Assembly (NCBI GenBank): GCA_039804225.1
Contig: JBDLWN010000005.1
Coordinates: forward strand, 1-43,202
Source of the DNA: Chloroflexota bacterium
GTDB lineage: Bacteria; Chloroflexota; Limnocylindria; Limnocylindrales; Limnocylindraceae
DNA length: 43,202 nucleotides
Direction of reading: 5' to 3'
The notes beneath the pieces were generated by a model. It made no database searches. It was not told where the DNA came from and saw only the letters and a program-made list of their open reading frames with translations. Both the position numbers and the translations under genes were made by a program. Numbering within the stretch: position 1 is the stretch's first letter; the number at the start of each line of letters is the position of its first letter. Of the stretch, positions 1 to 43,202 are shown one piece after another.

Positions 1-3000
1 GGCAGCACGGACCCCGGGGCACTTGTGAAACTCCCCGCAATCCTCGCCGACGGCCTACTCGTGCTCGCAACGGCGCGACTCGCCGCCGATCTCGGCGCGC
101 CGCGCCGCGGCCAACTTCTCGCCGCCATCGCAATGGCCGCTGGCCCAATGATCTGGCTCGACTCGGCGGTGTGGGGGCAGGTTGACTCCGTCGGCACGAC
201 AGCCCTCCTCTTCTCCCTCTCGGCGCTCATCCGCGGCAACACCGTGCGCGGGGCGATCCTCGCCGCGCTCGCGGCGGTGCTCAAGCCACAGTTCGGCATC
301 TTGATCCCCATCGTCGGCATGCTCGCCTTTGTTCGTGCGCGCTCGGCACGCGACCCTTGGGCCTTTGTTGTGGCGGGTCTCGCCGGTGCCGCCACCATCG
401 CACTCGCAGCGCTGCCGTTCGGGCTAACGCTGCCAGACGTGCTCACCAAAGTTGCCGAAGCAGCTGGCGGCTACCCGTACCTTTCGGTAAACGCTTGGAA
501 CCCATGGGCGCTCATCGAAGTAGGTGGACGCGCGGTCATTGATGCAACCGGATGGGCCTCAGACATCGACCCACTTCCGCTGATCGGCATCCCCGGCGTT
601 GCGATTGGCAGCGCAGGGATCGCCACCGCCGTACTTGTTGCAATGCGCTACGTACAACGCGACACGGCGATCCGCACCGTCACCGCCGTCGCCATCCTCG
701 CCATCGCCTTCTTTGTTCTGCCGACACGCGTGCACGAGCGATACCTCTTTCCGGCGATCCCACTAACAATCGCACTCGCTGCAGCGCGGCCAGCATGGCG
801 CTGGATTGCAGTCGCAACCTCAGTCGCATTCTTTGCGAATAGCTGGGGCGTGCTAACCCTTTCATATTTCCAAAACCCTGGGTTACCAAACCTTGGCGCC
901 ATTACCGAGGCACTACACACGCCAATCGCCATCACGGCCACTGCGATCGCAATCACCGCAGCCCTCGCTGGAGCGATCTGGCTCGCATGGAGTTCCGAGA
1001 AAACGGCGACAGGTCGTCGGCCTACACGAACACTACGAAAGCGTGTTGACGCGGTATCAAAACACGCCGCAATCGCAAAGCCTGAACCTCGCCGACCCCT
1101 AACGCGAATTGATGTATGGCTTCTCGTTCTTGTCGCGGTGAGCGCACTCTCACTGAGAGGCTGGCGCGTCGGGGAACCGACACACTTCCAGTTTGATGAG
1201 GTTTACCACGTACGAACCGCTACAGAGTTCATGCAAGACTGGAAGTACGGTGAGCCCCATGCGATTTACGAGTACACGCACCCACACCTTGCGAAGTACC
1301 TCATCGCACTCGGCCTTGAATCGTTTGGCGCCCCGCGTGTGAATGGGCGCACAACCTACGCAACAACGATTAGCGCCATTGCTGCACGACCAGAAGATGC
1401 GTTAAGTCCAGGAAGGCTGTGGATTGCAGGACCTGATGAGATCAGCGTGATTGATGCATCGACACGCTCCGTCGTTGGCTCACTTCCGCAACGCGGCGCG
1501 ACGCACCTTATTGCGGCCAGCGACGGCGCTCTCTGGGGCACAACTGCGAACGGCACACTGTTTTCGGTAGACCGCGCCACCGCAGATCAAGGTGGCAACA
1601 GTGGCGTGCGGTCATGGTCAACCACCGGCGGTGAGGCTCTCGGCATCGCACCCCTCACCGATGGCGGCGTCGCGCTTGTACAGCGCGACCAGGTGCTCAT
1701 CATGCGCGACGGGGAGGTTGTGACAAGCGCCCCGCTGGTGCGCGGGGCGTCGGTGCTTGCACTCACCGTTAACGGTGAAGAGAGAATCTTTGTGACGAGC
1801 GCGAGCGGCCTAACAAGTTATGCGGCAGCTGATCTGTTGAACACACGATCGTCACCGATTGAAGGAGGGGCGGTCGGTGCTGCGTCTGTCGACTGGTTTG
1901 ATGGGCCGCGACTCTACGTAGCTGGTCGTGATGGTGTGCGGGTGTACAACGCAAAAAACGAGAGCACGACACTGCTGGCGCAGGTCGCCATTCCAGGGGT
2001 CACAGCGATCGTGCCGAACAGTGCAAGCCGCATGGTGCACGTGGTGGCACCTGGGCCCGACGGCACTGGGGCATCACTGTGGACGATTGAACCGAACGGC
2101 AATGCTCGGTTTGCCGATGTCGACGTTGGTGGCGATGCCCTCACACTCGGCGCGAGCGGCGTTGCCCTCGACGCATCTGCAGAGCGCGCCGACGGCGGCA
2201 ATGAAGAGTTGCTCATTGCGGCGCCGTCTGGCGCGATGACGCAGGTGAGCGTGGGCGAGCTCGCCGCCGGCTGGCGCTGGCCTGGGGTGATCGCCGGCGC
2301 ACTCGCAGCAGCACTCTTGGTGCTCCTGGCCCGACTCCTGACCGAGCGACGAGACGTCGCCGCCCTGGTTGGCGTTCTCGCCCTCCTCGACGGGGCGGGA
2401 TTCGTGCAGAGCCGCATCGGCATGAATGACGTTTACCTCCTCGCCCTTCTGCTCGGGGGAGCGGTCGCCTTTGTGGCGTGGCTACAAGGTCGTGCTCGCA
2501 GCGCACTCTCTGGCGGACTCCTCCTCGTCGTGGCCGGCCTCCTCCTTGGCGGAGCGCTCGCAAGCAAGTGGGTCGCCCTGTACGGCATCTTCGGTCTCGG
2601 CATCATGTGGCTTGCGCGGACGGCGCCTGGGCGACTACTGGTCGCTGGCGGCCTCGCCCTACTGGGCGCCGCACTTCTACCGCCAGCACTCGCAGTGGCC
2701 GACGGTTCCACCCGCATTCCAAACCTGCCATTCGCCGCCGTGCTGATGCTGCTCCTTTTCGCGACAGGCGCGGCGATCTATCGCGCGGGCGGCATTTCGC
2801 GGCGCGACGCAACCCCGCGCTCGCTGCTCGGACTCCTTTCGCTACCGGGAGAGGCAGCGCTCGTCTTCTTCACGCTCGCCGCACTTCCTCTTGGCGTGTA
2901 CATCGCGAGCTACCTGCCGTGGGCAGCGCTTGGCAATCAGTTGATTACAGGCTGGCCGCTCGGGAACACGGGCCAGACACTTACCGACCTTACGGCGTCG

Positions 3001-3906
3001 ATGTACCGCTATCACGACACGCTGCGCGTCGCACATGCAGCATCGTCCCCATGGTGGGCGTGGCCATTTGACCTAAAGCCCGTGTGGTTCTTCCAATCAA
3101 GTTTTACCGCTGGCGGCAGCGCGTGGACCGCTGCGGTGTACGACGGCGGCAATGTGCTCTCGCGCATCCTCAGCATCGGCGGCGCGCTCTGGCTCGCAGT
3201 AGAGGCGTGGCGTCGACGTAGCTGGGGCCTTGCATCGGTGCTTGTTCTTGGACTCTCGCTCTGGCTACCGTGGGCGCGCATCGATCGCGCCGCATTTCAG
3301 TATCACTACTACCCAACCTCACAGATCGCCCTAATCGGACTCGCGTTGCTTCTCGCAGATCTCCGCGCCGGATCACAGCGCGCAGCGCAGATTGTGCGCA
3401 TCGGTGGCGCATGCGCAGTGCTCGCTGCACCTGTGCTCTGGATGACCACCGGTGCACTCTGCGCACTTGCAGGCGTGAGCAGCGTCTACCCCGAAAGCCA
3501 AGTCTGCCTATCAGGCGGGTTCGGCACACCAGGCCCACTCGTTGGCGCGATCGCACTCGTTCCAGCAACCGTAGCCGCATGGTCAATTCTCGGGGCGACA
3601 GATCTGCGACGCATGTTCGCGATCACGGTCGGCAGCATCGCCGCAGTGGCACTTGTCTGGTATCCGAACTGGGCAGCGTTGCCGCTTCCGGCTGGCCTAC
3701 ACAACTGGTATCAGGGAGTGCTCCCAACATGGACTTGGCCGTTCCAGTTTGGCGTCACGCTTGAAAGCCCCGCGGAAACCGCGCTTGTCAGTAGCGCGAC
3801 ACTCGTTGTTGGCGTGCTACTCCTCTGTACCACCGCTGCTGGCGCGTATGGTGCGAGCAGATTCAGCGCCGCCGCCCGTCGAAAGCTCGACGAGGATCGC
3901 GCGTAG
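1..3906 (+). CDS. Giant polytopic membrane glycosyltransferase. Two GT-C modules are fused: an N-terminal Gpi18/PMT_2-like module cut by the window edge, and a C-terminal GT39/PMT-like module. A soluble, beta-propeller-like insert of about 320 aa lies within the second module.
   Basis: ORF 25..3906 stays open back to nt 1 in the same frame, so it is probably 5'-partial. aa ~1-330 are multi-TM and carry NAWNPW and VHERYLFP motifs typical of GT-C mannosyl/glucosyltransferases. FDEVYH...YEYTHPHLAKYLIALG (nt ~1190-1320) is the loop-1 DE + HPxLxK signature of protein O-mannosyltransferases. HAASSPWWAWPFDLKPVWFF (nt ~3030-3090) resembles the PMT C-terminal 4-TM signature. aa ~440-760 are hydrophilic and rich in short beta-strand-like repeats. 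Confidence 0.8.
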   Translation, partial: GSTDPGALVKLPAILADGLLVLATARLAADLGAPRRGQLLAAIAMAAGPMIWLDSAVWGQVDSVGTTALLFSLSALIRGNTVRGAILAALAAVLKPQFGILIPIVGMLAFVRARSARDPWAFVVAGLAGAATIALAALPFGLTLPDVLTKVAEAAGGYPYLSVNAWNPWALIEVGGRAVIDATGWASDIDPLPLIGIPGVAIGSAGIATAVLVAMRYVQRDTAIRTVTAVAILAIAFFVLPTRVHERYLFPAIPLTIALAAARPAWRWIAVATSVAFFANSWGVLTLSYFQNPGLPNLGAITEALHTPIAITATAIAITAALAGAIWLAWSSEKTATGRRPTRTLRKRVDAVSKHAAIAKPEPRRPLTRIDVWLLVLVAVSALSLRGWRVGEPTHFQFDEVYHVRTATEFMQDWKYGEPHAIYEYTHPHLAKYLIALGLESFGAPRVNGRTTYATTISAIAARPEDALSPGRLWIAGPDEISVIDASTRSVVGSLPQRGATHLIAASDGALWGTTANGTLFSVDRATADQGGNSGVRSWSTTGGEALGIAPLTDGGVALVQRDQVLIMRDGEVVTSAPLVRGASVLALTVNGEERIFVTSASGLTSYAAADLLNTRSSPIEGGAVGAASVDWFDGPRLYVAGRDGVRVYNAKNESTTLLAQVAIPGVTAIVPNSASRMVHVVAPGPDGTGASLWTIEPNGNARFADVDVGGDALTLGASGVALDASAERADGGNEELLIAAPSGAMTQVSVGELAAGWRWPGVIAGALAAALLVLLARLLTERRDVAALVGVLALLDGAGFVQSRIGMNDVYLLALLLGGAVAFVAWLQGRARSALSGGLLLVVAGLLLGGALASKWVALYGIFGLGIMWLARTAPGRLLVAGGLALLGAALLPPALAVADGSTRIPNLPFAAVLMLLLFATGAAIYRAGGISRRDATPRSLLGLLSLPGEAALVFFTLAALPLGVYIASYLPWAALGNQLITGWPLGNTGQTLTDLTASMYRYHDTLRVAHAASSPWWAWPFDLKPVWFFQSSFTAGGSAWTAAVYDGGNVLSRILSIGGALWLAVEAWRRRSWGLASVLVLGLSLWLPWARIDRAAFQYHYYPTSQIALIGLALLLADLRAGSQRAAQIVRIGGACAVLAAPVLWMTTGALCALAGVSSVYPESQVCLSGGFGTPGPLVGAIALVPATVAAWSILGATDLRRMFAITVGSIAAVALVWYPNWAALPLPAGLHNWYQGVLPTWTWPFQFGVTLESPAETALVSSATLVVGVLLLCTTAAGAYGASRFSAAARRKLDEDRA

Positions 3907-4197
3907 CGGCAACTCCCGCGCAGCAACGCTATACGGAACCAGCCGCTCAAGGTGTAGTGACTCACCTGCGGCAAGTTGCAGCTGGGCATCGTGGGCAACA
4001 ACCCAACCGCCCCCCTCAATAACCACAAGGACAACATCGCCAGCACTGCGCAGTGGCCCATACGTGCCGCCCGGAGCAACCGTGAACTCGGTGATCTGTG
4101 CAATGTCATTTGAGAAGATGGCACTACTGAGAACGCCCGTTGAGCCCGCCGCTCGATCGGCGCGTCGATGACCAGGACCGAACGGGCGAATGTTCAT
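3817..4197 (-). CDS. Small cupin-fold protein
   Basis: ORF 3817..4224(-). The block FTVAPGGTYGPLRSAGDVVLVVIEGGGWVVAHDAQLQLAAGESLHLERLVPYSV has the two-motif cupin barrel layout, but no His metal ligands are evident. I prefer the ATG at 4197 (MNIRPFG...) over the GTG at 4224. The 3' end overlaps the convergent GT-C gene by 90 nt. Confidence 0.55.
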   Translation of the reverse strand: MNIRPFGPGHRRADRAAGSTGVLSSAIFSNDIAQITEFTVAPGGTYGPLRSAGDVVLVVIEGGGWVVAHDAQLQLAAGESLHLERLVPYSVAARELPLRAILVELSTGGGAESARTIRASSGGTEE

Positions 4198-4233
4198 GCT
4201 CTTTTGGAGTGCGCTACAGCGCACATCAAAGAA

Positions 4234-4647
4234 CTACCCGCGACGATTCGCTGGGCGAATGGTTGCCTCGACGCCGTCCGCAACCTGGCGGCGCGTGCGC
4301 AAGAGTTCAGCATGCGCGGCCTCAGCGGCAAGAAGTGGCGGGAAGCGCTTCGTGACGGTGTGGCGCAGTGCAAGAAGTCCAACCAGCGTAGTGGCGATCG
4401 GGAAGAGGCCGTACCACTGGAACGCGGCGTAGACCAAGTTCATTCCAAAGGTGCCGAGGCTGATCCACAGGATGTACTCCCACTCGTCGCCGATTACTCC
4501 CCGCCCGCGGTTGCCGCGAGTCGCGAATGCGTAGACCAAGATCGTTGCAAGGAAGAGCACCAAATTGGCCATCCAGAACGGCGTGTAGAACGTACCAAGA
4601 TCGGCATTCAGTACGGTGAAGAGGTACTCCCACGGCCAACGAAACAT
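4234..4647 (-). CDS. Small integral membrane protein (3-4 TM), function unknown
   Basis: This is the C-terminal 137 codons of ORF 4234..5088(-), starting at the ATG at 4645-4647 (MFRWPWEYLF...). It has hydrophobic helices (MANLVLFLATILVYAF, ILWISLGTFGMNLVYAAF, LFPIATTLVGLLAL). The upstream part of the ORF is Ala/Arg/Ser-rich antisense shadow of the PurH-like gene. Confidence 0.55.
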   Translation of the reverse strand: MFRWPWEYLFTVLNADLGTFYTPFWMANLVLFLATILVYAFATRGNRGRGVIGDEWEYILWISLGTFGMNLVYAAFQWYGLFPIATTLVGLLALRHTVTKRFPPLLAAEAAHAELLRTRRQVADGVEATIRPANRRG

Positions 4648-4729
4648 CTTGTCCTCACTCGCTAGGTTTCGGCTCACCCAGCACAACAGCGTGCGGGTTT
4701 GTGTGAGCGAGTATGCCACCATCAGCAGC

Positions 4730-6112
4730 ATGCGCGTCCTCCTGCTGATCTCTCCCGAGAGCCCCGCCCTCGCAGGGCTAACACCGATTCTTGCCACCCT
4801 GATCGCCCGCGGCGCCACGATCGAAGCGGGCTCCGCCACCCCACATCTACGGGCGGAAGAGATCCAGGTCACCGAGCACGCCGACGAAGCGGGGCTGGAA
4901 CAGGCGGCGGCAAGCCTTACCAGCGCAGACCTCCTCATTGCCCCCGGTGGAGCCACGGCGCCACCCGTTGCAATCGTCGCCATCACACGAGCACTTCTTG
5001 CAGCTGAGAACGGACCACTCATCGTCGTGGACCCAACCGCGATCGGTGACCTCCTCTCCGACCTGGGAACCACACGAAACCTCGCCACAATTCGGAGCGA
5101 GCTTCAGCGAGCCGCAGCACTCGCCATTGCGGCCCATGTAGCGCCGCTCGTGCGCGACAGCGAAAGTGCGATGCCAGCTCGCGACGTGATCGTGCTTGAA
5201 CGCATTCGAACGTTCGGACACGGTGAGAATCAACATCAGGCCGCCGCAGCGTATAGACGTGTACACGCGAAAGAGGCCGGAATCATGGGCGCACGCGTGC
5301 TACAGGGGCACGAGCCGAGCCTCAACGACCTACTCGACTTAGATGCAGGCGCGCGACTGGTCGCAGATCTACCAACACCGAGCGTTGCGCTCATACGCCA
5401 CACAGATCCAATTGGTGTTGCAACCGCCGAGACTACGCTGGGTGCACTCACGCGTGCAATTGAAACAGATGCAGCGGCGAGCTCTGGCTCAACGATCGTG
5501 CTCAACGTGCCAATCGATCGCGCTGTTGCCGCAGTGATCGCATCAGGAACATTTGAATCTGTGTTCGCGCCTGGGCTCGCCGACGATGGTGCCGCGGAGG
5601 CGCTACGCACGCGACCTGAGTTGAGCGTGGTGATTGGCCCCCCACATCGCGACATAGAGCTCGACATGATCGGCGTAAGCGGCGCAGTGCTCTTGCAAAC
5701 TGCTGATACAGGCAACATTGAGCGCGCGCAGCTTCGTGTGGTCACCGAACGACGACCAACGCTTGATGAGCTCACCGACCTGCTCTTCTCATGGCGCATC
5801 GTTCGCCACATTCGATCAAACGCCATCGTGGTCGCGCGCGGTGCCGCTACGCTCGGCATCGGCGCCGCGCAAGTGAATCGCCGCGTTGCCGTTGACATTG
5901 CGCTGAATCAGGCGGGAGAGCGCGCACGAGGCGCAGTAATGGCGAGTGACGCGTACTTCCCATTTGCAGAAGGGATCGCTGCAGCGGCAGCCGCGGGGGT
6001 CACGGCAATTGTTCAGCCAGGTGGTTCACGCCGTGACTCAGCAGCAATCGAGATCGCTGATCGTCACGGTATTGCGATGGTCTTTACCGGACGCCGACAC
6101 TACCGCCGGTAG
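4730..6112 (+). CDS. purH: Divergent PurH-like protein: a recognisable AICAR formyltransferase domain with a strongly degenerate N-terminal MGS/IMP-cyclohydrolase-like domain
   Basis: The C-terminus ASDAYFPFAEGIAAAAAAGVTAIVQPGGSRRDSAAIEIADRHGIAMVFTGRRHYRR matches the PurH C-terminal signature. GENQHQAAAAY and VALIRHTDPIGVA match the AICARFT core (GENPHQ, VKHxNPCGVA). I chose the ATG at 4730 (MRVLLLIS...); the ORF-track start at 4616 would overlap the divergent membrane gene. Confidence 0.65.
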   Translation: MRVLLLISPESPALAGLTPILATLIARGATIEAGSATPHLRAEEIQVTEHADEAGLEQAAASLTSADLLIAPGGATAPPVAIVAITRALLAAENGPLIVVDPTAIGDLLSDLGTTRNLATIRSELQRAAALAIAAHVAPLVRDSESAMPARDVIVLERIRTFGHGENQHQAAAAYRRVHAKEAGIMGARVLQGHEPSLNDLLDLDAGARLVADLPTPSVALIRHTDPIGVATAETTLGALTRAIETDAAASSGSTIVLNVPIDRAVAAVIASGTFESVFAPGLADDGAAEALRTRPELSVVIGPPHRDIELDMIGVSGAVLLQTADTGNIERAQLRVVTERRPTLDELTDLLFSWRIVRHIRSNAIVVARGAATLGIGAAQVNRRVAVDIALNQAGERARGAVMASDAYFPFAEGIAAAAAAGVTAIVQPGGSRRDSAAIEIADRHGIAMVFTGRRHYRR

Positions 6113-6116
6113 CGCG

Positions 6117-6707
6117 TTACACCCAGCGCAGCGCCGCCTGATCCCACGCGCCGACACAGAGCGCCGCAGCGTCACCCTCAACGTGGCGTTGCGTATCACG
6201 GAGCTCGCGGGCAGTGCCCTGCCACCCTGGAGCTTTTAGCGTGGGAGAGATGTCGGCAAGTGGTGCCAGAACAAAGAGGCGCGAAGCTGCTGCGGGATGT
6301 GGAACAACGAGAGGCCGATCTACATCAGCGCCATCTGGCTCAGTGCCGCGTGGTCGCGGATGTACAACCGCAATATTTTCCATCGCAATGATGTCAATAT
6401 CGAGCCGGCGTGGACCGAAGCGCACGGTCGGCACACGTCCGAAGAGCTGCTCAAGCTCTTTGACACGCGTGAGCACTTCAATGGCTGCCGCGGCCGGCTC
6501 TTCGGGAAGTGTCGCGCGCACTTGAAGTGCTGCGTTGAAAAACTCTGGCTGGTCAACGAGTCCGACTGGCGTGGTGCGATAGAGCGGCGAGACCCGCTCC
6601 ATCTTCCAGCCAGGAATGTGCGCGAGTGCGATCACCGCTTCGGCCAGCGTGGCGACAGGGTCGTCGAGATTGGCCCCGATTCCTAGGTGTACAACGAGCT
6701 GGCGCAT
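6117..6707 (-). CDS. folK: 2-amino-4-hydroxy-6-hydroxymethyldihydropterin pyrophosphokinase (HPPK)
   Basis: The layout LGIGANLDDP...SPLYRTTPVGLVDQPEFFNAALQV...FGPRRLDIDIIAM...LVVPHPAAASRLFVLAPLADISP is the canonical HPPK motif series (SxxYxTxPVG, QPxFxN, GPRxLDLDI, xPHPxxxxRxFVLxPL). Confidence 0.85.
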   Translation of the reverse strand: MRQLVVHLGIGANLDDPVATLAEAVIALAHIPGWKMERVSPLYRTTPVGLVDQPEFFNAALQVRATLPEEPAAAAIEVLTRVKELEQLFGRVPTVRFGPRRLDIDIIAMENIAVVHPRPRGTEPDGADVDRPLVVPHPAAASRLFVLAPLADISPTLKAPGWQGTARELRDTQRHVEGDAAALCVGAWDQAALRWV

Positions 6708-6741
6708 GTGCCCGACGGTAGCGCCGCGTAGGATCTACTGC

Positions 6742-7923
6742 ATGGAAGAGATAGAGCGTCTCATTCGCGACGAGGCCCAGCGCGAGGGTTCGATCAGCTT
6801 CGCGCGATTCATGGAGCGCGCCCTGCTCGAACCTGGGCTTGGCTACTACGCCACAGCGCAGCGTCGGGCGGGTCGCACCGGCGATTTCATGACCGCACCG
6901 GAGCTGCACCCCATCCTTGGCGCCGCCATCGCGCAACTGGCGGCTGCAACGTGGGAGCGCCTCGGTCGCCCCGCCACCTTCCGCTGGCGCGAGTACGGCG
7001 CCGGCGAGGGAACTCTCCTCCTAGCGGCACTCGACTATCTCGCTCGCGAGGGGCACCCCCTTCGCGGAGTGCTGGAGGTTTCGGTAAGTGAGGCAAACCC
7101 GCACCGCCTCGCCGATCTAACCGCGGCACTGGCAGCATTCCCGGGAGGAGGGCCACTCCTTGTCACGGCGGGGAGCCCACCCGTCGCCGGGATCGTGGTC
7201 GCCAATGAGTTCGCCGACGCCCTCCCCTTCCACATCGTGGTCGGTCGCGCCGCTGCCCCCGGGGGCTTCGCCGAGCGCCGTGTGGGGGTTGATGCTGTAA
7301 CAAATGCGCTCACCTGGGTCGAGGGGACACCCGACCCGGAGGTCGCCGCTCGGCTCACCTCCCTCATGGCCGGCTGGCCACCCCTGGCGGAGGGGCAGCT
7401 CGCCGAGATCTCGCCAGCCACCGCCGAGTGGGCCCACGGACTCGGAGGCGAACTCACCGAAGGGGTCGTCGTTGTGCTTGATTACGGTCGTGACGGGGTC
7501 GCCCTGCGTGACCCTGTCAGCCGCATGGCCGGAACTGCCCTCGCCTACCAGGGGCACCGAGCCACCGCCGATCTCCTTGGCGAGCCTGGGAGCCGCGACC
7601 TGACCGCCCATGTGGACCTCACCCTGCTACGGACGGCGGCGACAGCGGGTGGACTTCGTCACGTGGCGAGCACGAATCAGGCCAAGTTTCTTGCTACTGC
7701 GGGTGTTGATGGCGAGATTGCCCGAACGCGCACGGGACCGACGGCAACCCTCGAAGGGGCGATCGCCCTGCGCTCCGCACTTGCCCAACTGATGGACCCG
7801 CGCCGCATGGGCGGATTCGCCATCGAGGTGTTTGTGGCGGGGAGTTCTCCAGGGGCACATGCGCTCGCCGACCCTGTATCGCCGCTGCCTGGAACGGCGG
7901 CTCCGAATCGCCCCCTCGTCTAG
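6742..7923 (+). CDS. Class I SAM-dependent methyltransferase of the MidA/NDUFAF7 (DUF185) family
   Basis: ISFARFMERALLEPGLGYYA...GDFMTAPELHPILGAAIA...EYGAGEGTLLLAAL and ...DLTAHVDLTLL... match the MidA/NDUFAF7 family layout (YY..., GDFxTAPE, E.GxGxGxL, DxTAHVDF). ATG at 6742, divergent from folK with a 34-nt spacer. It ends 72 nt upstream of nuoA. Confidence 0.8.
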   Translation: MEEIERLIRDEAQREGSISFARFMERALLEPGLGYYATAQRRAGRTGDFMTAPELHPILGAAIAQLAAATWERLGRPATFRWREYGAGEGTLLLAALDYLAREGHPLRGVLEVSVSEANPHRLADLTAALAAFPGGGPLLVTAGSPPVAGIVVANEFADALPFHIVVGRAAAPGGFAERRVGVDAVTNALTWVEGTPDPEVAARLTSLMAGWPPLAEGQLAEISPATAEWAHGLGGELTEGVVVVLDYGRDGVALRDPVSRMAGTALAYQGHRATADLLGEPGSRDLTAHVDLTLLRTAATAGGLRHVASTNQAKFLATAGVDGEIARTRTGPTATLEGAIALRSALAQLMDPRRMGGFAIEVFVAGSSPGAHALADPVSPLPGTAAPNRPLV

Positions 7924-7995
7924 AATCTGAGCGTAATCACTCGAGCCCCCGCTACGGGGTACGCGCCGGGTTGATGGATCGAACGGGGGAGTTTC

Positions 7996-8352
7996 ATGAC
8001 CGGACTCTGGTATGTCCTCGGTTTCGCAGTCGCAGGCGCCTCCTTTGTTTTCCTTACCATCGGCCTCGCCTGGCTCATCTCCCATCGCACGCGCGGCAGC
8101 CGCGGCAAGCAGGTTCCCTACGAGTCGGGCATCGACACGTACGGCGACACCCACGGACGCTTCGGCCTCTCCTTCTATCTCTACGCGCTCCTCTTCGTCG
8201 CCTTCGACGTTGAGATCGTCTTCATCTACATCTGGGCACTGAACTTCAAGGTGCTCTTGTTCGACGGGCTCATCTCCATGGCGATCTTCATCGGCGTACT
8301 GCTCGTCGGACTCGCCTACGCATGGCGTAAGGGGGTCTTGGCATGGCGGTAA
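7996..8352 (+). CDS. nuoA: NADH-quinone oxidoreductase subunit A
   Basis: 118 aa, 3 [42 protein letters not shown] is the NuoA signature (YECG...F.V.FY..A..F..FDVE..F..PW). A GGGGGAG Shine-Dalgarno lies just upstream. Confidence 0.93.
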
Positions 8353-9050
8353 CACGCGATCCGAAGTTCAGCAACCTTCCTGAGGTTCAGCCAGATGGCA
8401 GTATTCAGTCGCCCACCACTGTCGGCAACACGCTGTGGAGCACCGACGACCCACGCGCATACGGCGGACTTCCACTTGAGGCACATCCGAACCTAGAGCT
8501 CGCGCGATACGACGCAACGGGCGACGGCCGCGTTGATGATGCACGCTGGGGCGGCGCGCTCTCTGCCATTCCAACAAAGGCCGACGTTGTGCTCGATCTG
8601 ATTCGCGCCAACAGCCTCTGGCCACTGCTCTCTGGTCTCGCCTGCTGCGCCATTGAGATGATGTCGACAGCAACGCCAAAGAACGACATTGATCGCTGGG
8701 GCATGTTCCCTTTCCGTGCCAGCCCACGTCAGGCCGACGTGTTGATCGTTGCCGGAACACTCACGACAAAAATGGCTGAGCCACTCATTCGCTTGTGGGA
8801 GCAGATGCCTGAACCGAAGTGGGTCGTTGCGATGGGCGACTGCACCTGCTCCGGTGGACGCTACAAGCGCAGCTACTCCGTGGTGCAGGGAATTGATCGC
8901 GTCATGCCTGTTGACGTGTACATCCCCGGGTGCCCACCGCGACCAGAGGGACTGATTTACGGAATGATGAAGTTGCAGCAGTTGGTAAAAGATCGACGCG
9001 GCCACTGGCCAGAGCGCGCGATCGGTCCAACAGTTCCGAAGGGGATCTAA
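8343..9050 (+). CDS. nuoB: NADH-quinone oxidoreductase subunit B (cluster N2), with an N-terminal extension of about 55 aa
   Basis: [41 protein letters not shown] and PGCPPRPE are all present, so all N2 Cys ligands are retained. The start ATG overlaps the nuoA stop by 10 nt. Confidence 0.93.
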
Positions 9051-9602
9051 GTGGATCGCCGACTCGCTGCGCTGTTGCAAGAGAAGGTTGGCGAGCGACT
9101 CCTTACACCGGTGCGCCAGCGATACGATGAGAGCGAAATCCGTGTGGCACTCAACGATGCGACCGACACGTTGCGCACGCTGCACGACGATCCATCGCTG
9201 CGATTTGAAATGCTGATTGACCTCTGCGGTGTTGATACCGGCGAAGAGATGCAGGTTGTGTATCACCTCTCCTCATCCACAAGTGGCGATTGGCTGCGTG
9301 TGATCGTTCCAGGCCTTGATCGCGCTGCGCCACGAATTGCTTCGGCAACATTCATGTGGCCAGGTGCTGAATGGATGGAGCGCGAGGCCTACGACATGTT
9401 CGGCATTATTTTTGAAGGGAATCGCGATTTGCGTCGTATCTACATGCCAGACGATTTCCGCAGCTTCCCGCTGCGCAAAGATTTCTATCTCGCTGACGAC
9501 GCATCACGCTCACCAGCGGCTGGCGTGCGCAACATGGAGCGCGCGGGAACACCGGCCGATGCAACCGCAGCAACAGTGCTGCGCAAGAGCCCAGGGGTAT
9601 AG
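9051..9602 (+). CDS. nuoC: NADH-quinone oxidoreductase subunit C
   Basis: The GTG start follows the nuoB stop directly. LIDLCGVD...VVYHL...WPGAEWMEREAYDMFGIIFEGNRDLRRIYMPDDF..FPLRKDF is the NuoC/30-kDa signature. Confidence 0.92.
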   Translation: MDRRLAALLQEKVGERLLTPVRQRYDESEIRVALNDATDTLRTLHDDPSLRFEMLIDLCGVDTGEEMQVVYHLSSSTSGDWLRVIVPGLDRAAPRIASATFMWPGAEWMEREAYDMFGIIFEGNRDLRRIYMPDDFRSFPLRKDFYLADDASRSPAAGVRNMERAGTPADATAATVLRKSPGV

Positions 9603-9604
9603 CG

Positions 9605-10816
9605 ATGACCCAGCAGATGCGCCCATCACTCGACGATCCGCGAGTAGCGATTCCCGCCGAATCAACGTGGTACGAGCCGGCGCCAATTCCACAAACGGAG
9701 CGACAGGCGGAGTTCCTCACGCTGCGTGAAGGCGAGATGTTTGTGAACATGGGGCCGCAGCACCCATCAACACACGGCGTGCTCCGCGTGATTATCAAGG
9801 TGAATGGCGAGAAAGTCGTTGACCTCGATCCGGTGCTCGGCTATCTGCACCGCGGCGTGGAGAAGCTTTGCGAGAACGCCGACTATCACCAGGCGATCTG
9901 CTACACCGACCCACTCGAATATGTGAGCTCGCTCTTCTGCGAAGCGGCACCAGTTGCCGCCTTTGAAAAGTTGATGGATGTTGATGTGCCACGCCGCGCG
10001 CAGTACATCCGCGTGCTAACGATGGAATTGAACCGCATCGCGAGCCACACCCTCTTTCAGGGGTGGATGGCGCTCGACCTCGGTGGCATCACGCCAATTC
10101 TCTGGGCATTCATTGAACGCGACGAGATCGTCGACATGCTTGCGGCCCTCACCGGCCAGAAGCTCCTCTACAACTACTACCGAATCGGCGGGGTGAACGG
10201 TGACTTGAACCACGAGTTCATGAGTCGTCTCGGCACCTGGATGAGCCGCGCCGCCGCTCAGATTGATTCAAACCTGGCCCTGATCAACGAGAACGAGATC
10301 TTCGTGCGGCGCACGCGCGGCCTCGGCGTTCTTGACGCAAAGACCGCCGTCAAAATGGGGGTCACCGGCCCAAACCTGCGCGCGAGCGGTGTGCCGTTTG
10401 ACCTGCGCCGCGACCGCCCGTATCTCGTCTACCCGGAGCTCGAATTCGACGTGCCAACGCGCGACGAGGGCGACTCGCTGGCGCGCTACCTGGTGCGCAT
10501 GGACGAGATCAAACAGTCGATCCGCATCATTGACCAGGTCCTTCACGAGATGCCCGATGGCCCAGTGATGGCGAAGTTGCCGCGCCTTCTTCGTCCGCGA
10601 CCGGGCCGCGCATTCGGCGCCGTTGAGGGGCCGCGCGGCGTCTATGGCACCTACGCCATTAGCGACGGCACCGATCAGCCATTCCGCATGCGCATTCACG
10701 ACCCATCATTTGTGCACCTGCAACTTGTTGGACCGCTCACCAAGGGGAATCTCATCGCCGACACCATGGCGGTGATGGCAAGCCTTGACCCAGTCATGGG
10801 CGGAGTCGACAAGTGA
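9605..10816 (+). CDS. nuoD: NADH-quinone oxidoreductase subunit D
   Basis: NMGPQHPSTHGVLRVIIKVNGEKVVDLDPVLGYLHRGVEKLCE... and the C-terminal IHDPSF..LQ...L.KG..IAD..A...SLDPVMGGVDK are the NuoD/49-kDa signature. Confidence 0.95.
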   Translation: MTQQMRPSLDDPRVAIPAESTWYEPAPIPQTERQAEFLTLREGEMFVNMGPQHPSTHGVLRVIIKVNGEKVVDLDPVLGYLHRGVEKLCENADYHQAICYTDPLEYVSSLFCEAAPVAAFEKLMDVDVPRRAQYIRVLTMELNRIASHTLFQGWMALDLGGITPILWAFIERDEIVDMLAALTGQKLLYNYYRIGGVNGDLNHEFMSRLGTWMSRAAAQIDSNLALINENEIFVRRTRGLGVLDAKTAVKMGVTGPNLRASGVPFDLRRDRPYLVYPELEFDVPTRDEGDSLARYLVRMDEIKQSIRIIDQVLHEMPDGPVMAKLPRLLRPRPGRAFGAVEGPRGVYGTYAISDGTDQPFRMRIHDPSFVHLQLVGPLTKGNLIADTMAVMASLDPVMGGVDK

Positions 10817-12153
10817 GCGGCGCATCAATGACGTGGAATCGACTGACGCCAGCCGGCCGCGCACTAGCGGTGCTGCTCCCCGTTCTCGCTATTGGTGGCG
10901 CGCTCACCACGCTCCTCCTCGCCACATTTGGTGGCGCTATCGCCGCAACAATTGGCGCAAATCTGCCGATCGTGCGCTTCCTCGTTGCCGCCGTTGTCAC
11001 CTTCCTCATCTCAGTGCCCGTTGCATTCCTCTTGATTTATATGGAGATGAAGATCATCGCGCTCATGAACTTGCGCATTGGACCCGATCGCATCGGACCA
11101 GCAGGCGCAGTGATGAGTGTGGTGCACGGCCTCAAGGTGCTCATGAAAGAGGACTACACGCCACCGAGCGTTGATGTGCCGGTCTTCACCCTTGCGCCTG
11201 TGGTCGTTTATCTCGCAAGTTTCATGACCCTGCTGGTGATTCCGTTTGCACCAGAGCTCACCAGTATGGGCTTCGAGCTTGGACTTCTCTACTTCTTCGC
11301 GATCGGTGGGCTCAGCGTCGTTGGCCTGATGATGGCGGGCTGGTCGTCGTTCAATAAGTACTCGCTGCTCGGCGGCATTCGCGCCGCAGCACAGGCTATC
11401 AGCTACGAGATTCCGCTGACCCTCTCTGTGGTGGGCATCGTGATCCTTACCGGCACGCTCTCACTACCGAAGATCGTCGCTGCACAAGATGGTTCGTTCC
11501 TTGACTGGTTCATCTTCCGCCAGCCACTTGCGGCGATCATCTTCTTTATCGCAATCACCGCAGAGGCAAACCGCACCCCGTTCGACAACGCCGAGGCCGA
11601 CCAAGAGATCGTTGCCGGGTTCGCCACCGAGTATTCGGGGATGCGCTTCGGATTCTTCTTCTTCGCGGAGTACGTCAACGTCTTCATCGTCTCGGCACTC
11701 TTTAGCGCCGTCTTCCTCGGTGGGTCAAACCCACCGATTCACATTGACCTGAATCCGCAGATCCTGATCGACCTCAGTGCGCTCGGCATCGGGCTGCCAC
11801 TCATTGCAGGTCTCGCACCAGTTGTGGGCACGCTGCTCTTCGCCGCACCGATCTGGTTCGCGAGTTCGCGCATCAAGGGTTGGCAGGCACTCGTTGCCGG
11901 ATTCCTGATCTTTGGTGGCGTGTCGACCGCAGCGGTCGGCATCTGGGCCTTTGTGATGCTTCCGCCAGTGGCCAGCCTCATCTGGTTCCTGATCAAAACC
12001 TTCTCGCTCGTCTTCATCTTTGTTTGGATGCGCGGCACACTGCCACGCGCACGCATTGACCAGCTGATGGGCTTCGCGTGGAAGTGGCTCTTGCCAGCAT
12101 CGCTGCTAAACATTTTTGCAACGGCGTTTGCCGTGCTGATTGCGGGGAGCTAA
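10813..12153 (+). CDS. nuoH: NADH-quinone oxidoreductase subunit H, enlarged to 446 aa
   Basis: RIGPDRIGPAGAVMSVVHGLKVLMKEDYTP, GWSSFNKYSLLGGIRAAAQAISYEIPL, TAEANRTPFDNAEADQEIVAGF.TEYSGMRFGFFFFAEY and WMRGTLPRARIDQLMGFAWKWLLP are NuoH motifs. The GTG at 10813 overlaps the nuoD stop (GTGA). Confidence 0.93.
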   Translation: MSGASMTWNRLTPAGRALAVLLPVLAIGGALTTLLLATFGGAIAATIGANLPIVRFLVAAVVTFLISVPVAFLLIYMEMKIIALMNLRIGPDRIGPAGAVMSVVHGLKVLMKEDYTPPSVDVPVFTLAPVVVYLASFMTLLVIPFAPELTSMGFELGLLYFFAIGGLSVVGLMMAGWSSFNKYSLLGGIRAAAQAISYEIPLTLSVVGIVILTGTLSLPKIVAAQDGSFLDWFIFRQPLAAIIFFIAITAEANRTPFDNAEADQEIVAGFATEYSGMRFGFFFFAEYVNVFIVSALFSAVFLGGSNPPIHIDLNPQILIDLSALGIGLPLIAGLAPVVGTLLFAAPIWFASSRIKGWQALVAGFLIFGGVSTAAVGIWAFVMLPPVASLIWFLIKTFSLVFIFVWMRGTLPRARIDQLMGFAWKWLLPASLLNIFATAFAVLIAGS

Positions 12154-12155
12154 CC

Positions 12156-12380
12156 ATGCCAAGAATTCCTGGCACCGGACTGCTATCGGGGATGCGCCTC
12201 ACACTGACGCGCTTCTTCCAGCCGAAGCGCACGGTGCTGTATCCGGAGGTGAAGCCAGACATTGCTCCGCGCAACCGTGGCCGACTCGAACTAGTCACCG
12301 ACGAGCACGGCACGCTGAAGTGCGAGACCTGTTTCCAGTGCGCGCAGGCATGCCCAATCGAATGCATTGACATGGGCGGC
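12156..12380 (+). other. NuoI N-terminal half-domain (amphipathic N-terminus plus the first CxxCxxCxxxCP, nt 12321-12356)
   Basis: See the parent CDS. Similarity to NuoI ends right after CPIECIDMGG; no second Cys motif follows in this ORF. Confidence 0.75.
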
Positions 12381-12977
12381 ACCGACACGAAGGGGCGCTT
12401 CGCCGTGCATTGGGGCCCCGCCGAACAGTACGCAGAGCGACGCGAAGAGTCGGCGATGCGCCGCTCCGGTCGAACCGTCTCTGATGCTGCTGCTGCAACT
12501 GGGGCGACGATCAACACCGCGAAGGTTGACGAGATTCTTGAAGCGCACGACTACGACCCGCATCACATGCTCGCAATCCTTGAAGAGATCCAGGCCGCCT
12601 ACGGCTACCTGCCAGTGGATGCACTGAAGCGAGTGAGCCGCGCTACCGGCGCCTGGTACGCCATGGTCTACGGCACCGCCACCTTCTATAAGCACCTCGC
12701 ATTCGAGCCAGGGGTGACCCGTTCGATCGCCGTCTGCCGCTGCGCTAACTGCCTCGTCTCTGGGGCGGGCTCAGTGATGGGCACCCTCAGCTACGAATTC
12801 GGCACCGAGTTCGGCCGGGCGATCCCGTGGAGCAACCTGCGCCTCGAGTCGCTTCCGAGCCACCTTCCTGACGCCCCATCGCCATTGGTCGTCATTGATG
12901 GGGAGCCGCAGCGTGACCTGAGTGCCAAGAACGCCGCCAGCTGGGCCGCCGCACTTGCCGGCAGGTACGCCGCATGA
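12156..12977 (+). CDS. nuoI-nuoE: Chimeric subunit: the N-terminal half of NuoI (first 4Fe-4S motif only) fused through a linker of about 45 aa to a NuoE-like thioredoxin-fold domain
   Basis: The ATG at 12156 lies 2 nt after the nuoH stop, with GGGGAG upstream. aa 1-75 read LTLTRFFQPKRTVLYPEVKPDIAPRNRGRLELV...KCETCFQCAQACPIECI, the NuoI N-terminus plus a single CxxCxxCxxxCP. aa ~122-273 read ILEAHDYDPHHMLAILEEIQAAYGYLPVDALKRVSRATGAWYAMVYGTATFYKHLAFEPGVTRSIAVCRCANC, the NuoE layout. The stop overlaps the next gene (ATGA). Confidence 0.85.
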   Translation: MPRIPGTGLLSGMRLTLTRFFQPKRTVLYPEVKPDIAPRNRGRLELVTDEHGTLKCETCFQCAQACPIECIDMGGTDTKGRFAVHWGPAEQYAERREESAMRRSGRTVSDAAAATGATINTAKVDEILEAHDYDPHHMLAILEEIQAAYGYLPVDALKRVSRATGAWYAMVYGTATFYKHLAFEPGVTRSIAVCRCANCLVSGAGSVMGTLSYEFGTEFGRAIPWSNLRLESLPSHLPDAPSPLVVIDGEPQRDLSAKNAASWAAALAGRYAA

Positions 12978-14233
12978 AGCGACTGAACGCCCCCAAGGGA
13001 TGGAGCCAGCTCCTCTTCGTGGCGCCGACCGAGCCGTGGGCGGCACTCCGCGCCGCCGCGTCGGCGGGGGCCGCTGGTACGACCGCAACCCTGATCGCCG
13101 CCGGCCTTCGCGGCCGTGGCGGCGGCGGCTTCCTTACTGGAGCTAAGTGGCAGGCGACCGCCGCCGAGCCAGCGAGCCAGTACTTCGCCGTGGCGAACGG
13201 CTACGAATCCGACCCCGCCGTCTTCACCAACCGCCTCCTCATGGAGGAGAATCCACAGGCAATTGTCGAAGGCCTCGCTATTGCTGCTCTTACGGTGGGT
13301 GCCCGCGAAGCGTTCATCGCCGTGCGCGCCGAATACACAGAAGCGATCAAACGACTTGAAGCGGTCATCGCCAACGCCGAACGCGAGGGCATCCTCGGGG
13401 CCACGCTGCTGGGCACCGGCCGCGAACTGATCATCACCGTTCGCCCACTCCAAGGCTCCAGCATGATCGGCGAAGAGACGGTGTTGATGAAGGCGCTCGC
13501 CGGCAAGCGCGGCCAGCCAGAGCAGACCCCGCCATACCCATCAGAGGTCGGCTACCTCGGCAAGCCAACCGCCGTGAACAACGTCGCCACACTCGCTGCG
13601 GTGCCGTGGATCCTCAACAACGGCGCAGAGGCCTTCGCACAGATTGGCGACTCCGCACAGCCAGGCACCGTGCTCGTGCAGATCAGTGGTTCGGTCGCGA
13701 ACCCTGGCGTCATTGAAGTACCGACCGGCACGCCACTCAACGAGATCATCGCGGCAGCGGGCGGCACTGCAAGCGGCGCTTCGATCAAGGCACTACTCGC
13801 TGGTGGGCCAACGGGCGGATTTATTCCGGCGAACCTTTTCGGCGGCACCCCCTATAGCGGCGCGGGCCTCAAGGGTGTTGGCGCACACATCGGCTCGGGC
13901 GCACTCCTCGCACTCGACAACTCGGTCGCCATTCCAGAGCTCGCCACCATGCTGACGCGCTGGTGTGCCGACGAGGCGTGCGGCAAGACCATTCCGTGCC
14001 GCATCGGCACACGCCGGCTCGCCGAGATCGGCCAGCGCTTTGTTGACGGCTTGGCCGGCCCCGCCGATGCAGAGCGGCTGCAGAAGCTCGCCGCCGATGT
14101 CACTGATAGCGCCCTCTGCGCACATGAGGCGCTTGCGCCAAGCCCGCTCCTCACGGGGGTGCGATACTTTGCCTCTGAGTTTGGACCTGCCGTTGCCGCA
14201 TCGTCGGCAACACCAACGAGCGGACGGAGCTGA
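12974..14233 (+). CDS. nuoF: NuoF-like (51-kDa/HydB/StnB-type) flavoprotein subunit, divergent
   Basis: GLRGRGGGGFLTGAKW, ANGYESDPAVFTNRLLME, GSSMIGEETVLMKALAGKRGQPEQTPPYP, GKPTAVNNVATLA and DEACGKTIPCRIG...ALCAHE align to the NuoF motif series (GLRGRGGAGFPTG, NADESEPG, GAGAYICGEE, RxKPPFP, PTxxNNVET, ESCGKCxPCREG...C). Several substitutions fall at ligand positions. Confidence 0.85.
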   Translation: MKRLNAPKGWSQLLFVAPTEPWAALRAAASAGAAGTTATLIAAGLRGRGGGGFLTGAKWQATAAEPASQYFAVANGYESDPAVFTNRLLMEENPQAIVEGLAIAALTVGAREAFIAVRAEYTEAIKRLEAVIANAEREGILGATLLGTGRELIITVRPLQGSSMIGEETVLMKALAGKRGQPEQTPPYPSEVGYLGKPTAVNNVATLAAVPWILNNGAEAFAQIGDSAQPGTVLVQISGSVANPGVIEVPTGTPLNEIIAAAGGTASGASIKALLAGGPTGGFIPANLFGGTPYSGAGLKGVGAHIGSGALLALDNSVAIPELATMLTRWCADEACGKTIPCRIGTRRLAEIGQRFVDGLAGPADAERLQKLAADVTDSALCAHEALAPSPLLTGVRYFASEFGPAVAASSATPTSGRS

Positions 14234-14235
14234 TC

Positions 14236-16782
14236 ATGGCCGACCTGATTGATCGACCGGCAAGCGCAGTAACACCAGTTTCGCGCACGATTACTCCAGC
14301 GCCACCGGCCGAGGTCGCCGTCGACAAGTTGCTCACCACACGCAGCCCACAACGACCGCAGCGAACGCCAACCTTCTACGTCGAGATCGATGGACAGAAG
14401 CTTGAAGCGTTTGAAGGACAGACCATCCTTGAGGTGTGCCGCGCGAACGGCATTGAGGTACCAACGCTCTGCTACGACCCGAAACTGCCAGGGTTCGGCG
14501 CCTGCCGCATGTGTGTCGTTGATGTCGAAGGATGCGACCAGCCTTCCATCAGCTGTTCAGCGAAGGCGGAGCCAGCACAGGTCGTATCAACGCAGACCGA
14601 TCGCATTCGCGAGATTCGCCGCACCAACCTTGAGCTGATCTTCAGCGACCACAACGCCTACTGCTTGCCGCCATGCCAGAACAAGTGCCCGAGCCACATT
14701 GACATCCCTGGATTCTTGAAGGCGAACGCAGAGTCGCAGTTCCGCGAGTCGGCGCGAATCTTCAAGCGCACCATTCCATTCCCAAGCATCCTTGGCCGCG
14801 TCTGTCCGGCGCCATGCGAAGACCACTGCCGTCGCGACGAGGTAGACGAGGCGATCGCCATTCGCGACAGCCACCGTTACGCCGGCGACCAGGTGTTGAA
14901 GGCAATGTGGGACGAAGATCTCGATCCACCTGTGCCGTTTGAGCTGCAGCCGAAGACTGGTAAGCGCGTCGCAGTGATTGGTTCTGGCCCAGCGGGCGCA
15001 TCTGCTGCGTACTACCTCCTTGTTGCTGGACATGACGTCACCATCTTTGAGAAAGATCCAGAGCCAGGTGGCATGTTGCGCTACGGCATTCCGCAGTACC
15101 GACTACCAAAGATTGAGGTGCTTGACGGCGAGTACCAGTCCATCACGCGACTCGGTGGCCGCTTTGAGTGCGGCAAGATGCTTGGCCGTGACTTCACCGT
15201 TGCTGACCTAAAGGCGCAGGGCTACGACGGCGTCGTTGTTGCAATCGGCTGCTACGACACCAACGACCTCGGCATCCCGGGCGAAGATGCCGACGGCGTG
15301 ATTGACGGCCTCGACTATCTCCACACCGCCGCACTCGGCCTCACCTACCCAGGTCACGAGGGGAGCCGCGTCGTTGTTGTTGGTGGCGGCTACACCTCCA
15401 TGGACTGCTCCCGAACGAGTGTGCGACAAGGGGCTAAGGAGGTCACCCTCGTCTACCGCCGCGACATGAAGGACATGCCAGCCGCCGACGAAGTGCACGA
15501 GATGATCGAAGAGGGGGCGCGCGCCATCTTCCAGGCAGGCCCAACCCGTGTCGTCACCGATGCGAACAACAAGGTGATTGGCCTCGAGTTCATTCGCATG
15601 CAGCTCGGCGCACCAGACGCTTCGGGCCGCCGCCGACCAGAGCCAGCACCCGGCACGGAATTCATTATCGAGTGCGACCGCATTTTGAAGGCGATCGGCC
15701 AGGGCCCCGACATGACCTGGGCAAGTGTCGGCGCAGATGGTGTTGCAACCACGAAGAACGGCCGACTTAAGGCAGATGCTGTGACCTTCCAGACCGGCCG
15801 CGACGGCGTCTTCGGCTGTGGCGACCTGCGCAATGGCGCAACAACCGTCGTCGCCTCGATCGCTGATGGCCGACGCTGCGCCTACGCCGTTGACGCATAT
15901 CTGCAGGGGCTCGACCTGTCGGAGATTCGCAACCGACAGACACTCGCTGAGCCACAGCCGGAGTTCTTGAGCATCGTGCCGTTCACCGCCGAGGTGAAGG
16001 AGCCGCGCTTGCGCCTGAAGGCACTTCCAGCCGAAGAGCGCAAGAACGACTACATCCAGTACGAAATCCCCTACACCAAGCCCGAGGTGATGGCGGAGAG
16101 CACACGTTGCTTGCAGTGCACCTGTGAAGCGATCGGCTTCTGTGACCTGCGACGACTCGGTATTGAATACGGCACCACACTGAAGACGCTTGAGAAGGAT
16201 CACCACGGCGGCGCTGGATTCCGTTCCATTACCGAAAACCGCTGGACCGGAGCAAACCATGACTACATTCGCGACGACTCGCACGCATTTATCTTGCGCG
16301 AGCCATCACGCTGCATCGACTGCGGTCGCTGCGCCAACGTGTGCGCCGAGGTTGTTGGTGCCGCCTGCTACGACTTCATGCGCACCGGTTTCGACACGCT
16401 CGTCACCACGCCGCTTGACATGAGCTTGAACGAGTCGCCATGCGTCTCGTGCGGACGATGTGCAGAAACCTGCCCAACCGGCGCACTGATGCCGAAGCCG
16501 CGAATTCTCACTAAGTACGAGGTCGACGAGTCGCGCTGCATCCTTTGCGGCATCTGCGTTGACGCTTGCCCATACGACGCGCTCCGTAGCGGCTTTGATT
16601 TTGAACTCGCGCACACCGATCGAAGCGAGCCGATGATTGACCTCATCGCGCTCTCAAAGTTGGAACGCACATCAGAGGCAACCTTCATTCGCGGCGAAGC
16701 AAACTGGGAGAACACCGTTGCGGGTCGACGCTACGATCCGGCACGACAGCTTCCGGTGCTGCCGCAGAGCCTCCGGAAGTAG
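14236..16782 (+). CDS. Chimeric 848-aa Fe-S flavoprotein, in order: NuoG/HoxU-type 2Fe-2S domain; GltD/NfnB-type FAD-NAD(P)H oxidoreductase; N5-like 4Fe-4S; hydrogenase-type 2x[4Fe-4S] domain; C-terminal half of NuoI. There is no molybdopterin-like domain.
   Basis: FYVEIDGQKLEAFEGQTILEVCRANGIEVPTLCYDPKLPGFGACRMCVVDVEG...SC = NuoG N-terminal 2Fe-2S. GRVCPAPCEDHC, KRVAVIGSGPAGASAAYYL, PGGMLRYGIPQYRLPK, VVVVGGGYTSMDCSRTSVRQGAKEVTLVYRR, GAPDASGRRRPEP and GVFGCGDLRNGATTVVASIADGR = GltD small-subunit series. CLQCTCEAIGFCDLRRLGIEYG (16108-) is N5-like. CIDCGRCANVC (16312-) plus CVSCGRCAETCPTGAL (16441-) form a HydA/HoxU-type dicluster. YEVDESRCILCGICVDACPYDALRSGFDFELAHTDRSE (16516-) is the NuoI second half. 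Confidence 0.85.
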   Translation: MADLIDRPASAVTPVSRTITPAPPAEVAVDKLLTTRSPQRPQRTPTFYVEIDGQKLEAFEGQTILEVCRANGIEVPTLCYDPKLPGFGACRMCVVDVEGCDQPSISCSAKAEPAQVVSTQTDRIREIRRTNLELIFSDHNAYCLPPCQNKCPSHIDIPGFLKANAESQFRESARIFKRTIPFPSILGRVCPAPCEDHCRRDEVDEAIAIRDSHRYAGDQVLKAMWDEDLDPPVPFELQPKTGKRVAVIGSGPAGASAAYYLLVAGHDVTIFEKDPEPGGMLRYGIPQYRLPKIEVLDGEYQSITRLGGRFECGKMLGRDFTVADLKAQGYDGVVVAIGCYDTNDLGIPGEDADGVIDGLDYLHTAALGLTYPGHEGSRVVVVGGGYTSMDCSRTSVRQGAKEVTLVYRRDMKDMPAADEVHEMIEEGARAIFQAGPTRVVTDANNKVIGLEFIRMQLGAPDASGRRRPEPAPGTEFIIECDRILKAIGQGPDMTWASVGADGVATTKNGRLKADAVTFQTGRDGVFGCGDLRNGATTVVASIADGRRCAYAVDAYLQGLDLSEIRNRQTLAEPQPEFLSIVPFTAEVKEPRLRLKALPAEERKNDYIQYEIPYTKPEVMAESTRCLQCTCEAIGFCDLRRLGIEYGTTLKTLEKDHHGGAGFRSITENRWTGANHDYIRDDSHAFILREPSRCIDCGRCANVCAEVVGAACYDFMRTGFDTLVTTPLDMSLNESPCVSCGRCAETCPTGALMPKPRILTKYEVDESRCILCGICVDACPYDALRSGFDFELAHTDRSEPMIDLIALSKLERTSEATFIRGEANWENTVAGRRYDPARQLPVLPQSLRK
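14644..15915 (+). other. GltD/NfnB-like flavoprotein module inserted inside the NuoG-like Fe-S chain
   Basis: It begins at SDHNAYCLPPCQNKCPSHIDIPGFL. Here a NuoG-type HxxxC runs straight into the GltD-type C...CP...IP motif. It ends near ADGRRCAYAVDAYLQGL. Two Rossmann GxGxxG/A motifs are present (14968-, ~15370-). Confidence 0.8.
16498..16782 (+). other. NuoI C-terminal half-domain (second CxxCxxCxxxCP, nt 16537-16572, plus the FE.A...R tail)
   Basis: YEVDESRCILCGICVDACPYDALRSGFDFELAHTDRSEPMIDL follows the canonical NuoI pattern Y.ID...CI.CG.C.EACP.DAI.....FE.A...R..L. Confidence 0.75.
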
Positions 16783-16785
16783 CCT

Positions 16786-17346
16786 ATGCCGCTCCCCGAC
16801 GTCATCCCGTTTATCGGCCTCGGCTGGTCAGACGTCCTCTTCTTACTGCTGAGCGGCGTAGTCCTTGCCGCAGCGATCGGCGTGGTCTTTGGCCGTGACA
16901 TCATCAAGAGCGGCTTATTCTTGATCCTCACCCTTGGCGCACTCGCAGGTATCTACGTAATGTTGGGCGCCGCGATCGTTGCGGGCGCACAGGTGCTCGT
17001 CTACATCGGTGCAATCAGTGTGCTCATCCTTTTTGCCATCATGCTCACGCAGTCAAAGGTTGCGCCAGTAAAGCTGGCGTTCCAGACACAGGTGGCGCCT
17101 GCCGCCCTTGCCTCGGTCCTACTCGCTGTGATCTTCGGCCTCGCGTTTGGAAGCACAGACTGGGGCTCATCAGTGTTCGCCGATACGCCAGCCGCAACTG
17201 GTACGGCCCCTGTTGCCGCCGCACTCTTCGGCCCGTACCTGCTTGCATTTGAGATCGCAAGCGTGCTCATCCTCTCTGCCGTGATAGGTGGCCTCTATCT
17301 CGCGATGGAACCAAAGACGGACGAAGTGGGCGAGGAGGGGCAGTGA
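16786..17346 (+). CDS. nuoJ: NADH-quinone oxidoreductase subunit J
   Basis: 186 aa, 5 TM. AGAQVLVYIGAISVLILFAIMLT is the NuoJ signature (AxxQxxVYxGAxxVLxxFVxMxL). It starts 3 nt after the upstream stop. Confidence 0.9.
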   Translation: MPLPDVIPFIGLGWSDVLFLLLSGVVLAAAIGVVFGRDIIKSGLFLILTLGALAGIYVMLGAAIVAGAQVLVYIGAISVLILFAIMLTQSKVAPVKLAFQTQVAPAALASVLLAVIFGLAFGSTDWGSSVFADTPAATGTAPVAAALFGPYLLAFEIASVLILSAVIGGLYLAMEPKTDEVGEEGQ

Positions 17347-17663
17347 GCCAAATCGCTGGGAACCTGGAGCCATATCTCGTCCTCTCAGGGATGCTCTTTG
17401 CTATCGGCTCCTTCGGCTTCCTTGCACGTCGAAACGCAATCACGATGTTGATGAGTATTGAGTTGATGCTGAATGCCGTGAACCTTGCCGCACTCGCGTT
17501 CGGCGCATTTATTCCGACACTCGCAGGGGAGGGGGCAGCCTTTGCGCTGTTGATTATCGCCGTGGCGGCGGCTGAGGCCACCGTCGGCCTGGCGATCGTG
17601 ATTGCCATCTTCCGTAACCGGAAGACACCGCTGGTTGACGAGTACGACACGATGAGGCAGTAG
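17343..17663 (+). CDS. nuoK: NADH-quinone oxidoreductase subunit K
   Basis: 106 aa, 3 TM. RRNAITMLMSIELMLNAVNLAALAF...IAVAAAEATVGLAIVIAIFRNRKT is the NuoK signature, including both conserved Glu. GTGA overlap with nuoJ. Confidence 0.92.
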   Translation: MSQIAGNLEPYLVLSGMLFAIGSFGFLARRNAITMLMSIELMLNAVNLAALAFGAFIPTLAGEGAAFALLIIAVAAAEATVGLAIVIAIFRNRKTPLVDEYDTMRQ

Positions 17664-17666
17664 CGG

Positions 17667-19616
17667 ATGATCACTGCAGAGACCCTGGTCGAAGCGGGCG
17701 CCCTTCCGGGCTACGCGCCGCTCCTCCTTCTCCTCCCGCTGCTCGGCTTCGCCTTCACGGCGGCGGTTGGCCGACGCCTCGGCAAACTGGCCCACATCGT
17801 GCCGCTCGGGGCGATCGTCGCCACCTGGGCACTCTCCATGAGCCTGGCGATCCCCGCCCTCACAGGGGGCCTCGGTGAGGCGGGTGCCTCGATGAAGCTC
17901 TTCACCTGGATCGCCTCGGGCGACCTGAGCTTCGGGCTCGGCCTGCACGTCGACGCCCTTACGGGAGCCCTCCTTCTCGTAGTAACCACGGTCGGCGCCC
18001 TCGTGCACCTCTATAGCGTCGGCTACATGAGTCACGACAACGGCTATTGGCGCTTCTTCGCCTACCTGAACCTCTTCATGTTCTCAATGATGCTCCTCGT
18101 TCTCGCCGATAACCTCCTCGTCGTCTTTGCCGCCTGGGAGCTCGTCGGCCTCTCCTCGTACCTGCTGATCGGCTTCTGGTACACGAAGACCGCACCAGGC
18201 TTGGCCGCCAAGAAGGCCTTCATTACAAACCGAGTCGGTGACGTTGGCTTCGTTCTCGGACTGATGGGTCTCGTGGTCGTCTTCGGCTCACTCGACATCA
18301 GTACGGTGCTTGCGGGGGTTGTAGCGGGCGAGCTCGTTGGTCCAGCAGCGACGGTGATTGCCTTACTGATCTTCTGCGGCGCGGTTGGGAAGTCGGCGCA
18401 GTTCCCACTTCACGTCTGGCTCCCCGACGCCATGGAGGGGCCAACTCCGGTCAGCGCCCTCATCCACGCAGCGACCATGGTGAACGCGGGCGTCTATCTC
18501 GTGGCACGAATGAGCCCACTCTTCGCTGCAAGCCCTGAGGCAATGATCATTGTTGCCGCAATCGGCATCTTCACCGCGATCTTCGCGGCCTCAATTGCGC
18601 TCACGCAGACCGACATCAAGCGCGTGCTCGCCTTCTCAACCCTCTCGCAGCTCGGCTACATGTTTGCCGCACTCGGTGTTGGTGCCTGGGTTCCCGCAAT
18701 CTTCCATCTCGTCACGCACGGATTCTTCAAGGGGCTCCTCTTCCTCGGCTCAGGTTCGGTGATTCATGCGGTGAACGGCGAGCAAGAGATGACAAAGATG
18801 GGTGGCCTCTGGCGCAAGATTCCTATTACGTACGCCACGATGTTGGTCGGAACCGTAGCGATTGCTGGCCTACCGCCACTCGCCGGGTTCTGGTCAAAAG
18901 ACGAAATTCTCACCGAAGCATTCAAATTTGGATACGCGTGGGTGTGGCTCGTCGGCATGATCGTTGCCGCCATGACCGCCTTCTACATGTTCCGTCTCAT
19001 GGGACTCACCTTCTGGGGGAAGAGCCGCGTGCATGACGAATCACATGTACACGAATCGCCATGGACGATGACGCTGCCGCTGATCATTCTGGCGGTGCCA
19101 TCGATTGCCATTGGCGCAGCACTCGGCTTCCCAGTCGCAGACGGCGTCATTGTGCATGCGCTTGAACCAATCTTCCATCCGGCGGATGAGATACTCGGCA
19201 TCGAACATAAGCCTTGGGAACTGTTTGGCATCGGCGGACTTCTCATGCTTGGGAGCGTTACCGTTGCCTCAATCGGCACAGCGGTCGGCGTGCGCCTCTT
19301 CCGCAGTGACAACAACGAGTTCCTTGGTCGCGTCACCAAGCGCTTGCAGCCGCTCTACGACGGAAGCCGCAACCGTTGGTACTTTGACGACCTCAATGAT
19401 CTCGTATTCGTGCGCTTTGGACGAAAGTTTTCGAACGCACTCTGGTGGTTTGACCGCCGCGTTGTTGACGGCACTGTGAACGGCGTTGCTTCGCTCACTT
19501 CGAGTGGCGGTCGCGGCTTGCGGCAGATCCAAACCGGTCGCGTGCAAAACTATGCACTCGGCATCGCATTTGGCCTTGTGGCCATTGCTGCCGCTTACCT
19601 GGTGATTGCGGGATGA
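17667..19616 (+). CDS. nuoL: NADH-quinone oxidoreductase subunit L (antiporter-like, with C-terminal lateral helix region)
   Basis: 649 aa. WELVGLSSYLLIGFWY, GKSAQFPLHVWLPDAMEGPTPVSALIHAATMVNAGVYL and FSTLSQLGYMF are NuoL/Mrp-type motifs. Confidence 0.93.
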   Translation: MITAETLVEAGALPGYAPLLLLLPLLGFAFTAAVGRRLGKLAHIVPLGAIVATWALSMSLAIPALTGGLGEAGASMKLFTWIASGDLSFGLGLHVDALTGALLLVVTTVGALVHLYSVGYMSHDNGYWRFFAYLNLFMFSMMLLVLADNLLVVFAAWELVGLSSYLLIGFWYTKTAPGLAAKKAFITNRVGDVGFVLGLMGLVVVFGSLDISTVLAGVVAGELVGPAATVIALLIFCGAVGKSAQFPLHVWLPDAMEGPTPVSALIHAATMVNAGVYLVARMSPLFAASPEAMIIVAAIGIFTAIFAASIALTQTDIKRVLAFSTLSQLGYMFAALGVGAWVPAIFHLVTHGFFKGLLFLGSGSVIHAVNGEQEMTKMGGLWRKIPITYATMLVGTVAIAGLPPLAGFWSKDEILTEAFKFGYAWVWLVGMIVAAMTAFYMFRLMGLTFWGKSRVHDESHVHESPWTMTLPLIILAVPSIAIGAALGFPVADGVIVHALEPIFHPADEILGIEHKPWELFGIGGLLMLGSVTVASIGTAVGVRLFRSDNNEFLGRVTKRLQPLYDGSRNRWYFDDLNDLVFVRFGRKFSNALWWFDRRVVDGTVNGVASLTSSGGRGLRQIQTGRVQNYALGIAFGLVAIAAAYLVIAG

Positions 19617-21124
19617 ACGACATGCCGATCCTGTCGCTGATCACCTTCCTTCCGCTCCTTGGCGCGCTCGGCATCGCAGCACTCCCATCGTCACGTCCGA
19701 GCCTGATTCGTTTTGCTGCACTCGGGGTGTCACTGATCACCTTCGCACTGAGCCTCGGCATGCTGGTTGGCATTCGCGGCCAGAGTGGTGAATTTGCCTT
19801 CAGCGAACAGCTCTCGTGGATTCCATCGTTCGGCATCACGTATCACCTTGGTGTGGACGGGCTCTCTGGCGCACTTGTTGTCTTGACGACGCTGCTCAGC
19901 TGGATCTGCATCCTGGCGAGCTTCGGTCCAATTCAGACTCGCGTGAAGGAGTACTTCATTAGCTTCCTCATCCTCGAGACGGGCATGCTCGGTGTCTTCT
20001 TGGCGCTCGACCTATTCCTCTTCTACATCTTCTGGGAGATCGTGCTCGTGCCGATGTATCTGATCATCGGCATCTGGGGCGGGGCCGACCGCATCTACGC
20101 CACAATCAAGTTCGTCCTCTACACGCTCGTTGGATCACTCCTCATGCTTGTAGCGATCCTGGCGACGGCCTTTAGCCATCAGGCCGCGACAGGCTCATGG
20201 ACCGGGGCGTTCGACTTGCTGGCGTTGCGGGGCACGATCACCGATCCAACGCTGCAGATCCTCGGGTTTGCCGCCTTCGCGCTCGCCTTTGCCATCAAGG
20301 TGCCAATGTTCCCGTTCCATACGTGGCTCCCCGATGCGCACGTACAGGCCCCAACCGCAGGCTCGGTCATCCTCGCCGGCGTGCTCTTGAAGCTTGGCGG
20401 CTACGGCTTCATTCGATTTGCGATCCCGCTCTTCCCAGACGGCGCGCAGCTCTTCGCGCCGCTCATGATCGTTCTCTCGGTGATCGCCATCATCTATGGC
20501 GCACTTGTGGCGATCGTGCAGACCGACCTCAAGAAACTTATCGCGTATAGCTCCGTTAGCCACATGGGCTTCGTAACGCTCGGCATCTTCACCTTCAATC
20601 AGCAGGGTGTCGACGGCGCAATCTTGCAGATGCTTAACCACGGCCTCATCACGAGCGGACTCTTCTTGCTCGTCGGAATTGGCTACGAACGCACCCATGA
20701 TCGCGAGATCGCCAAGATGGGCGGCTGGGCGGTGCGCACCCCCGTGTACGCTGCGCTCTTCGGCTTCTTTCTCTTCGCGTCAGTTGGCCTTCCTGGCCTC
20801 TCGGGCTTCGCTGGTGAATTCCTGGTGCTGCTCGGAGCCTTCATCGCCAACCCAATGGTCGCAGGTGCATCAACAGTTGTGATGATCCTTGCTGCGGTCT
20901 ACTTGCTCTACATGTACCAGCGCGTCTTCACCGGACCACTCTCACCGTTCTTAAAGGGTCTCGGCTCAAAGCTGACCGATGTCACACCAACCGAGATCTT
21001 GACGCTCGCCCCCCTTGCGGCGCTGGTCGTGATCTTTGGTGTAATGCCAACGCTGTTGACGAGCTCTTTTGCAAAAAGCGTTGAGATCTTCCTGATGTCA
21101 GCTATCAGTGTGGTCGGACCATGA
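19613..21124 (+). CDS. nuoM: NADH-quinone oxidoreductase subunit M
   Basis: 503 aa. FYIFWEIVLVPMYLIIGIWGG, KVPMFPFHTWLPDAHVQAPTAGSVILAGVLLKLGGYG and IAYSSVSHMGFV. ATGA overlap with nuoL. Confidence 0.93.
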   Translation: MNDMPILSLITFLPLLGALGIAALPSSRPSLIRFAALGVSLITFALSLGMLVGIRGQSGEFAFSEQLSWIPSFGITYHLGVDGLSGALVVLTTLLSWICILASFGPIQTRVKEYFISFLILETGMLGVFLALDLFLFYIFWEIVLVPMYLIIGIWGGADRIYATIKFVLYTLVGSLLMLVAILATAFSHQAATGSWTGAFDLLALRGTITDPTLQILGFAAFALAFAIKVPMFPFHTWLPDAHVQAPTAGSVILAGVLLKLGGYGFIRFAIPLFPDGAQLFAPLMIVLSVIAIIYGALVAIVQTDLKKLIAYSSVSHMGFVTLGIFTFNQQGVDGAILQMLNHGLITSGLFLLVGIGYERTHDREIAKMGGWAVRTPVYAALFGFFLFASVGLPGLSGFAGEFLVLLGAFIANPMVAGASTVVMILAAVYLLYMYQRVFTGPLSPFLKGLGSKLTDVTPTEILTLAPLAALVVIFGVMPTLLTSSFAKSVEIFLMSAISVVGP

Positions 21125-22560
21125 ACAACGACCTGCTCACCCTCGCGCCACTCATCACCGTCGCCCTTGGCGCGATTGCCGTCCTTGCGAGCGACATGAT
21201 TACGCCAAATCGAAACCATGCGCCGGTTGCCGTTGCGCTTGCCGCACTCGGCGTTACCGCAGCACTGCTCATTAATCAGGGGGGCAGTACTGCTAGCGCT
21301 CTTGGTGGCAGCTACGTCGCTGGGCCATTCGTTGCATTTATCGGCCTGCTCGGAATTTCAATCGTGGCCATCACGCTCCTGATTGCGCCGGCATACCTTG
21401 CTGCGCGCAAGTATCCAACGGCTGAACTCGCCGCGACGCTCCTCTTCGCCCTTGCTGGTGCAATTCTGCTTGGCGCCGCAACTGATCTCATCACACTCTT
21501 CATTGGCCTCGAGCTGATGGTTATCCCTGGGTATGTCCTCGCTGGATACGCAAAGCGCGACCCGCTGAGCACCGAGGGTGCGGTGAAGTACTTCCTGCTC
21601 GGTAGCTTCTCGAGCGCTATCCTGCTCTTCGGCATCGTGGTGCTGTGGGGCGTTGCAGGTACCGCGTCACTCAGTGGTATCGCAACGGTGCTCGCATCTG
21701 GAGAGGCGAACGCAGGACTCGCTGTTGCACTCGCGCTGATCACCACAGGGTCGGCCTTCAAGATTGCGGCGGTTCCGTTCCACTACTGGACTCCCGACGC
21801 CTATCAAGGCTCCCCAACGCCAATCACGGGGTATCTCTCAGTCGGCCCGAAGGTTGGCGCATTTGTTCTGCTCATCAAGCTCTTTGTGATTGCGCTCGCG
21901 CCACTCGCGACGCTATGGATCCCCGTGATGGTGGTGCTGGCGGCGGCAACCATGACGCTCGGCAACCTCGTAGCTCTCACGCAGAGCAACGTGAAGCGCA
22001 TGCTCGCCTACTCGTCGATCGCGCACACCGGATACCTGATGGTTGGCATCGTTGCGGCGGGCGCAGGAGAGGCGGCGGGAATCGCCGGCATTCTCTTCTA
22101 CGCTGCGGCATACGCGTTTATGAACCTCGGTGCGTTTGCATTCCTGACTGCGCTCCAAGGCCGACCTGGCGCCACGACGCAGCTCTCTGACCTTGCTGGG
22201 CTCGGTCGCAAGCATCCACGCATGGCAATCCTCGCGACAATCTTCCTGTTGAGCCTCACCGGTATTCCACCGACGGCGGGCTTCTTCGCCAAGACCTACG
22301 TGATCCTGGCCGCGGTGCAAGCGGGCGGGCCAGCCACGATCCTCGCCGTGATTGCCGTGCTCAACGCTGCCATCGCCGCCTTCTACTACCTGCGCGTCAT
22401 CGTCTACCTCTTCATGCGCGACCCGGCGGATCCAGCGGTTCAAGTGGCCGAGGGGTCAATGCTGCGCGCCGGCCTGCTGATCGCCGCCATCGGCACCGTA
22501 GCGCTCGGCCTCGCCCCGACCCCGATCATCGAGGCGGTCATTCAAGCCCTCGCTCGGTAG
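21121..22560 (+). CDS. nuoN: NADH-quinone oxidoreductase subunit N
   Basis: 479 aa. GLELMVIPGYVLAGY, KIAAVPFHYWTPDAYQGSPTPITGYLSVGPKVGAF and LAYSSIAHTGYLMVG. ATGA overlap with nuoM. Confidence 0.93.
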   Translation: MNNDLLTLAPLITVALGAIAVLASDMITPNRNHAPVAVALAALGVTAALLINQGGSTASALGGSYVAGPFVAFIGLLGISIVAITLLIAPAYLAARKYPTAELAATLLFALAGAILLGAATDLITLFIGLELMVIPGYVLAGYAKRDPLSTEGAVKYFLLGSFSSAILLFGIVVLWGVAGTASLSGIATVLASGEANAGLAVALALITTGSAFKIAAVPFHYWTPDAYQGSPTPITGYLSVGPKVGAFVLLIKLFVIALAPLATLWIPVMVVLAAATMTLGNLVALTQSNVKRMLAYSSIAHTGYLMVGIVAAGAGEAAGIAGILFYAAAYAFMNLGAFAFLTALQGRPGATTQLSDLAGLGRKHPRMAILATIFLLSLTGIPPTAGFFAKTYVILAAVQAGGPATILAVIAVLNAAIAAFYYLRVIVYLFMRDPADPAVQVAEGSMLRAGLLIAAIGTVALGLAPTPIIEAVIQALAR

Positions 22561-22564
22561 GCTT

Positions 22565-22583
22565 CACTCCCGCAGCGGGGGTG
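22565..22583 (+). terminator. Possible stem-loop terminator after nuoN
   Basis: CACTCCCG-cag-CGGGGGTG forms an 8-bp stem (one G-U pair) with a 3-nt loop, 5 nt after the nuoN stop. No U-tract follows, so this is a weak call. Confidence 0.3.
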
Positions 22584-22653
22584 TAACAATCCAGGTTCCC
22601 GCTCCGCCGCCGCCCTGTCGCATCAGCAAGAATTCATATAAACTTCTGCTCCT

Positions 22654-23082
22654 ATGAGCGCACAGCACGCCTCAGCACTCCCCGCCGCCACGGGCGCCGC
22701 CGTCTCCCGCCTTGCGGGGGAGCGTGACGTCATCGAGGCGGCGCGCCGCGTACACCGTGCCCTCGGCGATACCAATCGCCTGGAGGTGGTGCGCCGCCTT
22801 GCCGCTGGCCCCGCCACGGTCTCCGAGCTGATTGAGTTCACTGGCCTCTCGCAGCCGCTCGTCTCGTGGCATTTGCGCCGCCTGCGCGCCGCCGGCCTCG
22901 TCACCACCGAGCGCTCTGGGCGTGAGTCAATCTGCACCCTCCGCACCGCCACCATCGCCGAAGGTCATGCGCTGATGCTCTCCGCCCTCGGTATCGCCGA
23001 CCCCGCCGCCTGGGTTGCCCCAACAGAGGCGCTCCCACATGCCACACCACTTGTTGACGCCGTTCGGGGCGAGGAGGCATAG
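22654..23082 (+). CDS. ArsR/SmtB-family winged-helix transcriptional regulator
   Basis: LGDTNRLEVVRRLAAGPATVSELIEFTGLSQPLVSWHLRRLRAAGLVTTERSGRESICTL is the ArsR HTH signature. It is preceded by an unusually AT-rich stretch (GAATTCATATAAACTTCT). Confidence 0.85.
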   Translation: MSAQHASALPAATGAAVSRLAGERDVIEAARRVHRALGDTNRLEVVRRLAAGPATVSELIEFTGLSQPLVSWHLRRLRAAGLVTTERSGRESICTLRTATIAEGHALMLSALGIADPAAWVAPTEALPHATPLVDAVRGEEA

Positions 23083-23084
23083 CT

Positions 23085-23756
23085 GTGGCAAAGCGCAAGA
23101 TCGCCAAGCGCACCAGCAGCAAGCGCGTCACGCAGGGGAGCCTCCTTACGAACAGCGAGCGGAGCCAGATCAAGCGCATTGGCGAGCCGATCGCGTTGCT
23201 CCTTGGGCGTATCGGCTTCTCGCCCGACGCACTCACCCTTGTTGGCTTCGGCATCGTGTTGGTGGCGACGGCGCAGGTCGCGCTGGGCAACTGGGCGATC
23301 GCAGCGGGCATCCTCATCGCTGGCACGCTCTTTGATGGTCTCGACGGCACACTCGCTCGTGCAACGAATCGCGTCACCGCGTTCGGCGCCTTCTTTGACT
23401 CATCGCTTGATCGCGCGGCAGAGGCTGCGATCTATGCCGGCATTGTGTACAGCGCCGCAGTGATCGGCAACACCCCAATCGCAACTGCAGCGGTGCTTGC
23501 CCTCGGCGTCGGCTCACTCGTGAGCTATGTGCGCGCGCGCGGCGAAGGGCTCGGCGTCTCCGCACACGGCGGCATTGCACAGCGCGCCGAGCGCGCGGTG
23601 ATTCTGATCCTCGGCCTGCTCGTCGCCGGTCTGACTGGTGAAACGAACTACCTGCTCTACGCGCTCATCATCATCGTCGCTCTCTCAGCCGTCACCGTGC
23701 TGCAGCGAATCTTTTTTATTCGCACCGCGTTGGCAACCACCGGGCGTCGCGCATAG
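23085..23756 (+). CDS. pgsA1: CDP-alcohol phosphatidyltransferase, most likely phosphatidylinositol-phosphate synthase
   Basis: The GTG start lies 2 nt after the ArsR stop. FDGLDGTLARATNRVTAFGAFFDSSLDRAAE is the D(x)2DG(x)2AR...G(x)3D(x)3D motif. SYVRARGEGLG...GGIAQRAERA resembles mycobacterial PgsA1. The genomic context (ino1, patA-like, pimA, Nudix) matches the actinobacterial PI/PIM locus. Confidence 0.75.
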   Translation: MAKRKIAKRTSSKRVTQGSLLTNSERSQIKRIGEPIALLLGRIGFSPDALTLVGFGIVLVATAQVALGNWAIAAGILIAGTLFDGLDGTLARATNRVTAFGAFFDSSLDRAAEAAIYAGIVYSAAVIGNTPIATAAVLALGVGSLVSYVRARGEGLGVSAHGGIAQRAERAVILILGLLVAGLTGETNYLLYALIIIVALSAVTVLQRIFFIRTALATTGRRA

Positions 23757-23876
23757 CGCGCCAATTTGATGCTCGCCGCCTGGCGTGAAACGGGCGGTTA
23801 GTGAAGGCGGACTCACAGGTGTGAGCTCGCAAAGCGGAATGGTCGCGTAAGCGACAGAGAAAGGGGTAACAGGGAA

Positions 23877-25094
23877 ATGGTAGAGATGAACGGGCCTCGC
23901 GCCCAGTGGAACGCCCGACCGGCGCCAACCACGCCGATTAAGGCAACGAATCCGATCCGCGTCGCAATCGCGGGCGTCGGTAACTGCGCCAGCAGCTTGG
24001 TACAGGGTCGCTACTTCTACGCCGACGTGGCGAACGATGCAAAGGTTCCAGGACTAATGCACGTTGACCTCGGTGGCTATCACGTGCGTGATCTTGACTA
24101 CGTTGCGGCGTTTGACGTCAACGTGACCAAGGTTGGTAAGGATCTCTCCGTTGCACTTGGCGCAGAGCCAAACAACACCTGGACCTTCCAGGAGATTCCA
24201 ACCACCGGGGTGATCGTTCAGCGTGGACCAACGCTCGACGGCATTGGCAAGTACCTCAAGGATGTGGTGAAAGAGTCACCAGAGAAGCCAGTAGACGTTG
24301 CCGCCGTGCTCAAGGAGCGCAAGGTCGACGTGCTCGTTGCCTACCTTCCAGTCGGCAGTGAAGAGGGAATTCGCTACTACGCCGAGCAGGCGATCAAGGC
24401 CGGATGCGCGTTCGTGAACGCAATTCCAGTCTTCATTGGCCGAGAGCCAGAGTGGCAGAAAAAGTTTGCCGCAGCTGGACTCCCAATCGTTGGAGATGAC
24501 ATCAAGAGCCAGGTTGGCGCAACGATTGCGCACCGCGTTCTTGCCCGGCTCTTTGCCGATCGTGGCGTGCAGCTTGACCGCACCTATCAGCTGAACTTCG
24601 GTGGCAACACCGACTTCCAGAACATGTTGGAGCGCGATCGACTTGAGAGCAAGAAGATCAGCAAGACCAACGCGGTCACCTCGATCCTTGACGAGCAGCT
24701 CGGTGAGGAGCAGGTGCACGTCGGTCCTTCGGACTTCGTGCCATGGCTGCTTGACCGCAAGTGGGCAAACATTCGCCTTGAAGGGACAACCTTCGGTGGT
24801 GTGCCCCTTACGGCCGAACTGAAGCTCGAGGTGTGGGATTCGCCAAACAGTGCTGGCGTCATCACGGACGCTATCCGCTGCGCGAAGATCGGCCTCGATC
24901 GCAAGTTGGCGGGGACGCTCGTTGCGCCTTCGTCGTACTTCATGAAGAGTCCACCAATGCAGCTGCGTGACGATGTCGCCCACGCCGCAGTGGAGGCCTT
25001 CATTCGCGGCGAGGACAACCGCGTCCTCGACGGAACCCAGGTGACCAAGGAGGGGTACCCCGCCTCCGAGTCGCTGAACTCCGTTCGCGCCTAA
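23877..25094 (+). CDS. ino1: myo-Inositol-1-phosphate (inositol-3-phosphate) synthase
   Basis: [22 protein letters not shown]..., [33 protein letters not shown] and [12 protein letters not shown] are bacterial/archaeal Ino1 signatures. An alternative ATG lies at 23886. Confidence 0.9.
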
Positions 25095-25194
25095 GCGTTC
25101 CGCTGCGAGGCTGGCTTCGGCCAGCCCCGCCTTCACGCTGGAGAGAGCCGTCGCACCCCGCAAGGGGGCGGCGGCTCTCCCCTACACTCCACAA

Positions 25195-26253
25195 ATGAGC
25201 GAACCACAGCCGCCCCAGGGGGCAGCCACCCCCTCGCCGCTCCGCCGCCAGGCGCCAAAGCGCACCCCTGGCTACCTCGTCCGGCGCGCCTGGGAGCGCA
25301 CCGTTTACGTCGGCTACCGCCTCCTCATGTGGGTCATTGGCATCCTCCCCCCACGCCCGGTTGAGGCGCTCTTCGCCACACTCGCCCCGCTTGCTTATCT
25401 CCTCTGGCCAGCCAAGCGTCGTATCGCCGACGGCAATGCTGCGGTAGTACTCGGCGTGGCGGATGCGGAGGGTCGACCGCTCCCGGGAAGCGAGAATCTC
25501 GTGCGCGCCCGTTCCCTTGCTAACTACCGCACCTATGGACGCTTCGCAGCAGAGCTACTGCGCCTGCCAAGCCGTTCGCTCAAAGAGATCGCCGCTGATG
25601 TTGACCTGAGCGAGGCCGCATTCATGGATGACTACCGCGCACGGGGACAAGCCGCGATCTTCGTAGGTTTTCACGCGGGCAACAATGAGCTTGGCGCCGC
25701 GTCACTTGGCGAACGCGCGTATGACGTGAACGTGGTCGCCGACGACAGCGCCTTCCCAGAAATGTACGAGCTCCTTCGCCGCCTTCGCGCAGCATGGGGA
25801 ATCAAAGTGATCGACTGGAAGGCGATTCGCGAGGTGTTTAGCGCCTTAAAACGCGGTGGTTTCATTGTTTTACTAAGCGATTGGGGATACAAGCCCGATG
25901 GAATCCCGTGCAAACTCTTCGGTCGATGGACGACGCTTCCAAGTGGCCCGGCCGTGTTGAGCGCACGTGGTAACGCACCAATCATCCCGTTCTTTGTTCG
26001 ACGAGAGCGACCCGGACATTTCCGAATTATGTATGGCGCACCAATCAGCGCAGGAAACGGATCTCCAGCCGCACTTCTTGCCGCAACACAAGCGACAGCA
26101 ACTGCGATGGAACATTTGATTCGCACTGAACCACTGCAGTGGAACTGCTTTAAACCAATGTGGCCAAACGCTGCCAAACAGCAAGAGCTTGCAGAGAGCG
26201 CCGCCATCATGTCAACAGAGACAACACGCCGCGGAGGCGAGAGCGCAACATGA
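25195..26253 (+). CDS. LpxL/HtrB-family lipid acyltransferase (PatA-like PIM acyltransferase), copy 1
   Basis: It has an N-terminal hydrophobic anchor, the FVGFHAGNNELG block (HxxxxE/D acyltransferase motif, cf. H.GNWE) and a C-terminal EPLQWNCFKPMW (cf. PEQW.W). Context is next to pimA. Confidence 0.75.
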   Translation: MSEPQPPQGAATPSPLRRQAPKRTPGYLVRRAWERTVYVGYRLLMWVIGILPPRPVEALFATLAPLAYLLWPAKRRIADGNAAVVLGVADAEGRPLPGSENLVRARSLANYRTYGRFAAELLRLPSRSLKEIAADVDLSEAAFMDDYRARGQAAIFVGFHAGNNELGAASLGERAYDVNVVADDSAFPEMYELLRRLRAAWGIKVIDWKAIREVFSALKRGGFIVLLSDWGYKPDGIPCKLFGRWTTLPSGPAVLSARGNAPIIPFFVRRERPGHFRIMYGAPISAGNGSPAALLAATQATATAMEHLIRTEPLQWNCFKPMWPNAAKQQELAESAAIMSTETTRRGGESAT

Positions 26254-27146
26254 GTGCACTGATCGGCTATCTCATTATTGGTGCCCTCTCGTTCGTCGCT
26301 CGTCTTCCAGAATCACTTCTTGTTGGAATCGCACGAGCGTGGGGGAGAGTTGGGCCGCGGTTTATGCGGTCGCGTGCATCCCTTGCGCGAAAGAATCTCT
26401 CTCGCGTCTACACCTACCGTGATGGTGTCGCGCCAACCAGTGCCGCACTTGATCGCGGCGTTGCGCTGCTTTTTGAGCACCATGTGCGCTTTTACATTGA
26501 AACTGCACGAGCGCCACGACATGCGCGGAAGATCATTGCTACGCGTGTCCGCCTTGAGAGCGAAGAGTCTGTGCGGGCTGCGTTTACGCGCGAGAGTGGC
26601 GGCGCAATATTTCTTGCCGCACACTTTGGTGCCATTGAACTGCCTGGTAGCATCCTCGCTGATCACAGCGGCATGAAACCCGTTGCGCCAATGGAAGAGC
26701 TCGGGAATCCGGTGCTGCAACGCTGGATGTTGCGCGTACGAGGCGAGGGGCTTGGGCTTCGTATCATTCGCGCACAGGGTGCCGCTGCGGTGATGTCTGC
26801 AGAACTCGCGGCTGGTGGCATCGTTGGCTTGGTTGGTGATCGAAACATCACAGGGCGCGGAGTGCCTGTTCCGCTCTTTGGTGCGTCGGCGCGACTACCG
26901 ATTGGCGCAGGCCTGCTCGCTGTTGAGAGCGGCGCGCGATTATTTGTTGCGGCGGTTATACGTGAAGATCGCGGACTCTACACGGGATACATTCGGCAAG
27001 TAGAAGTACCAGTAACTGGTGATCGCATGGAGCGCACAAAGAGTGCGCTGGTCGGTGTCGCTGCTGCGTTTGAAGAGTTGATTAGCAAGGCCCCTGAGCA
27101 GTGGTGGACGCTCTTCTATCCAATCTGGGACGATCTACCTTCATGA
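26250..27146 (+). CDS. LpxL/HtrB-family lipid acyltransferase (PatA-like), copy 2
   Basis: The ATG at 26250 overlaps the upstream stop (ATGA). FLAAHFGAIELPG (HxxxxE), GLVGDRNITGRG and APEQWWTLFYPIW are present. The ORF-track start at 26160 lies inside the upstream gene. Confidence 0.75.
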   Translation: MSALIGYLIIGALSFVARLPESLLVGIARAWGRVGPRFMRSRASLARKNLSRVYTYRDGVAPTSAALDRGVALLFEHHVRFYIETARAPRHARKIIATRVRLESEESVRAAFTRESGGAIFLAAHFGAIELPGSILADHSGMKPVAPMEELGNPVLQRWMLRVRGEGLGLRIIRAQGAAAVMSAELAAGGIVGLVGDRNITGRGVPVPLFGASARLPIGAGLLAVESGARLFVAAVIREDRGLYTGYIRQVEVPVTGDRMERTKSALVGVAAAFEELISKAPEQWWTLFYPIWDDLPS

Positions 27147-27970
27147 GCCCAACAAAGCGACGGATGACTGGCCTGCAGGGGAGAGCCGATCTGCACATCC
27201 ATACGATGGCCTCCGACGGCACGGCTGGCGTTGCGCAGGTGCTCGCGCGAGCCGAGGAGCTGCGACTCGATGTGATTGCGATCACAGACCACGACCGGAT
27301 CGATGCGGCGAAAGCTGCACAGGCGATGGCGATCAAGAGCAAGCTGCGCGTGCAGGTCATCGTTGGCGAAGAGATCTCGACGCTGCAAGGGCATGTGCTC
27401 GGGCTCTTCCTCGAGGAGCGCGTTCGCCCGCTCCGATCGCTTCGCCGCACCATCGCTGAGATCCACGAGCAGGGCGGGATCGCCATCCCCGCCCACCCAC
27501 TCTTCCCGCACCCGCTCTGCGCCCAAGCGGGGGCCTTGCGGGCCGTCGCCAATGATCGCGACCCTGCCTGCCGACCCGACGCCCTGGAGACCTTCAACCC
27601 CACGATCTTCGGCACCTTCCCGCGTGTGCGGGTGCAGCGGCTGGCGAAGGAGCTTGGCCTCCCTGGGGTCGGCTCCTCTGACGCTCACGTGCTCGAGGCG
27701 ATCGGACGCGTCTACACGACCTTCCCTGGGCGATCGGCTGCCGCACTCCGCCGCGCGATCCTCGCCGGCACCGTGAAGCCAGGAGAGGGTAAAGATCACA
27801 CGCTGCTCGAAAGCCCCGCGATCTTTGCCCGACAGATGCTGCGGAATCTCATCGGCCTTGGTCAAGATCTGCGCGGCGTCACTCGCCCAATCTGGACGCT
27901 GGGTGGTGAGCGACGTGGTCGTGACCTTGGCTATCCGCATAGCCACAAGCGACCGGTACAACAGAAGTGA
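27143..27970 (+). CDS. PHP-domain (polymerase/histidinol-phosphatase family) metal-dependent phosphoesterase
   Basis: ADLHIHTMASDGTAGVAQVLARAEELRLDVIAITDHDRID..., GGIAIPAHP and GSSDAHVLEAIG give the HxH...DH...H...DAH PHP metal-ligand series. The ATG at 27143 overlaps the upstream stop (ATGA). Confidence 0.85.
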   Translation: MSPTKRRMTGLQGRADLHIHTMASDGTAGVAQVLARAEELRLDVIAITDHDRIDAAKAAQAMAIKSKLRVQVIVGEEISTLQGHVLGLFLEERVRPLRSLRRTIAEIHEQGGIAIPAHPLFPHPLCAQAGALRAVANDRDPACRPDALETFNPTIFGTFPRVRVQRLAKELGLPGVGSSDAHVLEAIGRVYTTFPGRSAAALRRAILAGTVKPGEGKDHTLLESPAIFARQMLRNLIGLGQDLRGVTRPIWTLGGERRGRDLGYPHSHKRPVQQK

Positions 27971-29151
27971 AGATCGGTCTCGTCACACCGTATGTGTACC
28001 CCATGCCAGGTGGGGTGAACGATCACGTCGGCAGTCTCTACCGCGTCCTCCGTTCGCGGGGCCACGATGTGCGCATCATCACCAGCAGTCACGGCCTTCA
28101 GAAGGCATCCGAGGGTGACGTGATTCGCATCGGCAAAGGATTCAGCGTTCCCTTCAACGGCTCCATGGGTACGATTACGTTGAGTCCAACCTATCTTCGC
28201 CAGGTGCGCGAGCTCCTTGAACGCGAACAGTTTGATGTGCTGCACCTCCATGAGCCGTTTGTACCGTTCCTTAGTCTTGTAGTGCTGACGCTTTCCAAAT
28301 CTGTAAACATCGGCACCTTCCACGCATTCGGTGGGCTCTCACTCAGCTATGAGTTTGGGCGACGCGTCATGGGTGACTACGCGAATCGACTGCATGGTCG
28401 AATAGCTGTGAGTCCAGCTGCACGTCACTTCATTAGCCGCTACTTTCCAAGTGAGTACAAGATCGTGCCAAACGGTGTTGAGCCGAGCCTCTATCGCAGC
28501 GCTGTGCCGATTGCTCGCTATCGTGACGGTGTTCCGAACGTACTCTTTGTCGGCCGCATGGAGCCCCGAAAAGGACTGATTCATCTCTTGCGCGCGATTC
28601 GCAAGATGCAGGTGAACGGGGAGCAGGTTCGCCTCCTGATTGTTGGCAGTGGTCCGGGTGAGCGCGAAGCGCGCCGCTATGTACTAACTCGGCAACTGAA
28701 TAATGTCGAATTTCTTGGGCGTGTTAGTGATGCCGAGAAGCGGCAGCTCTTCAAGACCGCAGATGTGTTTGTCTCTCCGGCAACAGGGAGAGAGTCATTC
28801 GGCATCGTGCTGCTCGAAGCGATGTCTGCAGGCGCGCCAGTAATCTGCTCCGACATTCATGGCTACCGCGCCGTCGTGCGACGCGAACGTGATGGCATCT
28901 TGGTTCCACCAGCAGACTCTGATGCACTCGCTGATGCAATCGGCCGCGTTATCCATGATTCAGAACTGAAGGAGCGGCTTAGTGCCGCCGGCATTGAACG
29001 CTCTGAGCTCTTCACGTGGGATCGCGTCGGCGCATCGGTCGACGAGTACTACGGCTTCGTGATTCGTCGCCTTGCAGAGCAGGGTGCACTACCGAGTGGA
29101 TTCAACGCACCGATTCCCGCGCCACCAGGGCCGCGTCGCCGCAGCGCTTAG
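27967..29151 (+). CDS. pimA: GT4 glycosyltransferase, probable phosphatidylinositol alpha-mannosyltransferase
   Basis: MKIGLVTPYVYPMPGGVNDHVGSLYRVLRSRGHDVRIITSS resembles the PimA N-terminus. The C-terminal GT4 motif is RESFGIVLLEAMSAGAPVICSD (E(x)7E). GTGA overlap with the PHP gene. Confidence 0.8.
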   Translation: MKIGLVTPYVYPMPGGVNDHVGSLYRVLRSRGHDVRIITSSHGLQKASEGDVIRIGKGFSVPFNGSMGTITLSPTYLRQVRELLEREQFDVLHLHEPFVPFLSLVVLTLSKSVNIGTFHAFGGLSLSYEFGRRVMGDYANRLHGRIAVSPAARHFISRYFPSEYKIVPNGVEPSLYRSAVPIARYRDGVPNVLFVGRMEPRKGLIHLLRAIRKMQVNGEQVRLLIVGSGPGEREARRYVLTRQLNNVEFLGRVSDAEKRQLFKTADVFVSPATGRESFGIVLLEAMSAGAPVICSDIHGYRAVVRRERDGILVPPADSDALADAIGRVIHDSELKERLSAAGIERSELFTWDRVGASVDEYYGFVIRRLAEQGALPSGFNAPIPAPPGPRRRSA

Positions 29152-29155
29152 CGTG

Positions 29156-29872
29156 TTACGCCTTCGCGAGGCGCGAAGCAAGCTCGCAGAGCAGGCGCGC
29201 CGTTAGTCCCCACACTCGTCGCTCACCAGGCACGGGGATAACGCCGTACCGAAGAAGTTGGCCCTCCTCGGTCGCATCAACAACGTGCACCTCATGTCGC
29301 GGATCAAAGAGCCCGAGCTCAGCTCCGAGCGTCTCGGCAACCTCGCGCGGATCTGGGGTGATCCTAGGCGTTTGCGGCGCAACAGCAACAAGTACCTGCA
29401 CAAGGAAGTTGCTCGCTGGAACATAAGCGGGATCAAGCGAACCAACAAAGCGAATGTCGTGTTCTGGATCTGCAGCATGAAACCCAAGCTCTTCATGAAG
29501 CTCGCGAATTGCTGTCTCTTGCGGCGTTTCGTTCCCCTCAAGTTCACCGCCCGGAAGAGCGATCTGTCCACCGTGGCGACCGCGCTCTGCGCGCTTAATC
29601 AGCAGCACCTGGCAGTCGTACGGATGCGGATCAACGCTGTCGCCACCACCGGTCGGGCTGCAACTTCCTAGAGCCACTGGTGGCACAAGCAGGGCGGTCA
29701 CCACTGCAATGCGCGGATTGCTGCTGGCAGGCGGATTTAGGTCAACCGGCTCCAGGCCTGGCAGGCGGAGCGGGGTGAGCGCCTCAGGAAGCGGAAGGGG
29801 GAGTGCGGGGAGACGCCCCGTCGCGTCGCGACGGAGCGCCTCCTCAATACGGTCTGCGAGGCGGTTGATCAA
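29156..29872 (-). CDS. Nudix hydrolase (CoA-pyrophosphatase-like, like the Nudix gene next to pimA in mycobacteria)
   Basis: The Nudix box is [40 protein letters not shown] is typical of the NUDT7/CoA pyrophosphatase group. It is convergent with pimA with a 4-nt gap. Confidence 0.85.
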
Positions 29873-29881
29873 CGCGTCAGA

Positions 29882-32391
<2,510 letters not shown>

Positions 32392-32395
<4 letters not shown>

Positions 32396-32748
32396 GATCG
32401 TCCCCTTCCTGCCGCAGCCTGCGGCGCTCGCTTCGCCTCTTTGCTTTGACCCTCTTCGTACAGTCGCTCCAAGATTCGTTCGCCGAGTCGCTCCTCGAGT
32501 TCGAAGAGGAGCTTGATCCCGGCGAGGTTGACCCCAAAGTCTTGCGTCAGGTGGCGTATCCAGAGGATCCGCCGAAGGTCGTTCTCAGAGAAGAGGCGGA
32601 TGTTTGATTCGGTTCGAGAGGGACAGATGAGACCCTCCTCTTCGTAGATCCGTAGGGTTCGTGGATGGGCCGAAACGATATTTGCGGCCACGCTGATCAC
32701 GTAGACCGGCCGGGCTGGATCGACGCCTGTACCCCTGCTCTTCAACAC
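32392..32748 (-). CDS. hspR: MerR-family heat-shock repressor, HspR-like
   Basis: PVYVISVAANIVSAHPRTLRIYEEEGLICPSRTESNIRLFSENDLRRILWIRHLTQDFGVNLAGIKLLFELE closely follows the HspR pattern (VYVISVAA...HPQTLR.Y...GL..P.RT....R.YS..D...L......L....G.NLAGIK). GTG start; ATGA overlap with lon. Confidence 0.8.
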
Positions 32749-32784
32749 CCGGATAGGCTACAACCCTATCAATACCATTGTCAA
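32749..32784 (-). promoter_or_regulatory. Putative sigma-70/SigA-type promoter giving a leaderless hspR-lon transcript
   Basis: The minus strand reads TTGACA (32784-32779), an 18-nt spacer, TAGCCT (32760-32755, fits TAnnnT), 6 nt, then GTG (32748). The spacer contains an imperfect palindrome TGACAAT-ggt-ATTGATA. Confidence 0.35.
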
Positions 32785-32870
32785 GAGAGTTATCCACAGA
32801 ATGGCAAACACGGGGGCAAGGAGAACCTCGGATGATGGTGATCTGCGGGGGTCGCTGGGGCGGGAGCTAC

Positions 32871-34877
32871 CTACTCGAGGTCGCGGCGATACGGAACGTC
32901 AAGGATCACCGTGTTGCGTCGGCCGAGCAGCGTCTCGCGAAGGCGCTTCCCGTTGCCGTTATGCAGGATGCGATCCCACCAGTGTCGACCGGCGTACTCG
33001 GGGATCAACACCACGTTGATGCGGCGCTGCTCTGCTGGCAGATGTGCATCTTCGTCTTCAATCTCGTCAAGGTAGTGGCAGATCGGCTCCACGATGGCGC
33101 GGAATGGAGATTCCACGGTGACGAGGCGAACGCCAGGGAAGAGAGTTTCGAAGCGCTCACGAATCGTCACCTCTTCCGTGGTGTCAAACACGACGCGCAC
33201 CGCGGTCAGCTCACCCGTCGTTCCTTCAAGGATTCGACCGAGCGTAATCGCGCGAACCGTTGAGCGATTGATCTCGCCGAACGGCGCAATAATTCTGCGT
33301 GGGCGATGTGGCGCATCAAACACGAGATCTGGCTTAATGGCCAGCTCGCGTTCGTGCAGGTTGTAGCGTCGCCGCACTAGAGACATAAAGATAGCGACAA
33401 GCGGAACTAAGATAAAGATAATCCAACCACCAACTGCAAACTTTGCAAGCGAGATGATGACGAGAACAATGCCGGTGACTACTGCCCCAACACCATTGAG
33501 CAGTGCTTTTTTCTGCCAATCTGTGCCACGAATATTGCGCCAGTGCACCACCATACCTGTCTGACTGATGGTAAATCCAAGGAAGACGCCGATTGCATAT
33601 GCAGGAATCAAGAGGGTGACGAGTGCGCCAGTTGCGAGAAGGAAGATCACAGCACCCACCGCAATGGTAAGAATTCCGCCGGCGTATGCAAGTCGGTCAC
33701 TTCGTTGCCCAATCTGGCGCGGCAAGAATCCGTCTCGAGCCAAGATTCGTGCAAGCTGCGGTCCGCCGTTAAACCCAGTGTTTGCGGCAAGCAGCAAGAT
33801 ACCAGTCGTTGCGATCTGATAGACCACGTACAAGATTCCGTCGCCAAAGGAGGCTCGAGCAATTTGGGACATTAATGTTTCACCACCCACCTCTTGTGGA
33901 ACCTTGCCGAACGCAAATGCAAGCAGGGAGATCCCGAAGAAGATTGTCGCGAGCAGAACAGACATGATGCTCATCGTGTTTGCCGCATTCTTCGCCTCGG
34001 GCTTCTTGAATGCAGCGACGCCATCCGAGATGGCTTCGGTGCCCGTCAGGGCGACGGAGCCGTAGGCAAACGCCTTAAGCAACAGGAAGGGCAAGATCAG
34101 CTGCATCTCGCTGTGCGGTATGACGGTGACCCCCTCACTCCAATTGACGGCGGGGTCACCTAGTGCAATGCGAATCAGGCCAACCGCGATGACCGCCAAC
34201 GCGCCAAACACAAAGAGGTACGTCGGAATGGCGAACAGTTTTCCTGATTCTCGCAGCCCTCGTAGATTTGCAAGGACCAGAAGTACGAGGGCTCCAATCG
34301 CTAGCTCAACGCGGAGCGGTGAAAGCTCAGGAATCGCTGAGGTGATAGCGGCAACACCAGCCGCGGTGCTGACCGCCGCGGTTAGTACATAGTCAATGAC
34401 GAGGCTTGAGGCGGCAATCAAGGCCGGACCCGTGCCAAGGGTGCTCTTGGCGACTGCGTATGCGCCGCCGCCCTTCGGGAATCCGAAACAGACCTGGCGG
34501 TAGCTCAGCGCGACGACGGCGAGAAGAAGGCCGACAGCCAGCGCGATAACCGGGCCGAATGCGAGATAGGAGGCACCCGCAGAGGCGAGCACGATCAGGA
34601 TCTCTTCGCTCGCATAGGCGCTCGACGAGATTGCGTCAGAGGAGAAGATCGGCAGAGCAAGCGTCTTGCTGAGGCGCTCCTCGCCCTCTTCCGCATTAGA
34701 TATCGGTCGACCGAGGATGAACCGCTTTGCGGCGGTCGTCGCCTTCCCTAGGTCGTGGACTGGAGCGCTACCCGCCGCGGATGCGACTAGGTGGTCCGGC
34801 GAAGGCTCAACAAAGAGCTCCTCGCCGCTGTCGTTGTCGTGCCAGTCGGGCTTCCCCTTCTGATTGTCAGAGGTCAT
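32871..34877 (-). CDS. APC-superfamily amino-acid/polyamine permease with a cytoplasmic C-terminal domain of about 200 aa
   Basis: 668 aa. LPIFSSDAISSSAYASEEIL is followed by about 12 TM helices and then a soluble C-terminal domain (RRIIAPFGEINRSTVRAITLGRIL...VVLIPEY). This architecture is common in actinobacterial APC permeases. Confidence 0.8.
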   Translation of the reverse strand: MTSDNQKGKPDWHDNDSGEELFVEPSPDHLVASAAGSAPVHDLGKATTAAKRFILGRPISNAEEGEERLSKTLALPIFSSDAISSSAYASEEILIVLASAGASYLAFGPVIALAVGLLLAVVALSYRQVCFGFPKGGGAYAVAKSTLGTGPALIAASSLVIDYVLTAAVSTAAGVAAITSAIPELSPLRVELAIGALVLLVLANLRGLRESGKLFAIPTYLFVFGALAVIAVGLIRIALGDPAVNWSEGVTVIPHSEMQLILPFLLLKAFAYGSVALTGTEAISDGVAAFKKPEAKNAANTMSIMSVLLATIFFGISLLAFAFGKVPQEVGGETLMSQIARASFGDGILYVVYQIATTGILLLAANTGFNGGPQLARILARDGFLPRQIGQRSDRLAYAGGILTIAVGAVIFLLATGALVTLLIPAYAIGVFLGFTISQTGMVVHWRNIRGTDWQKKALLNGVGAVVTGIVLVIISLAKFAVGGWIIFILVPLVAIFMSLVRRRYNLHERELAIKPDLVFDAPHRPRRIIAPFGEINRSTVRAITLGRILEGTTGELTAVRVVFDTTEEVTIRERFETLFPGVRLVTVESPFRAIVEPICHYLDEIEDEDAHLPAEQRRINVVLIPEYAGRHWWDRILHNGNGKRLRETLLGRRNTVILDVPYRRDLE

Positions 34878-34933
34878 TGAGGCTCACTGCACCTTTCCCA
34901 ATGGTTTTTTCGTCAATTACGAGTTACCTAATC

Positions 34934-35647
34934 TTATACCCGCGCTCTTTTCCGTTCCGATTCGTGCGGAGTTACCCGCACGAGGAGCGCCCCCGCCAGG
35001 CGCGCGGCGTTCACCGGAGCCACCTCAATCGCGCTCGCACCGATGAAGGAAGAGGCGGAGTCTAGCTCTGCATCCCACTCGTCACTCGCACGCTTCCACG
35101 CGAGCAGTGAGCCAGTTGGCGTGAGAAGCGGTGCGGCCAGTCGAATGAGTTCACCCAAGGGTGCAACAGCGCGCGCCGCGATCACGTCAAAACGCACGCC
35201 ACCGCCGTGCGCGAGATCTTCAGCGCGCGCATGTGCAACGCGCAGTCGCGGTGCGAGTCCGCTTGCCGCGGTGACCGCTTCAAGAAATCGTACCTTCTTG
35301 CCAATCGATTCAATCAGCGTCATTGAAAGGTTGCTGTGGTGTGAAAGCAAGCGCGCCGCCAGCGGTATACCAGGGAACCCACCACCAGATCCAAGGTCGG
35401 CAATCTTTCCGCCGCTTGGAAGGAGCCGCTCAATGTACGGCGCAGCTACCAGCGAATCCAGAAGGTGCCGCGTTGCGCGTTCGCGCGGATCACTGATACG
35501 CGTGAGATTGATTGCCGGGTTCCACGCATCAAGTAGTCGCAGGTGTGCGGTGAAGATCGTGATCTCTGTTTCTGATAGTGCCGGAAGTGAGGCTGCAGAA
35601 AGCTGGCGCGCAAGCTCTTCAAGCGTGTCACGCTCCGTTGGAGGCAA
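34934..35647 (-). CDS. rsmG: 16S rRNA (guanine527-N7)-methyltransferase
   Basis: LLDAWNPAINLTRISDPRERATRHLLDSL..., KIADLGSGGGFPGIPLAA and DVIAARAVAPL are the RsmG/GidB motifs. Confidence 0.88.
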   Translation of the reverse strand: MPPTERDTLEELARQLSAASLPALSETEITIFTAHLRLLDAWNPAINLTRISDPRERATRHLLDSLVAAPYIERLLPSGGKIADLGSGGGFPGIPLAARLLSHHSNLSMTLIESIGKKVRFLEAVTAASGLAPRLRVAHARAEDLAHGGGVRFDVIAARAVAPLGELIRLAAPLLTPTGSLLAWKRASDEWDAELDSASSFIGASAIEVAPVNAARLAGALLVRVTPHESERKRARV

Positions 35648-35700
35648 CGCACTCGGATCAGTGGGAAGCGGTGCGCGTTCGGAAGGCGTCGTATCTGGGC

Positions 35701-36030
35701 TCAGTCGCTCGCTCCACTCTTCGGCGTTGCACTGCGCGCCGGTCGGCCCATGGAGCGACGCACGACATCGAGCACCTCTTCAATGGATTTCTCGGCATCG
35801 CCCTTCTCTGCCGCATCTTTCATGCAGCCGCGGATGTGATCCTCAAGGATCAGGAGGCCGAGAGCATCGACGGCGGCGCGCAGTGCTGCCGTCTGCTGCA
35901 GGATGTCAACGCAGTATTCCTCGCGGTCGACCATGCGCGCAATGCCGCGCACCTGCCCCTCAAGTCGGCGCAACCGATTCAGCAGGACCTTGCGGTCTTT
36001 TGTGTAGCTGTGCCCGATATGCTCTGCCAT
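35701..36030 (-). CDS. csoR: CsoR/RcnR-family (DUF156) metal-sensing repressor with a C-H-C (Cu-type) ligand set
   Basis: LLNRLRRLEGQVRGIARMVDREEYCVDILQQTAALRAAVDALGLLILEDHIRGC shows the family signature, with Cys in YCVDIL and HxxxC in EDHIRGC. Confidence 0.85.
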   Translation of the reverse strand: MAEHIGHSYTKDRKVLLNRLRRLEGQVRGIARMVDREEYCVDILQQTAALRAAVDALGLLILEDHIRGCMKDAAEKGDAEKSIEEVLDVVRRSMGRPARSATPKSGASD

Positions 36031-36045
36031 ACCCCCTGAGAGTAT
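36029..36045. promoter_or_regulatory. Candidate CsoR operator overlapping the csoR start codon
   Basis: ATACCCCCTGAGAGTAT has 6 of 8 arm positions palindromic around a central T. This is the ATAC-C-rich...G-rich-GTAT layout known for CsoR boxes. Its first two bases belong to the csoR ATG on the minus strand. Confidence 0.4.
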
Positions 36046-36122
36046 CTGATCACGCTCCGATGCTACGATTCAGCCGCAGATTGAGAGGCCCCTACCGGGG
36101 CGTCAAGTGGGGAGGAACAACC

Positions 36123-36704
36123 ATGGCGGCGAGCCAGAATCCGCACGACGACATCGAGTCCGTCCTCATTACTGAGGCGGCGATTGACGTGCGCGTGCGC
36201 GAGCTCGGCGCTGAGATCGGTGCCGCGTATGCGGGGAACGACTCGCTCATTCTGGTCAGCGTGTTGAAGGGCTCGATCGTCTTCGTTGCCGATCTCATGC
36301 GTGCCATTCCTGGGAACGTACAGATTGACCTCATGGAGGTTTCGTCGTACGACGGAGGCAAGAGCACCGAGTCGAGTGGAACGGTACGCATCCTGAAGGA
36401 CCTCTCGGGGACCATCGAAGGCCGCGACGTGCTGATCGTTGAAGACATCATCGATACCGGCATCACCTTGAACTACCTCACAAACTACCTCGCAGGAAAG
36501 AACCCGCGTTCCGTAAAGATCGTCACCCTGCTCAGCAAGCCTGCGCGCCGCGTCGTCGAGATCCCCGTGGAGTGGATGGGCTTTGAGATCCCCGACAAGT
36601 TCGTCGTCGGCTACGGGCTCGACTTCGGCGAGCAGTACCGCAACCTCCCCTATGTCGGCATCCTGAAGCCCTCGATGTACACATCGGTCCTCGGGAAGGA
36701 GTAG
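36123..36704 (+). CDS. hpt: Hypoxanthine(-guanine) phosphoribosyltransferase
   Basis: This is the C-terminal 193 codons of ORF 35043..36704. ILVSVLKGSIVFVADLMRAI, DVLIVEDIIDTGITLNYL (PRPP loop) and FVVGYGLDFGEQYRNLPYVG are present. The ATG at 36123 is preceded by GGGGAGG. Confidence 0.92.
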   Translation: MAASQNPHDDIESVLITEAAIDVRVRELGAEIGAAYAGNDSLILVSVLKGSIVFVADLMRAIPGNVQIDLMEVSSYDGGKSTESSGTVRILKDLSGTIEGRDVLIVEDIIDTGITLNYLTNYLAGKNPRSVKIVTLLSKPARRVVEIPVEWMGFEIPDKFVVGYGLDFGEQYRNLPYVGILKPSMYTSVLGKE

Positions 36705-37178
36705 GTGGTGAAGCCAATCGGGCGCATCCAGTCCACGTCGGGGAACCTCTTCCGTCGCAGCAGCGGCCGCCGCTTGAGCGGCATTGGGGCCACAGGTGTG
36801 GTGCTCGGTGCAATCCCTGCGTGGTGGACGCTCGCCGCCCCTGGCGTACCCGCAACCGTGGGGAACGCCTTTGACACCTACGGCGCAGCCGGCTTCTTTG
36901 TCGCCCTCGCCACGCTCTTCCTGCTCATTGCCCCGGACGCTTTCGGCGAGCAGCTTCGGTTTGACTGGTGGCCGGTACATGTCGGGCTCGCAAGCGTTGC
37001 CTCCCTCAGCTTCGTCGCCACCCTTATTGGCGCTGCGGTGACAGCAACGAGCTTCGATCTACCCCTCTCCTCCGTCTTTGGCATTGATCGCGCCCCTGGC
37101 CTCTGGATTACGCTGGTCGCACTGGGAGTTTGGATCTCGGGCGTTGCGCAGATCGTTGACGCGCGAGACGACCGCTAA
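36705..37178 (+). CDS. Hypothetical membrane protein (about 4 TM)
   Basis: The GTG follows the hpt stop directly. Hydrophobic segments include GATGVVLGAIPAWWTLAA, AAGFFVALATLFLLIA, LASVASLSFVATLIGAAV and LWITLVALGVWISGVAQI. I did not recognise any family motif. Confidence 0.5.
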   Translation: MVKPIGRIQSTSGNLFRRSSGRRLSGIGATGVVLGAIPAWWTLAAPGVPATVGNAFDTYGAAGFFVALATLFLLIAPDAFGEQLRFDWWPVHVGLASVASLSFVATLIGAAVTATSFDLPLSSVFGIDRAPGLWITLVALGVWISGVAQIVDARDDR

Positions 37179-37338
37179 GCGCGAATCGTGCTCAAAAGGG
37201 GGCATCTCGCCGCTACCTGCTAGGGTGTGCAGGTGCAGCCGTGCGCTCCGACGCGCGGGCAAGAGGCCGATACCGGCCCAGCCCCGTCGTAGCAGCGCAC
37301 GCCACGTTATCTACTAAAGAAACCAGAGGTACAAAGTA

Positions 37339-38739
37339 ATGTCACGTAATGTCGCAATTTTCGTAGACGTCGCAAACGTCTTTTATGCAGCAAAGGCTGC
37401 GGGCGTAGACATCGATTACGTCACGCTCCTCAAGACCCTTACGGCAAACCGCGATCTGGTTCGCGCCTATGCGTACACCGGTCTTGATCCAGACAATGAG
37501 AACCAGAAGGCCTTCCACAACTTCCTCGCGCGCAACAACTACAAGGTTGTCAGCAAGGATGTTCGCAAGTATGGCGACGGTCGCTTCAAGGCGAACCTCG
37601 ATATTGAGCTCGTTGTTGATCTCGTTCGCCTCGCACCAAAGCTCGACATCGCAGTCGTGATTTCCGGCGACGGAGACTTTGCACCAGCGATTCGTGCGGT
37701 GCAAGACATGGGTGTGCGCGTAGAAGTGGTGAGCTTCCGTGCAAACACCAGCAGCGATCTCGTTGATGTTGCTGACCAGTTCATTGAGATCACCAACATC
37801 GCCAAGGTGGAGGCCGGCGCCCGCAGCGGTCGCCGTGTTGCCGCCGACGGCGAAGAAGATCTCTCTATGACCGAGGTTCCCGATAAACAGTCCGAAGCAC
37901 CAGCACGACCACGCCGCGTTGGCGCAGCACCTGAACGCGAACGAGTTCGCGGCGGGCGCACCACACGCACCGCAGCACCGCGCAGCGGCGCGCCAGTACG
38001 TCGCTCTTCAGCAATTCGCGTTGGCGACACGATGATTGATGCTGATTCCATTGAGACACTGACGCTTGATGATCTCGGCCCAGACGATCTCGCCGCAGGC
38101 GCTGAGCCATCACCACACAGCCACGAAGGTGTCACCCCATTCGGCGAGGACGGCCCGCGTCGTCGTCGCCGACGCGGCGGTCGCGGACGTCGTGGTCGTG
38201 GTGGAGTAGGTGGAGTAGGCGGCGATTCGCTCGACGGCATTGAGACGATGACGCTTGACGACGCCGATGACGGCGCGCCAGGCGGCGTGCCTGAATATCT
38301 CGCCACCGAGCGACGCGACGCAACCGGTCGAGGACCAGTGCGCGCTGCACGCCAACAGCTCGGCTCTGGCCCATCTCGTATCGCCGACGAGGTTGCTCGC
38401 TCCCATAAGGACGAGACTATTCGCTCAAGCGCGAGCTTCAACGATACCGATGACGGCATCAGCGACGTCTCACCAGATGTGGCCGCACTCCTGAAGTCAC
38501 AACTACAGGCAACTGGGCGATCGGCGAGCGAGTCAGCCGCATTCACCGGCAAGGAGGCGCCAGTGAGCGGCAAGGGTCGAACACGTGGCGGCCGACCTGC
38601 ACCGAAGGGTGCGGCGAAGCCTACAGCCAAGCCATCTGCGAAGCCTGCAGCACGCGGAGCCGCCAAGCCCGCCGCAAAGGTTGCACTCGTAAAGAAGAGC
38701 ACTACGCGGCCAAAGGCTAAGGGGAGCAAGGGAGCCTAA
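37339..38739 (+). CDS. NYN/LabA-like (PIN-fold) putative RNase domain fused to a disordered tail of about 300 aa with an RGG box and a Lys/Ala/Pro histone-H1-like C-terminus
   Basis: aa 1-155 read VAIFVDVANVFYAAK...VRAYAYTG...LDIELVVDLV...DIAVVISGDGDFAPAIRAVQDMGVRVEVVSF, the NYN/LabA acidic-residue pattern. The tail contains RRRRRGGRGRRGRGGVGGVGG and ends ...KGAAKPTAKPSAKPAARGAAKPAAKVALVKKSTTRPKAKGSKGA. Confidence 0.8.
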   Translation: MSRNVAIFVDVANVFYAAKAAGVDIDYVTLLKTLTANRDLVRAYAYTGLDPDNENQKAFHNFLARNNYKVVSKDVRKYGDGRFKANLDIELVVDLVRLAPKLDIAVVISGDGDFAPAIRAVQDMGVRVEVVSFRANTSSDLVDVADQFIEITNIAKVEAGARSGRRVAADGEEDLSMTEVPDKQSEAPARPRRVGAAPERERVRGGRTTRTAAPRSGAPVRRSSAIRVGDTMIDADSIETLTLDDLGPDDLAAGAEPSPHSHEGVTPFGEDGPRRRRRRGGRGRRGRGGVGGVGGDSLDGIETMTLDDADDGAPGGVPEYLATERRDATGRGPVRAARQQLGSGPSRIADEVARSHKDETIRSSASFNDTDDGISDVSPDVAALLKSQLQATGRSASESAAFTGKEAPVSGKGRTRGGRPAPKGAAKPTAKPSAKPAARGAAKPAAKVALVKKSTTRPKAKGSKGA

Positions 38740-38743
38740 CGAG

Positions 38744-39928
38744 ATGGCGCGGGCGGTCTCAACGCCGCCTGACGCCGCTCACCCTGCGCGTCGCCCCGCG
38801 CGCTTTGTGACCCGGGGTCATGACGCCGCTGCGGCACATCTCGCGGCGCTCCTCACCGGCGTGCCACCGCACGCCCTGCTGATTGTTGGACCACGTGGCG
38901 CGGGCGCAGGCACGCTCGCGCGAGACGCCGTCGCCACGCTCATGTGCGGCGCTCCGGTCGACGGTGGGCCCTGTGGCGCGTGTCGCTCATGCCGCCTGAT
39001 CGCCTCAGGGAGCCATACCGACCTCGTCGTCATCTCTCCAACCGGAGCTTCAGATGAGATCGGCATCGAGCCGATCCGGGCGCTCGCCGCAGGCCTCGCC
39101 CTCTTCTCTGTTGAAGGGGGTCGCCGCATTGCGCTCATCGAGCGCGCCGACCGCATGAACGAGGCGGCGCAGAACGCGCTCCTTAAAACACTCGAAGAGC
39201 CGCCATCCCGCACTCACGTGATCTTGGCGGCCGCTGAGGACTCACGACTCATGCCAACGATTCGCAGCCGCTGTGCAGTGATTCGTCTTGGGCTCCCAGA
39301 TGCAAAACAGGCGAGCGAGCTTCTCGGAGAGCGACTCGGCGTAGACGCGCCTACTGCCGTACGACTGCTTCGCATGTCATCGGGTCGTCCTGGCCCGCTC
39401 ATCGACGCCGAAGTAACTGGTGATGCCGCACGCGCCCACGCACAGATTCGCCGCCAGATCCTTGACTTTGCCGCAACGCAACCGCATGCACGACTCGGGC
39501 AGCTCAGCGCGCTCGTAGCCGACGCGCGCGCCATTCTCGTTGCTGGTGACGACGACGCCGCCGCTGATGTCACTGAGAGTGATGACAGCAGCGATGATGC
39601 GCCAGTAGTTGATGCGGAACCGAGGAAGAAGAGCCCAGCGAAGCGCAGTGCTAAACCGACACCAGCAGAGCGTCGCGCCGCTGCAACTGCACTCTTACGA
39701 CTTTGGCGCGGCGTCGCTCGCGATCTTGCACTCGTGAGTACCGGTGCCGTTGACCAGATCGCATTCCCAGAAGATCGCGCCGAGATTGAGGCTGTTGCCT
39801 TCAAGCTCCCACCAGCAACATGGGGAGTGGCCCTGCGCGACATTGACAAGAAGTTGAGCGCGTTACGCCGCAATGGAAACCCGGAACTGCTCCTTGATGC
39901 CGCAGCGCTGAGCTGGCCGACGATATGA
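38744..39928 (+). CDS. holB: DNA polymerase III subunit delta' (clamp-loader AAA+-like)
   Basis: HALLIVGPRGAGAGTLA, the zinc-module CGACRSCRLIASGSHTDL, MNEAAQNALLKTLEEPP and MPTIRSRC are present (SRC motif). Walker A lacks the Lys, as is common for delta'. Confidence 0.85.
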   Translation: MARAVSTPPDAAHPARRPARFVTRGHDAAAAHLAALLTGVPPHALLIVGPRGAGAGTLARDAVATLMCGAPVDGGPCGACRSCRLIASGSHTDLVVISPTGASDEIGIEPIRALAAGLALFSVEGGRRIALIERADRMNEAAQNALLKTLEEPPSRTHVILAAAEDSRLMPTIRSRCAVIRLGLPDAKQASELLGERLGVDAPTAVRLLRMSSGRPGPLIDAEVTGDAARAHAQIRRQILDFAATQPHARLGQLSALVADARAILVAGDDDAAADVTESDDSSDDAPVVDAEPRKKSPAKRSAKPTPAERRAAATALLRLWRGVARDLALVSTGAVDQIAFPEDRAEIEAVAFKLPPATWGVALRDIDKKLSALRRNGNPELLLDAAALSWPTI

Positions 39929-40962
39929 GCGACACCGCACTCACGCAGCAACGAGATCTGTTCGAGCGACTCGTGAGACTCGGTGAAGAGGTGACAGACG
40001 CGCTCGATCACACGAACGTCGTCTCAACGCTGGGCGAAGAGGAATTGAACCGGGCAATCACTGCAATCGGTGATCGCGCACTACCAGATGCAGCAACCAG
40101 TGCACTGACATCACTCGTCGCAAGCGTTGAGCGTGTGCTCGCCGCAAACGACCCACATCGCGCGATTGATTGGATCGGAATGCAGCCACGCCTTGCGCTG
40201 ACACTCCTTGCCGCAACGATGAACCCTGCCAGCTTGCCGAAGGATGTCATTCCACCAAGTAGCGGCACAACCGTTGCTGCGCGGATCCCTGCGGGGATCT
40301 CGTTTAGCGACGCACCGCGCGACGGGCGAGCTGTGGTCTATTCCGGCATCCAAGCTGATCCGATCTTGCGACCACTCGCGGTTGCGATTGCCAACGCCAC
40401 ACCGGCAGAGCGACTTATTGCTCGAGCGGTGATGAACGATCCTGAACCGACGGCGACGGAGGCTGCAGCGCTCTTTGCAGCTCTCCCGTCACATCGCACT
40501 ACCACCGACCCGTTGGTGGTTGGCGCACTGGCTATTGGTGGAAAGGCGCAAGCCTCCAATGCGCAGTACCGCGGAGCAGTGGTAGAGGCGACCACCGCGG
40601 AGATGCTGCGTCGTCGCCCAGTGCTCGCAAACGATGCCGAACGGCTGGTGCGGCGCGAGCGCCGCTTTGCGATTGATGGTGTCTCCGCCGATCCACACCC
40701 GTTCGACGTCACCGTCGAGGCTGGCCCCGTTCCAGAGCTCTGGGACTGCAAGTGGGGCGCGCGCGGGATTGACGCGAGCCTCCTCGCCGAACTTGAGGAT
40801 GCGCGCATTCGCGCCGCTGGGAGCAGCGCACGGATCGCCATTGGTGTGGTGGCATTTGATACCGCCGCCGTCGTTGCCGCGCGCCTGACCATCGTGCGTG
40901 CTCCGCGCGAGAAGACCCGCTTTATCACCCTCGAAACCCTCGGTCGGCTGGCGGCAGGATGA
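39925..40962 (+). CDS. Hypothetical protein, with a possible PD-(D/E)xK nuclease-fold C-terminal region
   Basis: 345 aa with ATGA overlaps to holB upstream and the thioesterase downstream. The composition is balanced and looks coding. The C-terminal block HPFDVTVEAGPVPELWDCKWGARGIDASLLAEL resembles the D...(D/E)xK core seen in DUF4143-type/endonuclease-like domains. Confidence 0.5.
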   Translation: MSDTALTQQRDLFERLVRLGEEVTDALDHTNVVSTLGEEELNRAITAIGDRALPDAATSALTSLVASVERVLAANDPHRAIDWIGMQPRLALTLLAATMNPASLPKDVIPPSSGTTVAARIPAGISFSDAPRDGRAVVYSGIQADPILRPLAVAIANATPAERLIARAVMNDPEPTATEAAALFAALPSHRTTTDPLVVGALAIGGKAQASNAQYRGAVVEATTAEMLRRRPVLANDAERLVRRERRFAIDGVSADPHPFDVTVEAGPVPELWDCKWGARGIDASLLAELEDARIRAAGSSARIAIGVVAFDTAAVVAARLTIVRAPREKTRFITLETLGRLAAG

Positions 40963-41750
40963 GCTTGAACGAGCGACTCGCCCCTGGCCTTGCCCCCGAC
41001 GAGGCACGCCTCCCGGAGCACGCCCGCTACCGCGACGAGGGTCGCTCCGTGCGCTTTGATGAGTGCAACCGCTCTGGCACGATGCGCGCCGCCGCAGTGC
41101 TCCGCCATGCGCAGGACCTCGCCTGGCAGCACAGCGAGACGCTCGAGTACGGACGCGCCTGGTACGAGTCGCGCGGTGTCGGCTGGGTCGTGCGCAGCGT
41201 TGACCTACTCATTGACCAACCGCCTCGCTCCAATGAGGCGATGACGGGCACCACCGCCCTGGTTGGCTTCCGCCACGTCATGGCTCGACGCCGCACGCGC
41301 CTCTTCGGTCGCACCGGTCGCGTCATTGCTGACGCCACCATTGATTGGGTCATGACCGACCAGAACGGACGACCGGTCCGCTTCCCCATTGAATTCGAAC
41401 CATTTGTCGCCGAGGTCGGCGCCAGCTTCACCCCCGAGAAGATTCCCGTAGAACCAACTGGCGATACAGCAGGCGTCACCGTCACCGTGCCACTTCGCGT
41501 CGCCGACTTTGATCCGCTCGGCCATGTGAACAATGCCGCCTGGCTCGAGATCGCTGAAGAGGCACTCAGCGCAGTCGCACCAGCTCAGCTGGGCGCCACG
41601 CGCCGTCGGATCCGACTGGAGTACCTAGGCCTCACCACTGGTGCCGCCGTGCGGTGCAGCGTTCGTTCCGTTGCCAACGAGGCCCGCGTTGACATTCTTG
41701 ATGCAGGGGGCACTGCGCTTGTGCGCGCACTCTTTAACGTCGTCGCGTAA
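40959..41750 (+). CDS. Acyl-ACP thioesterase-like double hot-dog fold protein
   Basis: VRFDECNRSGTMRAAAVLRHAQDLAWQHSE...GVGWVVRSV forms the first hot-dog. VPLRVADFDPLGHVNNAAWLEIAEEAL forms the second (D.D..GHVNN..Y motif). Confidence 0.7.
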   Translation: MSLNERLAPGLAPDEARLPEHARYRDEGRSVRFDECNRSGTMRAAAVLRHAQDLAWQHSETLEYGRAWYESRGVGWVVRSVDLLIDQPPRSNEAMTGTTALVGFRHVMARRRTRLFGRTGRVIADATIDWVMTDQNGRPVRFPIEFEPFVAEVGASFTPEKIPVEPTGDTAGVTVTVPLRVADFDPLGHVNNAAWLEIAEEALSAVAPAQLGATRRRIRLEYLGLTTGAAVRCSVRSVANEARVDILDAGGTALVRALFNVVA

Positions 41751-41759
41751 TCTAATCTG

Positions 41760-42464
41760 ATGAAGTCTCGCGTTACCGTCACACTCCTGGCGTTACTCGT
41801 CAGCGTAACGCTCGCTGTGCCCGCGCCAGTCAGCGCAGCCACAAGCGCCGCCGGGGCCTGCAAGACCAACAACACCAAGCTTGGTCTACTCACAGCACTT
41901 GATTGCGTGCTAGTGGCGGAAGAGCGTATCGGTGGCTACTCGCGCTCGCTCTTCAAACACTGGATTGATGCAAACAGGAACGGCAAAAATACACGCGCTG
42001 AAGTGCTGATCGCAGAATCCTTGATTCCTGTGCGATTTACCTCAACAGGCAAGACAGTGAGCTCGGGAAAGTGGTTGAGCCTCTATGACGGGGAGACGTG
42101 GACACAGGCCTCGGACGTCGATGTTGACCATGTGGTTGCGCTTGCTGAAGCGTGGCGTTCTGGCGCATGGAAGTGGTCGGCTGCGCGACGACAAGCCTAT
42201 GCAAATGACTTAGGAGTTGCATGGACGCTGCGAGCAGTGACTGACAACGTCAATCAATCTAAGAGTGATGACGATCCAACCAACTGGCTCCCGCCACTTG
42301 AATCGGCGACCTGCCTCTACCTCACAGAGTGGGTTGCCGTAAAGATTCGCTGGAAGCTCACCGCTGACGCAGAGGAGCGCCAGTCTATTCGCGATGGTTG
42401 GCTCGATGCGCGGTGCTTCGCGCTGGACAAGCCACCGGTGGTAACGGTAAAGATCGCGCCGTAG
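41760..42464 (+). CDS. Secreted HNH-type nuclease of the DUF1524 (GmrSD C-terminal-like) family
   Basis: The signal peptide is MKSRVTVTLLALLVSVTLAVPAPVSA|A. SRSLFKHWID...DVDVDHVVALAEAWRSGA...AYANDL...LRAVTDNVNQSKSDDDPTNWLPP...Y...WVAVKIRW matches the DUF1524 His-Me finger layout (DxDHVxxL...N...N..K.D). Confidence 0.75.
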   Translation: MKSRVTVTLLALLVSVTLAVPAPVSAATSAAGACKTNNTKLGLLTALDCVLVAEERIGGYSRSLFKHWIDANRNGKNTRAEVLIAESLIPVRFTSTGKTVSSGKWLSLYDGETWTQASDVDVDHVVALAEAWRSGAWKWSAARRQAYANDLGVAWTLRAVTDNVNQSKSDDDPTNWLPPLESATCLYLTEWVAVKIRWKLTADAEERQSIRDGWLDARCFALDKPPVVTVKIAP

Positions 42465-42908
42465 TTAGAGACCGAGGTTCGGTCCGTCTCCACCTTTACG
42501 ACCGCGTCGGCGCTTCTTCTCGGGCGCTGCACCTTTGCTTGGCAGCCCGATCTCCACTGGCTTTATCGGCTTGCGTACGCCACCGCGCGCCTGTGCTGCG
42601 GCAACTGCCGCAGATGGGGCAAAGCCTGACGGTGTCGGCGGCATCTCGGTTCGCTGTCGTGGTGCGGGGCGATCTGGTCGGCGTACGATGATCGACCCCT
42701 GTGGCGCACGTCGTAGTGGACGCACCCCCTCGCGCGGCTGTGCCTGATAGGCGATCAACCACAAGAGACCGAGCGCAGCTGGGATGTAAACGAGCCGCTC
42801 GTCGGTGCCGCTCAGGCCAACGACGACAGCGCCAATGCTGACGACTGCAGCAACGACAAAGAGCGGCCGGCGCAGCAGCGGAACAGTGACGAGATCTTGG
42901 TCAGCCAT
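42465..42908 (-). CDS. Hypothetical small membrane protein (2 TM) with a basic disordered tail
   Basis: PLFVVAAVVSIGAVVVGL and VYIPAALGLLWLIAY are followed by a Pro/Arg/Lys-rich tail. There is no Shine-Dalgarno (CTCCTCCCC lies upstream). The gene starts 20 nt downstream of tRNA-Arg, and its stop abuts the convergent nuclease stop with 0 nt between them. Confidence 0.45.
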   Translation of the reverse strand: MADQDLVTVPLLRRPLFVVAAVVSIGAVVVGLSGTDERLVYIPAALGLLWLIAYQAQPREGVRPLRRAPQGSIIVRRPDRPAPRQRTEMPPTPSGFAPSAAVAAAQARGGVRKPIKPVEIGLPSKGAAPEKKRRRGRKGGDGPNLGL

Positions 42909-42928
42909 GGGGAGGAGTCTACTCCGTG

Positions 42929-43005
42929 TGGTGCGCCCGACAGGATTCGAACCTGCGACCTTCTCCTTCGGAGGGAGACGCTCTAATCCACTGAGCTACG
43001 AGCGC
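42929..43005 (-). tRNA. tRNA-Arg (anticodon CCG), with the CCA end encoded
   Basis: The reverse complement folds as a cloverleaf: GCGCTCG-TA-GCTC-AGTGGATTA-GAGC-G-TCTCC-CTCCGAA-GGAGA-AGGTC-GCAGG-TTCGAAT-CCTGT-CGGGCGC-ACCA. It has a 7-bp acceptor stem (one G-U pair), a GTTCGAATC T-loop and the anticodon loop CT-CCG-AA. Confidence 0.92.
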
Positions 43006-43081
43006 GAGGGGTGGCGAGTTTATCAGGGGGTCCCACCAGGTAAATCCGGGGGAAATGATTGAGGGGAAATTGAGGGGAAAT
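43006..43081 (-). promoter_or_regulatory. Putative tRNA-Arg promoter with an upstream phased AT-rich repeat (UP-element-like)
   Basis: The minus strand shows TAAACT (43022-43017, fits TAnnnT) 11 nt upstream of the mature tRNA 5' end. Further upstream are three copies of ATTTCCCC (plus strand GGGGAAAT at 43049, 43063 and 43074), including a perfect tandem 11-mer TGAGGGGAAAT x2 (43060-43081). Confidence 0.3.
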
Positions 43082-43117
43082 ATAAATGAGGCGACCCCCT
43101 TTGACAGGAGTCGCCTC
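43078..43117 (-). terminator. Rho-independent terminator for a minus-strand gene lying beyond the window end
   Basis: The minus strand reads GAGGCGAC-TCC-tgtcaaag-GGG-GTCGCCTC, an 8 bp perfect stem plus 3 more pairs, followed immediately by ATTTATATTT. Confidence 0.5.
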
Positions 43118-43202
43118 AAGCCGATCCGCTTGTGGGACGAACAAGTCAGCCCCGCCCGCTACGCTCAAAGAGCATCTATCACGTCGCCTATAGCGACTAC
43201 CC

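What the first reader, a model, noticed from the sequence alone, without database searches (positions are those of the whole stretch)
7996..22560. The operon backbone A-B-C-D-H-I...J-K-L-M-N has the order of 11-subunit NDH-1/Fpo-type clusters, which suggests an independent acquisition of an N-module
Seen in sequence: the E/F/G-like genes are not between nuoD and nuoH, as in canonical 14-gene nuo operons (A-B-C-D-E-F-G-H-I-J-K-L-M-N). They sit after nuoH, inside nuoI. With the insert removed, the order is exactly nuoABCDHIJKLMN. This is the order known for 11-subunit complexes that lack a dedicated NADH module (cyanobacterial/chloroplast-type NDH-1, archaeal Fpo-like, and many Terrabacteria). 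Inference: this lineage may have solved the problem of the missing input module separately from classical complex I, by inserting a soluble diaphorase/transhydrogenase cassette into the connecting ferredoxin subunit.
Basis: inference. Interest (0 to 1): 0.62.

Follow-up and report, generated by a model that had tools for sequence, protein, structure and literature searches.

The report
Complex I with captured NADPH-type input module
This freshwater Chloroflexota bacterium builds its only respiratory complex I from an 11-subunit-type core that gained its electron-input module separately from classical complex I, by taking a transhydrogenase-type (Stn/Nfn) three-gene cassette into the middle of the nuoI gene; the same design occurs in about a fifth of sampled Chloroflexota genomes, and I found no paper that describes it.

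Summary
On the + strand the genes run nuoA-B-C-D-H, [NuoI N-half::NuoE'], NuoF', [NuoG-N::GltD-like::FeS::NuoI C-half], nuoJ-K-L-M-N, all tightly abutting.

The inference of an independent N-module capture is largely supported:
- The G' protein is collinear with StnC/NfnA of the Nfn-Bfu transhydrogenases, including the GltD insertion (E 1e-137 to 1e-165).
- F' and E' score best against HydB/NfnB/StnB and HydC/NfnC, not NuoF/NuoE.
- NuoB, NuoD and NuoH group with 11-subunit operons that keep an intact nuoI. AU tests reject placing them with the 14-subunit operons.

Three corrections:
- The event is old and shared. It is found across Limnocylindria, in Ktedonobacteria (including cultured Thermogemmatispora carboxidivorans, which also has a canonical complex I) and in other lineages: about 84 of 401 sampled genomes.
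- The backbone is a mosaic. NuoJ-N of Limnocylindria fall in the clade that holds the 14-subunit operons, and the seam lies at the cassette/nuoJ boundary.
- The captured module has lost bifurcation features. E' has no 2Fe-2S site, and F' is core-only with an altered NADH/FMN motif. The GltD-FAD/NADPH domain and the Fe-S wire are the best conserved parts.

A separate NuoI::GltD single-gene fusion exists in other Chloroflexota.

Most likely function: a proton-pumping NADPH(/NADH):quinone oxidoreductase.

The parts
7996..8352 (+). nuoA
   Evidence: Pfam Oxidored_q4, E 4.8e-31
8343..9050 (+). nuoB. It has the N2-type Cys pattern CC...GDC...GCPP and a long N-terminal extension.
   Evidence: Pfam Oxidored_q6, E 1.5e-29. 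Cys pattern read from the sequence printed. In the NuoB tree it groups with 11-subunit operons and the other split types.
9051..9602 (+). nuoC
   Evidence: Pfam Complex1_30kDa, E 3.9e-38
9605..10816 (+). nuoD
   Evidence: Pfam Complex1_49kDa, E 3.6e-84. It is the only NuoD in the genome. Tree: it lies in the clade with 11-subunit operons; AU test p = 2.7e-5 against a 14-type placement.
10813..12153 (+). nuoH (446 aa, with an ~80-aa insert)
   Evidence: Pfam NADHdh, E 9e-100. In the NuoH tree it is on the 11-subunit side, SH-aLRT 91.
12156..12431 (+). NuoI N-half (first CxxCxxCxxxCP motif), the N-terminal part of ORF6
   Evidence: PDB matches to NuoI residues ~7-96. Collinear alignment with intact NuoI.
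12501..12977 (+). NuoE'/BfuC-like domain fused to the NuoI N-half. It has only 2 of the 4 Cys of the 2Fe-2S site.
   Evidence: Pfam 2Fe-2S_thioredx, E 4e-18. Best PDB hits are HydC, NfnC and 9bov_C. The CxxxC pair is missing.
12974..14233 (+). NuoF'/BfuB-core-like flavoprotein (419 aa). It has no N- or C-terminal Bfu cluster domains. The N3 motif reads EACGKTIPC (second Cys lost). The NADH/FMN motif reads NGYESDP.
   Evidence: Pfam Complex1_51K + SLBB + NADH_4Fe-4S. PDB scores: HydB/NfnB/StnB 298-301 bits against NuoF 225-241 bits. Motifs.
14356..14640 (+). G' part 1: NuoG-type N-terminal 2Fe-2S domain
   Evidence: Pfam Fer2_4. The Cys are invariant in alignment A1.
14656..16035 (+). G' part 2: GltD/NfnB-like FAD + NAD(P)H domain with two [4Fe-4S] sites, inserted in the NuoG-like domain
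   Evidence: Pfam Fer4_20 + Pyr_redox_2. Best PDB hits are NfnA 9n5u, 9bov_A and StnC 8oh5_C. The motif VYRRxxxxMPA is shared with NADPH-dependent relatives.
16156..16500 (+). G' part 3: NuoG/HydA-type [4Fe-4S] domain (Fer4_Nqo3-like), the most conserved part of the cassette
   Evidence: Pfam Fer4_Nqo3 and Fer4 hits. 88% identity to the sister family and 59% mean identity across split types.
16501..16782 (+). NuoI C-half (second CxxCxxCxxxCP motif and the FDFE tail), the C-terminus of ORF8
   Evidence: Sequence. Alignment with intact NuoI. Conserved in all split types.
16786..17346 (+). nuoJ
   Evidence: Pfam Oxidored_q3. In the NuoJ tree it groups with the clade that holds the 14-subunit operons, SH-aLRT 89.
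17343..17663 (+). nuoK
   Evidence: Pfam Oxidored_q2
17667..19616 (+). nuoL
   Evidence: Pfam Proton_antipo_M/N/C. On the 14-type side, support 99. AU test rejects one clade of all split types, p = 2.6e-11.
19613..21124 (+). nuoM
   Evidence: Pfam. On the 14-type side. AU test p = 5e-54 against one clade of all split types.
21121..22560 (+). nuoN
   Evidence: Pfam. On the 14-type side, support 99.

Best explanation
The locus encodes the only complex I of a Candidatus Limnocylindrus genome. Its history and working are most likely as follows.

History. Shown by comparison: a complex I of the lineage that mostly has 11-gene operons (A-B-C-D-H-I-J-K-L-M-N, no NuoEFG) took up a three-gene operon of the Nfn-Bfu/Stn transhydrogenase family. 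That operon codes for BfuC/NuoE-like, BfuB/NuoF-like and BfuA proteins, where BfuA is a NuoG-like domain with a GltD insertion. The cassette went into the loop-coding part of nuoI. The NuoI N-half became fused to E' and the NuoI C-half to the end of G', where it replaces the inactive FdhF-like domain of StnC. This happened once, before Limnocylindria, Ktedonobacteria and at least two other Chloroflexota lineages diverged. Later the Limnocylindria lineage joined this proximal block (A-H plus cassette) to a J-K-L-M-N block of the other complex I clade, the one that holds the 14-gene operons.

Working (inferred). The two NuoI halves, on two polypeptides, reassemble the 2x[4Fe-4S] ferredoxin fold (N6a/N6b), and this clamps the module onto NuoB/C/D. 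NADPH is oxidised at the FAD of the GltD-like domain. Electrons pass through its two [4Fe-4S] clusters into the NuoG-like wire. From there they take the branch that is a vestige in StnC, into the directly fused NuoI half, and go on to N2 and quinone, driving proton pumping. E' has lost its 2Fe-2S cluster and serves as a tether. F' keeps the flavin loop but has an altered NADH/FMN motif, so it may add a second (NADH) entry or be mainly structural. Electron bifurcation is unlikely.
For: Gene order and the split.

Stn/Nfn origin of the cassette:
- ORF8 matches 9bov_A (E 4.5e-165), StnC 8oh5_C (1.3e-142) and NfnA 9n5u_A (1.8e-137), collinear over residues 49-780.
- More than 100 cluster representatives at 50% identity are long proteins that match ORF8 collinearly over about residues 49-780.
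- The GltD domains of all split types form one clade (99) next to the Stn-type domains.
- F' scores ~300 bits against HydB/NfnB/StnB and 225-241 bits against NuoF.
- Canonical NuoF forms a clade (100) that excludes F'.

Q-module on the 11-subunit side:
- NuoD tree.
- B+D+H concatenation: bipartition support 97, and AU test p = 1.4e-4 against the 14-type placement.

Single origin and wide spread:
- All split types form one clade in the NuoD tree (support 86), and the AU test does not reject it.
- About 84 of 401 sampled Chloroflexota genomes carry it.
- Architectures are shown.
- T. carboxidivorans was identified.

Mosaic membrane arm.

Cofactor sites:
- All Fe-S Cys and the FAD/NAD(P)H glycine motifs of G' are invariant.
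- The YRR motif is shared with NADPH enzymes.
- E' lacks its cluster ligands or the whole cluster domain.
- GltD and Gc are more conserved than NuoD, and F' less so.

The Stn electron path and the vestigial C1/C2 branch are described in PMC10482914.
Against: - No biochemical, structural or expression data exist.
- The NuoF tree is unrooted and F' has long branches, so F' as sister of canonical NuoF is not excluded by that tree.
- The trees are quick ML searches on Chloroflexota plus two outside genomes. There are no cyanobacterial, archaeal or proteobacterial references. The AU hypotheses were set after seeing the trees.
- F' is retained everywhere and evolves only moderately faster than normal (F/D identity ratio 0.82 against 0.91), so it may still be catalytic. 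'NADPH-only' is therefore not shown.
- The own genome has PntAB but no detectable NDH-2. Pure NADPH specificity would make NADH re-oxidation costly.
- The direction of electron flow in vivo is unknown.
Confidence: 0.68

Rival explanations
1. Rearrangement. The cassette is the lineage's own canonical nuoEFG, moved from between nuoD and nuoH into nuoI and then remodelled (GltD domain gained, molybdopterin-like domain lost).
For: NuoJ-N of this lineage belong to the clade that holds the 14-subunit operons. The NuoF tree does not exclude F' as sister of canonical NuoF.
Against: - G' is collinear with StnC/NfnA, including the GltD insertion point.
- F' and E' score better against Bfu-type proteins.
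- NuoB/D/H are on the 11-subunit side, with AU rejection of the alternative.
- Ktedonobacteria carry an intact canonical A-N operon next to the split set.
Confidence: 0.05
2. Multi-pool machine. The module still works as a transhydrogenase or confurcating unit, so the complex couples NADH, NADPH (and perhaps ferredoxin) to quinone reduction and proton pumping. This would be comparable to the predicted Nuo-Bfu.
For: Both a NuoF-like and a GltD-like nucleotide domain are retained in all lineages. The parent family bifurcates (PMC10482914; PMC9304861).
Against: - F' lacks the N- and C-terminal cluster domains (B2-B5) that define bifurcating BfuB (419 aa against 584-630 aa).
- The E' 2Fe-2S site is lost or the domain is deleted.
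- The ADE motif of F' is altered in all split types.
Confidence: 0.12
3. Reverse operation. The complex mainly uses the proton-motive force to drive quinol-to-NADP+ electron flow and so supplies NADPH for biosynthesis. This could fit H2/CO-oxidising Ktedonobacteria and Limnocylindria (reported elsewhere to carry rhodopsins; not checked here).
For: Ktedonobacteria keep a canonical NADH complex I beside the split one, which suggests a different role. Complex I is reversible (established knowledge; discussed in PMC4758237).
Against: In Limnocylindrus it is the only complex I and no NDH-2 was found, so a forward respiratory role is needed there. PntAB is already present for NADPH supply.
Confidence: 0.12
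4. Artefact or decay. The split nuoI is a mis-assembly or a pseudogenised operon.
For: None found.
Against: - The same layout occurs in dozens of independent assemblies, including closed genomes.
- All frames are open, with coupled junctions.
- All cluster ligands of G' and of both NuoI halves are conserved.
Confidence: 0.01

Closest known systems
StnABC / NfnABC (Nfn-Bfu) electron-bifurcating transhydrogenases (Sporomusa ovata 8OH5; 9BOV/9BP5; 9N5U)
   Same: The same three proteins in the same gene order (E-like, F-like, NuoG-like with an inserted GltD FAD/NADPH domain). ORF8 is collinear with StnC over residues 49-780. The gene order E-F-[Gn::GltD::Gc] is seen in soluble-type loci L090-L102.
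   Different: - It is embedded in a nuo operon.
- The first and last proteins are fused to the two halves of NuoI.
- The FdhF-like domain of StnC is absent.
- F' lacks the extra cluster domains of BfuB.
- E' lacks the 2Fe-2S site, so the bifurcating core is not intact.
Canonical 14-subunit complex I (NuoA-N with NuoEFG between NuoD and NuoH)
   Same: All 11 core subunits are present. There is an E/F/G-like peripheral module with a flavoprotein and an Fe-S wire that leads to NuoI. The distal membrane arm (J-N) is related to that of the 14-subunit operons.
   Different: - The module sits inside nuoI, not between D and H.
- NuoI is made of two polypeptides.
- The NuoG-like protein carries a GltD flavoprotein and no molybdopterin-like domain.
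- The Q-module is of the other clade.
11-subunit complex I-like operons (nuoABCDHIJKLMN without an N-module), seen here in many Chloroflexota, a Clostridiales MAG and Thermoanaerobaculia
   Same: The same gene order once the insert is removed. NuoB/D/H group with them.
   Different: They have an intact nuoI and no encoded NAD(P)H module. In Limnocylindria the J-N genes are not of this clade. Kinship with cyanobacterial NDH-1 or Fpo was not tested.
Nuo-Bfu (predicted; Schut et al. 2022, PMC9304861): Geobacter, Deferribacteres, Planctomycetes, Nitrospirae
   Same: A complex I whose input module is a Bfu-type ABC unit instead of NuoEFG.
   Different: There the BfuABC genes sit at the canonical place in a 14-gene cluster, have the full bifurcating core and no GltD domain, and nuoI is intact.
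Mbx-like complexes in which a gltD-related flavoprotein takes the place of NuoI (Degli Esposti 2015, PMC4758237)
   Same: A GltD-type NAD(P)(H) flavoprotein is wired to the NuoB/D-type module of a complex I relative.
   Different: Those are Mrp/Mbx-type complexes and the flavoprotein substitutes for NuoI. Here NuoI is kept, split (or, in the NuoI::GltD fusions of L113/L118, interrupted), within a true nuo operon.

Membership tests
Respiratory complex I (Nuo/NDH-1 superfamily) | Eleven core subunits A, B, C, D, H, I, J, K, L, M, N encoded | tested here: met
   Pfam hits for all of them. NuoI is present as two halves with all 8 Cys.
Respiratory complex I (Nuo/NDH-1 superfamily) | NuoB with the N2 cluster ligands (CC...C...C-P) | tested here: met
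   The sequence reads ...[10 protein letters not shown]...GDCTCSGG...PGCPPRPE (translation printed).
Canonical 14-subunit complex I | nuoE, F, G between nuoD and nuoH, and NuoG with a molybdopterin-like C-domain | tested here: not met
   nuoD overlaps nuoH by 4 nt. G' has no such domain: it is 848 aa with GltD and NuoI-C instead.
Canonical 14-subunit complex I | Core subunits group with other 14-subunit operons | tested here: inconclusive
   B, D and H do not. J, L, M and N do. The result is a mosaic.
11-subunit complex I-type operons | Gene order ABCDHIJKLMN with no N-module genes | tested here: not met
   The order matches only after the cassette is removed. An N-module-like cassette is encoded inside nuoI.
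11-subunit complex I-type operons | Phylogenetic kinship of the Q-module with such operons | tested here: met
   NuoD tree and B+D+H concatenation: bipartition support 97, AU p = 1.4e-4 against the alternative. The sample is limited to Chloroflexota plus two outside genomes.
11-subunit complex I-type operons | Kinship with cyanobacterial NDH-1 or archaeal Fpo specifically | not tested
   No such reference sequences could be placed in the trees.
Nfn-Bfu / StnABC transhydrogenase | BfuA = NuoG-like domain with an inserted GltD-type FAD/NADPH domain | tested here: met
   Collinear match to 9bov_A, 8oh5_C and 9n5u_A.
Nfn-Bfu / StnABC transhydrogenase | BfuB with FMN/NADH core plus an N-terminal 2Fe-2S domain and a C-terminal 2x[4Fe-4S] domain (clusters B2-B5) | tested here: not met
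   F' is 419 aa, core only. It matches residues 146-511 of the 584-aa StnB.
Nfn-Bfu / StnABC transhydrogenase | BfuC with a [2Fe-2S] cluster | tested here: not met
   The second Cys pair is missing in Limnocylindria. The whole thioredoxin-like domain is missing in Ktedonobacteria, f19 and f4.
Nfn-Bfu / StnABC transhydrogenase | Soluble enzyme that catalyses NADH/Fd/NADP+ bifurcation | not testable with these tools
   This needs enzyme assays. The gene context (inside nuo, fused to NuoI halves) argues against a soluble enzyme.
Nuo-Bfu (Schut 2022) | Complete BfuABC at the canonical NuoEFG position of a 14-gene cluster | tested here: not met
   The position is inside nuoI and the Bfu core is incomplete.

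The most novel reading that the evidence does not exclude
The loop between the two ferredoxin halves of NuoI would be a general docking port through which 11-subunit complex I cores have repeatedly gained NAD(P)H input.
- Once it took up a whole Stn/Nfn operon (the split NuoI of Limnocylindria, Ktedonobacteria and others).
- Independently it took up a bare GltD flavoprotein domain (the single-gene NuoI::GltD of other Chloroflexota).

The resulting enzymes would be proton-pumping NADPH:quinone oxidoreductases. That would be a third, convergent origin of a pyridine-nucleotide-driven complex I, whose modules (proximal block, cassette, J-N block) have since been exchanged between complex I lineages.
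Probability: 0.4. Interest if true: 0.85.

Novelty: new variant of a known kind. Interest (0 to 1): 0.7.

Why it matters
How complex I got its NADH module is a long-standing question in bioenergetic evolution. The accepted picture has one acquisition of NuoEFG by an 11-subunit ancestor, plus a few special cases (FpoF, ferredoxin-fed NDH-1, predicted Nuo-Bfu).

This locus shows a separate, natural capture event with the 'scar' still visible: a gene cut in two, with fusions at both ends. Related states are also at hand: soluble Stn-type operons, 11-gene operons with an intact nuoI, a NuoI::GltD fusion, and scattered as well as contiguous gene sets.

The finding predicts a respiratory enzyme that burns NADPH directly. 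It is widespread in abundant soil and lake Chloroflexota. It could also explain the 2015 note that many Chloroflexi have '13 of 14 subunits, missing only NuoG' (not checked genome by genome). A cultured carrier, Thermogemmatispora carboxidivorans, makes it testable.

Tried and rejected
1. A single concatenation of B+D+H+L+M+N put Limnocylindria with the 14-type operons and Ktedonobacteria with the 11-type. I first suspected an artefact. Per-subunit trees and AU tests showed real incongruence, so I rejected the single-history reading.
2. The NuoF tree cannot decide the origin of F'. It is unrooted, and the split types sit on long branches opposite both Stn-type and canonical NuoF. I did not use it beyond 'not nested in canonical NuoF'.
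3. The promoter/terminator scan of 6000-23500 gave fewer sites than shuffles and was uninformative.
5. Literature searches for a described split nuoI found only partial precedents: Nuo-Bfu, GltD in Mbx-like operons, and '13 of 14 subunits' in Chloroflexi.
6. Genomes behind the Stn-type loci were searched for NuoD to obtain outgroups. Only Clostridiales and Thermoanaerobaculia gave usable nuo operons.
7. I considered folding ORF8 or ORF6 and dropped the idea. Single-chain models cannot show whether two chains reassemble NuoI.
8. One run_python call returned no answer and was repeated in smaller steps.

Full report
**What is in the window.**
Thirteen genes on the + strand run from 7996 to 22560. 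Their junctions are overlaps or gaps of 0-3 nt. Pfam assigns:
- nuoA, B, C, D, H (7996-12153) and nuoJ, K, L, M, N (16786-22560).
- ORF6: 2Fe-2S_thioredx (NuoE-like).
- ORF7: Complex1_51K + SLBB + NADH_4Fe-4S (NuoF-like, 419 aa).
- ORF8 (848 aa): Fer2_4 (NuoG N-terminus), Fer4_20 + Pyr_redox_2 (GltD/NfnB-like flavoprotein), Fer4_Nqo3-like, and further 4Fe-4S motifs.

ORF6 really starts at ATG 12156, three bases after the nuoH stop. Its first ~92 residues are the N-terminal half of NuoI, with the motif CETCFQCAQACP. phmmer aligns them with residues ~7-96 of E. coli, M. smegmatis and T. thermophilus NuoI.

The last ~90 residues of ORF8 read ...[31 protein letters not shown]..., which is the second half of NuoI. 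Joined in silico, the two halves align collinearly with intact NuoI proteins from other Chloroflexota (27-40% identity over 124-149 columns, all eight Cys). The break lies in the length-variable loop between the two ferredoxin halves, and nothing is duplicated.

There is nothing between nuoD and nuoH, an E/F/G-like cassette sits inside nuoI, and the order is A-B-C-D-H-I-J-K-L-M-N once it is removed.

**Whose genome, and how common.**
The genome (1.06 Mb, 116 contigs, 83% complete) has a single NuoD locus. The nearest named records are Candidatus Limnocylindrus MAGs (97% identity), followed by Limnocylindrales and Limnocylindria.

Of 401 Chloroflexota species genomes sampled, about 84 encode a near full-length ORF8 homologue that includes the NuoI C-half. 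I annotated fetched loci with the window's own domains as BLAST queries. Four arrangements carry the split:
1. The full contiguous operon, in all Limnocylindria.
2. A-B-C-D-H-[In::E']-F'-[G'::Ic] with J-N elsewhere (family code f19).
3. B-D-[In]-F'-[G'::Ic] with C-H-J-K-L-M-N and A elsewhere (f4).
4. In Ktedonobacteria, three clusters: A-C-D-H, B-[In::E']-F'-[G'::Ic], and J-K-L-M-N.

In closed Ktedonobacteria genomes the split set coexists with a complete canonical operon A-B-C-D-E-F-G-H-I(intact)-J-N. One of these genomes is the cultured Thermogemmatispora carboxidivorans. Its ORF8 homologue is WP_052888283.1, annotated only as 'FAD-dependent oxidoreductase'.

**Where the cassette comes from.**
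- ORF8 matches three solved BfuA-type subunits collinearly over residues 49-780: 9bov_A (E 4.5e-165), StnC of Sporomusa ovata 8oh5_C (1.3e-142) and NfnA 9n5u_A (1.8e-137). True NuoG proteins match only the ~100-residue 2Fe-2S domain.
- StnC is described as a NuoG-like domain with an inserted GltD NADPH/FAD domain plus an inactive FdhF-like domain (PMC10482914). ORF8 has the first two. In place of the third it has the NuoI C-half.
- ORF7 scores 298-301 bits against HydB/NfnB/StnB and 225-241 bits against bacterial NuoF.
- The E' domain scores best against HydC/NfnC.
- Soluble-type loci with the order E-F-[Gn::GltD::Gc + long C-terminus] and no NuoI pieces were recovered from Thermosediminibacter, Thermovenabulum, Clostridia, Dehalococcoidales, Solirubrobacterales and Thermoanaerobaculia.
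- More than 100 of the 150 best representatives (50% identity clusters) are long proteins (about 650-1400 aa) that match ORF8 collinearly over about residues 49-780.
- In a GltD-domain tree all split types form one clade (SH-aLRT 99) that sits with the Stn-type domains.
- In the NuoF tree the canonical Chloroflexota NuoF form a 100% clade that excludes F'. The tree is unrooted and F' has long branches, so it does not by itself decide the sister group.

The shared, rare domain architecture of G' is the decisive character. The cassette is a relative of Nfn-Bfu/Stn, not a displaced NuoEFG.

**Where the backbone comes from.**
I fetched about 75 further nuo loci and classed them by context:
- 11-gene operons with an intact nuoI.
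- 14-gene operons.
- Operons with NuoG only.
- B-C::D-I clusters.
- The split types.
- A further type described under 'A second, independent insertion' below.

*Q-module and NuoH.*
- NuoD tree: all split types are one clade (support 86) inside a clade (86) that otherwise holds only 11-gene, B-CD-I and NuoI::GltD types. No 14-gene operon falls there.
- AU tests reject Limnocylindria NuoD grouping with the 14-gene operons (p = 2.7e-5) and do not reject one clade of all split types (p = 0.62).
- NuoB and NuoH agree.
- The B+D+H concatenation gives a 97% bipartition and AU p = 1.4e-4.

*Distal membrane arm.*
- NuoJ, L, M and N of Limnocylindria (and of f4) fall, with 89-100% support, in the clade that holds the 14-gene operons. 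Those of Ktedonobacteria and f19 stay with the 11-gene operons.
- One clade of all split types is rejected for NuoL (p = 2.6e-11) and NuoM (p = 5e-54).

This incongruence does not depend on rooting. The window's operon is therefore a mosaic with its seam between ORF8 and nuoJ. That is exactly where other lineages have a cluster break, and where one Limnocylindria family carries two unrelated genes (a PAS-domain gene and a metallo-beta-lactamase-fold gene).

Caveats: the trees are quick ML searches, the AU hypotheses were framed after seeing the trees, the sample is nearly all Chloroflexota, and a few 11-gene operons also sit in the '14-type' clade.

**State of the captured module.**
- *G'.* All Fe-S ligands and both dinucleotide-binding glycine motifs of G' are invariant across ten distant homologues. 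The NAD(P)H fold carries VYRRxxxxMPA, as in StnC, NfnA, T. maritima NfnB and P. furiosus NfnL, all of which are NADPH enzymes.
- *E'.* In Limnocylindria it keeps Cx4C but has lost the CxxxC pair. In Ktedonobacteria, f19 and f4 the whole thioredoxin-like domain is gone.
- *F'.* It lacks the N- and C-terminal cluster domains of BfuB. Its (A/C)DE(G/S)(D/E)PG motif reads NAYDADP or NGYESDP in every split type. In Limnocylindria the second Cys of the N3 motif is lost (EACGKTIPC).
- *Conservation.* Mean pairwise identity among split types is Gc 59%, GltD 53%, NuoD 50%, F' 40%. The F/D identity ratio is 0.82 against 0.91 in canonical operons.

So the GltD domain and the wire to NuoI are the most constrained parts. 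The former bifurcating core is degraded but kept.

**Mechanism (inferred).**
In StnABC electrons run FAD-C7-C6-C5-C4-C3 to StnB. The C1/C2 branch toward the FdhF-like domain is called a non-functional remnant. In the split complex the NuoI C-half is fused where that branch ends.

I therefore propose the path NADPH -> FAD -> GltD clusters -> NuoG-like wire -> reassembled NuoI (N6a/N6b) -> N2 -> quinone. E' would act as a tether fused to the NuoI N-half. F' would be either a second, NADH-type entry or a structural part.

The own genome has PntAB, no detectable NDH-2 homologue and no second NuoF. This argues that the enzyme must serve general respiration, and it leaves open whether NADH is also used.

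**A second, independent insertion.**
Two other Chloroflexota genomes (loci L113 and L118) have A-B-C-D-H-[NuoI-N::GltD::NuoI-C, 627-628 aa, one gene]-J-N. The flavoprotein domain sits in the same NuoI loop. Their NuoD lies among Dehalococcoidia-like 11-gene operons, far from the split clade. Their GltD domain lies outside the Stn + split group. This is therefore a separate event at the same site.

**Known or new.**
Nearest in print:
- Predicted Nuo-Bfu, with BfuABC at the canonical position, in other phyla (PMC9304861).
- A gltD-related flavoprotein replacing NuoI in Mbx-like operons (PMC4758237).
- The remark that many Chloroflexi have 13 of 14 subunits, 'missing only NuoG' (PMC4453560).

None of these describes a split nuoI or an Nfn-Bfu cassette in complex I, within the library I could search. 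Earlier notes of this scan report the same design in other genomes. They agree with my reading but are not independent evidence.

**Verdict.**
The independent capture stands. The 'pure 11-subunit backbone' and the 'this lineage' parts need correction.
- It is a new variant of a known kind of system, and of high interest for complex I evolution.

Noticed in passing
L113:12830-14713 (-) and L118:13201-15087 (-): Single-gene NuoI-N::GltD-like::NuoI-C fusion (627-628 aa) at the nuoI position of otherwise ordinary 11-gene nuo operons in two small Chloroflexota genomes. By both the NuoD and the GltD trees it is independent of the split type.
   Followed up: partly
L005:9897-11143 (also L004, about 9819-11291): In one Limnocylindria family a PAS-domain gene (134 aa) and a metallo-beta-lactamase-fold gene (281 aa) sit between the G'::NuoI-C gene and nuoJ. 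This is exactly at the phylogenetic seam of the mosaic operon.
   Followed up: partly
window 6616-7923 (+): A Methyltransf_28 (NDUFAF7/MidA-type) gene ends 72 nt before nuoA on the same strand. Its mitochondrial homologue is a complex I assembly factor.
   Followed up: no
L015:6403-8810 and 9018-11426 (-); also G030:C38: Some Ktedonobacteraceae carry a tandem second copy of the G'::NuoI-C gene. In L015 the second copy is split into a 100-aa 2Fe-2S piece and a 704-aa GltD::FeS::NuoI-C piece.
   Followed up: no
L120, L121, L122, L126, L132, L134: Several Chloroflexota have stand-alone clusters NuoB - NuoC::D fusion - NuoI-like protein, with no NuoH or membrane genes nearby. Their NuoD groups with the 11-gene operons.
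   Followed up: no
L146-L149: Operons of the type A-(B)-C-D-NuoG-H-I-J-N, with a NuoG-like gene but no detectable NuoE/F. Two of them (L148, L149) are the nearest relatives of the Limnocylindria J-N block.
   Followed up: no
genome contig C92:5811-8703 (-): PntA/PntB proton-translocating transhydrogenase is present (42-47% identity to E. coli). No homologue of E. coli Ndh (NDH-2) was found at E < 1e-5 in the 83%-complete genome.
   Followed up: partly
L008:3127-4332 (-): In Thermogemmatispora carboxidivorans an isocitrate/isopropylmalate dehydrogenase-family gene lies upstream of the nuoB-[In::E']-F'-[G'::Ic] cluster, on the opposite strand.
   Followed up: no
window 10813-12153: The ~80-aa insert that makes NuoH 446 aa long is shared with the sister family (447 aa). 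It is absent in the more distant Limnocylindria family (336-339 aa), so it is not tied to the split as such.
   Followed up: partly

Follow-up and report, generated by a model that had tools for sequence, protein, structure and literature searches.

A ferredoxin fold of the 2x[4Fe-4S] type holds each of its clusters by three cysteines of one motif and the Cys-Pro cysteine of the other. In the transhydrogenase StnABC, the cluster branch continues beyond the two-cluster (a/b) domain to a formate-dehydrogenase-like domain that is dead. Among the 11-subunit relatives of complex I, other electron donors are used, such as ferredoxin by cyanobacterial NDH-1 and FpoF by Fpo. In mbx-like operons, a GltD-like flavoprotein stands in place of NuoI (Degli Esposti 2015, PMC4758237), so a NAD(P)H flavoprotein of the GltD type beside a complex-I-like membrane arm is not without precedent. 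Also close to the locus described here are the predicted membrane-bound Bfu enzymes Nuo-Bfu and Mbh-Bfu, in which the genes of a complex I or Mbh cluster surround a Bfu-type module that has been put forward as a substitute for NuoEFG at the electron input; Nuo-Bfu is a 14-subunit operon reported from Deferribacteres, Proteobacteria, Planctomycetes, and Nitrospirae (Schut et al. 2022, PMC9304861).

The window (the whole stretch of DNA that was analyzed, 43,202 nt, one strand, from a Chloroflexota bacterium; GCA_039804225.1 JBDLWN010000005.1:1-43202) carries a single operon with nuoA, -B, -C, -D, -H, -J, -K, -L, -M, and -N, all 10 of which have NCBIfam matches. Judged by these matches and by motifs, the operon encodes an 11-subunit-type complex I core, in which NuoB is of the N2 type and NuoD has no ligands for NiFe. 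The region under study (12156 to 16782) holds three further genes, here called P1, P2, and P3, and the features are as follows.

7996-8352, plus strand: nuoA, open reading frame (ORF) with NCBIfam NuoA match
8343-9050, plus strand: nuoB, ORF with NCBIfam NuoB match; tandem-Cys motif GLACCAIEM, read from the sequence
9051-9602, plus strand: nuoC, ORF with NCBIfam NuoC match
9605-10816, plus strand: nuoD, ORF with NCBIfam NuoD match; QHPSTHGV and GYLHRG without NiFe cysteines, read from the sequence
10813-12153, plus strand: nuoH, ORF with NCBIfam NuoH match
12156-12977, plus strand: P1 (I' and E-like), 273 aa, N-terminal NuoI half fused to a NuoE/BfuC-like domain
12156-12440, plus strand: P1 residues 1-95, N-terminal NuoI half (I'); TIGR01971 positions 1-64, NF004536 positions 14-85
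12441-12977, plus strand: P1 residues 96-273, linker and NuoE/BfuC-like domain; Pfam PF01257 at residues 125-261
12974-14233, plus strand: P2 (F-like), 419 aa, BfuB core by its matches; Pfam Complex1_51K, SLBB, NADH_4Fe-4S
14236-16782, plus strand: P3 (NfnA/StnC-type body and I''), 848 aa, C-terminal NuoI half at its end
14236-16491, plus strand: P3 residues 1-752, NfnA/StnC-type body by Pfam, NCBIfam, and solved-chain alignment
16492-16782, plus strand: P3 residues 753-848, C-terminal NuoI half (I''); TIGR01971 positions 71-117
16786-17346, plus strand: nuoJ, ORF with NCBIfam match
17343-17663, plus strand: nuoK, ORF with NCBIfam match
17667-19616, plus strand: nuoL, ORF with NCBIfam match
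19613-21124, plus strand: nuoM, ORF with NCBIfam match
21121-22560, plus strand: nuoN, ORF with NCBIfam match

Inspection of the ORFs reproduced the coordinates given for P1 and P3, and the junctions described, in the initial annotation. The nuoH stop codon (TAA) ends at 12153, and the P1 ATG at 12156 has GGGGAG just before it; P1 and P2 share an ATGA overlap (12974 to 12977); the P2 stop (TGA) ends at 14233 and P3 begins with ATG at 14236; and the P3 stop (TAG) ends at 16782, with the nuoJ ATG at 16786. Among the ORFs of the window, no nuoE, nuoF, or nuoG lies between nuoD and nuoH, which follow each other directly.

The profile and solved-chain alignments indicate that NuoI is encoded here as two complementary, colinear halves and that each half shares its polypeptide with a subunit of the input module. 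A six-frame regex scan of the 43-kb window found exactly four CxxCxxCxxxC motifs, at 12321 (d), 16312 (a), 16441 (b), and 16537 (c), which agree with the initial annotation, and because only these four occur in it, the window holds no intact nuoI; this includes the interval between nuoH and nuoJ, as the initial annotation had proposed. The two CxxCxxCxxxCP motifs of NuoI are not on one polypeptide: P1 carries one, and the NuoI-type second motif sits in the end part of P3. I' consists of an amphipathic helix, the P.T..YPE...R.RG segment, and motif d (C56, C59, C62, and C66-P of P1; nt 12321 to 12356), and I'' of motif c (C768, C771, C774, and C778-P of P3; nt 16537 to 16572), a NuoI-type FELA segment, and a tail. 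On the NuoI model TIGR01971 (121 positions), P1 residues 12 to 76 match positions 1 to 64 (42 bits) and P3 residues 756 to 802 match positions 71 to 117 (50.2 bits), without overlap; when joined, the halves span positions 1 to 117 with 92.7 bits, near the sum of the two. The curated NuoI cutoff of 113.05 bits is reached neither by P1 or P3 nor by the joined halves, and the joined halves of a distant lineage (L086), with 110.2 bits, also stay under it. Against solved NuoI chains, P1 matches the N-terminal halves (8e9g_I 7-89, 2fug_9 7-96, and 8qby_I 18-81) and the P3 tail the C-terminal halves of the same chains (84-129, 85-128, and 91-138, respectively), and the joined halves align to solved NuoI chains as one stretch (E value of about 1e-18), which bears out the split read earlier from the sequence. 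Like NuoI (Nqo9, TYKY/NDUFS8, with clusters N6a and N6b), the two halves have the N-terminal helix and YPE...RxRG segment (both in I'), all eight cluster cysteines, and the usual place between nuoH and nuoJ, with I' directly 3' of nuoH and I'' directly 5' of nuoJ. Unlike in NuoI, the fold is cut in the loop between the cysteine motifs into two polypeptides encoded 4.1 kb apart, and each half is fused to another redox protein.

In alignments to StnC, NfnA, and HydA, motifs a and b fall on the two-cluster domain of the solved structures, and motif c is for this reason left without a partner inside P3, in keeping with the earlier cluster count that paired a with b and c with d. Motifs c and d would thus be expected to co-fold as one two-chain N6a/N6b domain. 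In AlphaFold2 (AF2) models, I' stays under a pLDDT of 50 in P1 modeled on its own, and the joined halves reach 32.6 as a single sequence without an alignment.

At least 543 species-representative Chloroflexota genomes carry a relative of P1, and the split-NuoI group is the Limnocylindria, widespread bacteria of freshwater and soil. A synteny search found the order D-H-[I'E]-F-[G'GltD-I'']-J-K in all related loci whose length allows it to be seen, including a 3.68-Mb chromosome and four independent assemblies. All 16 cysteines of motifs a to d are invariant across the family, including all 8 of c and d. Both NuoI halves are under strong purifying selection, with dN/dS values (0.045 to 0.10 for I' and 0 to 0.054 for I'') as low as that of nuoD or lower, which agrees with the earlier impression that the arrangement is designed rather than decayed. 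In the more distant lineages L086, L088, and L090, the same split occurs with other domain layouts. We found no published account of such a complex I, with NuoI in two parts, in the searchable literature, and the split suggests that an electron-input module can be connected to complex I in a manner not described before.

The initial annotation called the nested genes an E/F/G-type module. A three-gene input module is indeed nested here, but it is of the Nfn/Stn (Bfu) type and not a plain NuoE/F/G set: the NuoE, NuoF, and NuoG equivalog scores of the nested proteins in the NCBIfam search are all far under their cutoffs, and the E- and F-like parts carry altered cluster ligands, unlike plain NuoE and NuoF. 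The canonical N-module (NuoEFG, with the molybdopterin-like domain of NuoG) is absent from the locus, and the nested genes derive from the NfnABC/StnABC (Bfu) transhydrogenase family (PDB 9bov/9bp5, 9n5u, and 8oh5), with which they share three homologous subunits in the same order, C-like, B-like, and A-like.

P3 has the BfuA layout of NfnA and StnC over about 730 residues, with a [2Fe-2S] domain (aa 49 to 121), an inserted GltD-like domain with two [4Fe-4S] clusters, FAD, and NAD(P)H sites (aa 143 to 557), a CxxCxCx5C site (aa 625 to 636), and a HydA-type two-cluster domain (motif a, nt 16312 to 16344; motif b, nt 16441 to 16476). Residues 49 to 779 align to NfnA of C. saccharolyticus (9bov_A residues 6 to 700; E value of 4.5e-165), and P3 also aligns to StnC (8oh5_C residues 6 to 701 of 1172; E value of 1.3e-142). 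All of its cluster cysteines are 100% conserved, and the FAD and NAD(P)H motifs, including VYRR, are conserved. The GltD-like domain therefore makes P3 NfnA/StnC-like and not NuoG-like. P3 has no Molybdopterin Pfam match that would mark a formate-dehydrogenase-like (molybdopterin-fold) domain; 70 residues remain after motif c, and I'' occupies the place that this domain has in StnC. The initial annotation had not included the GltD-like FAD/NAD(P)H domain, which is 415 residues long.

The E-like domain of P1, tethered to I' by a linker of ~25 residues, consists of a four-helix bundle and a thioredoxin-like fold (AF2 pLDDT, 73 to 96), and its nearest solved chains are HydC, NfnC, and StnA. Two of the four cysteines of the C1 [2Fe-2S] cluster typical of BfuC are missing, namely, the second (CxxxC) pair; C194, C196, C199, and H236 are invariant across the family. 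P2 aligns only to residues 160 to 526 of the 599 of HydB and also to NfnB and StnB, and neither alignment nor Pfam found in it any of the extra domains of BfuB (ferredoxin-like B3/B4, hinge B2/Zn, and N-terminal thioredoxin-like B5), so that P2 reads as a BfuB core stripped of its ferredoxin-reducing clusters. Its N3/B1 motif is ACGKTIPC, with threonine in place of the second cysteine, NADE is changed to NGYE, the Bfu AFM motif reads VFT, and the phenylalanine of the FxCGEE loop is serine in the P2 of the window and tyrosine in the family consensus. The GGPSG loop is kept in the consensus and in most members (GGPTG in the window), and P2 also keeps GRGGxGF, GEET, and three invariant cluster cysteines.

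In contrast to NfnABC and StnABC, which are soluble, the enzyme here would, as its genes suggest, be attached to a membrane complex; its A subunit lacks the formate-dehydrogenase-like domain, its C1 ligands are altered, and its B subunit lacks the ferredoxin-like, hinge, and N-terminal domains. These losses make bifurcation to ferredoxin unlikely. Nuo-Bfu differs in that its description mentions no division of NuoI and no GltD-like domain, its B subunit has the full Bfu cluster set, and Limnocylindria are not among its reported hosts (PMC9304861). With NDH-1, Fpo, and mbx-like operons, the locus shares the membrane and Q-module core and an electron entry other than NuoEFG; here, however, we propose that the input module is permanently built in via the NuoI fold, instead of docking on an intact NuoI or taking its place.

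From the anatomy of the genes, their homologies, conservation, and selection, all shown above, we infer that the operon probably encodes a nonbifurcating NADPH- and NADH:quinone oxidoreductase that pumps protons and that the two-chain N6a/N6b domain would clamp to the Q-module; that the halves co-fold is predicted, as are the substrates, the path of the electrons, and proton pumping. P1 would give the membrane-surface helix and the first cysteine motif, and P3 the second motif and the NuoI tail; as each cluster takes its fourth cysteine from the other motif, both chains would have to assemble into one domain, which would covalently tie both carriers to the Q-module. NADPH would be bound by P3 at the FAD of the GltD-like domain and NADH by P2 at FMN, with P2 held by the E-like part of P1, and electrons would leave from a/b through N6a/N6b to N2 in NuoB and on to quinone. 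The electron path of StnABC and its nonfunctional C1/C2 branch have been described (PMC10482914); in P3, the dead formate-dehydrogenase-like domain is exchanged for a NuoI half, which would make the a/b branch the productive exit. The requirements for electron bifurcation are known (PMC12018979), and absence of B2 to B5 marks nonbifurcating homologues (Schut et al. 2022, PMC9304861); with the ferredoxin-like domain of BfuB missing and the four-Cys C1 cluster altered, the enzyme is most likely nonbifurcating.

The NADH arm may be impaired, given the faster evolution of P2 and the E-like part and the canonical cluster ligands missing from both. Taken further, NADPH would be the sole physiological donor and P2 and the E-like domain a scaffold that no longer oxidizes NADH, comparable to the dead FdhF domain that StnC requires in order to assemble. 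P3 is the best-conserved protein of the module, both by identity in the distant clade (72 to 77%, compared to 47 to 60% for P2 and 48 to 55% for the E-part) and by dN/dS (0.02 to 0.06 for P3, with 0.005 to 0.075 for its body, compared to 0.12 to 0.23 for P2 and the E-like part); the ligand losses at N3/B1 and N1a/C1 and the change to NGYE point the same way, and the P1 homologue of L088 has lost the thioredoxin-like half entirely. We nevertheless consider this unlikely, since P2 is under clear purifying selection (dN/dS of 0.15 to 0.18) and retains its GRGGxGF and GEET motifs and cluster cysteines, and the altered residues are themselves conserved in the family, which argues for a changed and not a lost function.

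It is quite improbable that the same split-NuoI complex is an energy-coupled three-way junction, in which FMN would bifurcate or confurcate and the N6a/N6b-N2 chain would replace ferredoxin as third partner; reverse flow from quinol driven by proton motive force could then, together with NADH, reduce NADP+, as in a membrane-coupled Nfn transhydrogenase. The closest relatives of P1, P2, and P3 are all bifurcating Bfu enzymes (HydABC, NfnABC, and StnABC), the GGPSG loop that characterizes Bfu B subunits persists in most family members, the BfuC-like domain is mobile on its linker to the NuoI half, and the module has predicted sites for both NADH and NADPH. Against this stand the missing B2 to B5 domains of P2, itself the mark of nonbifurcating homologues, the VFT and Ser/Tyr substitutions, and the incomplete C1 cluster.

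We regard it as very improbable that motifs b and c of P3 form a self-contained ferredoxin domain, with the NuoI-like N terminus of P1 an anchor or remnant and a separate intact NuoI elsewhere serving the membrane arm. Pfam does score b and c as a generic dicluster (Fer4_7, P3 residues 736 to 782), and their spacing of 22 residues, read from the sequence, is compatible with a clostridial ferredoxin. However, this pairing would strand a and d, though all sixteen cysteines are invariant, and a and b are paired in solved homologues; the flanks of c are NuoI specific and colinear with those of d, I' is constrained by selection, and distant lineages have this pair of halves as well, on different carriers. 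An assembly chimera or a decaying operon is ruled out by the identical locus in the JGI, ENA, and NCBI assemblies, the recurrence of the gene order on a 3.68-Mb chromosome and in about 70 loci at the species level, intact frames, and dN/dS values far below 1.

The NuoI subunit of complex I is split between two proteins in the nuo operon of this Limnocylindraceae genome. Its N-terminal half (I') lies in the first and its C-terminal half (I'') at the tail of the third of three genes, P1, P2, and P3, nested between nuoH and nuoJ. The gene order is nuoA, nuoB, nuoC, nuoD, nuoH, P1, P2, P3, nuoJ, nuoK, nuoL, nuoM, nuoN, and NCBIfam profiles confirm the ten ordinary Nuo subunits. The relevant features, with CxxCxxCxxxC motifs given by position, are as follows:

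7996-22560, + strand, compact nuo operon including P1 to P3 (ORF list)
12156-12977, + strand, P1, 273 aa
12974-14233, + strand, P2, 419 aa
14236-16782, + strand, P3, 848 aa
12321, motif d, in P1
16312, motif a, in P3
16441, motif b, in P3
16537, motif c, in P3

Inspection of the sequence bore out the gene junctions claimed in the initial annotation: the P1 start codon (ATG, 12156) follows the nuoH stop (TAA, 12151-12153) by two bases and has a GGGGAG box ahead of it, P1 and P2 overlap in an ATGA, and gaps of 2 and 3 bases separate P2 from P3 and P3 from nuoJ. An alternative upstream start for P1 (GTG, 12078) appears in the ORF list; the homologues all begin at the ATG position.

A six-frame scan of the 43-kb window found these four Cys motifs only, and the window therefore holds no intact nuoI. 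As the initial annotation had proposed, the two fragments instead cover nonoverlapping N- and C-terminal parts of one subunit. On the TIGR01971 NuoI profile (121 positions), P1 residues 12 to 76 occupy positions 1 to 64 and P3 residues 756 to 802 occupy positions 71 to 117; the same complementarity is seen on solved chains, where the P1 N-terminal part and the P3 tail match residues 7 to 89 and 84 to 129 of Mycobacterium smegmatis NuoI (8e9g_I), 7 to 96 and 85 to 128 of Thermus thermophilus Nqo9 (2fug_9), and 18 to 81 and 91 to 138 of 8qby_I (named NADH-quinone oxidoreductase subunit I in the PDB). The break point is the loop between the two Cys motifs of NuoI. When joined (P1 residues 1 to 88 plus P3 residues 753 to 848), the halves align with NuoI/TYKY chains in a single uninterrupted stretch (E about 1e-18; for example, query residues 7 to 139 on 7ar7_I residues 21 to 144) and reach 92.7 bits on TIGR01971 positions 1 to 117, close to the sum of the separate scores (42 and 50.2). 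Polyferredoxins outrank NuoI in some searches with the joined halves or the P3 tail, solely because one motif matches many repeats; when only matches in a single stretch are compared, NuoI ranks first, and its match extends beyond the motif into the NuoI-specific FELA segment. The intact NuoI cluster representatives closest to I' (P0247 and P0262, 44 to 45% identity) lie in ordinary gene contexts and are uninformative on Limnocylindria. Four residues past the Cys-Pro of motif d, P1 carries an extra cysteine (C70, 12363-12365; CPIEC) where NuoI has alanine; it is 99% conserved in Limnocylindria, and among the related loci L086, L088, and L090 it is alanine in the first two and cysteine in the third.

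An assembly artifact is excluded by the recurrence of the same order in independent assemblies: the identical P1 protein is found on JGI, ENA, and NCBI assembly contigs with unchanged gene order, and a relative with 60% identity lies in the same order on a 3.68-Mb chromosome. P1 relatives occur in at least 543 genomes in a scan of one genome per species, and all 80 of the 80 listed genomes with such a relative are Chloroflexota (Candidatus Limnocylindrus, Limnocylindrales, Aquidulcis, and other MAGs); the window itself shares 99% identity with a Ca. Limnocylindrus MAG. The expected synteny in related genomes was found as well, since tblastn with the window proteins (85 loci) recovered the order nuoD-nuoH-[I'E]-F-[G'GltD-I'']-nuoJ-nuoK wherever the contig was long enough. 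In one locus (L046, MAG CAVORL010000001.1, about 12400-13500), the P3 reading frame continues into nuoJ without an intervening stop, a P3::NuoJ fusion that may be real or a sequencing error.

Decay is ruled out by low dN/dS and by the invariance of the cysteines, all four in motif d and every one in motifs a, b, and c, which together with the synteny upholds the earlier view that the arrangement is designed rather than decayed. Nei-Gojobori dN/dS values against four relatives, approximate because dS is about 1, were 0.045 to 0.10 for I', 0 to 0.054 for I'', 0.005 to 0.023 for the a/b domain of P3, 0.02 to 0.057 for its GltD-like domain, 0.04 to 0.06 for nuoD, 0.15 to 0.18 for P2, and 0.12 to 0.23 for the E-like part of P1. 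Few stretches of the operon are thus as constrained as the two NuoI halves.

In 2x[4Fe-4S] ferredoxin folds, the first three cysteines of one motif and the Cys-Pro cysteine of its partner motif hold each cluster. The solved homologues of P3 have motifs a and b paired in a full two-cluster domain, in line with the HydA-type dicluster assigned to them initially, and therefore c is left unpaired in P3 and d in P1. The flanks of d are those of the NuoI N-terminal half and the flanks of c those of the C-terminal half, so the economical reading of these sequences is that d and c would build the NuoI clusters N6a and N6b from two chains. Pfam also fits b plus c to a generic dicluster domain, a match that we do not take as specific, since pairing b with c would leave a and d without partners. 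AlphaFold2 on the joined halves without an alignment was uninformative (pLDDT 32.6), and P1 alone, modeled with 68 homologues, gave a confident E-like domain, with residues 22 to 115 below a pLDDT of 50; Foldseek with this model retrieved NuoE, HydC, and NfnC chains only. The I' segment is unfolded in the model although it is the best conserved part of P1, which is compatible with, and no proof of, a half-fold needing a partner.

Beyond Limnocylindria, a search of cluster representatives returned P1-like fusions at 31 to 39% identity, in these related loci:

L086, 359-11571: nuoH, I'::E, a 1048-residue protein, a 265-residue HoxU-like protein, nuoJ-N
L088 (Chloroflexota MAG), 6481-14281: nuoA-B-C-D-H, I'::E, F, a P3-like protein
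L090, 4693-12917: nuoA-B-C-D-H, I'::E, F, a P3-like protein
L091, 3414-11638: nuoA-B-C-D-H, I'::E, F, a P3-like protein

In L086, the 1048-residue protein combines a thioredoxin-like [2Fe-2S] domain, NuoF, and a GltD-like domain, and the HoxU-like protein bears motifs a, b, and c with the NuoI tail at its end; no canonical cysteine is missing, the NuoE-like domain keeping all four of its own, and the joined halves score 110.2 bits against a NuoI cutoff of 113. That the same NuoI halves sit on different carrier proteins supports the idea that I' and I'' would function together. The L086 layout is rare: a search of 5.8 billion proteins with its HoxU-like::I'' protein gave one further member only, and the other listed matches were rejected by their Pfam domains as molybdopterin-type NuoG/FdhA-like fragments or [FeFe]-hydrogenase-type proteins. 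No nuoJ-K-L-M-N lies downstream of the P3-like gene in L088 or L090/L091, where the membrane arm may be encoded at another site or the complex may be a smaller one without antiporter-like subunits; in L088, the genes next after the split-NuoI set encode a flavin reductase, a ferredoxin, and pyruvate:ferredoxin oxidoreductase subunits. L088 and L090 do not qualify as the "Mbh-Bfu" hydrogenases of Schut et al., as NuoB and NuoD in these loci belong to the complex I type, NuoD lacking the NiFe cysteines and NuoB having the N2-type CC. Compared with NuoH of L088, L086, and a further related locus, L095, the NuoH of the window (10813-12153, 446 aa) is longer by ~45 residues at the N terminus and carries a hydrophobic insertion of ~75 residues. 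The window's NuoB (8343-9050) is extended N-terminally by ~75 residues ahead of its conserved core; these features may be adaptations to an unusual peripheral arm.

The nested genes had been described as an E/F/G-type input module. The three-gene nesting stands, but the set is not a plain NuoEFG; it is Nfn/Stn-like, that is, like members of the bifurcating (Bfu) enzyme family, with altered ligands. P3 residues 49 to 779 align with NfnA of Caldicellulosiruptor saccharolyticus (9bov_A, E 4.5e-165), StnC of Sporomusa ovata (8oh5_C, E 1.3e-142), and NfnA of Thermococcus sibiricus (9n5u_A), and share the architecture of NfnA and StnC: an N-terminal [2Fe-2S] domain; a GltD-like insert that, by Pfam and NCBIfam, would carry an FAD, an NAD(P)H site, and a pair of [4Fe-4S] clusters; and the HydA-type two-cluster domain. 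The VAVIGSGPAG and VVVVGGG...VYRR motifs are invariant among P3 homologues. Where StnC continues into a catalytically dead formate-dehydrogenase-like domain, P3 has the NuoI half. P2 is nearest to HydB, NfnB, and StnB (E about 1e-88) over the core region only, lacking both their N-terminal thioredoxin-like and C-terminal ferredoxin-like domains. In the region at 13964-14122 (residues 331 to 382), its N3/B1 motif is ACGKTIPC family-wide, with threonine for the second cysteine of NuoF and HydB, so that a non-Cys ligand or a [3Fe-4S] form is conceivable for this cluster; C331, upstream of the motif, is found in only 70% of members. The E-like part of P1 is nearest to HydC, NfnC, and StnA by sequence and predicted fold and has lost the second Cys pair (CxxxC) of the [2Fe-2S] site. 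C194, C196 (an extra cysteine), C199, and H236 are invariant (12735-12866, residues 194 to 236), making a Cys3His-ligated cluster possible. In the L088 homologue of P1, the thioredoxin-like half is gone entirely.

In Stn, electrons pass along FAD-C7-C6-C5-C4-C3-B1-FMN, and a side branch (C1, C2) leads toward the dead FdhF-like domain and was considered a nonfunctional remnant (PMC10482914). Here, a NuoI half takes the place of the domain in which the branch ends, and thus the branch would become the exit toward N2 and quinone. Bifurcation in Nfn-Bfu relies on FMN, B1, and a four-Cys C1, with ferredoxin bound between a BfuC domain and the BfuB ferredoxin-like domain (PMC12018979). This machinery is incomplete in the P1-P3 set (the B3/B4 domain is absent, AFM is changed to VFT, and the C1 ligands are altered), and absence of B2 to B5 marks nonbifurcating homologues according to Schut et al. 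(PMC9304861); we therefore favor a nonbifurcating NADPH- and NADH:quinone oxidoreductase as the probable enzyme. Less probably, NADPH would be the sole donor and P2 mostly a scaffold, a reading prompted by P2 and the E-like part of P1 being the least conserved parts. A bifurcating or proton motive force-coupled transhydrogenase role may also be considered, but its signature features are missing. Our boldest proposal, which we hold to be improbable, is that complex I of Limnocylindria and a few other lineages has an Nfn-type flavoprotein module built in through a two-chain NuoI, forming a three-way junction, linked to proton pumping, between the quinone pool and the two nucleotides NADPH and NADH. 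If so, energy could be conserved from NADPH oxidation; the enzyme, as a membrane-coupled transhydrogenase, could draw on the membrane potential to set the NADPH/NADH ratio; and splitting an Fe-S fold would be a generally used means of attaching further input modules.

We found no description of a split NuoI in the searchable full-text literature. Closest to it among published proposals are Nuo-Bfu and Mbh-Bfu (PMC9304861), mbx-like operons with a GltD-like flavoprotein in place of NuoI (PMC4758237), and the general picture of an 11-subunit complex I with exchangeable donors. The split is hidden in annotation because no NuoI is called and P1 relatives carry just the names "NAD(P)H-dependent oxidoreductase subunit E," "HndA," or "formate dehydrogenase subunit gamma." The origin of complex I input modules and the donors of many 11-subunit enzymes without NuoEFG are old open questions, to which this operon adds a natural, strongly conserved case of another kind of module on complex I, one of the Nfn/Stn type that has an NADPH site and would be attached by a NuoI fold common to two chains as opposed to docking onto NuoI. 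These features, relevant to the complex I and flavin-based bifurcation fields alike, would predict an NADPH-linked, proton-pumping complex I in Limnocylindria, which is among the most abundant classes of bacteria in lakes and soils. The putative two-chain 2x[4Fe-4S] domain offers structural biologists a defined target, and the split is a reason for genome-based metabolic models not to count NuoI as absent from these organisms.

Elsewhere in the window, a gene run (23085-29151) resembles a phosphatidylinositol(-mannoside) lipid pathway, which is better known from Actinobacteria. It includes a myo-inositol-1-phosphate synthase, a lipid A-type acyltransferase, a GT4 glycosyltransferase, and a CDP-alcohol phosphatidyltransferase-like protein, the last assigned by reading a sequence motif and not by profile search. 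A 1293-residue ORF (25-3906) has a weak PMT (protein O-mannosyltransferase-like) match, in mid-protein only, and its gene also lies upstream of the nuo operon in near-identical assemblies.

Follow-up and report, generated by a model that had tools for sequence, protein, structure and literature searches.

The window, that is the whole stretch of 43,202 nucleotides analysed here, contains the complex I operon of a freshwater member of the Chloroflexota, a Candidatus Limnocylindrus species; all genes described below lie on the plus strand. The first gene of the operon is nuoA (7996-8352, 118 aa), called as an open reading frame and located at the position where relatives carry PF00507. Four genes recognised by NCBIfam models follow over 8343-12153, namely nuoB (8343-9050, E-value 1.9e-66), nuoC (9051-9602, 7e-33), nuoD (9605-10816, 5e-134) and nuoH (10813-12153, 7e-93). 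The distal part (16786-22560) consists of open reading frames assigned to nuoJ (16786-17346), nuoK (17343-17663), nuoL (17667-19616), nuoM (19613-21124) and nuoN (21121-22560); nuoJ was supported by NCBIfam, and relatives with the same gene order carry PF00499, PF00420 and PF00361. Three genes lie between nuoH and nuoJ. The first (12156-12977, 273 aa) joins the N-terminal half of NuoI to a NuoE-like domain (E'), the second (12974-14233, 419 aa) encodes a NuoF-like protein (F') and the third (14236-16782, 848 aa) a NuoG/GltD-like protein (G') ending in the other half of NuoI. All 11 core subunits (A, B, C, D, H, I, J, K, L, M and N) are encoded in this one operon, NuoI as two halves only. No second NuoF was found within the window, and no ferredoxin gene was present among the open reading frames called in the operon.

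The order nuoA-B-C-D-H-[I_N::E']-F'-[G'::I_C]-J-K-L-M-N was observed in all three relatives with listed gene calls, their last three genes being called from Pfam PF00361. This layout recurs in Limnocylindria genomes, the other loci compared having orthologues wherever the contig reached, and the fusion protein occurs in no fewer than 564 genomes of GTDB. A description of it was not found in the literature searched, including that on Limnocylindria. Missing canonical residues, detailed below, are the only feature that would speak for decaying pseudogenes or for an assembly or frameshift artefact. Such an origin is virtually out of the question: none of the reading frames is broken, and their stop and start codons overlap or adjoin; the layout is repeated in independently assembled genomes, and dN/dS values of 0.03-0.05 together with this recurrence rule out decay and artefact alike.

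A divided NuoI and a NuoG/GltD-like protein

Comparison with the NCBIfam model and BLASTP searches showed that NuoI is cut between its two cysteine motifs, the halves residing on two different polypeptides. The N-terminal half (12156-12485; aa 1-110 of the 273-aa protein) continues in frame into E' and contains the first CxxCxxCxxxCP motif (C56, C59, C62 and C66; aa 56-67). Its residues 12-76 match positions 1-64 of model TIGR01971, it is 41% identical to residues 25-83 of E. coli NuoI (E 2e-14), and 53% of its columns were invariant among 36 genomes. The C-terminal half (16501-16782) corresponds to aa 756-848 of G' and contains the second motif (C768, C771, C774 and C778; aa 768-779); aa 756-802 match model positions 71-117, and BLASTP aligned this half with E. 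coli NuoI residues 66-129 (E 6e-11). The NCBIfam score for NuoI was 42, below the curated cut-off of 113, and no single polypeptide carries both motifs. The second motif aligns with the cysteine motif C691-C698 of NfnA, which was taken to be cluster A5. AlphaFold2 did not confidently model the NuoI half of the 273-aa protein.

The body of G' (14236-16500) comprises a NuoG-type [2Fe-2S] domain (aa 49-140), a GltD/NfnL-like FAD and NADPH domain with two [4Fe-4S] clusters (aa 141-560), a CxxCxCx5C motif and then a 2x[4Fe-4S] ferredoxin-like domain (aa 681-755). Its best PDB matches were 9bov_A, the NfnA protein of C. saccharolyticus (4.5e-165), and 8oh5_C, StnC (1.3e-142). The Fe-S cysteines of G', aligned to those of NfnA, were all invariant in 57 relatives, and in 57 of 57 His213 stands at the position of NfnA Lys170, which ligates A7 together with three cysteines. 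A molybdopterin-like domain is lacking, and the Fdh-like part of NfnA beyond about residue 700 is absent. The FAD/NADPH motifs GSGPAG, GGGxTxMDCxRTS and VYRR were invariant or nearly so in 36 genomes; homology and the VYRR motif suggest specificity for NADPH rather than NADH. G' is the most constrained subunit, with 54% invariant columns overall and 89% in its 2x[4Fe-4S] domain, against 47% for NuoD, 24% for F' and 19% for E' (36 genomes). The GltD-like stretch had a dN/dS of 0.009, and with these conserved motifs it is the best candidate for the main input, in support of an earlier proposal that its FAD module is the functional NAD(P)H site.

Candidate metal sites of the NuoE- and NuoF-like proteins

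E' (12486-12977; aa 111-273) matched Pfam PF01257 (3.5e-18), its closest solved relatives being HydC and NfnC. The AlphaFold2 model (pLDDT about 90 over aa 121-270) was matched by Foldseek to HydC, NfnC and NuoE chains with a probability of 1.00, and the two-domain NuoE fold, a helical N-domain followed by a thioredoxin-like domain, was recovered; the best NuoE score in NCBIfam was 53.8, below the cut-off of 141. Only the first pair of the four-cysteine Cx4C...Cx3C [2Fe-2S] signature of NuoE is present. It lies in C194-R-C196-A-N-C199 (12735-12752), where an ungapped alignment places C194 and C199 at the first pair of HydC, NfnC and E. coli NuoE; C196 is an additional cysteine. The columns of the second pair, reached by an ungapped alignment to HydC, are S235 and D239 (S235-H236-L-P-D239, 12858-12872, within LESLPSHLPDAP). 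Column 235 holds Thr, Ser or Ala and column 239 Gly, Asp or Glu; cysteine occurred at neither in 118 relatives, which bears out the loss of both residues reported in the preliminary description. His236 adjoins the first lost cysteine, and it was present, like C194, C196 and C199, in 118 of 118 relatives. These four candidate ligands are among only nine invariant residues of the thioredoxin-like domain in an alignment of 36 proteins.

F' consists of a NuoF/BfuB-like core (12974-14233) with Rossmann, ubiquitin-like and four-helix domains (Pfam PF01512, PF10531 and PF10589). It matched HydB, NfnB and StnB with E-values of about 1e-88, its aa 40-405 aligning to residues 146-511 of the 584-aa StnB, and scored 315.8 against the NuoF model TIGR01959 of NCBIfam (cut-off 558.65). 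Where ESCGKCxPC is expected, F' reads EACGKTIPC; the second N3 cysteine is replaced by T339 in the motif C336-G-K-T339-I-P-C342 (13979-13999), invariant in 36 genomes. Three of the four N3 cysteines are kept (C336, C342 and the distal C382). The Cys to Thr change, already noted in the preliminary description, was found in 116 of 117 relatives, with Ser in the remaining one. The distal cysteine belongs to C382-A-H384-E385 (14117-14128), where two candidate replacement ligands follow: His384 (116/117) and Glu385 (117/117). In E. coli NuoF the position of His384 is occupied by His400, and its imidazole is in contact with an iron of N3 (PMC8357420). No part of F' is better conserved than the N3 region, where 11 of 13 columns are invariant (36 genomes); T339, H384 and E385 do not vary in these genomes either. 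It is worth noting that the missing-ligand changes are fixed in at least 117 relatives, which is not the pattern of decay.

Three rarer sister lineages with the same operon layout (L087, L089 and L090) display intermediate ligand sets. The CxCxxC motif of E' is found in each of them. At the N3 site of F', L087 has a cysteine at the E385 column, L089 has three N3 cysteines and no obvious fourth ligand, and L090 combines Thr at the second N3 cysteine with Leu instead of His at the H384 column while sharing Glu385, which weakens His384 as the sole answer to the lost cysteine. Four candidate ligands remain in every sampled E' protein; among the four F' lineages this is true of two, L089 and L090 having no evident fourth one at N3. 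Three other fusions (P0351, P0309 and P0318) joined a ferredoxin-like N-terminus to a canonical NuoE; P0351 was rejected as an ancestor-like form, as it adjoins PFOR-like genes in a soluble Bfu-type cluster and not a nuo operon. The protein P0257 has the CxCxxC motif and no second-site ligand.

The candidate sets C194/C196/C199/H236 of E' and C336/C342/C382/H384 of F' resemble known sites with three cysteines and one histidine, such as NuoG N5 and NfnB B2. Cluster N5 of NuoG is His-ligated. In C. saccharolyticus NfnB, the B2 site proved to hold Zn, not Fe-S, where a cluster had been predicted. Sets of this kind in E' and F' could likewise bind Zn instead of an Fe-S cluster. As far as can be read from these residues, ligands were probably swapped rather than simply lost, and the term 'cofactor-depleted', applied to both subunits in the preliminary description, is probably wrong for their metal sites: the extra cysteine of VCRCANC and His236 are candidate alternative ligands in all 118 E' relatives, a finding of the kind that the preliminary description had itself named as speaking against its reading, and in F' T339, H384 and E385 hardly vary.

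The flavin and dinucleotide pocket of F'

The Gly-rich nucleotide loop GLRGRGGGGFLTGAKW (13103-13150, aa 44-59) had a mean conservation of 0.87, against 0.71 for F' overall (36 genomes); its counterparts in C. saccharolyticus NfnB are loop 1, F159 and K164. The counterpart of NADExEPG reads NGYESDPA (13196-13219, aa 75-82), with Y77 instead of Asp. At this column Tyr was found in 115 of 117 relatives and Phe in the other two, and the residue is aromatic in all split-NuoI lineages; E78 is kept in 108/117 and D80 in 117/117. Of the changes once listed for this motif, the Asp to Tyr replacement stands, whereas the second acidic position, an Asp, represents no loss, HydB, NfnB and StnB all reading NADEGDPG. 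The counterpart of GAGAYICGEET is LQGSSMIGEET (13448-13480, aa 159-169), where GAGA(F/Y)(V/I)CGEE is altered to LQGSSMIGEE with no gap and S163 replaces Tyr178 (E. coli numbering); similarly, (K/R)PPFP has become TPPYP. Both alterations had been described and were confirmed, but two of their substitutions, Y178S and K/R200T (E. coli numbering), are limited to the genus-level clade of the window, about half of the family retaining Tyr and Arg. At the S163 column, Tyr occurred in 58 and Ser in 55 of 117 relatives, Ser being found only in this clade. Changes not mentioned previously are G174L/V, A175Q, C180I/L, E220A, N224A, S350A and a variable N217. Several columns are partly variable (His, Asn or Gln at N202; Ala, Val or Gln at A205; Tyr or Ser at S163), as are the first Asn and the Glu of the NNVET counterpart, and some members have Ala, Val or His instead of the adenine-stacking Phe.

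Altogether, four reference enzymes agree at 122 positions, and F' departs from them at 43 of these, many being in flavin-pocket motifs (the reference fragments of HydB, NfnB, StnB and NfnA were copied from HMMER alignments and may contain small transcription errors). FMN may for this reason be absent from F', in which case the E'/F' branch would have no substrate site. Loss of the NADE Asp is by itself no proof of FMN loss. RnfC, the NADH- and FMN-binding Rnf subunit of the Complex1_51K superfamily, has the same Rossmann and ubiquitin-like core as F'; E. coli RsxC reads NAAECEP and QNVGT where F' has NGYESDP and NNVAT, lacking both the NADE Asp and the NNVET Glu, and RnfC of C. tetanomorphum binds non-covalent FMN and NAD+ (PMC9588780). 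RnfC differs from F' in having no N3-type four-helix cluster site, in carrying a C-terminal 2x[4Fe-4S] domain and in belonging to another membrane complex.

The dN/dS values of E' (0.032) and F' (0.053) indicate, as that of the GltD-like stretch, strong purifying selection. E' and F' are the least conserved subunits of the complex and the fastest-evolving among the peripheral-arm parts. NuoF is among the most conserved subunits of canonical complex I. The preliminary description held that both proteins had lost [2Fe-2S], N3 and FMN and were retained as a mere scaffold, the GltD-like FAD being the sole NAD(P)H site. The missing canonical ligands, the flavin-pocket substitutions (G174, A175, N217, E220 and N224 included) and the fast evolution agree with this reading, as do Y178S, R200T and a shorter N-terminus in the genus of the window. 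Yet conservation in these otherwise fast-evolving proteins is highest at the remodelled sites, ligands were replaced stepwise in sister lineages, and the Gly-rich loop, GEET and RGQPEQxPPYP clearly exceed the average conservation of F'. Given these residues and the RnfC precedent, a pure scaffold is unlikely.

Other features of F' point in the opposite direction. The Gly-rich loop, GEE and PPYP are kept, and all named NADH contacts of the C. saccharolyticus NfnB structure have counterparts, placed by motif: F159, F294, G156, K164, E274 and the GSG loop of NfnB correspond to F53, Y188, G50, K58, E167/E168 and G307-S308-G309 of F'. To judge from these contacts, F' might be a full second input, a competent NADH:FMN dehydrogenase with unusual N3/N1a-type ligation in a dual NADH and NADPH complex I that uses the canonical FMN-N3-N1b route. 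The conserved E78 and D80, the N3 site, the [2Fe-2S] domain of G' and the lack of another NuoF in the window would fit such an enzyme, and an aerobic heterotroph needs some route of NADH oxidation. Nevertheless, F' is the least conserved subunit, its flavin-pocket columns are changed and partly variable, and the adenine-stacking Phe is not maintained, so that a dual input is possible but rather doubtful.

Electron input and its relation to known enzymes

The electron-input module is closest to, and probably derives from, the soluble electron-bifurcating transhydrogenases of the Bfu type, NfnABC/StnABC (C. saccharolyticus 9bov, S. ovata 8oh5 and T. sibiricus 9n5u). These share adjacent genes for a NuoE-like, a NuoF-like and a [2Fe-2S]-GltD/NfnL-like-Fe-S protein and gave the best matches for F' and G'; the aligned cysteines and FAD/NADPH motifs of G' add to the likeness with NfnA. 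Several features set the module apart. Its genes lie inside a nuo operon, E' starts with one NuoI half, and G' lacks the formate-dehydrogenase-like (pterin) domain of the Bfu-type A subunit and ends in the other half. F' is without the N-terminal thioredoxin-like and C-terminal 2x[4Fe-4S] domains of the B subunits. The counterparts of C1 and B1 have non-canonical ligands, with two canonical cysteines in C1 and three in B1 instead of the all-Cys flavobicluster B1-FMN-C1 of Bfu enzymes (PMC11829005), and the Lys ligand of A7 is a His.

Resemblance to bifurcating NfnABC, StnABC and HydABC, with counterparts for B1, the FMN site and C1, raises the question of whether the module is still a Bfu-type bifurcating or confurcating site connecting NADPH, NAD+/NADH and a low-potential carrier or quinone. 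This appears very improbable. The 2x[4Fe-4S] domain missing from F' carries electrons from C1 towards ferredoxin in Bfu enzymes (PMC11829005), both clusters of the flavobicluster and A7 are unusually ligated, and the operon contains no ferredoxin gene.

Compared with the canonical N-module (NuoE/F/G of E. coli and T. thermophilus), the folds and the order of sites (flavin pocket, N3-, N1a- and N1b-type clusters) are the same, and the Q- and P-module genes are ordinary. The module differs in its canonical cysteines (two of four for N1a, three of four for N3), in the Tyr at the NADE Asp, in a GltD-like FAD/NADPH domain inserted into a NuoG-like protein without molybdopterin-like domain, in the splitting of NuoI and its fusion to neighbours, and in F' being least, not among the most, conserved. 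The nearest published idea to the operon layout concerns the Mbx-like operons of Thermotoga and proteobacteria, where a GltD-related flavoprotein stands in for NuoI; the passages of that report dealing with these operons describe, as here, a GltD-type NAD(P)(H) site directly on a complex I-like membrane enzyme and mention no NuoE/F-like pair (PMC4758237). Unlike these operons, the window retains NuoI as two halves and inserts a whole Nfn-like trimer.

In C. saccharolyticus NfnABC, the electron route is FAD-A7-A6-A3-A2-A1-[B1-FMN-C1], with a side branch A2-A4-A5 (PMC11829005). For the Limnocylindrus enzyme, we favour, at about even odds, an Nfn-type-derived input with a main NADPH route through G' and a side branch formed by E' and F' with ligand-swapped metal sites. 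NADPH would reduce the FAD of G', and electrons would travel along its [4Fe-4S] chain and the clusters of the re-assembled NuoI to reach N2 in NuoB and finally quinone; the transfer from a G' cluster to NuoI is suggested by analogy with one homologous structure. E' and F' would branch off through the [2Fe-2S] cluster of G'. Neither would be free of cofactors: ligand swaps would have preserved a metal site in each, with Cys194, Cys196, Cys199 and His236 in E' and Cys336, Cys342, Cys382 and His384 or Glu385 in F', and the dinucleotide pocket of F' would also be kept. Constraint on this branch is much weaker than on the G' route, and in the genus of the window the flavin pocket has been eroded further through Y178S and R200T. 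The most likely role of the branch would be to clamp both NuoI halves onto G' and to act as an off-pathway redox site or low-flux NADH entry, like N1a and N7 in canonical complex I.

A more speculative and quite improbable view is that E' and F' represent a repurposed flavobicluster in a hybrid Nfn-complex I, interconverting or sensing NADPH and NADH and coupled to, or gating, proton-pumping quinone reduction. His- or Glu-ligated clusters would in this case have a higher or pH-dependent potential. If true, this would amount to an energy-conserving Nfn-complex I fusion, going beyond a different input.

Descriptions of complex I usually give it a fixed NADH-input module, and the roles of the off-pathway N1a cluster and of the N3/FMN environment are debated. 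Under the favoured NADPH route through G', a lineage abundant in lakes and soils would possess a complex I in which an NADPH-type GltD flavoprotein is the likely main donor site. A ferredoxin-like subunit, NuoI, has been split and would be rebuilt from two polypeptides, and in the NuoE/NuoF pair the ligands of both flavin-adjacent clusters appear to have changed in successive steps, some of which are still represented by sister lineages. Such a series from nature can reveal what in N1a, N3 and FMN is required for catalysis, for stability or to keep reactive oxygen in check. It also connects respiratory complex I with the soluble bifurcating Bfu enzymes and bears on the NADPH/NADH balance in these organisms.

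A split NuoI around an Nfn-like module

The complex I operon of the window followed the order nuoA-B-C-D-H ... J-K-L-M-N, with a module of three genes inserted between nuoH and nuoJ. The first gene (12156-12977) encodes a 273-aa protein, the C-terminal two-thirds of which form the NuoE/HydC/NfnC-like domain studied here as E' (aa 111-273), with a thioredoxin-like [2Fe-2S] ferredoxin domain at aa 125-261 (Pfam PF01257). The second (12974-14233) encodes F', a NuoF/BfuB-like protein considered over its whole 419 aa and containing a Nuo51 FMN domain, an SLBB domain and the NuoF Fe-S region (Pfam). The third (14236-16782) encodes G' (848 aa), in which Pfam recognized a NuoG-type [2Fe-2S] domain, Fer4_20 and pyridine-nucleotide-disulphide-oxidoreductase domains, both being those of GltD-like proteins, and further 4Fe-4S motifs.

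NuoI was found in two halves, each carrying one CxxCxxCxxxCP motif, with the three-gene Nfn-like module placed between them. The N-half (12156-12485) makes up the first 110 residues of the 273-aa protein and is fused to E'; aa 12-76 corresponded to positions 1-64 of TIGR01971 (NCBIfam) and BLASTP found 41% identity with residues 25-83 of E. coli NuoI. The C-half (16501-16782) occupies the last ~90 residues of the GltD-containing G', where aa 756-802 corresponded to TIGR01971 positions 71-117 and E. coli NuoI residues 66-129 were matched with an E-value of 6e-11 (BLASTP). Since each cluster of a 2x[4Fe-4S] ferredoxin fold is ligated from both Cys motifs, the 273-aa protein and G' would have to co-fold to build N6a and N6b.

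The module was closest to the electron-bifurcating (Bfu-type) enzymes NfnABC, StnABC and HydABC. F' matched HydB, NfnB and StnB at about 1e-88, versus 1e-65 to 1e-70 for NuoF chains, G' matched C. saccharolyticus NfnA at 4.5e-165 and StnC at 1.3e-142, and the best matches of E' were HydC and NfnC. F' comprises the NuoF-like core only, without the N-terminal thioredoxin-like and C-terminal 2x[4Fe-4S] domains of Bfu B subunits, and G' lacks the Fdh-like domain. Every Fe-S Cys of G' was invariant, and the Lys ligand of cluster A7 (K170 of C. saccharolyticus NfnA) was replaced by an invariant His, His213 (14872-14874), found in 57 of 57 relatives and also in the sister lineage represented by locus L087. 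In S. ovata, Lys-to-Arg and Lys-to-Cys substitutions at A7 lower bifurcating activity by ~50% and 100%, respectively (PMC11829005). A soluble Bfu-type cluster (1804-7726 of locus L085) adjoined PFOR-like genes, and its NuoE-like subunit had an N-terminal ferredoxin-like half with a single CxxCxxCxxxCP.

Several other features of the region were recorded. A Methyltransf_28 gene (6616-7923, + strand; Pfam PF02636, E 8e-34) lay directly upstream of nuoA, and its counterpart was also located upstream of nuoA in relatives L002-L004; the mitochondrial complex I assembly methyltransferase NDUFAF7/MidA is a member of this family. NuoB (8343-9050) carried a ~75-aa N-terminal extension ahead of its conserved domain, and the NuoH models matched NuoH (10813-12153; 446 aa) as two separate stretches, a pattern suggestive of extensions or an insertion. 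At its N-terminus (12974-13100), F' of the window's genus was without ~12 N-terminal-domain residues found in E. coli NuoF and other lineages, its total length being 419 aa versus 441-443 aa in relatives at ~60% identity. Further along the + strand, a cluster encoding a CDP-alcohol phosphatidyltransferase, a myo-inositol-1-phosphate synthase, a lipid A-type acyltransferase and a GT4 glycosyltransferase (23085-29151) showed likeness to a phosphatidylinositol(-mannoside) lipid pathway.

Distribution and evolutionary constraint

The fusion of the NuoI N-half to E' was encoded in at least 564 genomes in a scan that took a single genome for each GTDB species, and among the matches listed almost every carrier bore the label Limnocylindrus, Limnocylindrales or Chloroflexota. 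The 273-aa protein itself was 99% identical to that of a Candidatus Limnocylindrus MAG. The full gene order was present in all three listed relatives with called genes (60-84% identity), and the other fetched loci contained orthologues of the same genes (47-99% identity) wherever the contig reached. Rarer lineages, including one relative labelled Chloroflexi, had in common the layout nuoD-nuoH-[I_N::E]-F-G, where I_N is the NuoI N-half: the nuoH-[I_N::E]-F-G part was seen at 1999-4217 of L087 and 2930-5091 of L090, and the short contig of L089 contained E and F only (36-2257).

Nei-Gojobori dN/dS values between the window and six close relatives were 0.053 for F', 0.032 for E', 0.022 for the NuoI N-half, 0.018 for NuoD, 0.015 for whole G' and 0.009 for its GltD-like stretch. 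Decay of E' and F' is ruled out, all parts being under strong purifying selection, which was three- to sixfold more relaxed on F' and E' than on the G' route. The fractions of invariant columns across 36 genomes followed the same direction, from 89% in the 2x[4Fe-4S] domain and 78% in the Fer4_20 domain of G' (54% for G' as a whole), through NuoB (50%), NuoD (47%), NuoL (41%) and NuoH (34%), to 24% in F' and 19% in E'. NuoF ranks with the best conserved subunits of canonical complex I, whereas F' was the least conserved subunit here. The GSGPAG, GGGxTxMDCxRTS and VYRR motifs of G' were invariant or nearly so, and the NfnA FAD homologous to that of G' is the NADPH site (PMC11829005). With F' and E' least and G' most conserved, the proposal of the preliminary description that electrons enter mainly at the GltD-like FAD site gained support from low dN/dS, invariant columns and conserved FAD/NADPH motifs alike.

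Flavin pocket and metal sites of E' and F'

In HMMER alignments of F', NADEGDPG was replaced by NGYESDPA, GAGAFVCGEE by LQGSSMIGEE without a gap, and (R/K)PPFP by TPPYP. The reference fragments of the solved proteins were copied out of printed alignments. E. coli NuoF, HydB, NfnB and StnB have the same residue at 122 positions, of which 43 were altered in the F' family. Many of the altered positions lie within the flavin-pocket motifs (C89A, A91G, D92Y, G97A, G174V/L, A175Q, C180L/I, N217 variable, E220A, N224A) and two are N3 positions (S350A, C354T). The altered NADE, GAGAY and KPPFP motifs had been noticed previously and are real, but the earlier list was incomplete, the closest relatives ordinarily have Asp at the second acidic position, and Y178S and K/R200T, although present in the window, are confined to its own clade.

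Loss of FMN is one reading of these changes. The NADE Asp was Tyr or Phe in every split-NuoI lineage, columns G174 and A175 were bulky, the NNVET motif varied at its first Asn and at its Glu, and Tyr178 and Arg/Lys200 (E. coli numbering) were also lost in the window's genus. A working pocket is favoured by the presence of a counterpart for every named NADH contact of C. saccharolyticus NfnB (F159, F294, G156, K164, E274 and the GSG loop, equivalent to F53, Y188, G50, K58, E167/E168 and G307-S308-G309 of F'), by nine invariant columns out of 11 in the RGQPEQxPPYP loop, and by a GEET motif invariant except at E168 (34/36). C. tetanomorphum RnfC, of the same superfamily, binds non-covalent FMN and NAD+ (PMC9588780), and the NADE and NNVET columns of its E. 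coli homologue RsxC read NAAECEP and QNVGT; the F' substitutions by themselves may therefore not be taken as proof of FMN loss.

In gap-free HMMER alignments of E' to solved structures, C194 and C199 fell on T. maritima HydC's first Cys pair, and S235 and D239 filled the columns of its second. A MAFFT alignment with E. coli NuoE agreed, confirming the reported absence of the second [2Fe-2S] pair; the E. coli ligands include C92, C97 and C133 (PMC8357420), and the fourth would be C137 from the Cx3C spacing. C194, C196, C199 and H236 were invariant in 118 relatives, where columns 235 and 239 were never Cys, and these four made up 4 of the 9 invariant residues of the thioredoxin-like domain in a 36-protein family alignment and 4 of 14 in a second set from 36 genomes. 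CxCxxC was accompanied by the canonical CxxxC in L087, by only the first Cys of that pair in L089 and L090, and by a His adjoining its column in the Limnocylindria family; the soluble relative L085 kept the canonical [2Fe-2S] ligand set. From these patterns, the sister lineages would be intermediates in a ligand exchange of E.

At the N3-type site of F', ESCGKCxPC was replaced by EACGKTIPC, the second Cys being T339, as previously described, and the distal C382 being kept (HMMER, ungapped). T339, H384 and E385 were each shared by 116 or more of the 117 relatives, and 11 of the 13 motif columns were invariant, versus 24% across F'. H384 is the counterpart of E. coli NuoF His400, the imidazole of which touches an N3 iron (PMC8357420). 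L090 shared the Thr and Glu, but had Leu in place of His384; in L087 and L089 the third N3 Cys was Gly, and L087 had a new Cys at the E385 column, three residues past the distal one. Three Cys with a nearby His, Glu or Cys thus recur. C. saccharolyticus NfnB has Zn sites of 3Cys+1His and 3Cys+1Glu where clusters had been predicted, and the candidate centres of E' and F' may be [4Fe-4S], [3Fe-4S], [2Fe-2S] or Zn. The near invariance of C196, H236, T339, H384 and E385 points to ligand exchange at the metal sites instead of the depletion proposed in the preliminary description.

The most likely electron route

In NfnABC, electrons follow the path FAD-A7-A6-A3-A2-A1-[B1-FMN-C1], with A2-A4-A5 branching off as a dead end in the direction of a defunct pterin domain (PMC11829005). 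The NuoI C-half motif aligned with the NfnA Cys motif C691-C698, which we take to be cluster A5. The former dead end would now pass electrons to the rebuilt NuoI and on to N2 and quinone, and the arm formed by the [2Fe-2S] cluster, the N3-type site, the flavin pocket and E' would have turned into a side branch. E' and F' may also act as a clamp, a plausible role since E' is covalently joined to one NuoI half and the NuoE-like subunit of NfnABC sits wedged between subunits A and B (PMC11829005). Conservation of the metal sites and of the dinucleotide pocket suggests a further redox or NADH-linked role.

No description of the split-NuoI/Nfn-like layout was found in the literature searched, for Limnocylindria or elsewhere; the nearest published idea (PMC4758237) is a GltD-like flavoprotein in place of NuoI in Mbx-like operons. 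The enzyme is read as a complex I combining an Nfn-like input with a split NuoI, and its E' and F' subunits are better read as remodelled in their ligands than as depleted.

Follow-up and report, generated by a model that had tools for sequence, protein, structure and literature searches.

The window (the whole 43,202-nucleotide stretch of Limnocylindrales DNA analysed) carries a complex I operon in the order A B C D H, I_N::E, F, StnC-like::I_C, J K L M N, with a gene for an NDUFAF7-like methyltransferase upstream (Table 1). The gene between those for the NuoF-like subunit and NuoJ encodes a fusion of an StnC/NfnA-like Fe-S flavoprotein with the C-terminal half of NuoI, hereafter the StnC-like protein. 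The Q-module ligands are intact, with CC...C...CP (N2) in NuoB and GPQHP and GYLHRG in NuoD.

Table 1 Operon genes and protein domains, in window positions (residues are those of the encoded protein)
Feature	Position	Strand	Basis or remark
nuoA	7996-8352	+	Pfam
nuoB	8343-9050	+	Pfam
nuoC	9051-9602	+	Pfam
nuoD	9605-10816	+	Pfam
nuoH	10813-12153	+	Pfam
I_N::E, whole protein	12156-12977		273 aa
NuoI N-terminal half, residues 1-108 of 273	12156-12479	+	NuoI models, PDB NuoI/TYKY
NuoE/HydC-like remnant fused to NuoI N-half	12531-12977	+	Pfam 2Fe-2S_thioredx, HydC alignment
NuoF-like FMN subunit, HydB/StnB ancestry	12974-14233	+	419 aa; PDB scores, motifs
StnC/NfnA-like Fe-S flavoprotein fused to NuoI C-half	14236-16782	+	848 aa ORF
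HydA-N/NuoG-type [2Fe-2S] domain, residues 49-135	14380-14640	+	Pfam Fer2_4
GltD/NfnB-type N-terminal Fe-S domain, residues 136-235	14641-14940	+	Pfam Fer4_20, StnC alignment
FAD and NADPH Rossmann domains, residues 236-560	14941-15915	+	Pfam Pyr_redox_2 (244-545)
Four-Cys motif C625-x2-C628-x-C630-x5-C636	16096-16185	+	Alignment to StnC and Csac NfnA
HydA/NuoG-type 2x[4Fe-4S] domain, residues 686-755	16291-16500	+	Fer4_Nqo3 (686-751), TIGR02512, StnC alignment
NuoI C-terminal half, residues 756-802	16501-16641	+	TIGR01971, PDB matches
nuoJ	16786-17346	+	Pfam, NCBIfam
nuoK	17343-17663	+	Pfam, NCBIfam
nuoL	17667-19616	+	Pfam, NCBIfam
nuoM	19613-21124	+	Pfam, NCBIfam
nuoN	21121-22560	+	Pfam, NCBIfam

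The original prediction had described the StnC-like protein as a NuoG/HydA-N/HoxU-type Fe-S wire with an inserted GltD-type FAD-NAD(P)H module, and matches in Pfam, NCBIfam and the PDB agree with that description. The domain HMM scan that it proposed recovered Fer2_4 (residues 49-121, E 6e-17), Fer4_20, the GltD/DPD N-terminal 2x[4Fe-4S] domain (143-222, E 4e-17), and Pyr_redox_2 (E 3e-29), together with a weak Fer4_Nqo3 match and Fer4_7 (736-782). Its further claim that a molybdopterin-like domain is missing held as well, as no molybdopterin family occurred among the 25 of 29 matched Pfam families listed, and the listed domains plus two short tails account for all 848 residues. Against the NuoG model TIGR01973 the protein scored 83 bits (cut-off 470), whereas PRK12814, a Fer2-GltD fusion family, spanned residues 49-705 (E 1e-162). 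The [2Fe-2S] domain, matched by HoxU, NuoG and [FeFe]-hydrogenase N-terminal models of NCBIfam, contains Cys 79, 90, 93 and 107 and ends in DH139NAYC143. The strings quoted in the original prediction were located at residues 133-143 (ELIFSDHNAYC), 143-152 (CLPPCQNKCP), 187-198 (GRVCPAPCEDHC) and 625-636 (CLQCTCEAIGFC, from nucleotide 16108).

Within the GltD module, the Fe-S domain carries the CLPPCQNKCP and CPAPCEDHC motifs, and its His213 aligns with Lys170 of StnC. The Rossmann folds display VIGSGPAG for FAD, VVGGGYTSMD and LVYRRDMKDMPA of the NADPH type, and GCGD...ADGR. Downstream, the four-Cys motif CLQCTCEAIGFC aligns as the counterpart of CLECGC...C in StnC and presumably holds a [4Fe-4S] cluster joining the GltD clusters to the wire. 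A hydrogenase-type dicluster, as originally described, is present (CIDCGRCANVC and CVSCGRCAETCP; TIGR02512 FeFe_hydrog_A at residues 686-758), but that description was incomplete: a third cysteine motif, belonging to the NuoI C-half, follows. At the sequence level, the anatomy is confirmed as real, since the thousands of close homologues and the 81 independently assembled loci that retain the gene together with its neighbours rule out chance and assembly artefact. Two AlphaFold runs were both of low confidence (pLDDT 32-34).

The operon contains a NuoI divided between two proteins. Residues 756-802 of the StnC-like protein correspond to positions 71-117 of the 121 in TIGR01971, and their YEVDESRCILCGICVDACPYDALRSGFDFELAH is the second of the two CxxCxxCxxxCP motifs in the N6a/N6b ferredoxin domain. 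The N-half comprises the membrane-arm-facing N-terminus and the first motif, CETCFQCAQACP; PDB NuoI/TYKY matches cover residues 7-74 of the 273-residue protein. Of the NCBIfam NuoI models, the N-half matched nothing but the ORF at 12156, and the C-half nothing but residues 756-802 of the StnC-like protein. Joined, the halves gave one continuous alignment to TYKY/NuoI 21-144 (E 1e-19, 74 bits), compared with 36 bits for the N-half alone; the best single-domain PDB matches of the C-half alone were the NuoI chains 8qby_I (49.9 bits) and 7ar7_I (49 bits). A canonical TYKY query matched each locus twice, once at the 5′ end of the NuoE-like gene and once at the 3′ end of the StnC-like gene. Two Thermoleophilia loci gave a further hit, to the HydB C-terminal dicluster. 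Neither the window nor any of the loci yielded a separate nuoI gene. The I_N::E fusion occurred in 75 of 75 loci, all with an unaltered first cysteine motif. CETCFQCAQACP was invariant in 74 of these, the remaining one having V for I after CP, and the N-half as a whole was 71-80% conserved.

Both partner subunits have lost cofactor sites. In the NuoE-like remnant, which is without the NuoE cluster, the NuoF-binding helical part is retained (69% conserved); the thioredoxin-like [2Fe-2S] part has decayed (23%) and its second cysteine pair is gone, with 'lpshlpdapsp' standing opposite the CxxxC site of HydC. No cysteine remains at that site in 40 of 75 relatives, and a complete C1 [2Fe-2S] site was absent in the window and from the Limnocylindrales NuoE-like sequences examined. 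The NuoF-like subunit scored about 300 bits against HydB, NfnB and StnB in the PDB versus 225-241 bits against complex I NuoF. It lacks the additional Fe-S domains of HydB, retains the FMN/NADH motifs GLRGRGGxGF and GEET, and its N3/B1 motif reads CGKTIPC plus LCAHE. All 76 Limnocylindrales F sequences showed CGK[T/S/A]IPC, in which the second N3 cysteine is lost, with three N3 cysteines and His384 invariant; all 76, at 380-460 residues, lacked ferredoxin motifs. Given the loss of the NuoE cluster and the extra HydB clusters, the Limnocylindrus enzyme is probably plain and non-bifurcating.

Within the reach of each contig, all 81 Limnocylindrales loci kept the gene order. Fifty-nine were complete in operon order, and three more differed only by an L/M/N swap in the best-hit assignment, which is prone to paralog confusion. 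Across Limnocylindrales, the StnC-like protein was approximately 75% identical, as conserved as NuoB and NuoD (75%), and the NuoF-like subunit was the least conserved (53%). Within the StnC-like protein, conservation reached 90% in the GltD Fe-S domain, 97.5% in the four-Cys motif, 95% in the dicluster and 86% in the NuoI C-half; the [2Fe-2S] domain, 70% identical to distant family members, was the least conserved cofactor domain. Moreover, none of the FAD, NADPH and Fe-S motifs in the GltD module varied across the Limnocylindrales alignment (GSGPAG, GGGYTSMD and VYRRDMKDMPA among them). The FAD/NADPH motifs match those of the NADPH-using StnC and NfnA, and a (V/I)YRR...EMPA-type motif is common to the StnC-like protein, StnC and Csac NfnA.

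An equivalent operon was present in Thermoleophilia (Actinomycetota), with between-phyla identities of 26-54% per subunit (NuoD 45%, StnC-like protein 44%, NuoI-N::NuoE 26%). In this version, the NuoE 4-Cys site is intact and the F subunit is of the HydB/StnB type (636 aa), with the HydB N-terminal [2Fe-2S], the C-terminal 2x[4Fe-4S] and a canonical CGKCVPC motif. The proposal that an Stn-like soluble module has been wired into complex I is therefore strongly supported by sequence comparison, both by this full HydB/StnB-type subunit and by the nearness of the Limnocylindrales NuoF-like subunit to HydB, StnB and NfnB. The NADPH-type second Rossmann motif was lost in five of 29 sampled Thermoleophilia homologues that keep the protein and the operon, indicating that the complex can exist without that site, at least with the HydB-type core intact.

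We consider it fairly probable that the whole assembly is an NAD(P)H:quinone oxidoreductase that pumps protons without bifurcating electrons and takes up NADPH at the FAD site. The StnC-like protein would serve this non-canonical respiratory complex I as its connecting subunit and point of electron input. The starting point would have been an 11-subunit-type operon (A B C D H I J K L M N), whose nuoI received, in frame and between its two cysteine motifs, an stnABC/nfnABC-type (Nfn-Bfu) cassette with genes for a NuoE-like protein, a NuoF-like protein and a [2Fe-2S]-GltD-Fe-S wire. The NuoI N-half would thereby have become the N-terminus of the NuoE-like protein, and the C-half would have taken the place of the FdhF-like domain at the StnC-like C-terminus. 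As for the cofactor content, assembly, substrate specificity and direction that we infer, the halves would associate into the usual 2x[4Fe-4S] ferredoxin domain, N6a and N6b each drawing ligands from both chains, and the two covalent links would tether the input module to NuoB/C/D/H, replacing the molybdopterin-like domain that NuoG contributes elsewhere.

By homology to StnC, NADPH would reduce the FAD of the GltD-like domain, a putative specificity for which motif conservation with NADPH-using relatives is the basis. Electrons would then pass to the pair of [4Fe-4S] clusters in the GltD-like domain, where His213 replaces Lys170 at the cluster nearer to FAD, to the four-Cys cluster, the HydA-type dicluster, N6a/N6b, N2 in NuoB and finally quinone, powering proton pumping by NuoL/M/N. 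In complex I, electrons leave to NuoI from N5. The StnC branch adjoining the dicluster is a dead end, unlike that exit, and the route drawn here out of the wire to NuoI is a guess. A second entry would run from NADH at the FMN of the trimmed HydB-like NuoF through the altered N3 to the [2Fe-2S] cluster; this branch probably remains active, though under much weaker constraint. The shared Fe-S chain would permit NADH/NADPH transhydrogenation and, in reverse, proton-motive force could drive NADP+ reduction; like NADPH use itself, dual NADH/NADPH use and transhydrogenation are suggested by the conserved motifs. The FMN/NADH motifs kept by the NuoF-like subunit count against this explanation, in that NADH may still be the main donor.

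The uneven constraint on the two branches could instead mean that the GltD-type FAD is the sole physiological entry, the NuoF- and NuoE-like proteins being mainly leftover scaffolds. The low conservation of the NuoF-like subunit relative to the StnC-like protein, the second N3 cysteine missing throughout, the NuoE cluster site lost or deleted, and the weakly conserved [2Fe-2S] domain linking N3 to the wire would all fit. Nevertheless, the GLRGRGGxGF loop, GEET, the other N3 ligands and the NuoF-binding helical part of the NuoE-like protein are kept, and the NuoF-like gene is retained in every locus; we regard a pump fed by NADPH only as unlikely. Conversely, NADH could be the sole donor, with the GltD-like domain reduced to a relic of structural or regulatory use. 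It might bind FAD or NADPH without turnover, and it would stand in, both spatially and as a stabilising element, for the missing molybdopterin-like domain. The C-terminal domain of canonical NuoG is a catalytically dead relic, and the five Thermoleophilia homologues with a degenerate second Rossmann motif are compatible with such a role. The invariant motifs of the Limnocylindrales GltD module, and a GltD Fe-S domain conserved above the [2Fe-2S] domain of the NADH branch, argue the other way, and we hold this reading to be very improbable.

The complex could also work mainly towards NADPH, with quinone/quinol and the proton-motive force pulling or pushing transhydrogenation from NADH to NADP+ along the shared Fe-S chain, and would then functionally replace PntAB or Nfn in an aerobe. 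Two nucleotide sites lie on one Fe-S chain, and complex I is reversible. Furthermore, the module descends from reversible Nfn-Bfu transhydrogenases (PMC10482914, PMC9304861). As the main role this seems quite unlikely; it is compatible with quinone reduction by NAD(P)H and not exclusive of it. The original prediction had also allowed a confurcating enzyme. A bifurcating or confurcating complex of the Nuo-Bfu type, coupling NAD(P)H, ferredoxin and quinone, would suit Thermoleophilia, which retain the full BfuBC core, and such an enzyme is predicted for other phyla (PMC9304861). Bfu bifurcation, however, requires the B1-FMN-C1 flavobicluster as its minimal site (PMC11829005); with C1 missing, B1 altered and the HydB ferredoxin domains gone, this mode is extremely unlikely in the Limnocylindrus lineage. 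Under the preferred reading as an NAD(P)H:quinone oxidoreductase, the cassette probably lets NADPH feed the proton-pumping respiratory enzyme of the lake bacterium Candidatus Limnocylindrus.

The insertion of GltD into a NuoG-like chain, which had been singled out originally, exists but is not peculiar to this protein: the same layout is standard in StnC/NfnA, the subunit known as BfuA in Nfn-Bfu transhydrogenases (8oh5_C, 9bov_A, 9n5u_A). The makeup of Stn given in the original prediction was right, StnC combining [2Fe-2S], GltD and NuoG clusters (PMC10482914). These proteins are 40-45% identical to ours over residues 49-780 (E 4.5e-165 for 9bov_A, 1.3e-142 for 8oh5_C) and share its domain order of [2Fe-2S], GltD module with two [4Fe-4S], FAD and NADPH site, four-Cys motif and HydA-type dicluster; their NuoE-like and HydB/NuoF-like partner genes stand in the same A-B-C order. 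In contrast, StnC has an FdhF-like C-terminal domain of about 490 aa where ours has half of NuoI, and a strictly conserved Lys170, whose role has been described (PMC10482914), where ours has His213. StnABC is a soluble tetramer with bifurcating partners, whereas the Limnocylindrales partners have lost the bifurcating features and the protein is encoded inside a membrane complex I operon. GltD, NfnB (the NfnSL large subunit) and DPD domains I-III likewise combine Fer4_20 with two Rossmann folds (residues 144-558; 4ylf_B E 2e-78, 2vdc_G E 3e-68), but here the module forms one part of a larger wire protein and has no NfnA/GltB partner, and His, rather than the Glu of NfnB or the Lys of StnC, occupies the fourth ligand position of the FAD-proximal cluster.

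Canonical NuoG/Nqo3/75-kDa shares the N-terminal [2Fe-2S] (N1b-type) domain, the ferredoxin-like [4Fe-4S] region, the gene position after nuoF and the role of wire from flavin to NuoI. In the StnC-like protein, however, the GltD module interrupts the N5 HxxxCxxCx5C motif, both dicluster clusters are kept where NuoG has only N4, and FAD and NADPH sites plus half of NuoI are present without the molybdopterin-like domain. The Q- and P-module gene order is exactly that of the 11-subunit ('ancestral') nuoABCDHIJKLMN operons (Moparthi and Hagerhall 2011, PMC3144371), an actinobacterial one of which also has an NDUFAF7-like methyltransferase upstream; those enzymes keep NuoI whole and lack a dedicated input module, whereas here the input module lies inside nuoI.

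The closest existing prediction is Nuo-Bfu (Schut et al. 2022, PMC9304861), a 14-subunit A-N complex I whose input module is BfuABC. It was proposed to reside in the membrane, to pump protons and to use quinone as a substrate; its reported hosts are Deferribacteres, Proteobacteria, Planctomycetes and Nitrospirae, with no mention of an NADP(H)-binding BfuA. In both, a Bfu-type E/F/G module sits mid-nuo cluster and replaces canonical NuoEFG. As Nuo-Bfu is described as a 14-subunit A-N enzyme, its NuoI is separate. The present system differs in its Nfn (GltD)-type BfuA, in its Chloroflexota and Actinomycetota hosts, in the loss of BfuB/C bifurcation features in the window lineage, and in the position of the cassette inside nuoI with in-frame fusions at both ends, this split-NuoI insertion being its structurally unusual part.

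The protein encoded by the target ORF carries a GltD-type module inserted into a HydA-N/NuoG-type Fe-S wire, as the original prediction had proposed, and the order of its Pfam and NCBIfam domains bears this out. The scan of the GltD-like segment returned Fer4_20 and Pyr_redox_2 above their cut-offs, and its GltD/NfnB-type signature is complete at the level of sequence motifs, comprising Fer4_20, an FAD Rossmann fold (GxGxxG) and an NADPH Rossmann fold (GGGxxxxD ... YRR). Modules of the GltD type bind FAD and NAD(P)H. H139-x3-C143 is followed by the GltD-type CLPPCQNKCP, and a separate four-Cys motif lies at residues 625-636; the His-ligated N5 cluster of NuoG has the motif HxxxCxxCx5C. The best NCBIfam match was PRK12814, a Fer2-GltD fusion family (residues 49-705, E 1e-162). 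The NuoG model TIGR01973 matched in two stretches, the top one covering residues 49-183, and reached 83.4 bits against a cut-off of 470, which places the protein outside the true NuoG family by equivalog score. The anticipated absence of a molybdopterin-like domain also held: of the target's 29 Pfam matches, the 25 listed include no molybdopterin family, and the chain, ending at residue 848, is too short to leave room for one. Every sequence string quoted in the original prediction was found at the position assigned to it. AlphaFold2 with a 12-sequence alignment modelled the protein at low confidence (mean pLDDT 34, pTM 0.30). Within its otherwise variable N-terminal extension, the motif LLTT(R/Q)SPQRPQ is conserved, with L33, T35, P38, Q39, R40 and Q42 invariant in an alignment of Limnocylindrales homologues (A1); it may be a docking peptide.

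Positions of operon genes, target-protein domains and further features (nucleotides of the window unless residues are indicated)
Feature	Position	Strand	Remark
nuoA	7996-8352	+	
nuoB	8343-9050	+	
nuoC	9051-9602	+	
nuoD	9605-10816	+	
nuoH	10813-12153	+	
NuoI-N::NuoE (I_N::E)	12156-12977	+	273 aa; ATG at 12156
Altered N1a/C1 region of I_N::E	12711-12977		
Conserved segment of I_N::E	12372-12479		residues 73-108
nuoF-like	12974-14233	+	419 aa
Target ORF	14236-16782	+	848 residues; followed by nuoJ, K, L, M, N
LLTT(R/Q)SPQRPQ	14326-14367		target residues 31-44
Fer2_4	target residues 49-121	+	Pfam
Fer4_20, GltD/DPD-type 2x[4Fe-4S]	target residues 143-222	+	Pfam, above cut-off
Pyr_redox_2	target residues 244-545	+	Pfam, above cut-off
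Fer4_Nqo3	target residues 686-751	+	Pfam, weak match
Ferredoxin dicluster	target residues 736-782	+	Pfam
NDUFAF7-like methyltransferase	6616-7923	+	Pfam Methyltransf_28
1293-aa ORF with PMT, PMT_4TMC	25-3906	+	unrelated to operon
GmrSD_C protein	41760-42464	+	unrelated to operon

StnC and NfnA are the closest characterised proteins. Residues 49-779 align in one piece with Caldicellulosiruptor NfnA (9bov_A, E 4.5e-165) and residues 49-780, likewise in one piece, with Sporomusa ovata StnC (8oh5_C, E 1.3e-142); an archaeal NfnA (9n5u_A) matched at E 1.8e-137. The Sporomusa architecture given in the original prediction is correct: StnC is described as a [2Fe-2S] domain (1-101) and a GltD-like NADPH/FAD domain (102-565), followed by NuoG-type [4Fe-4S] clusters and an FdhF-like domain (683-1172) (PMC10482914). 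An inserted GltD module is the standard architecture of BfuA, the StnC/NfnA-type subunit of the electron-bifurcating (Bfu) family, in Nfn-Bfu transhydrogenases (PMC9304861, PMC11829005), from which the GltD-in-NuoG topology was already known. The target shares with StnC and NfnA, in the same order, the N-terminal HydA/NuoG-type [2Fe-2S] domain, the GltD-type module and the NuoG-type [4Fe-4S] motifs, but it lacks the FdhF/molybdopterin-like C-terminal domain, needed in StnC for tetramer assembly, and has NuoI-like residues 756-802 in its place. Furthermore, VIGSGPAG (FAD), VVGGGYTSMD (second Rossmann fold) and LVYRRDMKDMPA are invariant in A1, and the FAD/NADPH motifs agree with the counterpart stretches of the NADPH-using StnC and NfnA in the alignment. 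StnC Lys170, an unusual ligand of the FAD-proximal cluster reported to be strictly conserved (PMC10482914), and the corresponding Glu of NfnB are represented by His213 in the target (window 14872-14874, by the StnC alignment); this His is invariant across the Limnocylindrales in A1 and also present in 28 of 29 sampled Thermoleophilia. Ile157 is the counterpart of StnC Cys114.

The window operon contains no separate nuoI gene. Motif 1 and the N-terminus of NuoI lie on the ORF starting at 12156, and motif 2 with the FE.A segment lies on the target. NuoI models matched the 273-aa protein by their N-terminal half only: TIGR01971 positions 1-64 of 121 correspond to its residues 12-76 (residues 38-102 of ORF 12078-12977), and PRK05888.1-1 positions 14-85 of 180 to its residues 10-80 (residues 36-106 of that ORF). 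On the target only the C-terminal half of the NuoI model matched, with positions 71-117 at residues 756-802. TYKY/NuoI chains scored about 36 bits with the N-half alone and 49-50 bits with the C-piece alone, for which NuoI was the best single-domain match, polyferredoxins scoring higher only through summed short repeats; joined, the two pieces gave an unbroken alignment to Arabidopsis TYKY 21-144 (74 bits, E 1e-19). The cluster motifs are divided accordingly. Among the three CxxCxxCxxxC motifs of the target, those at 693-703 and 736-746 form the HydA/StnC dicluster, and the third, at 768-778, needs a partner; a single one is present in the 273-aa protein, namely CETCFQCAQACP (residues 56-67). 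AlphaFold2 of the joined halves as one chain, run without an alignment, was of low confidence (pLDDT 32).

The remainder of the 273-aa protein (here I_N::E) is NuoE/HydC-like, and the order of the 13 genes is therefore A B C D H [I_N::E] F [StnC-like::I_C] J K L M N, with the start and stop codons from H through I_N::E, F and the target to J overlapping or lying 2-4 bases apart. The 11-subunit type of operon runs A B C D H I J K L M N (PMC3144371); the order here is the same, except that nuoI is interrupted, in frame and between its two cluster motifs, by an E-F-StnC cassette. After NuoI motif 1, I_N::E carries a segment of the form (V)HWG..E.Y.ERR.ESA.RR.GR.V, about 80% conserved in Limnocylindrales and without a counterpart in Thermoleophilia, which may substitute for a portion of the NuoI fold or be in contact with the target.

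The arrangement is widely conserved beyond the window, which is DNA of Candidatus Limnocylindrus (Chloroflexota). Among 600 stretches examined from a collection of species-representative genomes, at least 480 were confirmed relatives, the best 80 of which carry the labels Limnocylindrus/Limnocylindrales, Chloroflexota and Chloroflexia, with a few generic 'bacterium' or Anaerolineaceae; one locus (L002) is 98% identical to the window. In a synteny set of 81 loci, made up of these best 80 relatives and one fetched earlier, the neighbourhood of the target occurs in the same order throughout as far as the contigs extend. It is complete in 59, and three more differ only by a swap within L/M/N, in a best-hit assignment prone to confuse paralogs. 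The I_N::E fusion was present in 75 of 75 loci extracted with tblastn guidance (extraction by regular expression had caught 34), with CETCFQCAQACPIECIDM unchanged in 74 and V for I in one. A TYKY query always gave two separate matches; the NuoE-like gene was matched at its 5′ end and the target gene at its 3′ end.

Several readings compete with a split and fused NuoI. A frameshift or assembly artefact is ruled out, since the arrangement is conserved in 81 loci and recurs in a second phylum. Contiguous NuoI was flagged in 22 loci; we ascribe these flags to gapped extension of the N-half match and, for the Thermoleophilia loci L082 and L083, also to the C-terminal dicluster of HydB. They do not represent an intact nuoI, because the N-half protein of the window has only one Cys motif. 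The weak extension of the StnC alignment to residue 780 suggested a remnant of the first FdhF cluster as the source of the last Cys motif. Its spacing is CxxCxxCxxxCP rather than CxxCxxxC, the FDFELAH that follows is NuoI-like, and the best single-domain matches are NuoI, which together rule the remnant out.

Proteins of similar length were also considered as further members. A library clustered at 50% identity gave, as the next full-length relatives, StnC-like proteins with 35-45% identity, mostly about 980-1400 aa long, with some shorter. Those of 812-853 aa (P0132, P0152, P0168, P0191, P0192 and P0203) were rejected since they end in ...NN[IV]DHCARL within the FdhF domain; they are probably gene calls of GltD-fused, formate-dehydrogenase-type proteins cut at a selenocysteine UGA. 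The only other cluster in this library with a NuoI-C tail was P0140 (816 aa, 42% identity), whose family comprises 982 proteins at E <= 1e-100, labelled Thermoleophilia (Actinomycetota).

Two Thermoleophilia loci contain the same operon, but their I_N::E (253 aa) has all four NuoE Cys, and their F proteins (636-638 aa) are of the complete HydB/StnB type, with an N-terminal [2Fe-2S] domain, the canonical CGKCVPC at N3/B1 and a 2x[4Fe-4S] domain at the C-terminus. Subunit by subunit, the two phyla are 26-54% identical (NuoD 45%, target 44%, NuoL 52%, NuoI-N::NuoE 26%), a pattern consistent with one insertion, after which the complete operon descended vertically and/or was transferred. LYRRSR.EMP is kept in 24 of 29 sampled Thermoleophilia and lost in five. 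A subclade of this class (L083 10001-12451, which is P0140, together with P0273, P0276, P0278 and P0344) shows a degenerate second Rossmann motif, VVGDGFAA..., without YRR in the GltD-like domain. It retains the protein, the NuoI-C tail and the operon, and the NADPH site therefore appears dispensable where the HydB-type core is intact.

The ancestry of the E-, F- and G-like proteins lies in the Bfu family, and within Limnocylindrales the first two have been stripped. The NuoF-like protein scored 298-301 bits with HydB/NfnB/StnB versus 225-241 bits with NuoF of complex I, and both extra Fe-S domains of HydB/StnB are missing from it; all 76 Limnocylindrales F proteins are 380-460 aa long and have no ferredoxin motif. 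The FMN/NADH loop and GEET are kept. At N3/B1 (residues 336-342), CGK[T/S/A]IPC replaces CxxCxxC in 76 of 76, with loss of the second Cys; the other three N3 Cys are invariant, as are His384 and Glu385 of LC[D/A]HE (382-385), and the altered site may hold a cluster ligated by three Cys plus His (or another ligand), or a [3Fe-4S] cluster. The NuoE-like part is 69% identical in its helical segment and 23% in its thioredoxin-like part, which has decayed or been deleted. The N1a/C1 [2Fe-2S] site is lost in the window and in L001 (8007-8663); in the window, CRCANC is kept and LPSHLPDAPSP stands instead of CxxxC. Many soil relatives have lost the thioredoxin-like part entirely, leaving proteins of about 200-230 aa without Cys; 40 of 75 relatives have no Cys in this part, and no complete 4-Cys site occurs in the sequences examined. 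At minimum, Bfu bifurcation requires the B1-FMN-C1 flavobicluster (PMC11829005), in which a four-Cys B1 is combined with the [2Fe-2S] cluster of BfuC. This flavobicluster and the extra Fe-S domains of BfuB (the HydB/StnB-type subunit) are found in L082 and L083 but not in the window. Because these features of the site have been lost, bifurcation is unlikely in the window lineage, as is the confurcating option raised in the original prediction, with the NuoE cluster site gone, B1 altered in 76 of 76 and the extra Fe-S domains absent.

Conservation follows a gradient. Between the window and distant Limnocylindrales, the whole target is 75% identical, comparable figures being 77% for NuoB and 75% for NuoD, and the NuoF-like protein, at 53%, is the lowest of the 13. 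Within the target, identity amounts to 97.5% in the four-Cys motif, 95% in the dicluster, 90% in the GltD Fe-S domain, 86% in NuoI-C, 75% in the FAD/NADPH domains, 70% in the [2Fe-2S] domain and 42% in both tails.

Pfam and NCBIfam models place the Q-module (NuoB, C, D) and the P-module (A, H, J, K, L, M, N) together in the operon. NuoB keeps the N2 ligands CC...C...CP, and NuoD the quinone-site motifs GPQHP and GYLHRG. NuoB also has an N-terminal extension of about 100 residues ahead of the Oxidored_q6 domain. NuoH measures 446 aa versus 371-375 aa in Thermoleophilia; the Pfam NADHdh model (298 positions) is stretched over residues 61-438, implying an insertion. The NDUFAF7-like methyltransferase gene lies directly upstream of nuoA, as does a Methyltransf_28 gene in a 77%-identical relative (L001 2213-3427), and the same association with an actinobacterial 11-subunit complex I operon has been reported (10.1101/2021.02.01.429150). 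Elsewhere in the window lie a 1293-aa ORF with protein O-mannosyltransferase domains in its C-terminal half only and, near the end, a restriction-endonuclease-like GmrSD_C protein.

In ferredoxin folds with two [4Fe-4S] clusters, each cluster is bound by three Cys of one motif and a fourth from the other; in a NuoI made of two chains, each chain would therefore contribute ligands to both clusters. The input module would be tethered to the Q-module by its two covalent links to the NuoI halves, which would take the place of the missing C-terminal domain of NuoG. Complex I is normally strictly NADH-linked and passes electrons from N6a through N6b and N2 to quinone. As far as cofactor content, specificity and direction can be predicted from sequence, electrons would here run from NADPH to FAD, the GltD clusters, the four-Cys cluster, the dicluster, N6a/N6b, N2 and finally quinone, accompanied by proton pumping. 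NADH at the FMN of F would provide another entry, under weaker constraint, leading to the altered N3 and the [2Fe-2S] cluster. The same chain could also support transhydrogenation, and reverse NADP+ reduction driven by proton-motive force. In sequence, the NuoI C-half stands where StnC has the first cluster of its FdhF domain, so that, as a guess, the dead-end C2/C1 branch of Stn may have become the exit route.

We tentatively propose, at rather less than even confidence, an independently assembled complex I that arose when nuoI of an 11-subunit enzyme took up a whole Nfn-Bfu transhydrogenase operon. Such an enzyme would link the NADPH, NADH and quinone pools to proton-motive force, joined by the ferredoxin pool in Thermoleophilia with a bifurcating core, and its input module would be anchored through a ferredoxin domain with two [4Fe-4S] clusters, both spanning two polypeptides. 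If so, nature would here provide a case of complex I acquiring its N-module, and abundant bacteria of lakes and soils would possess a proton-pumping NADPH dehydrogenase/transhydrogenase. The hosts are Limnocylindria, their soil relatives and Thermoleophilia; the SL56 cluster of Limnocylindria can account for about 5% of the prokaryotes in the epilimnion of lakes (PMC6169038). An NADPH/FAD site that is conserved, looks intact and is wired to the parts that reduce quinone and pump protons would add an NADPH route into respiration or, alternatively, NADPH synthesis driven by proton-motive force. With a ferredoxin subunit divided between its cluster motifs and reassembled from two chains, inter-chain [4Fe-4S] ligation would serve as an assembly device, an unusual case in nature. 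Two stages appear to be preserved, the full Bfu core in Thermoleophilia (the earlier state) and the stripped core in Limnocylindria, which makes the hypothesis of modular complex I evolution directly testable.

In the literature searched, covering GltD-bearing or NuoI-split complex I, complex I of Limnocylindria and Thermoleophilia, and work following up Nuo-Bfu, the arrangement is undescribed. Among proposed systems, the nearest is Nuo-Bfu, predicted as a 14-subunit complex I (A-N) in which bifurcating BfuABC replaces NuoEFG; it was assigned to Deferribacteres, Proteobacteria, Planctomycetes and Nitrospirae, with no mention of an NADP(H)-binding BfuA (PMC9304861). Whereas Nuo-Bfu has 14 separate subunits, the window operon has 13 genes with NuoI split and fused, its BfuA is of the Nfn type with a GltD module, and its cassette is embedded in nuoI and fused to it at either end. 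The host phyla differ as well, and the bifurcating features of BfuB and BfuC (the NuoE/HydC-type subunit) have been lost in the window lineage. The present operon would represent a second, independent way for the 11-subunit complex to gain an NAD(P)H-oxidising module, the genes being inserted within nuoI and not between nuoD and nuoH.
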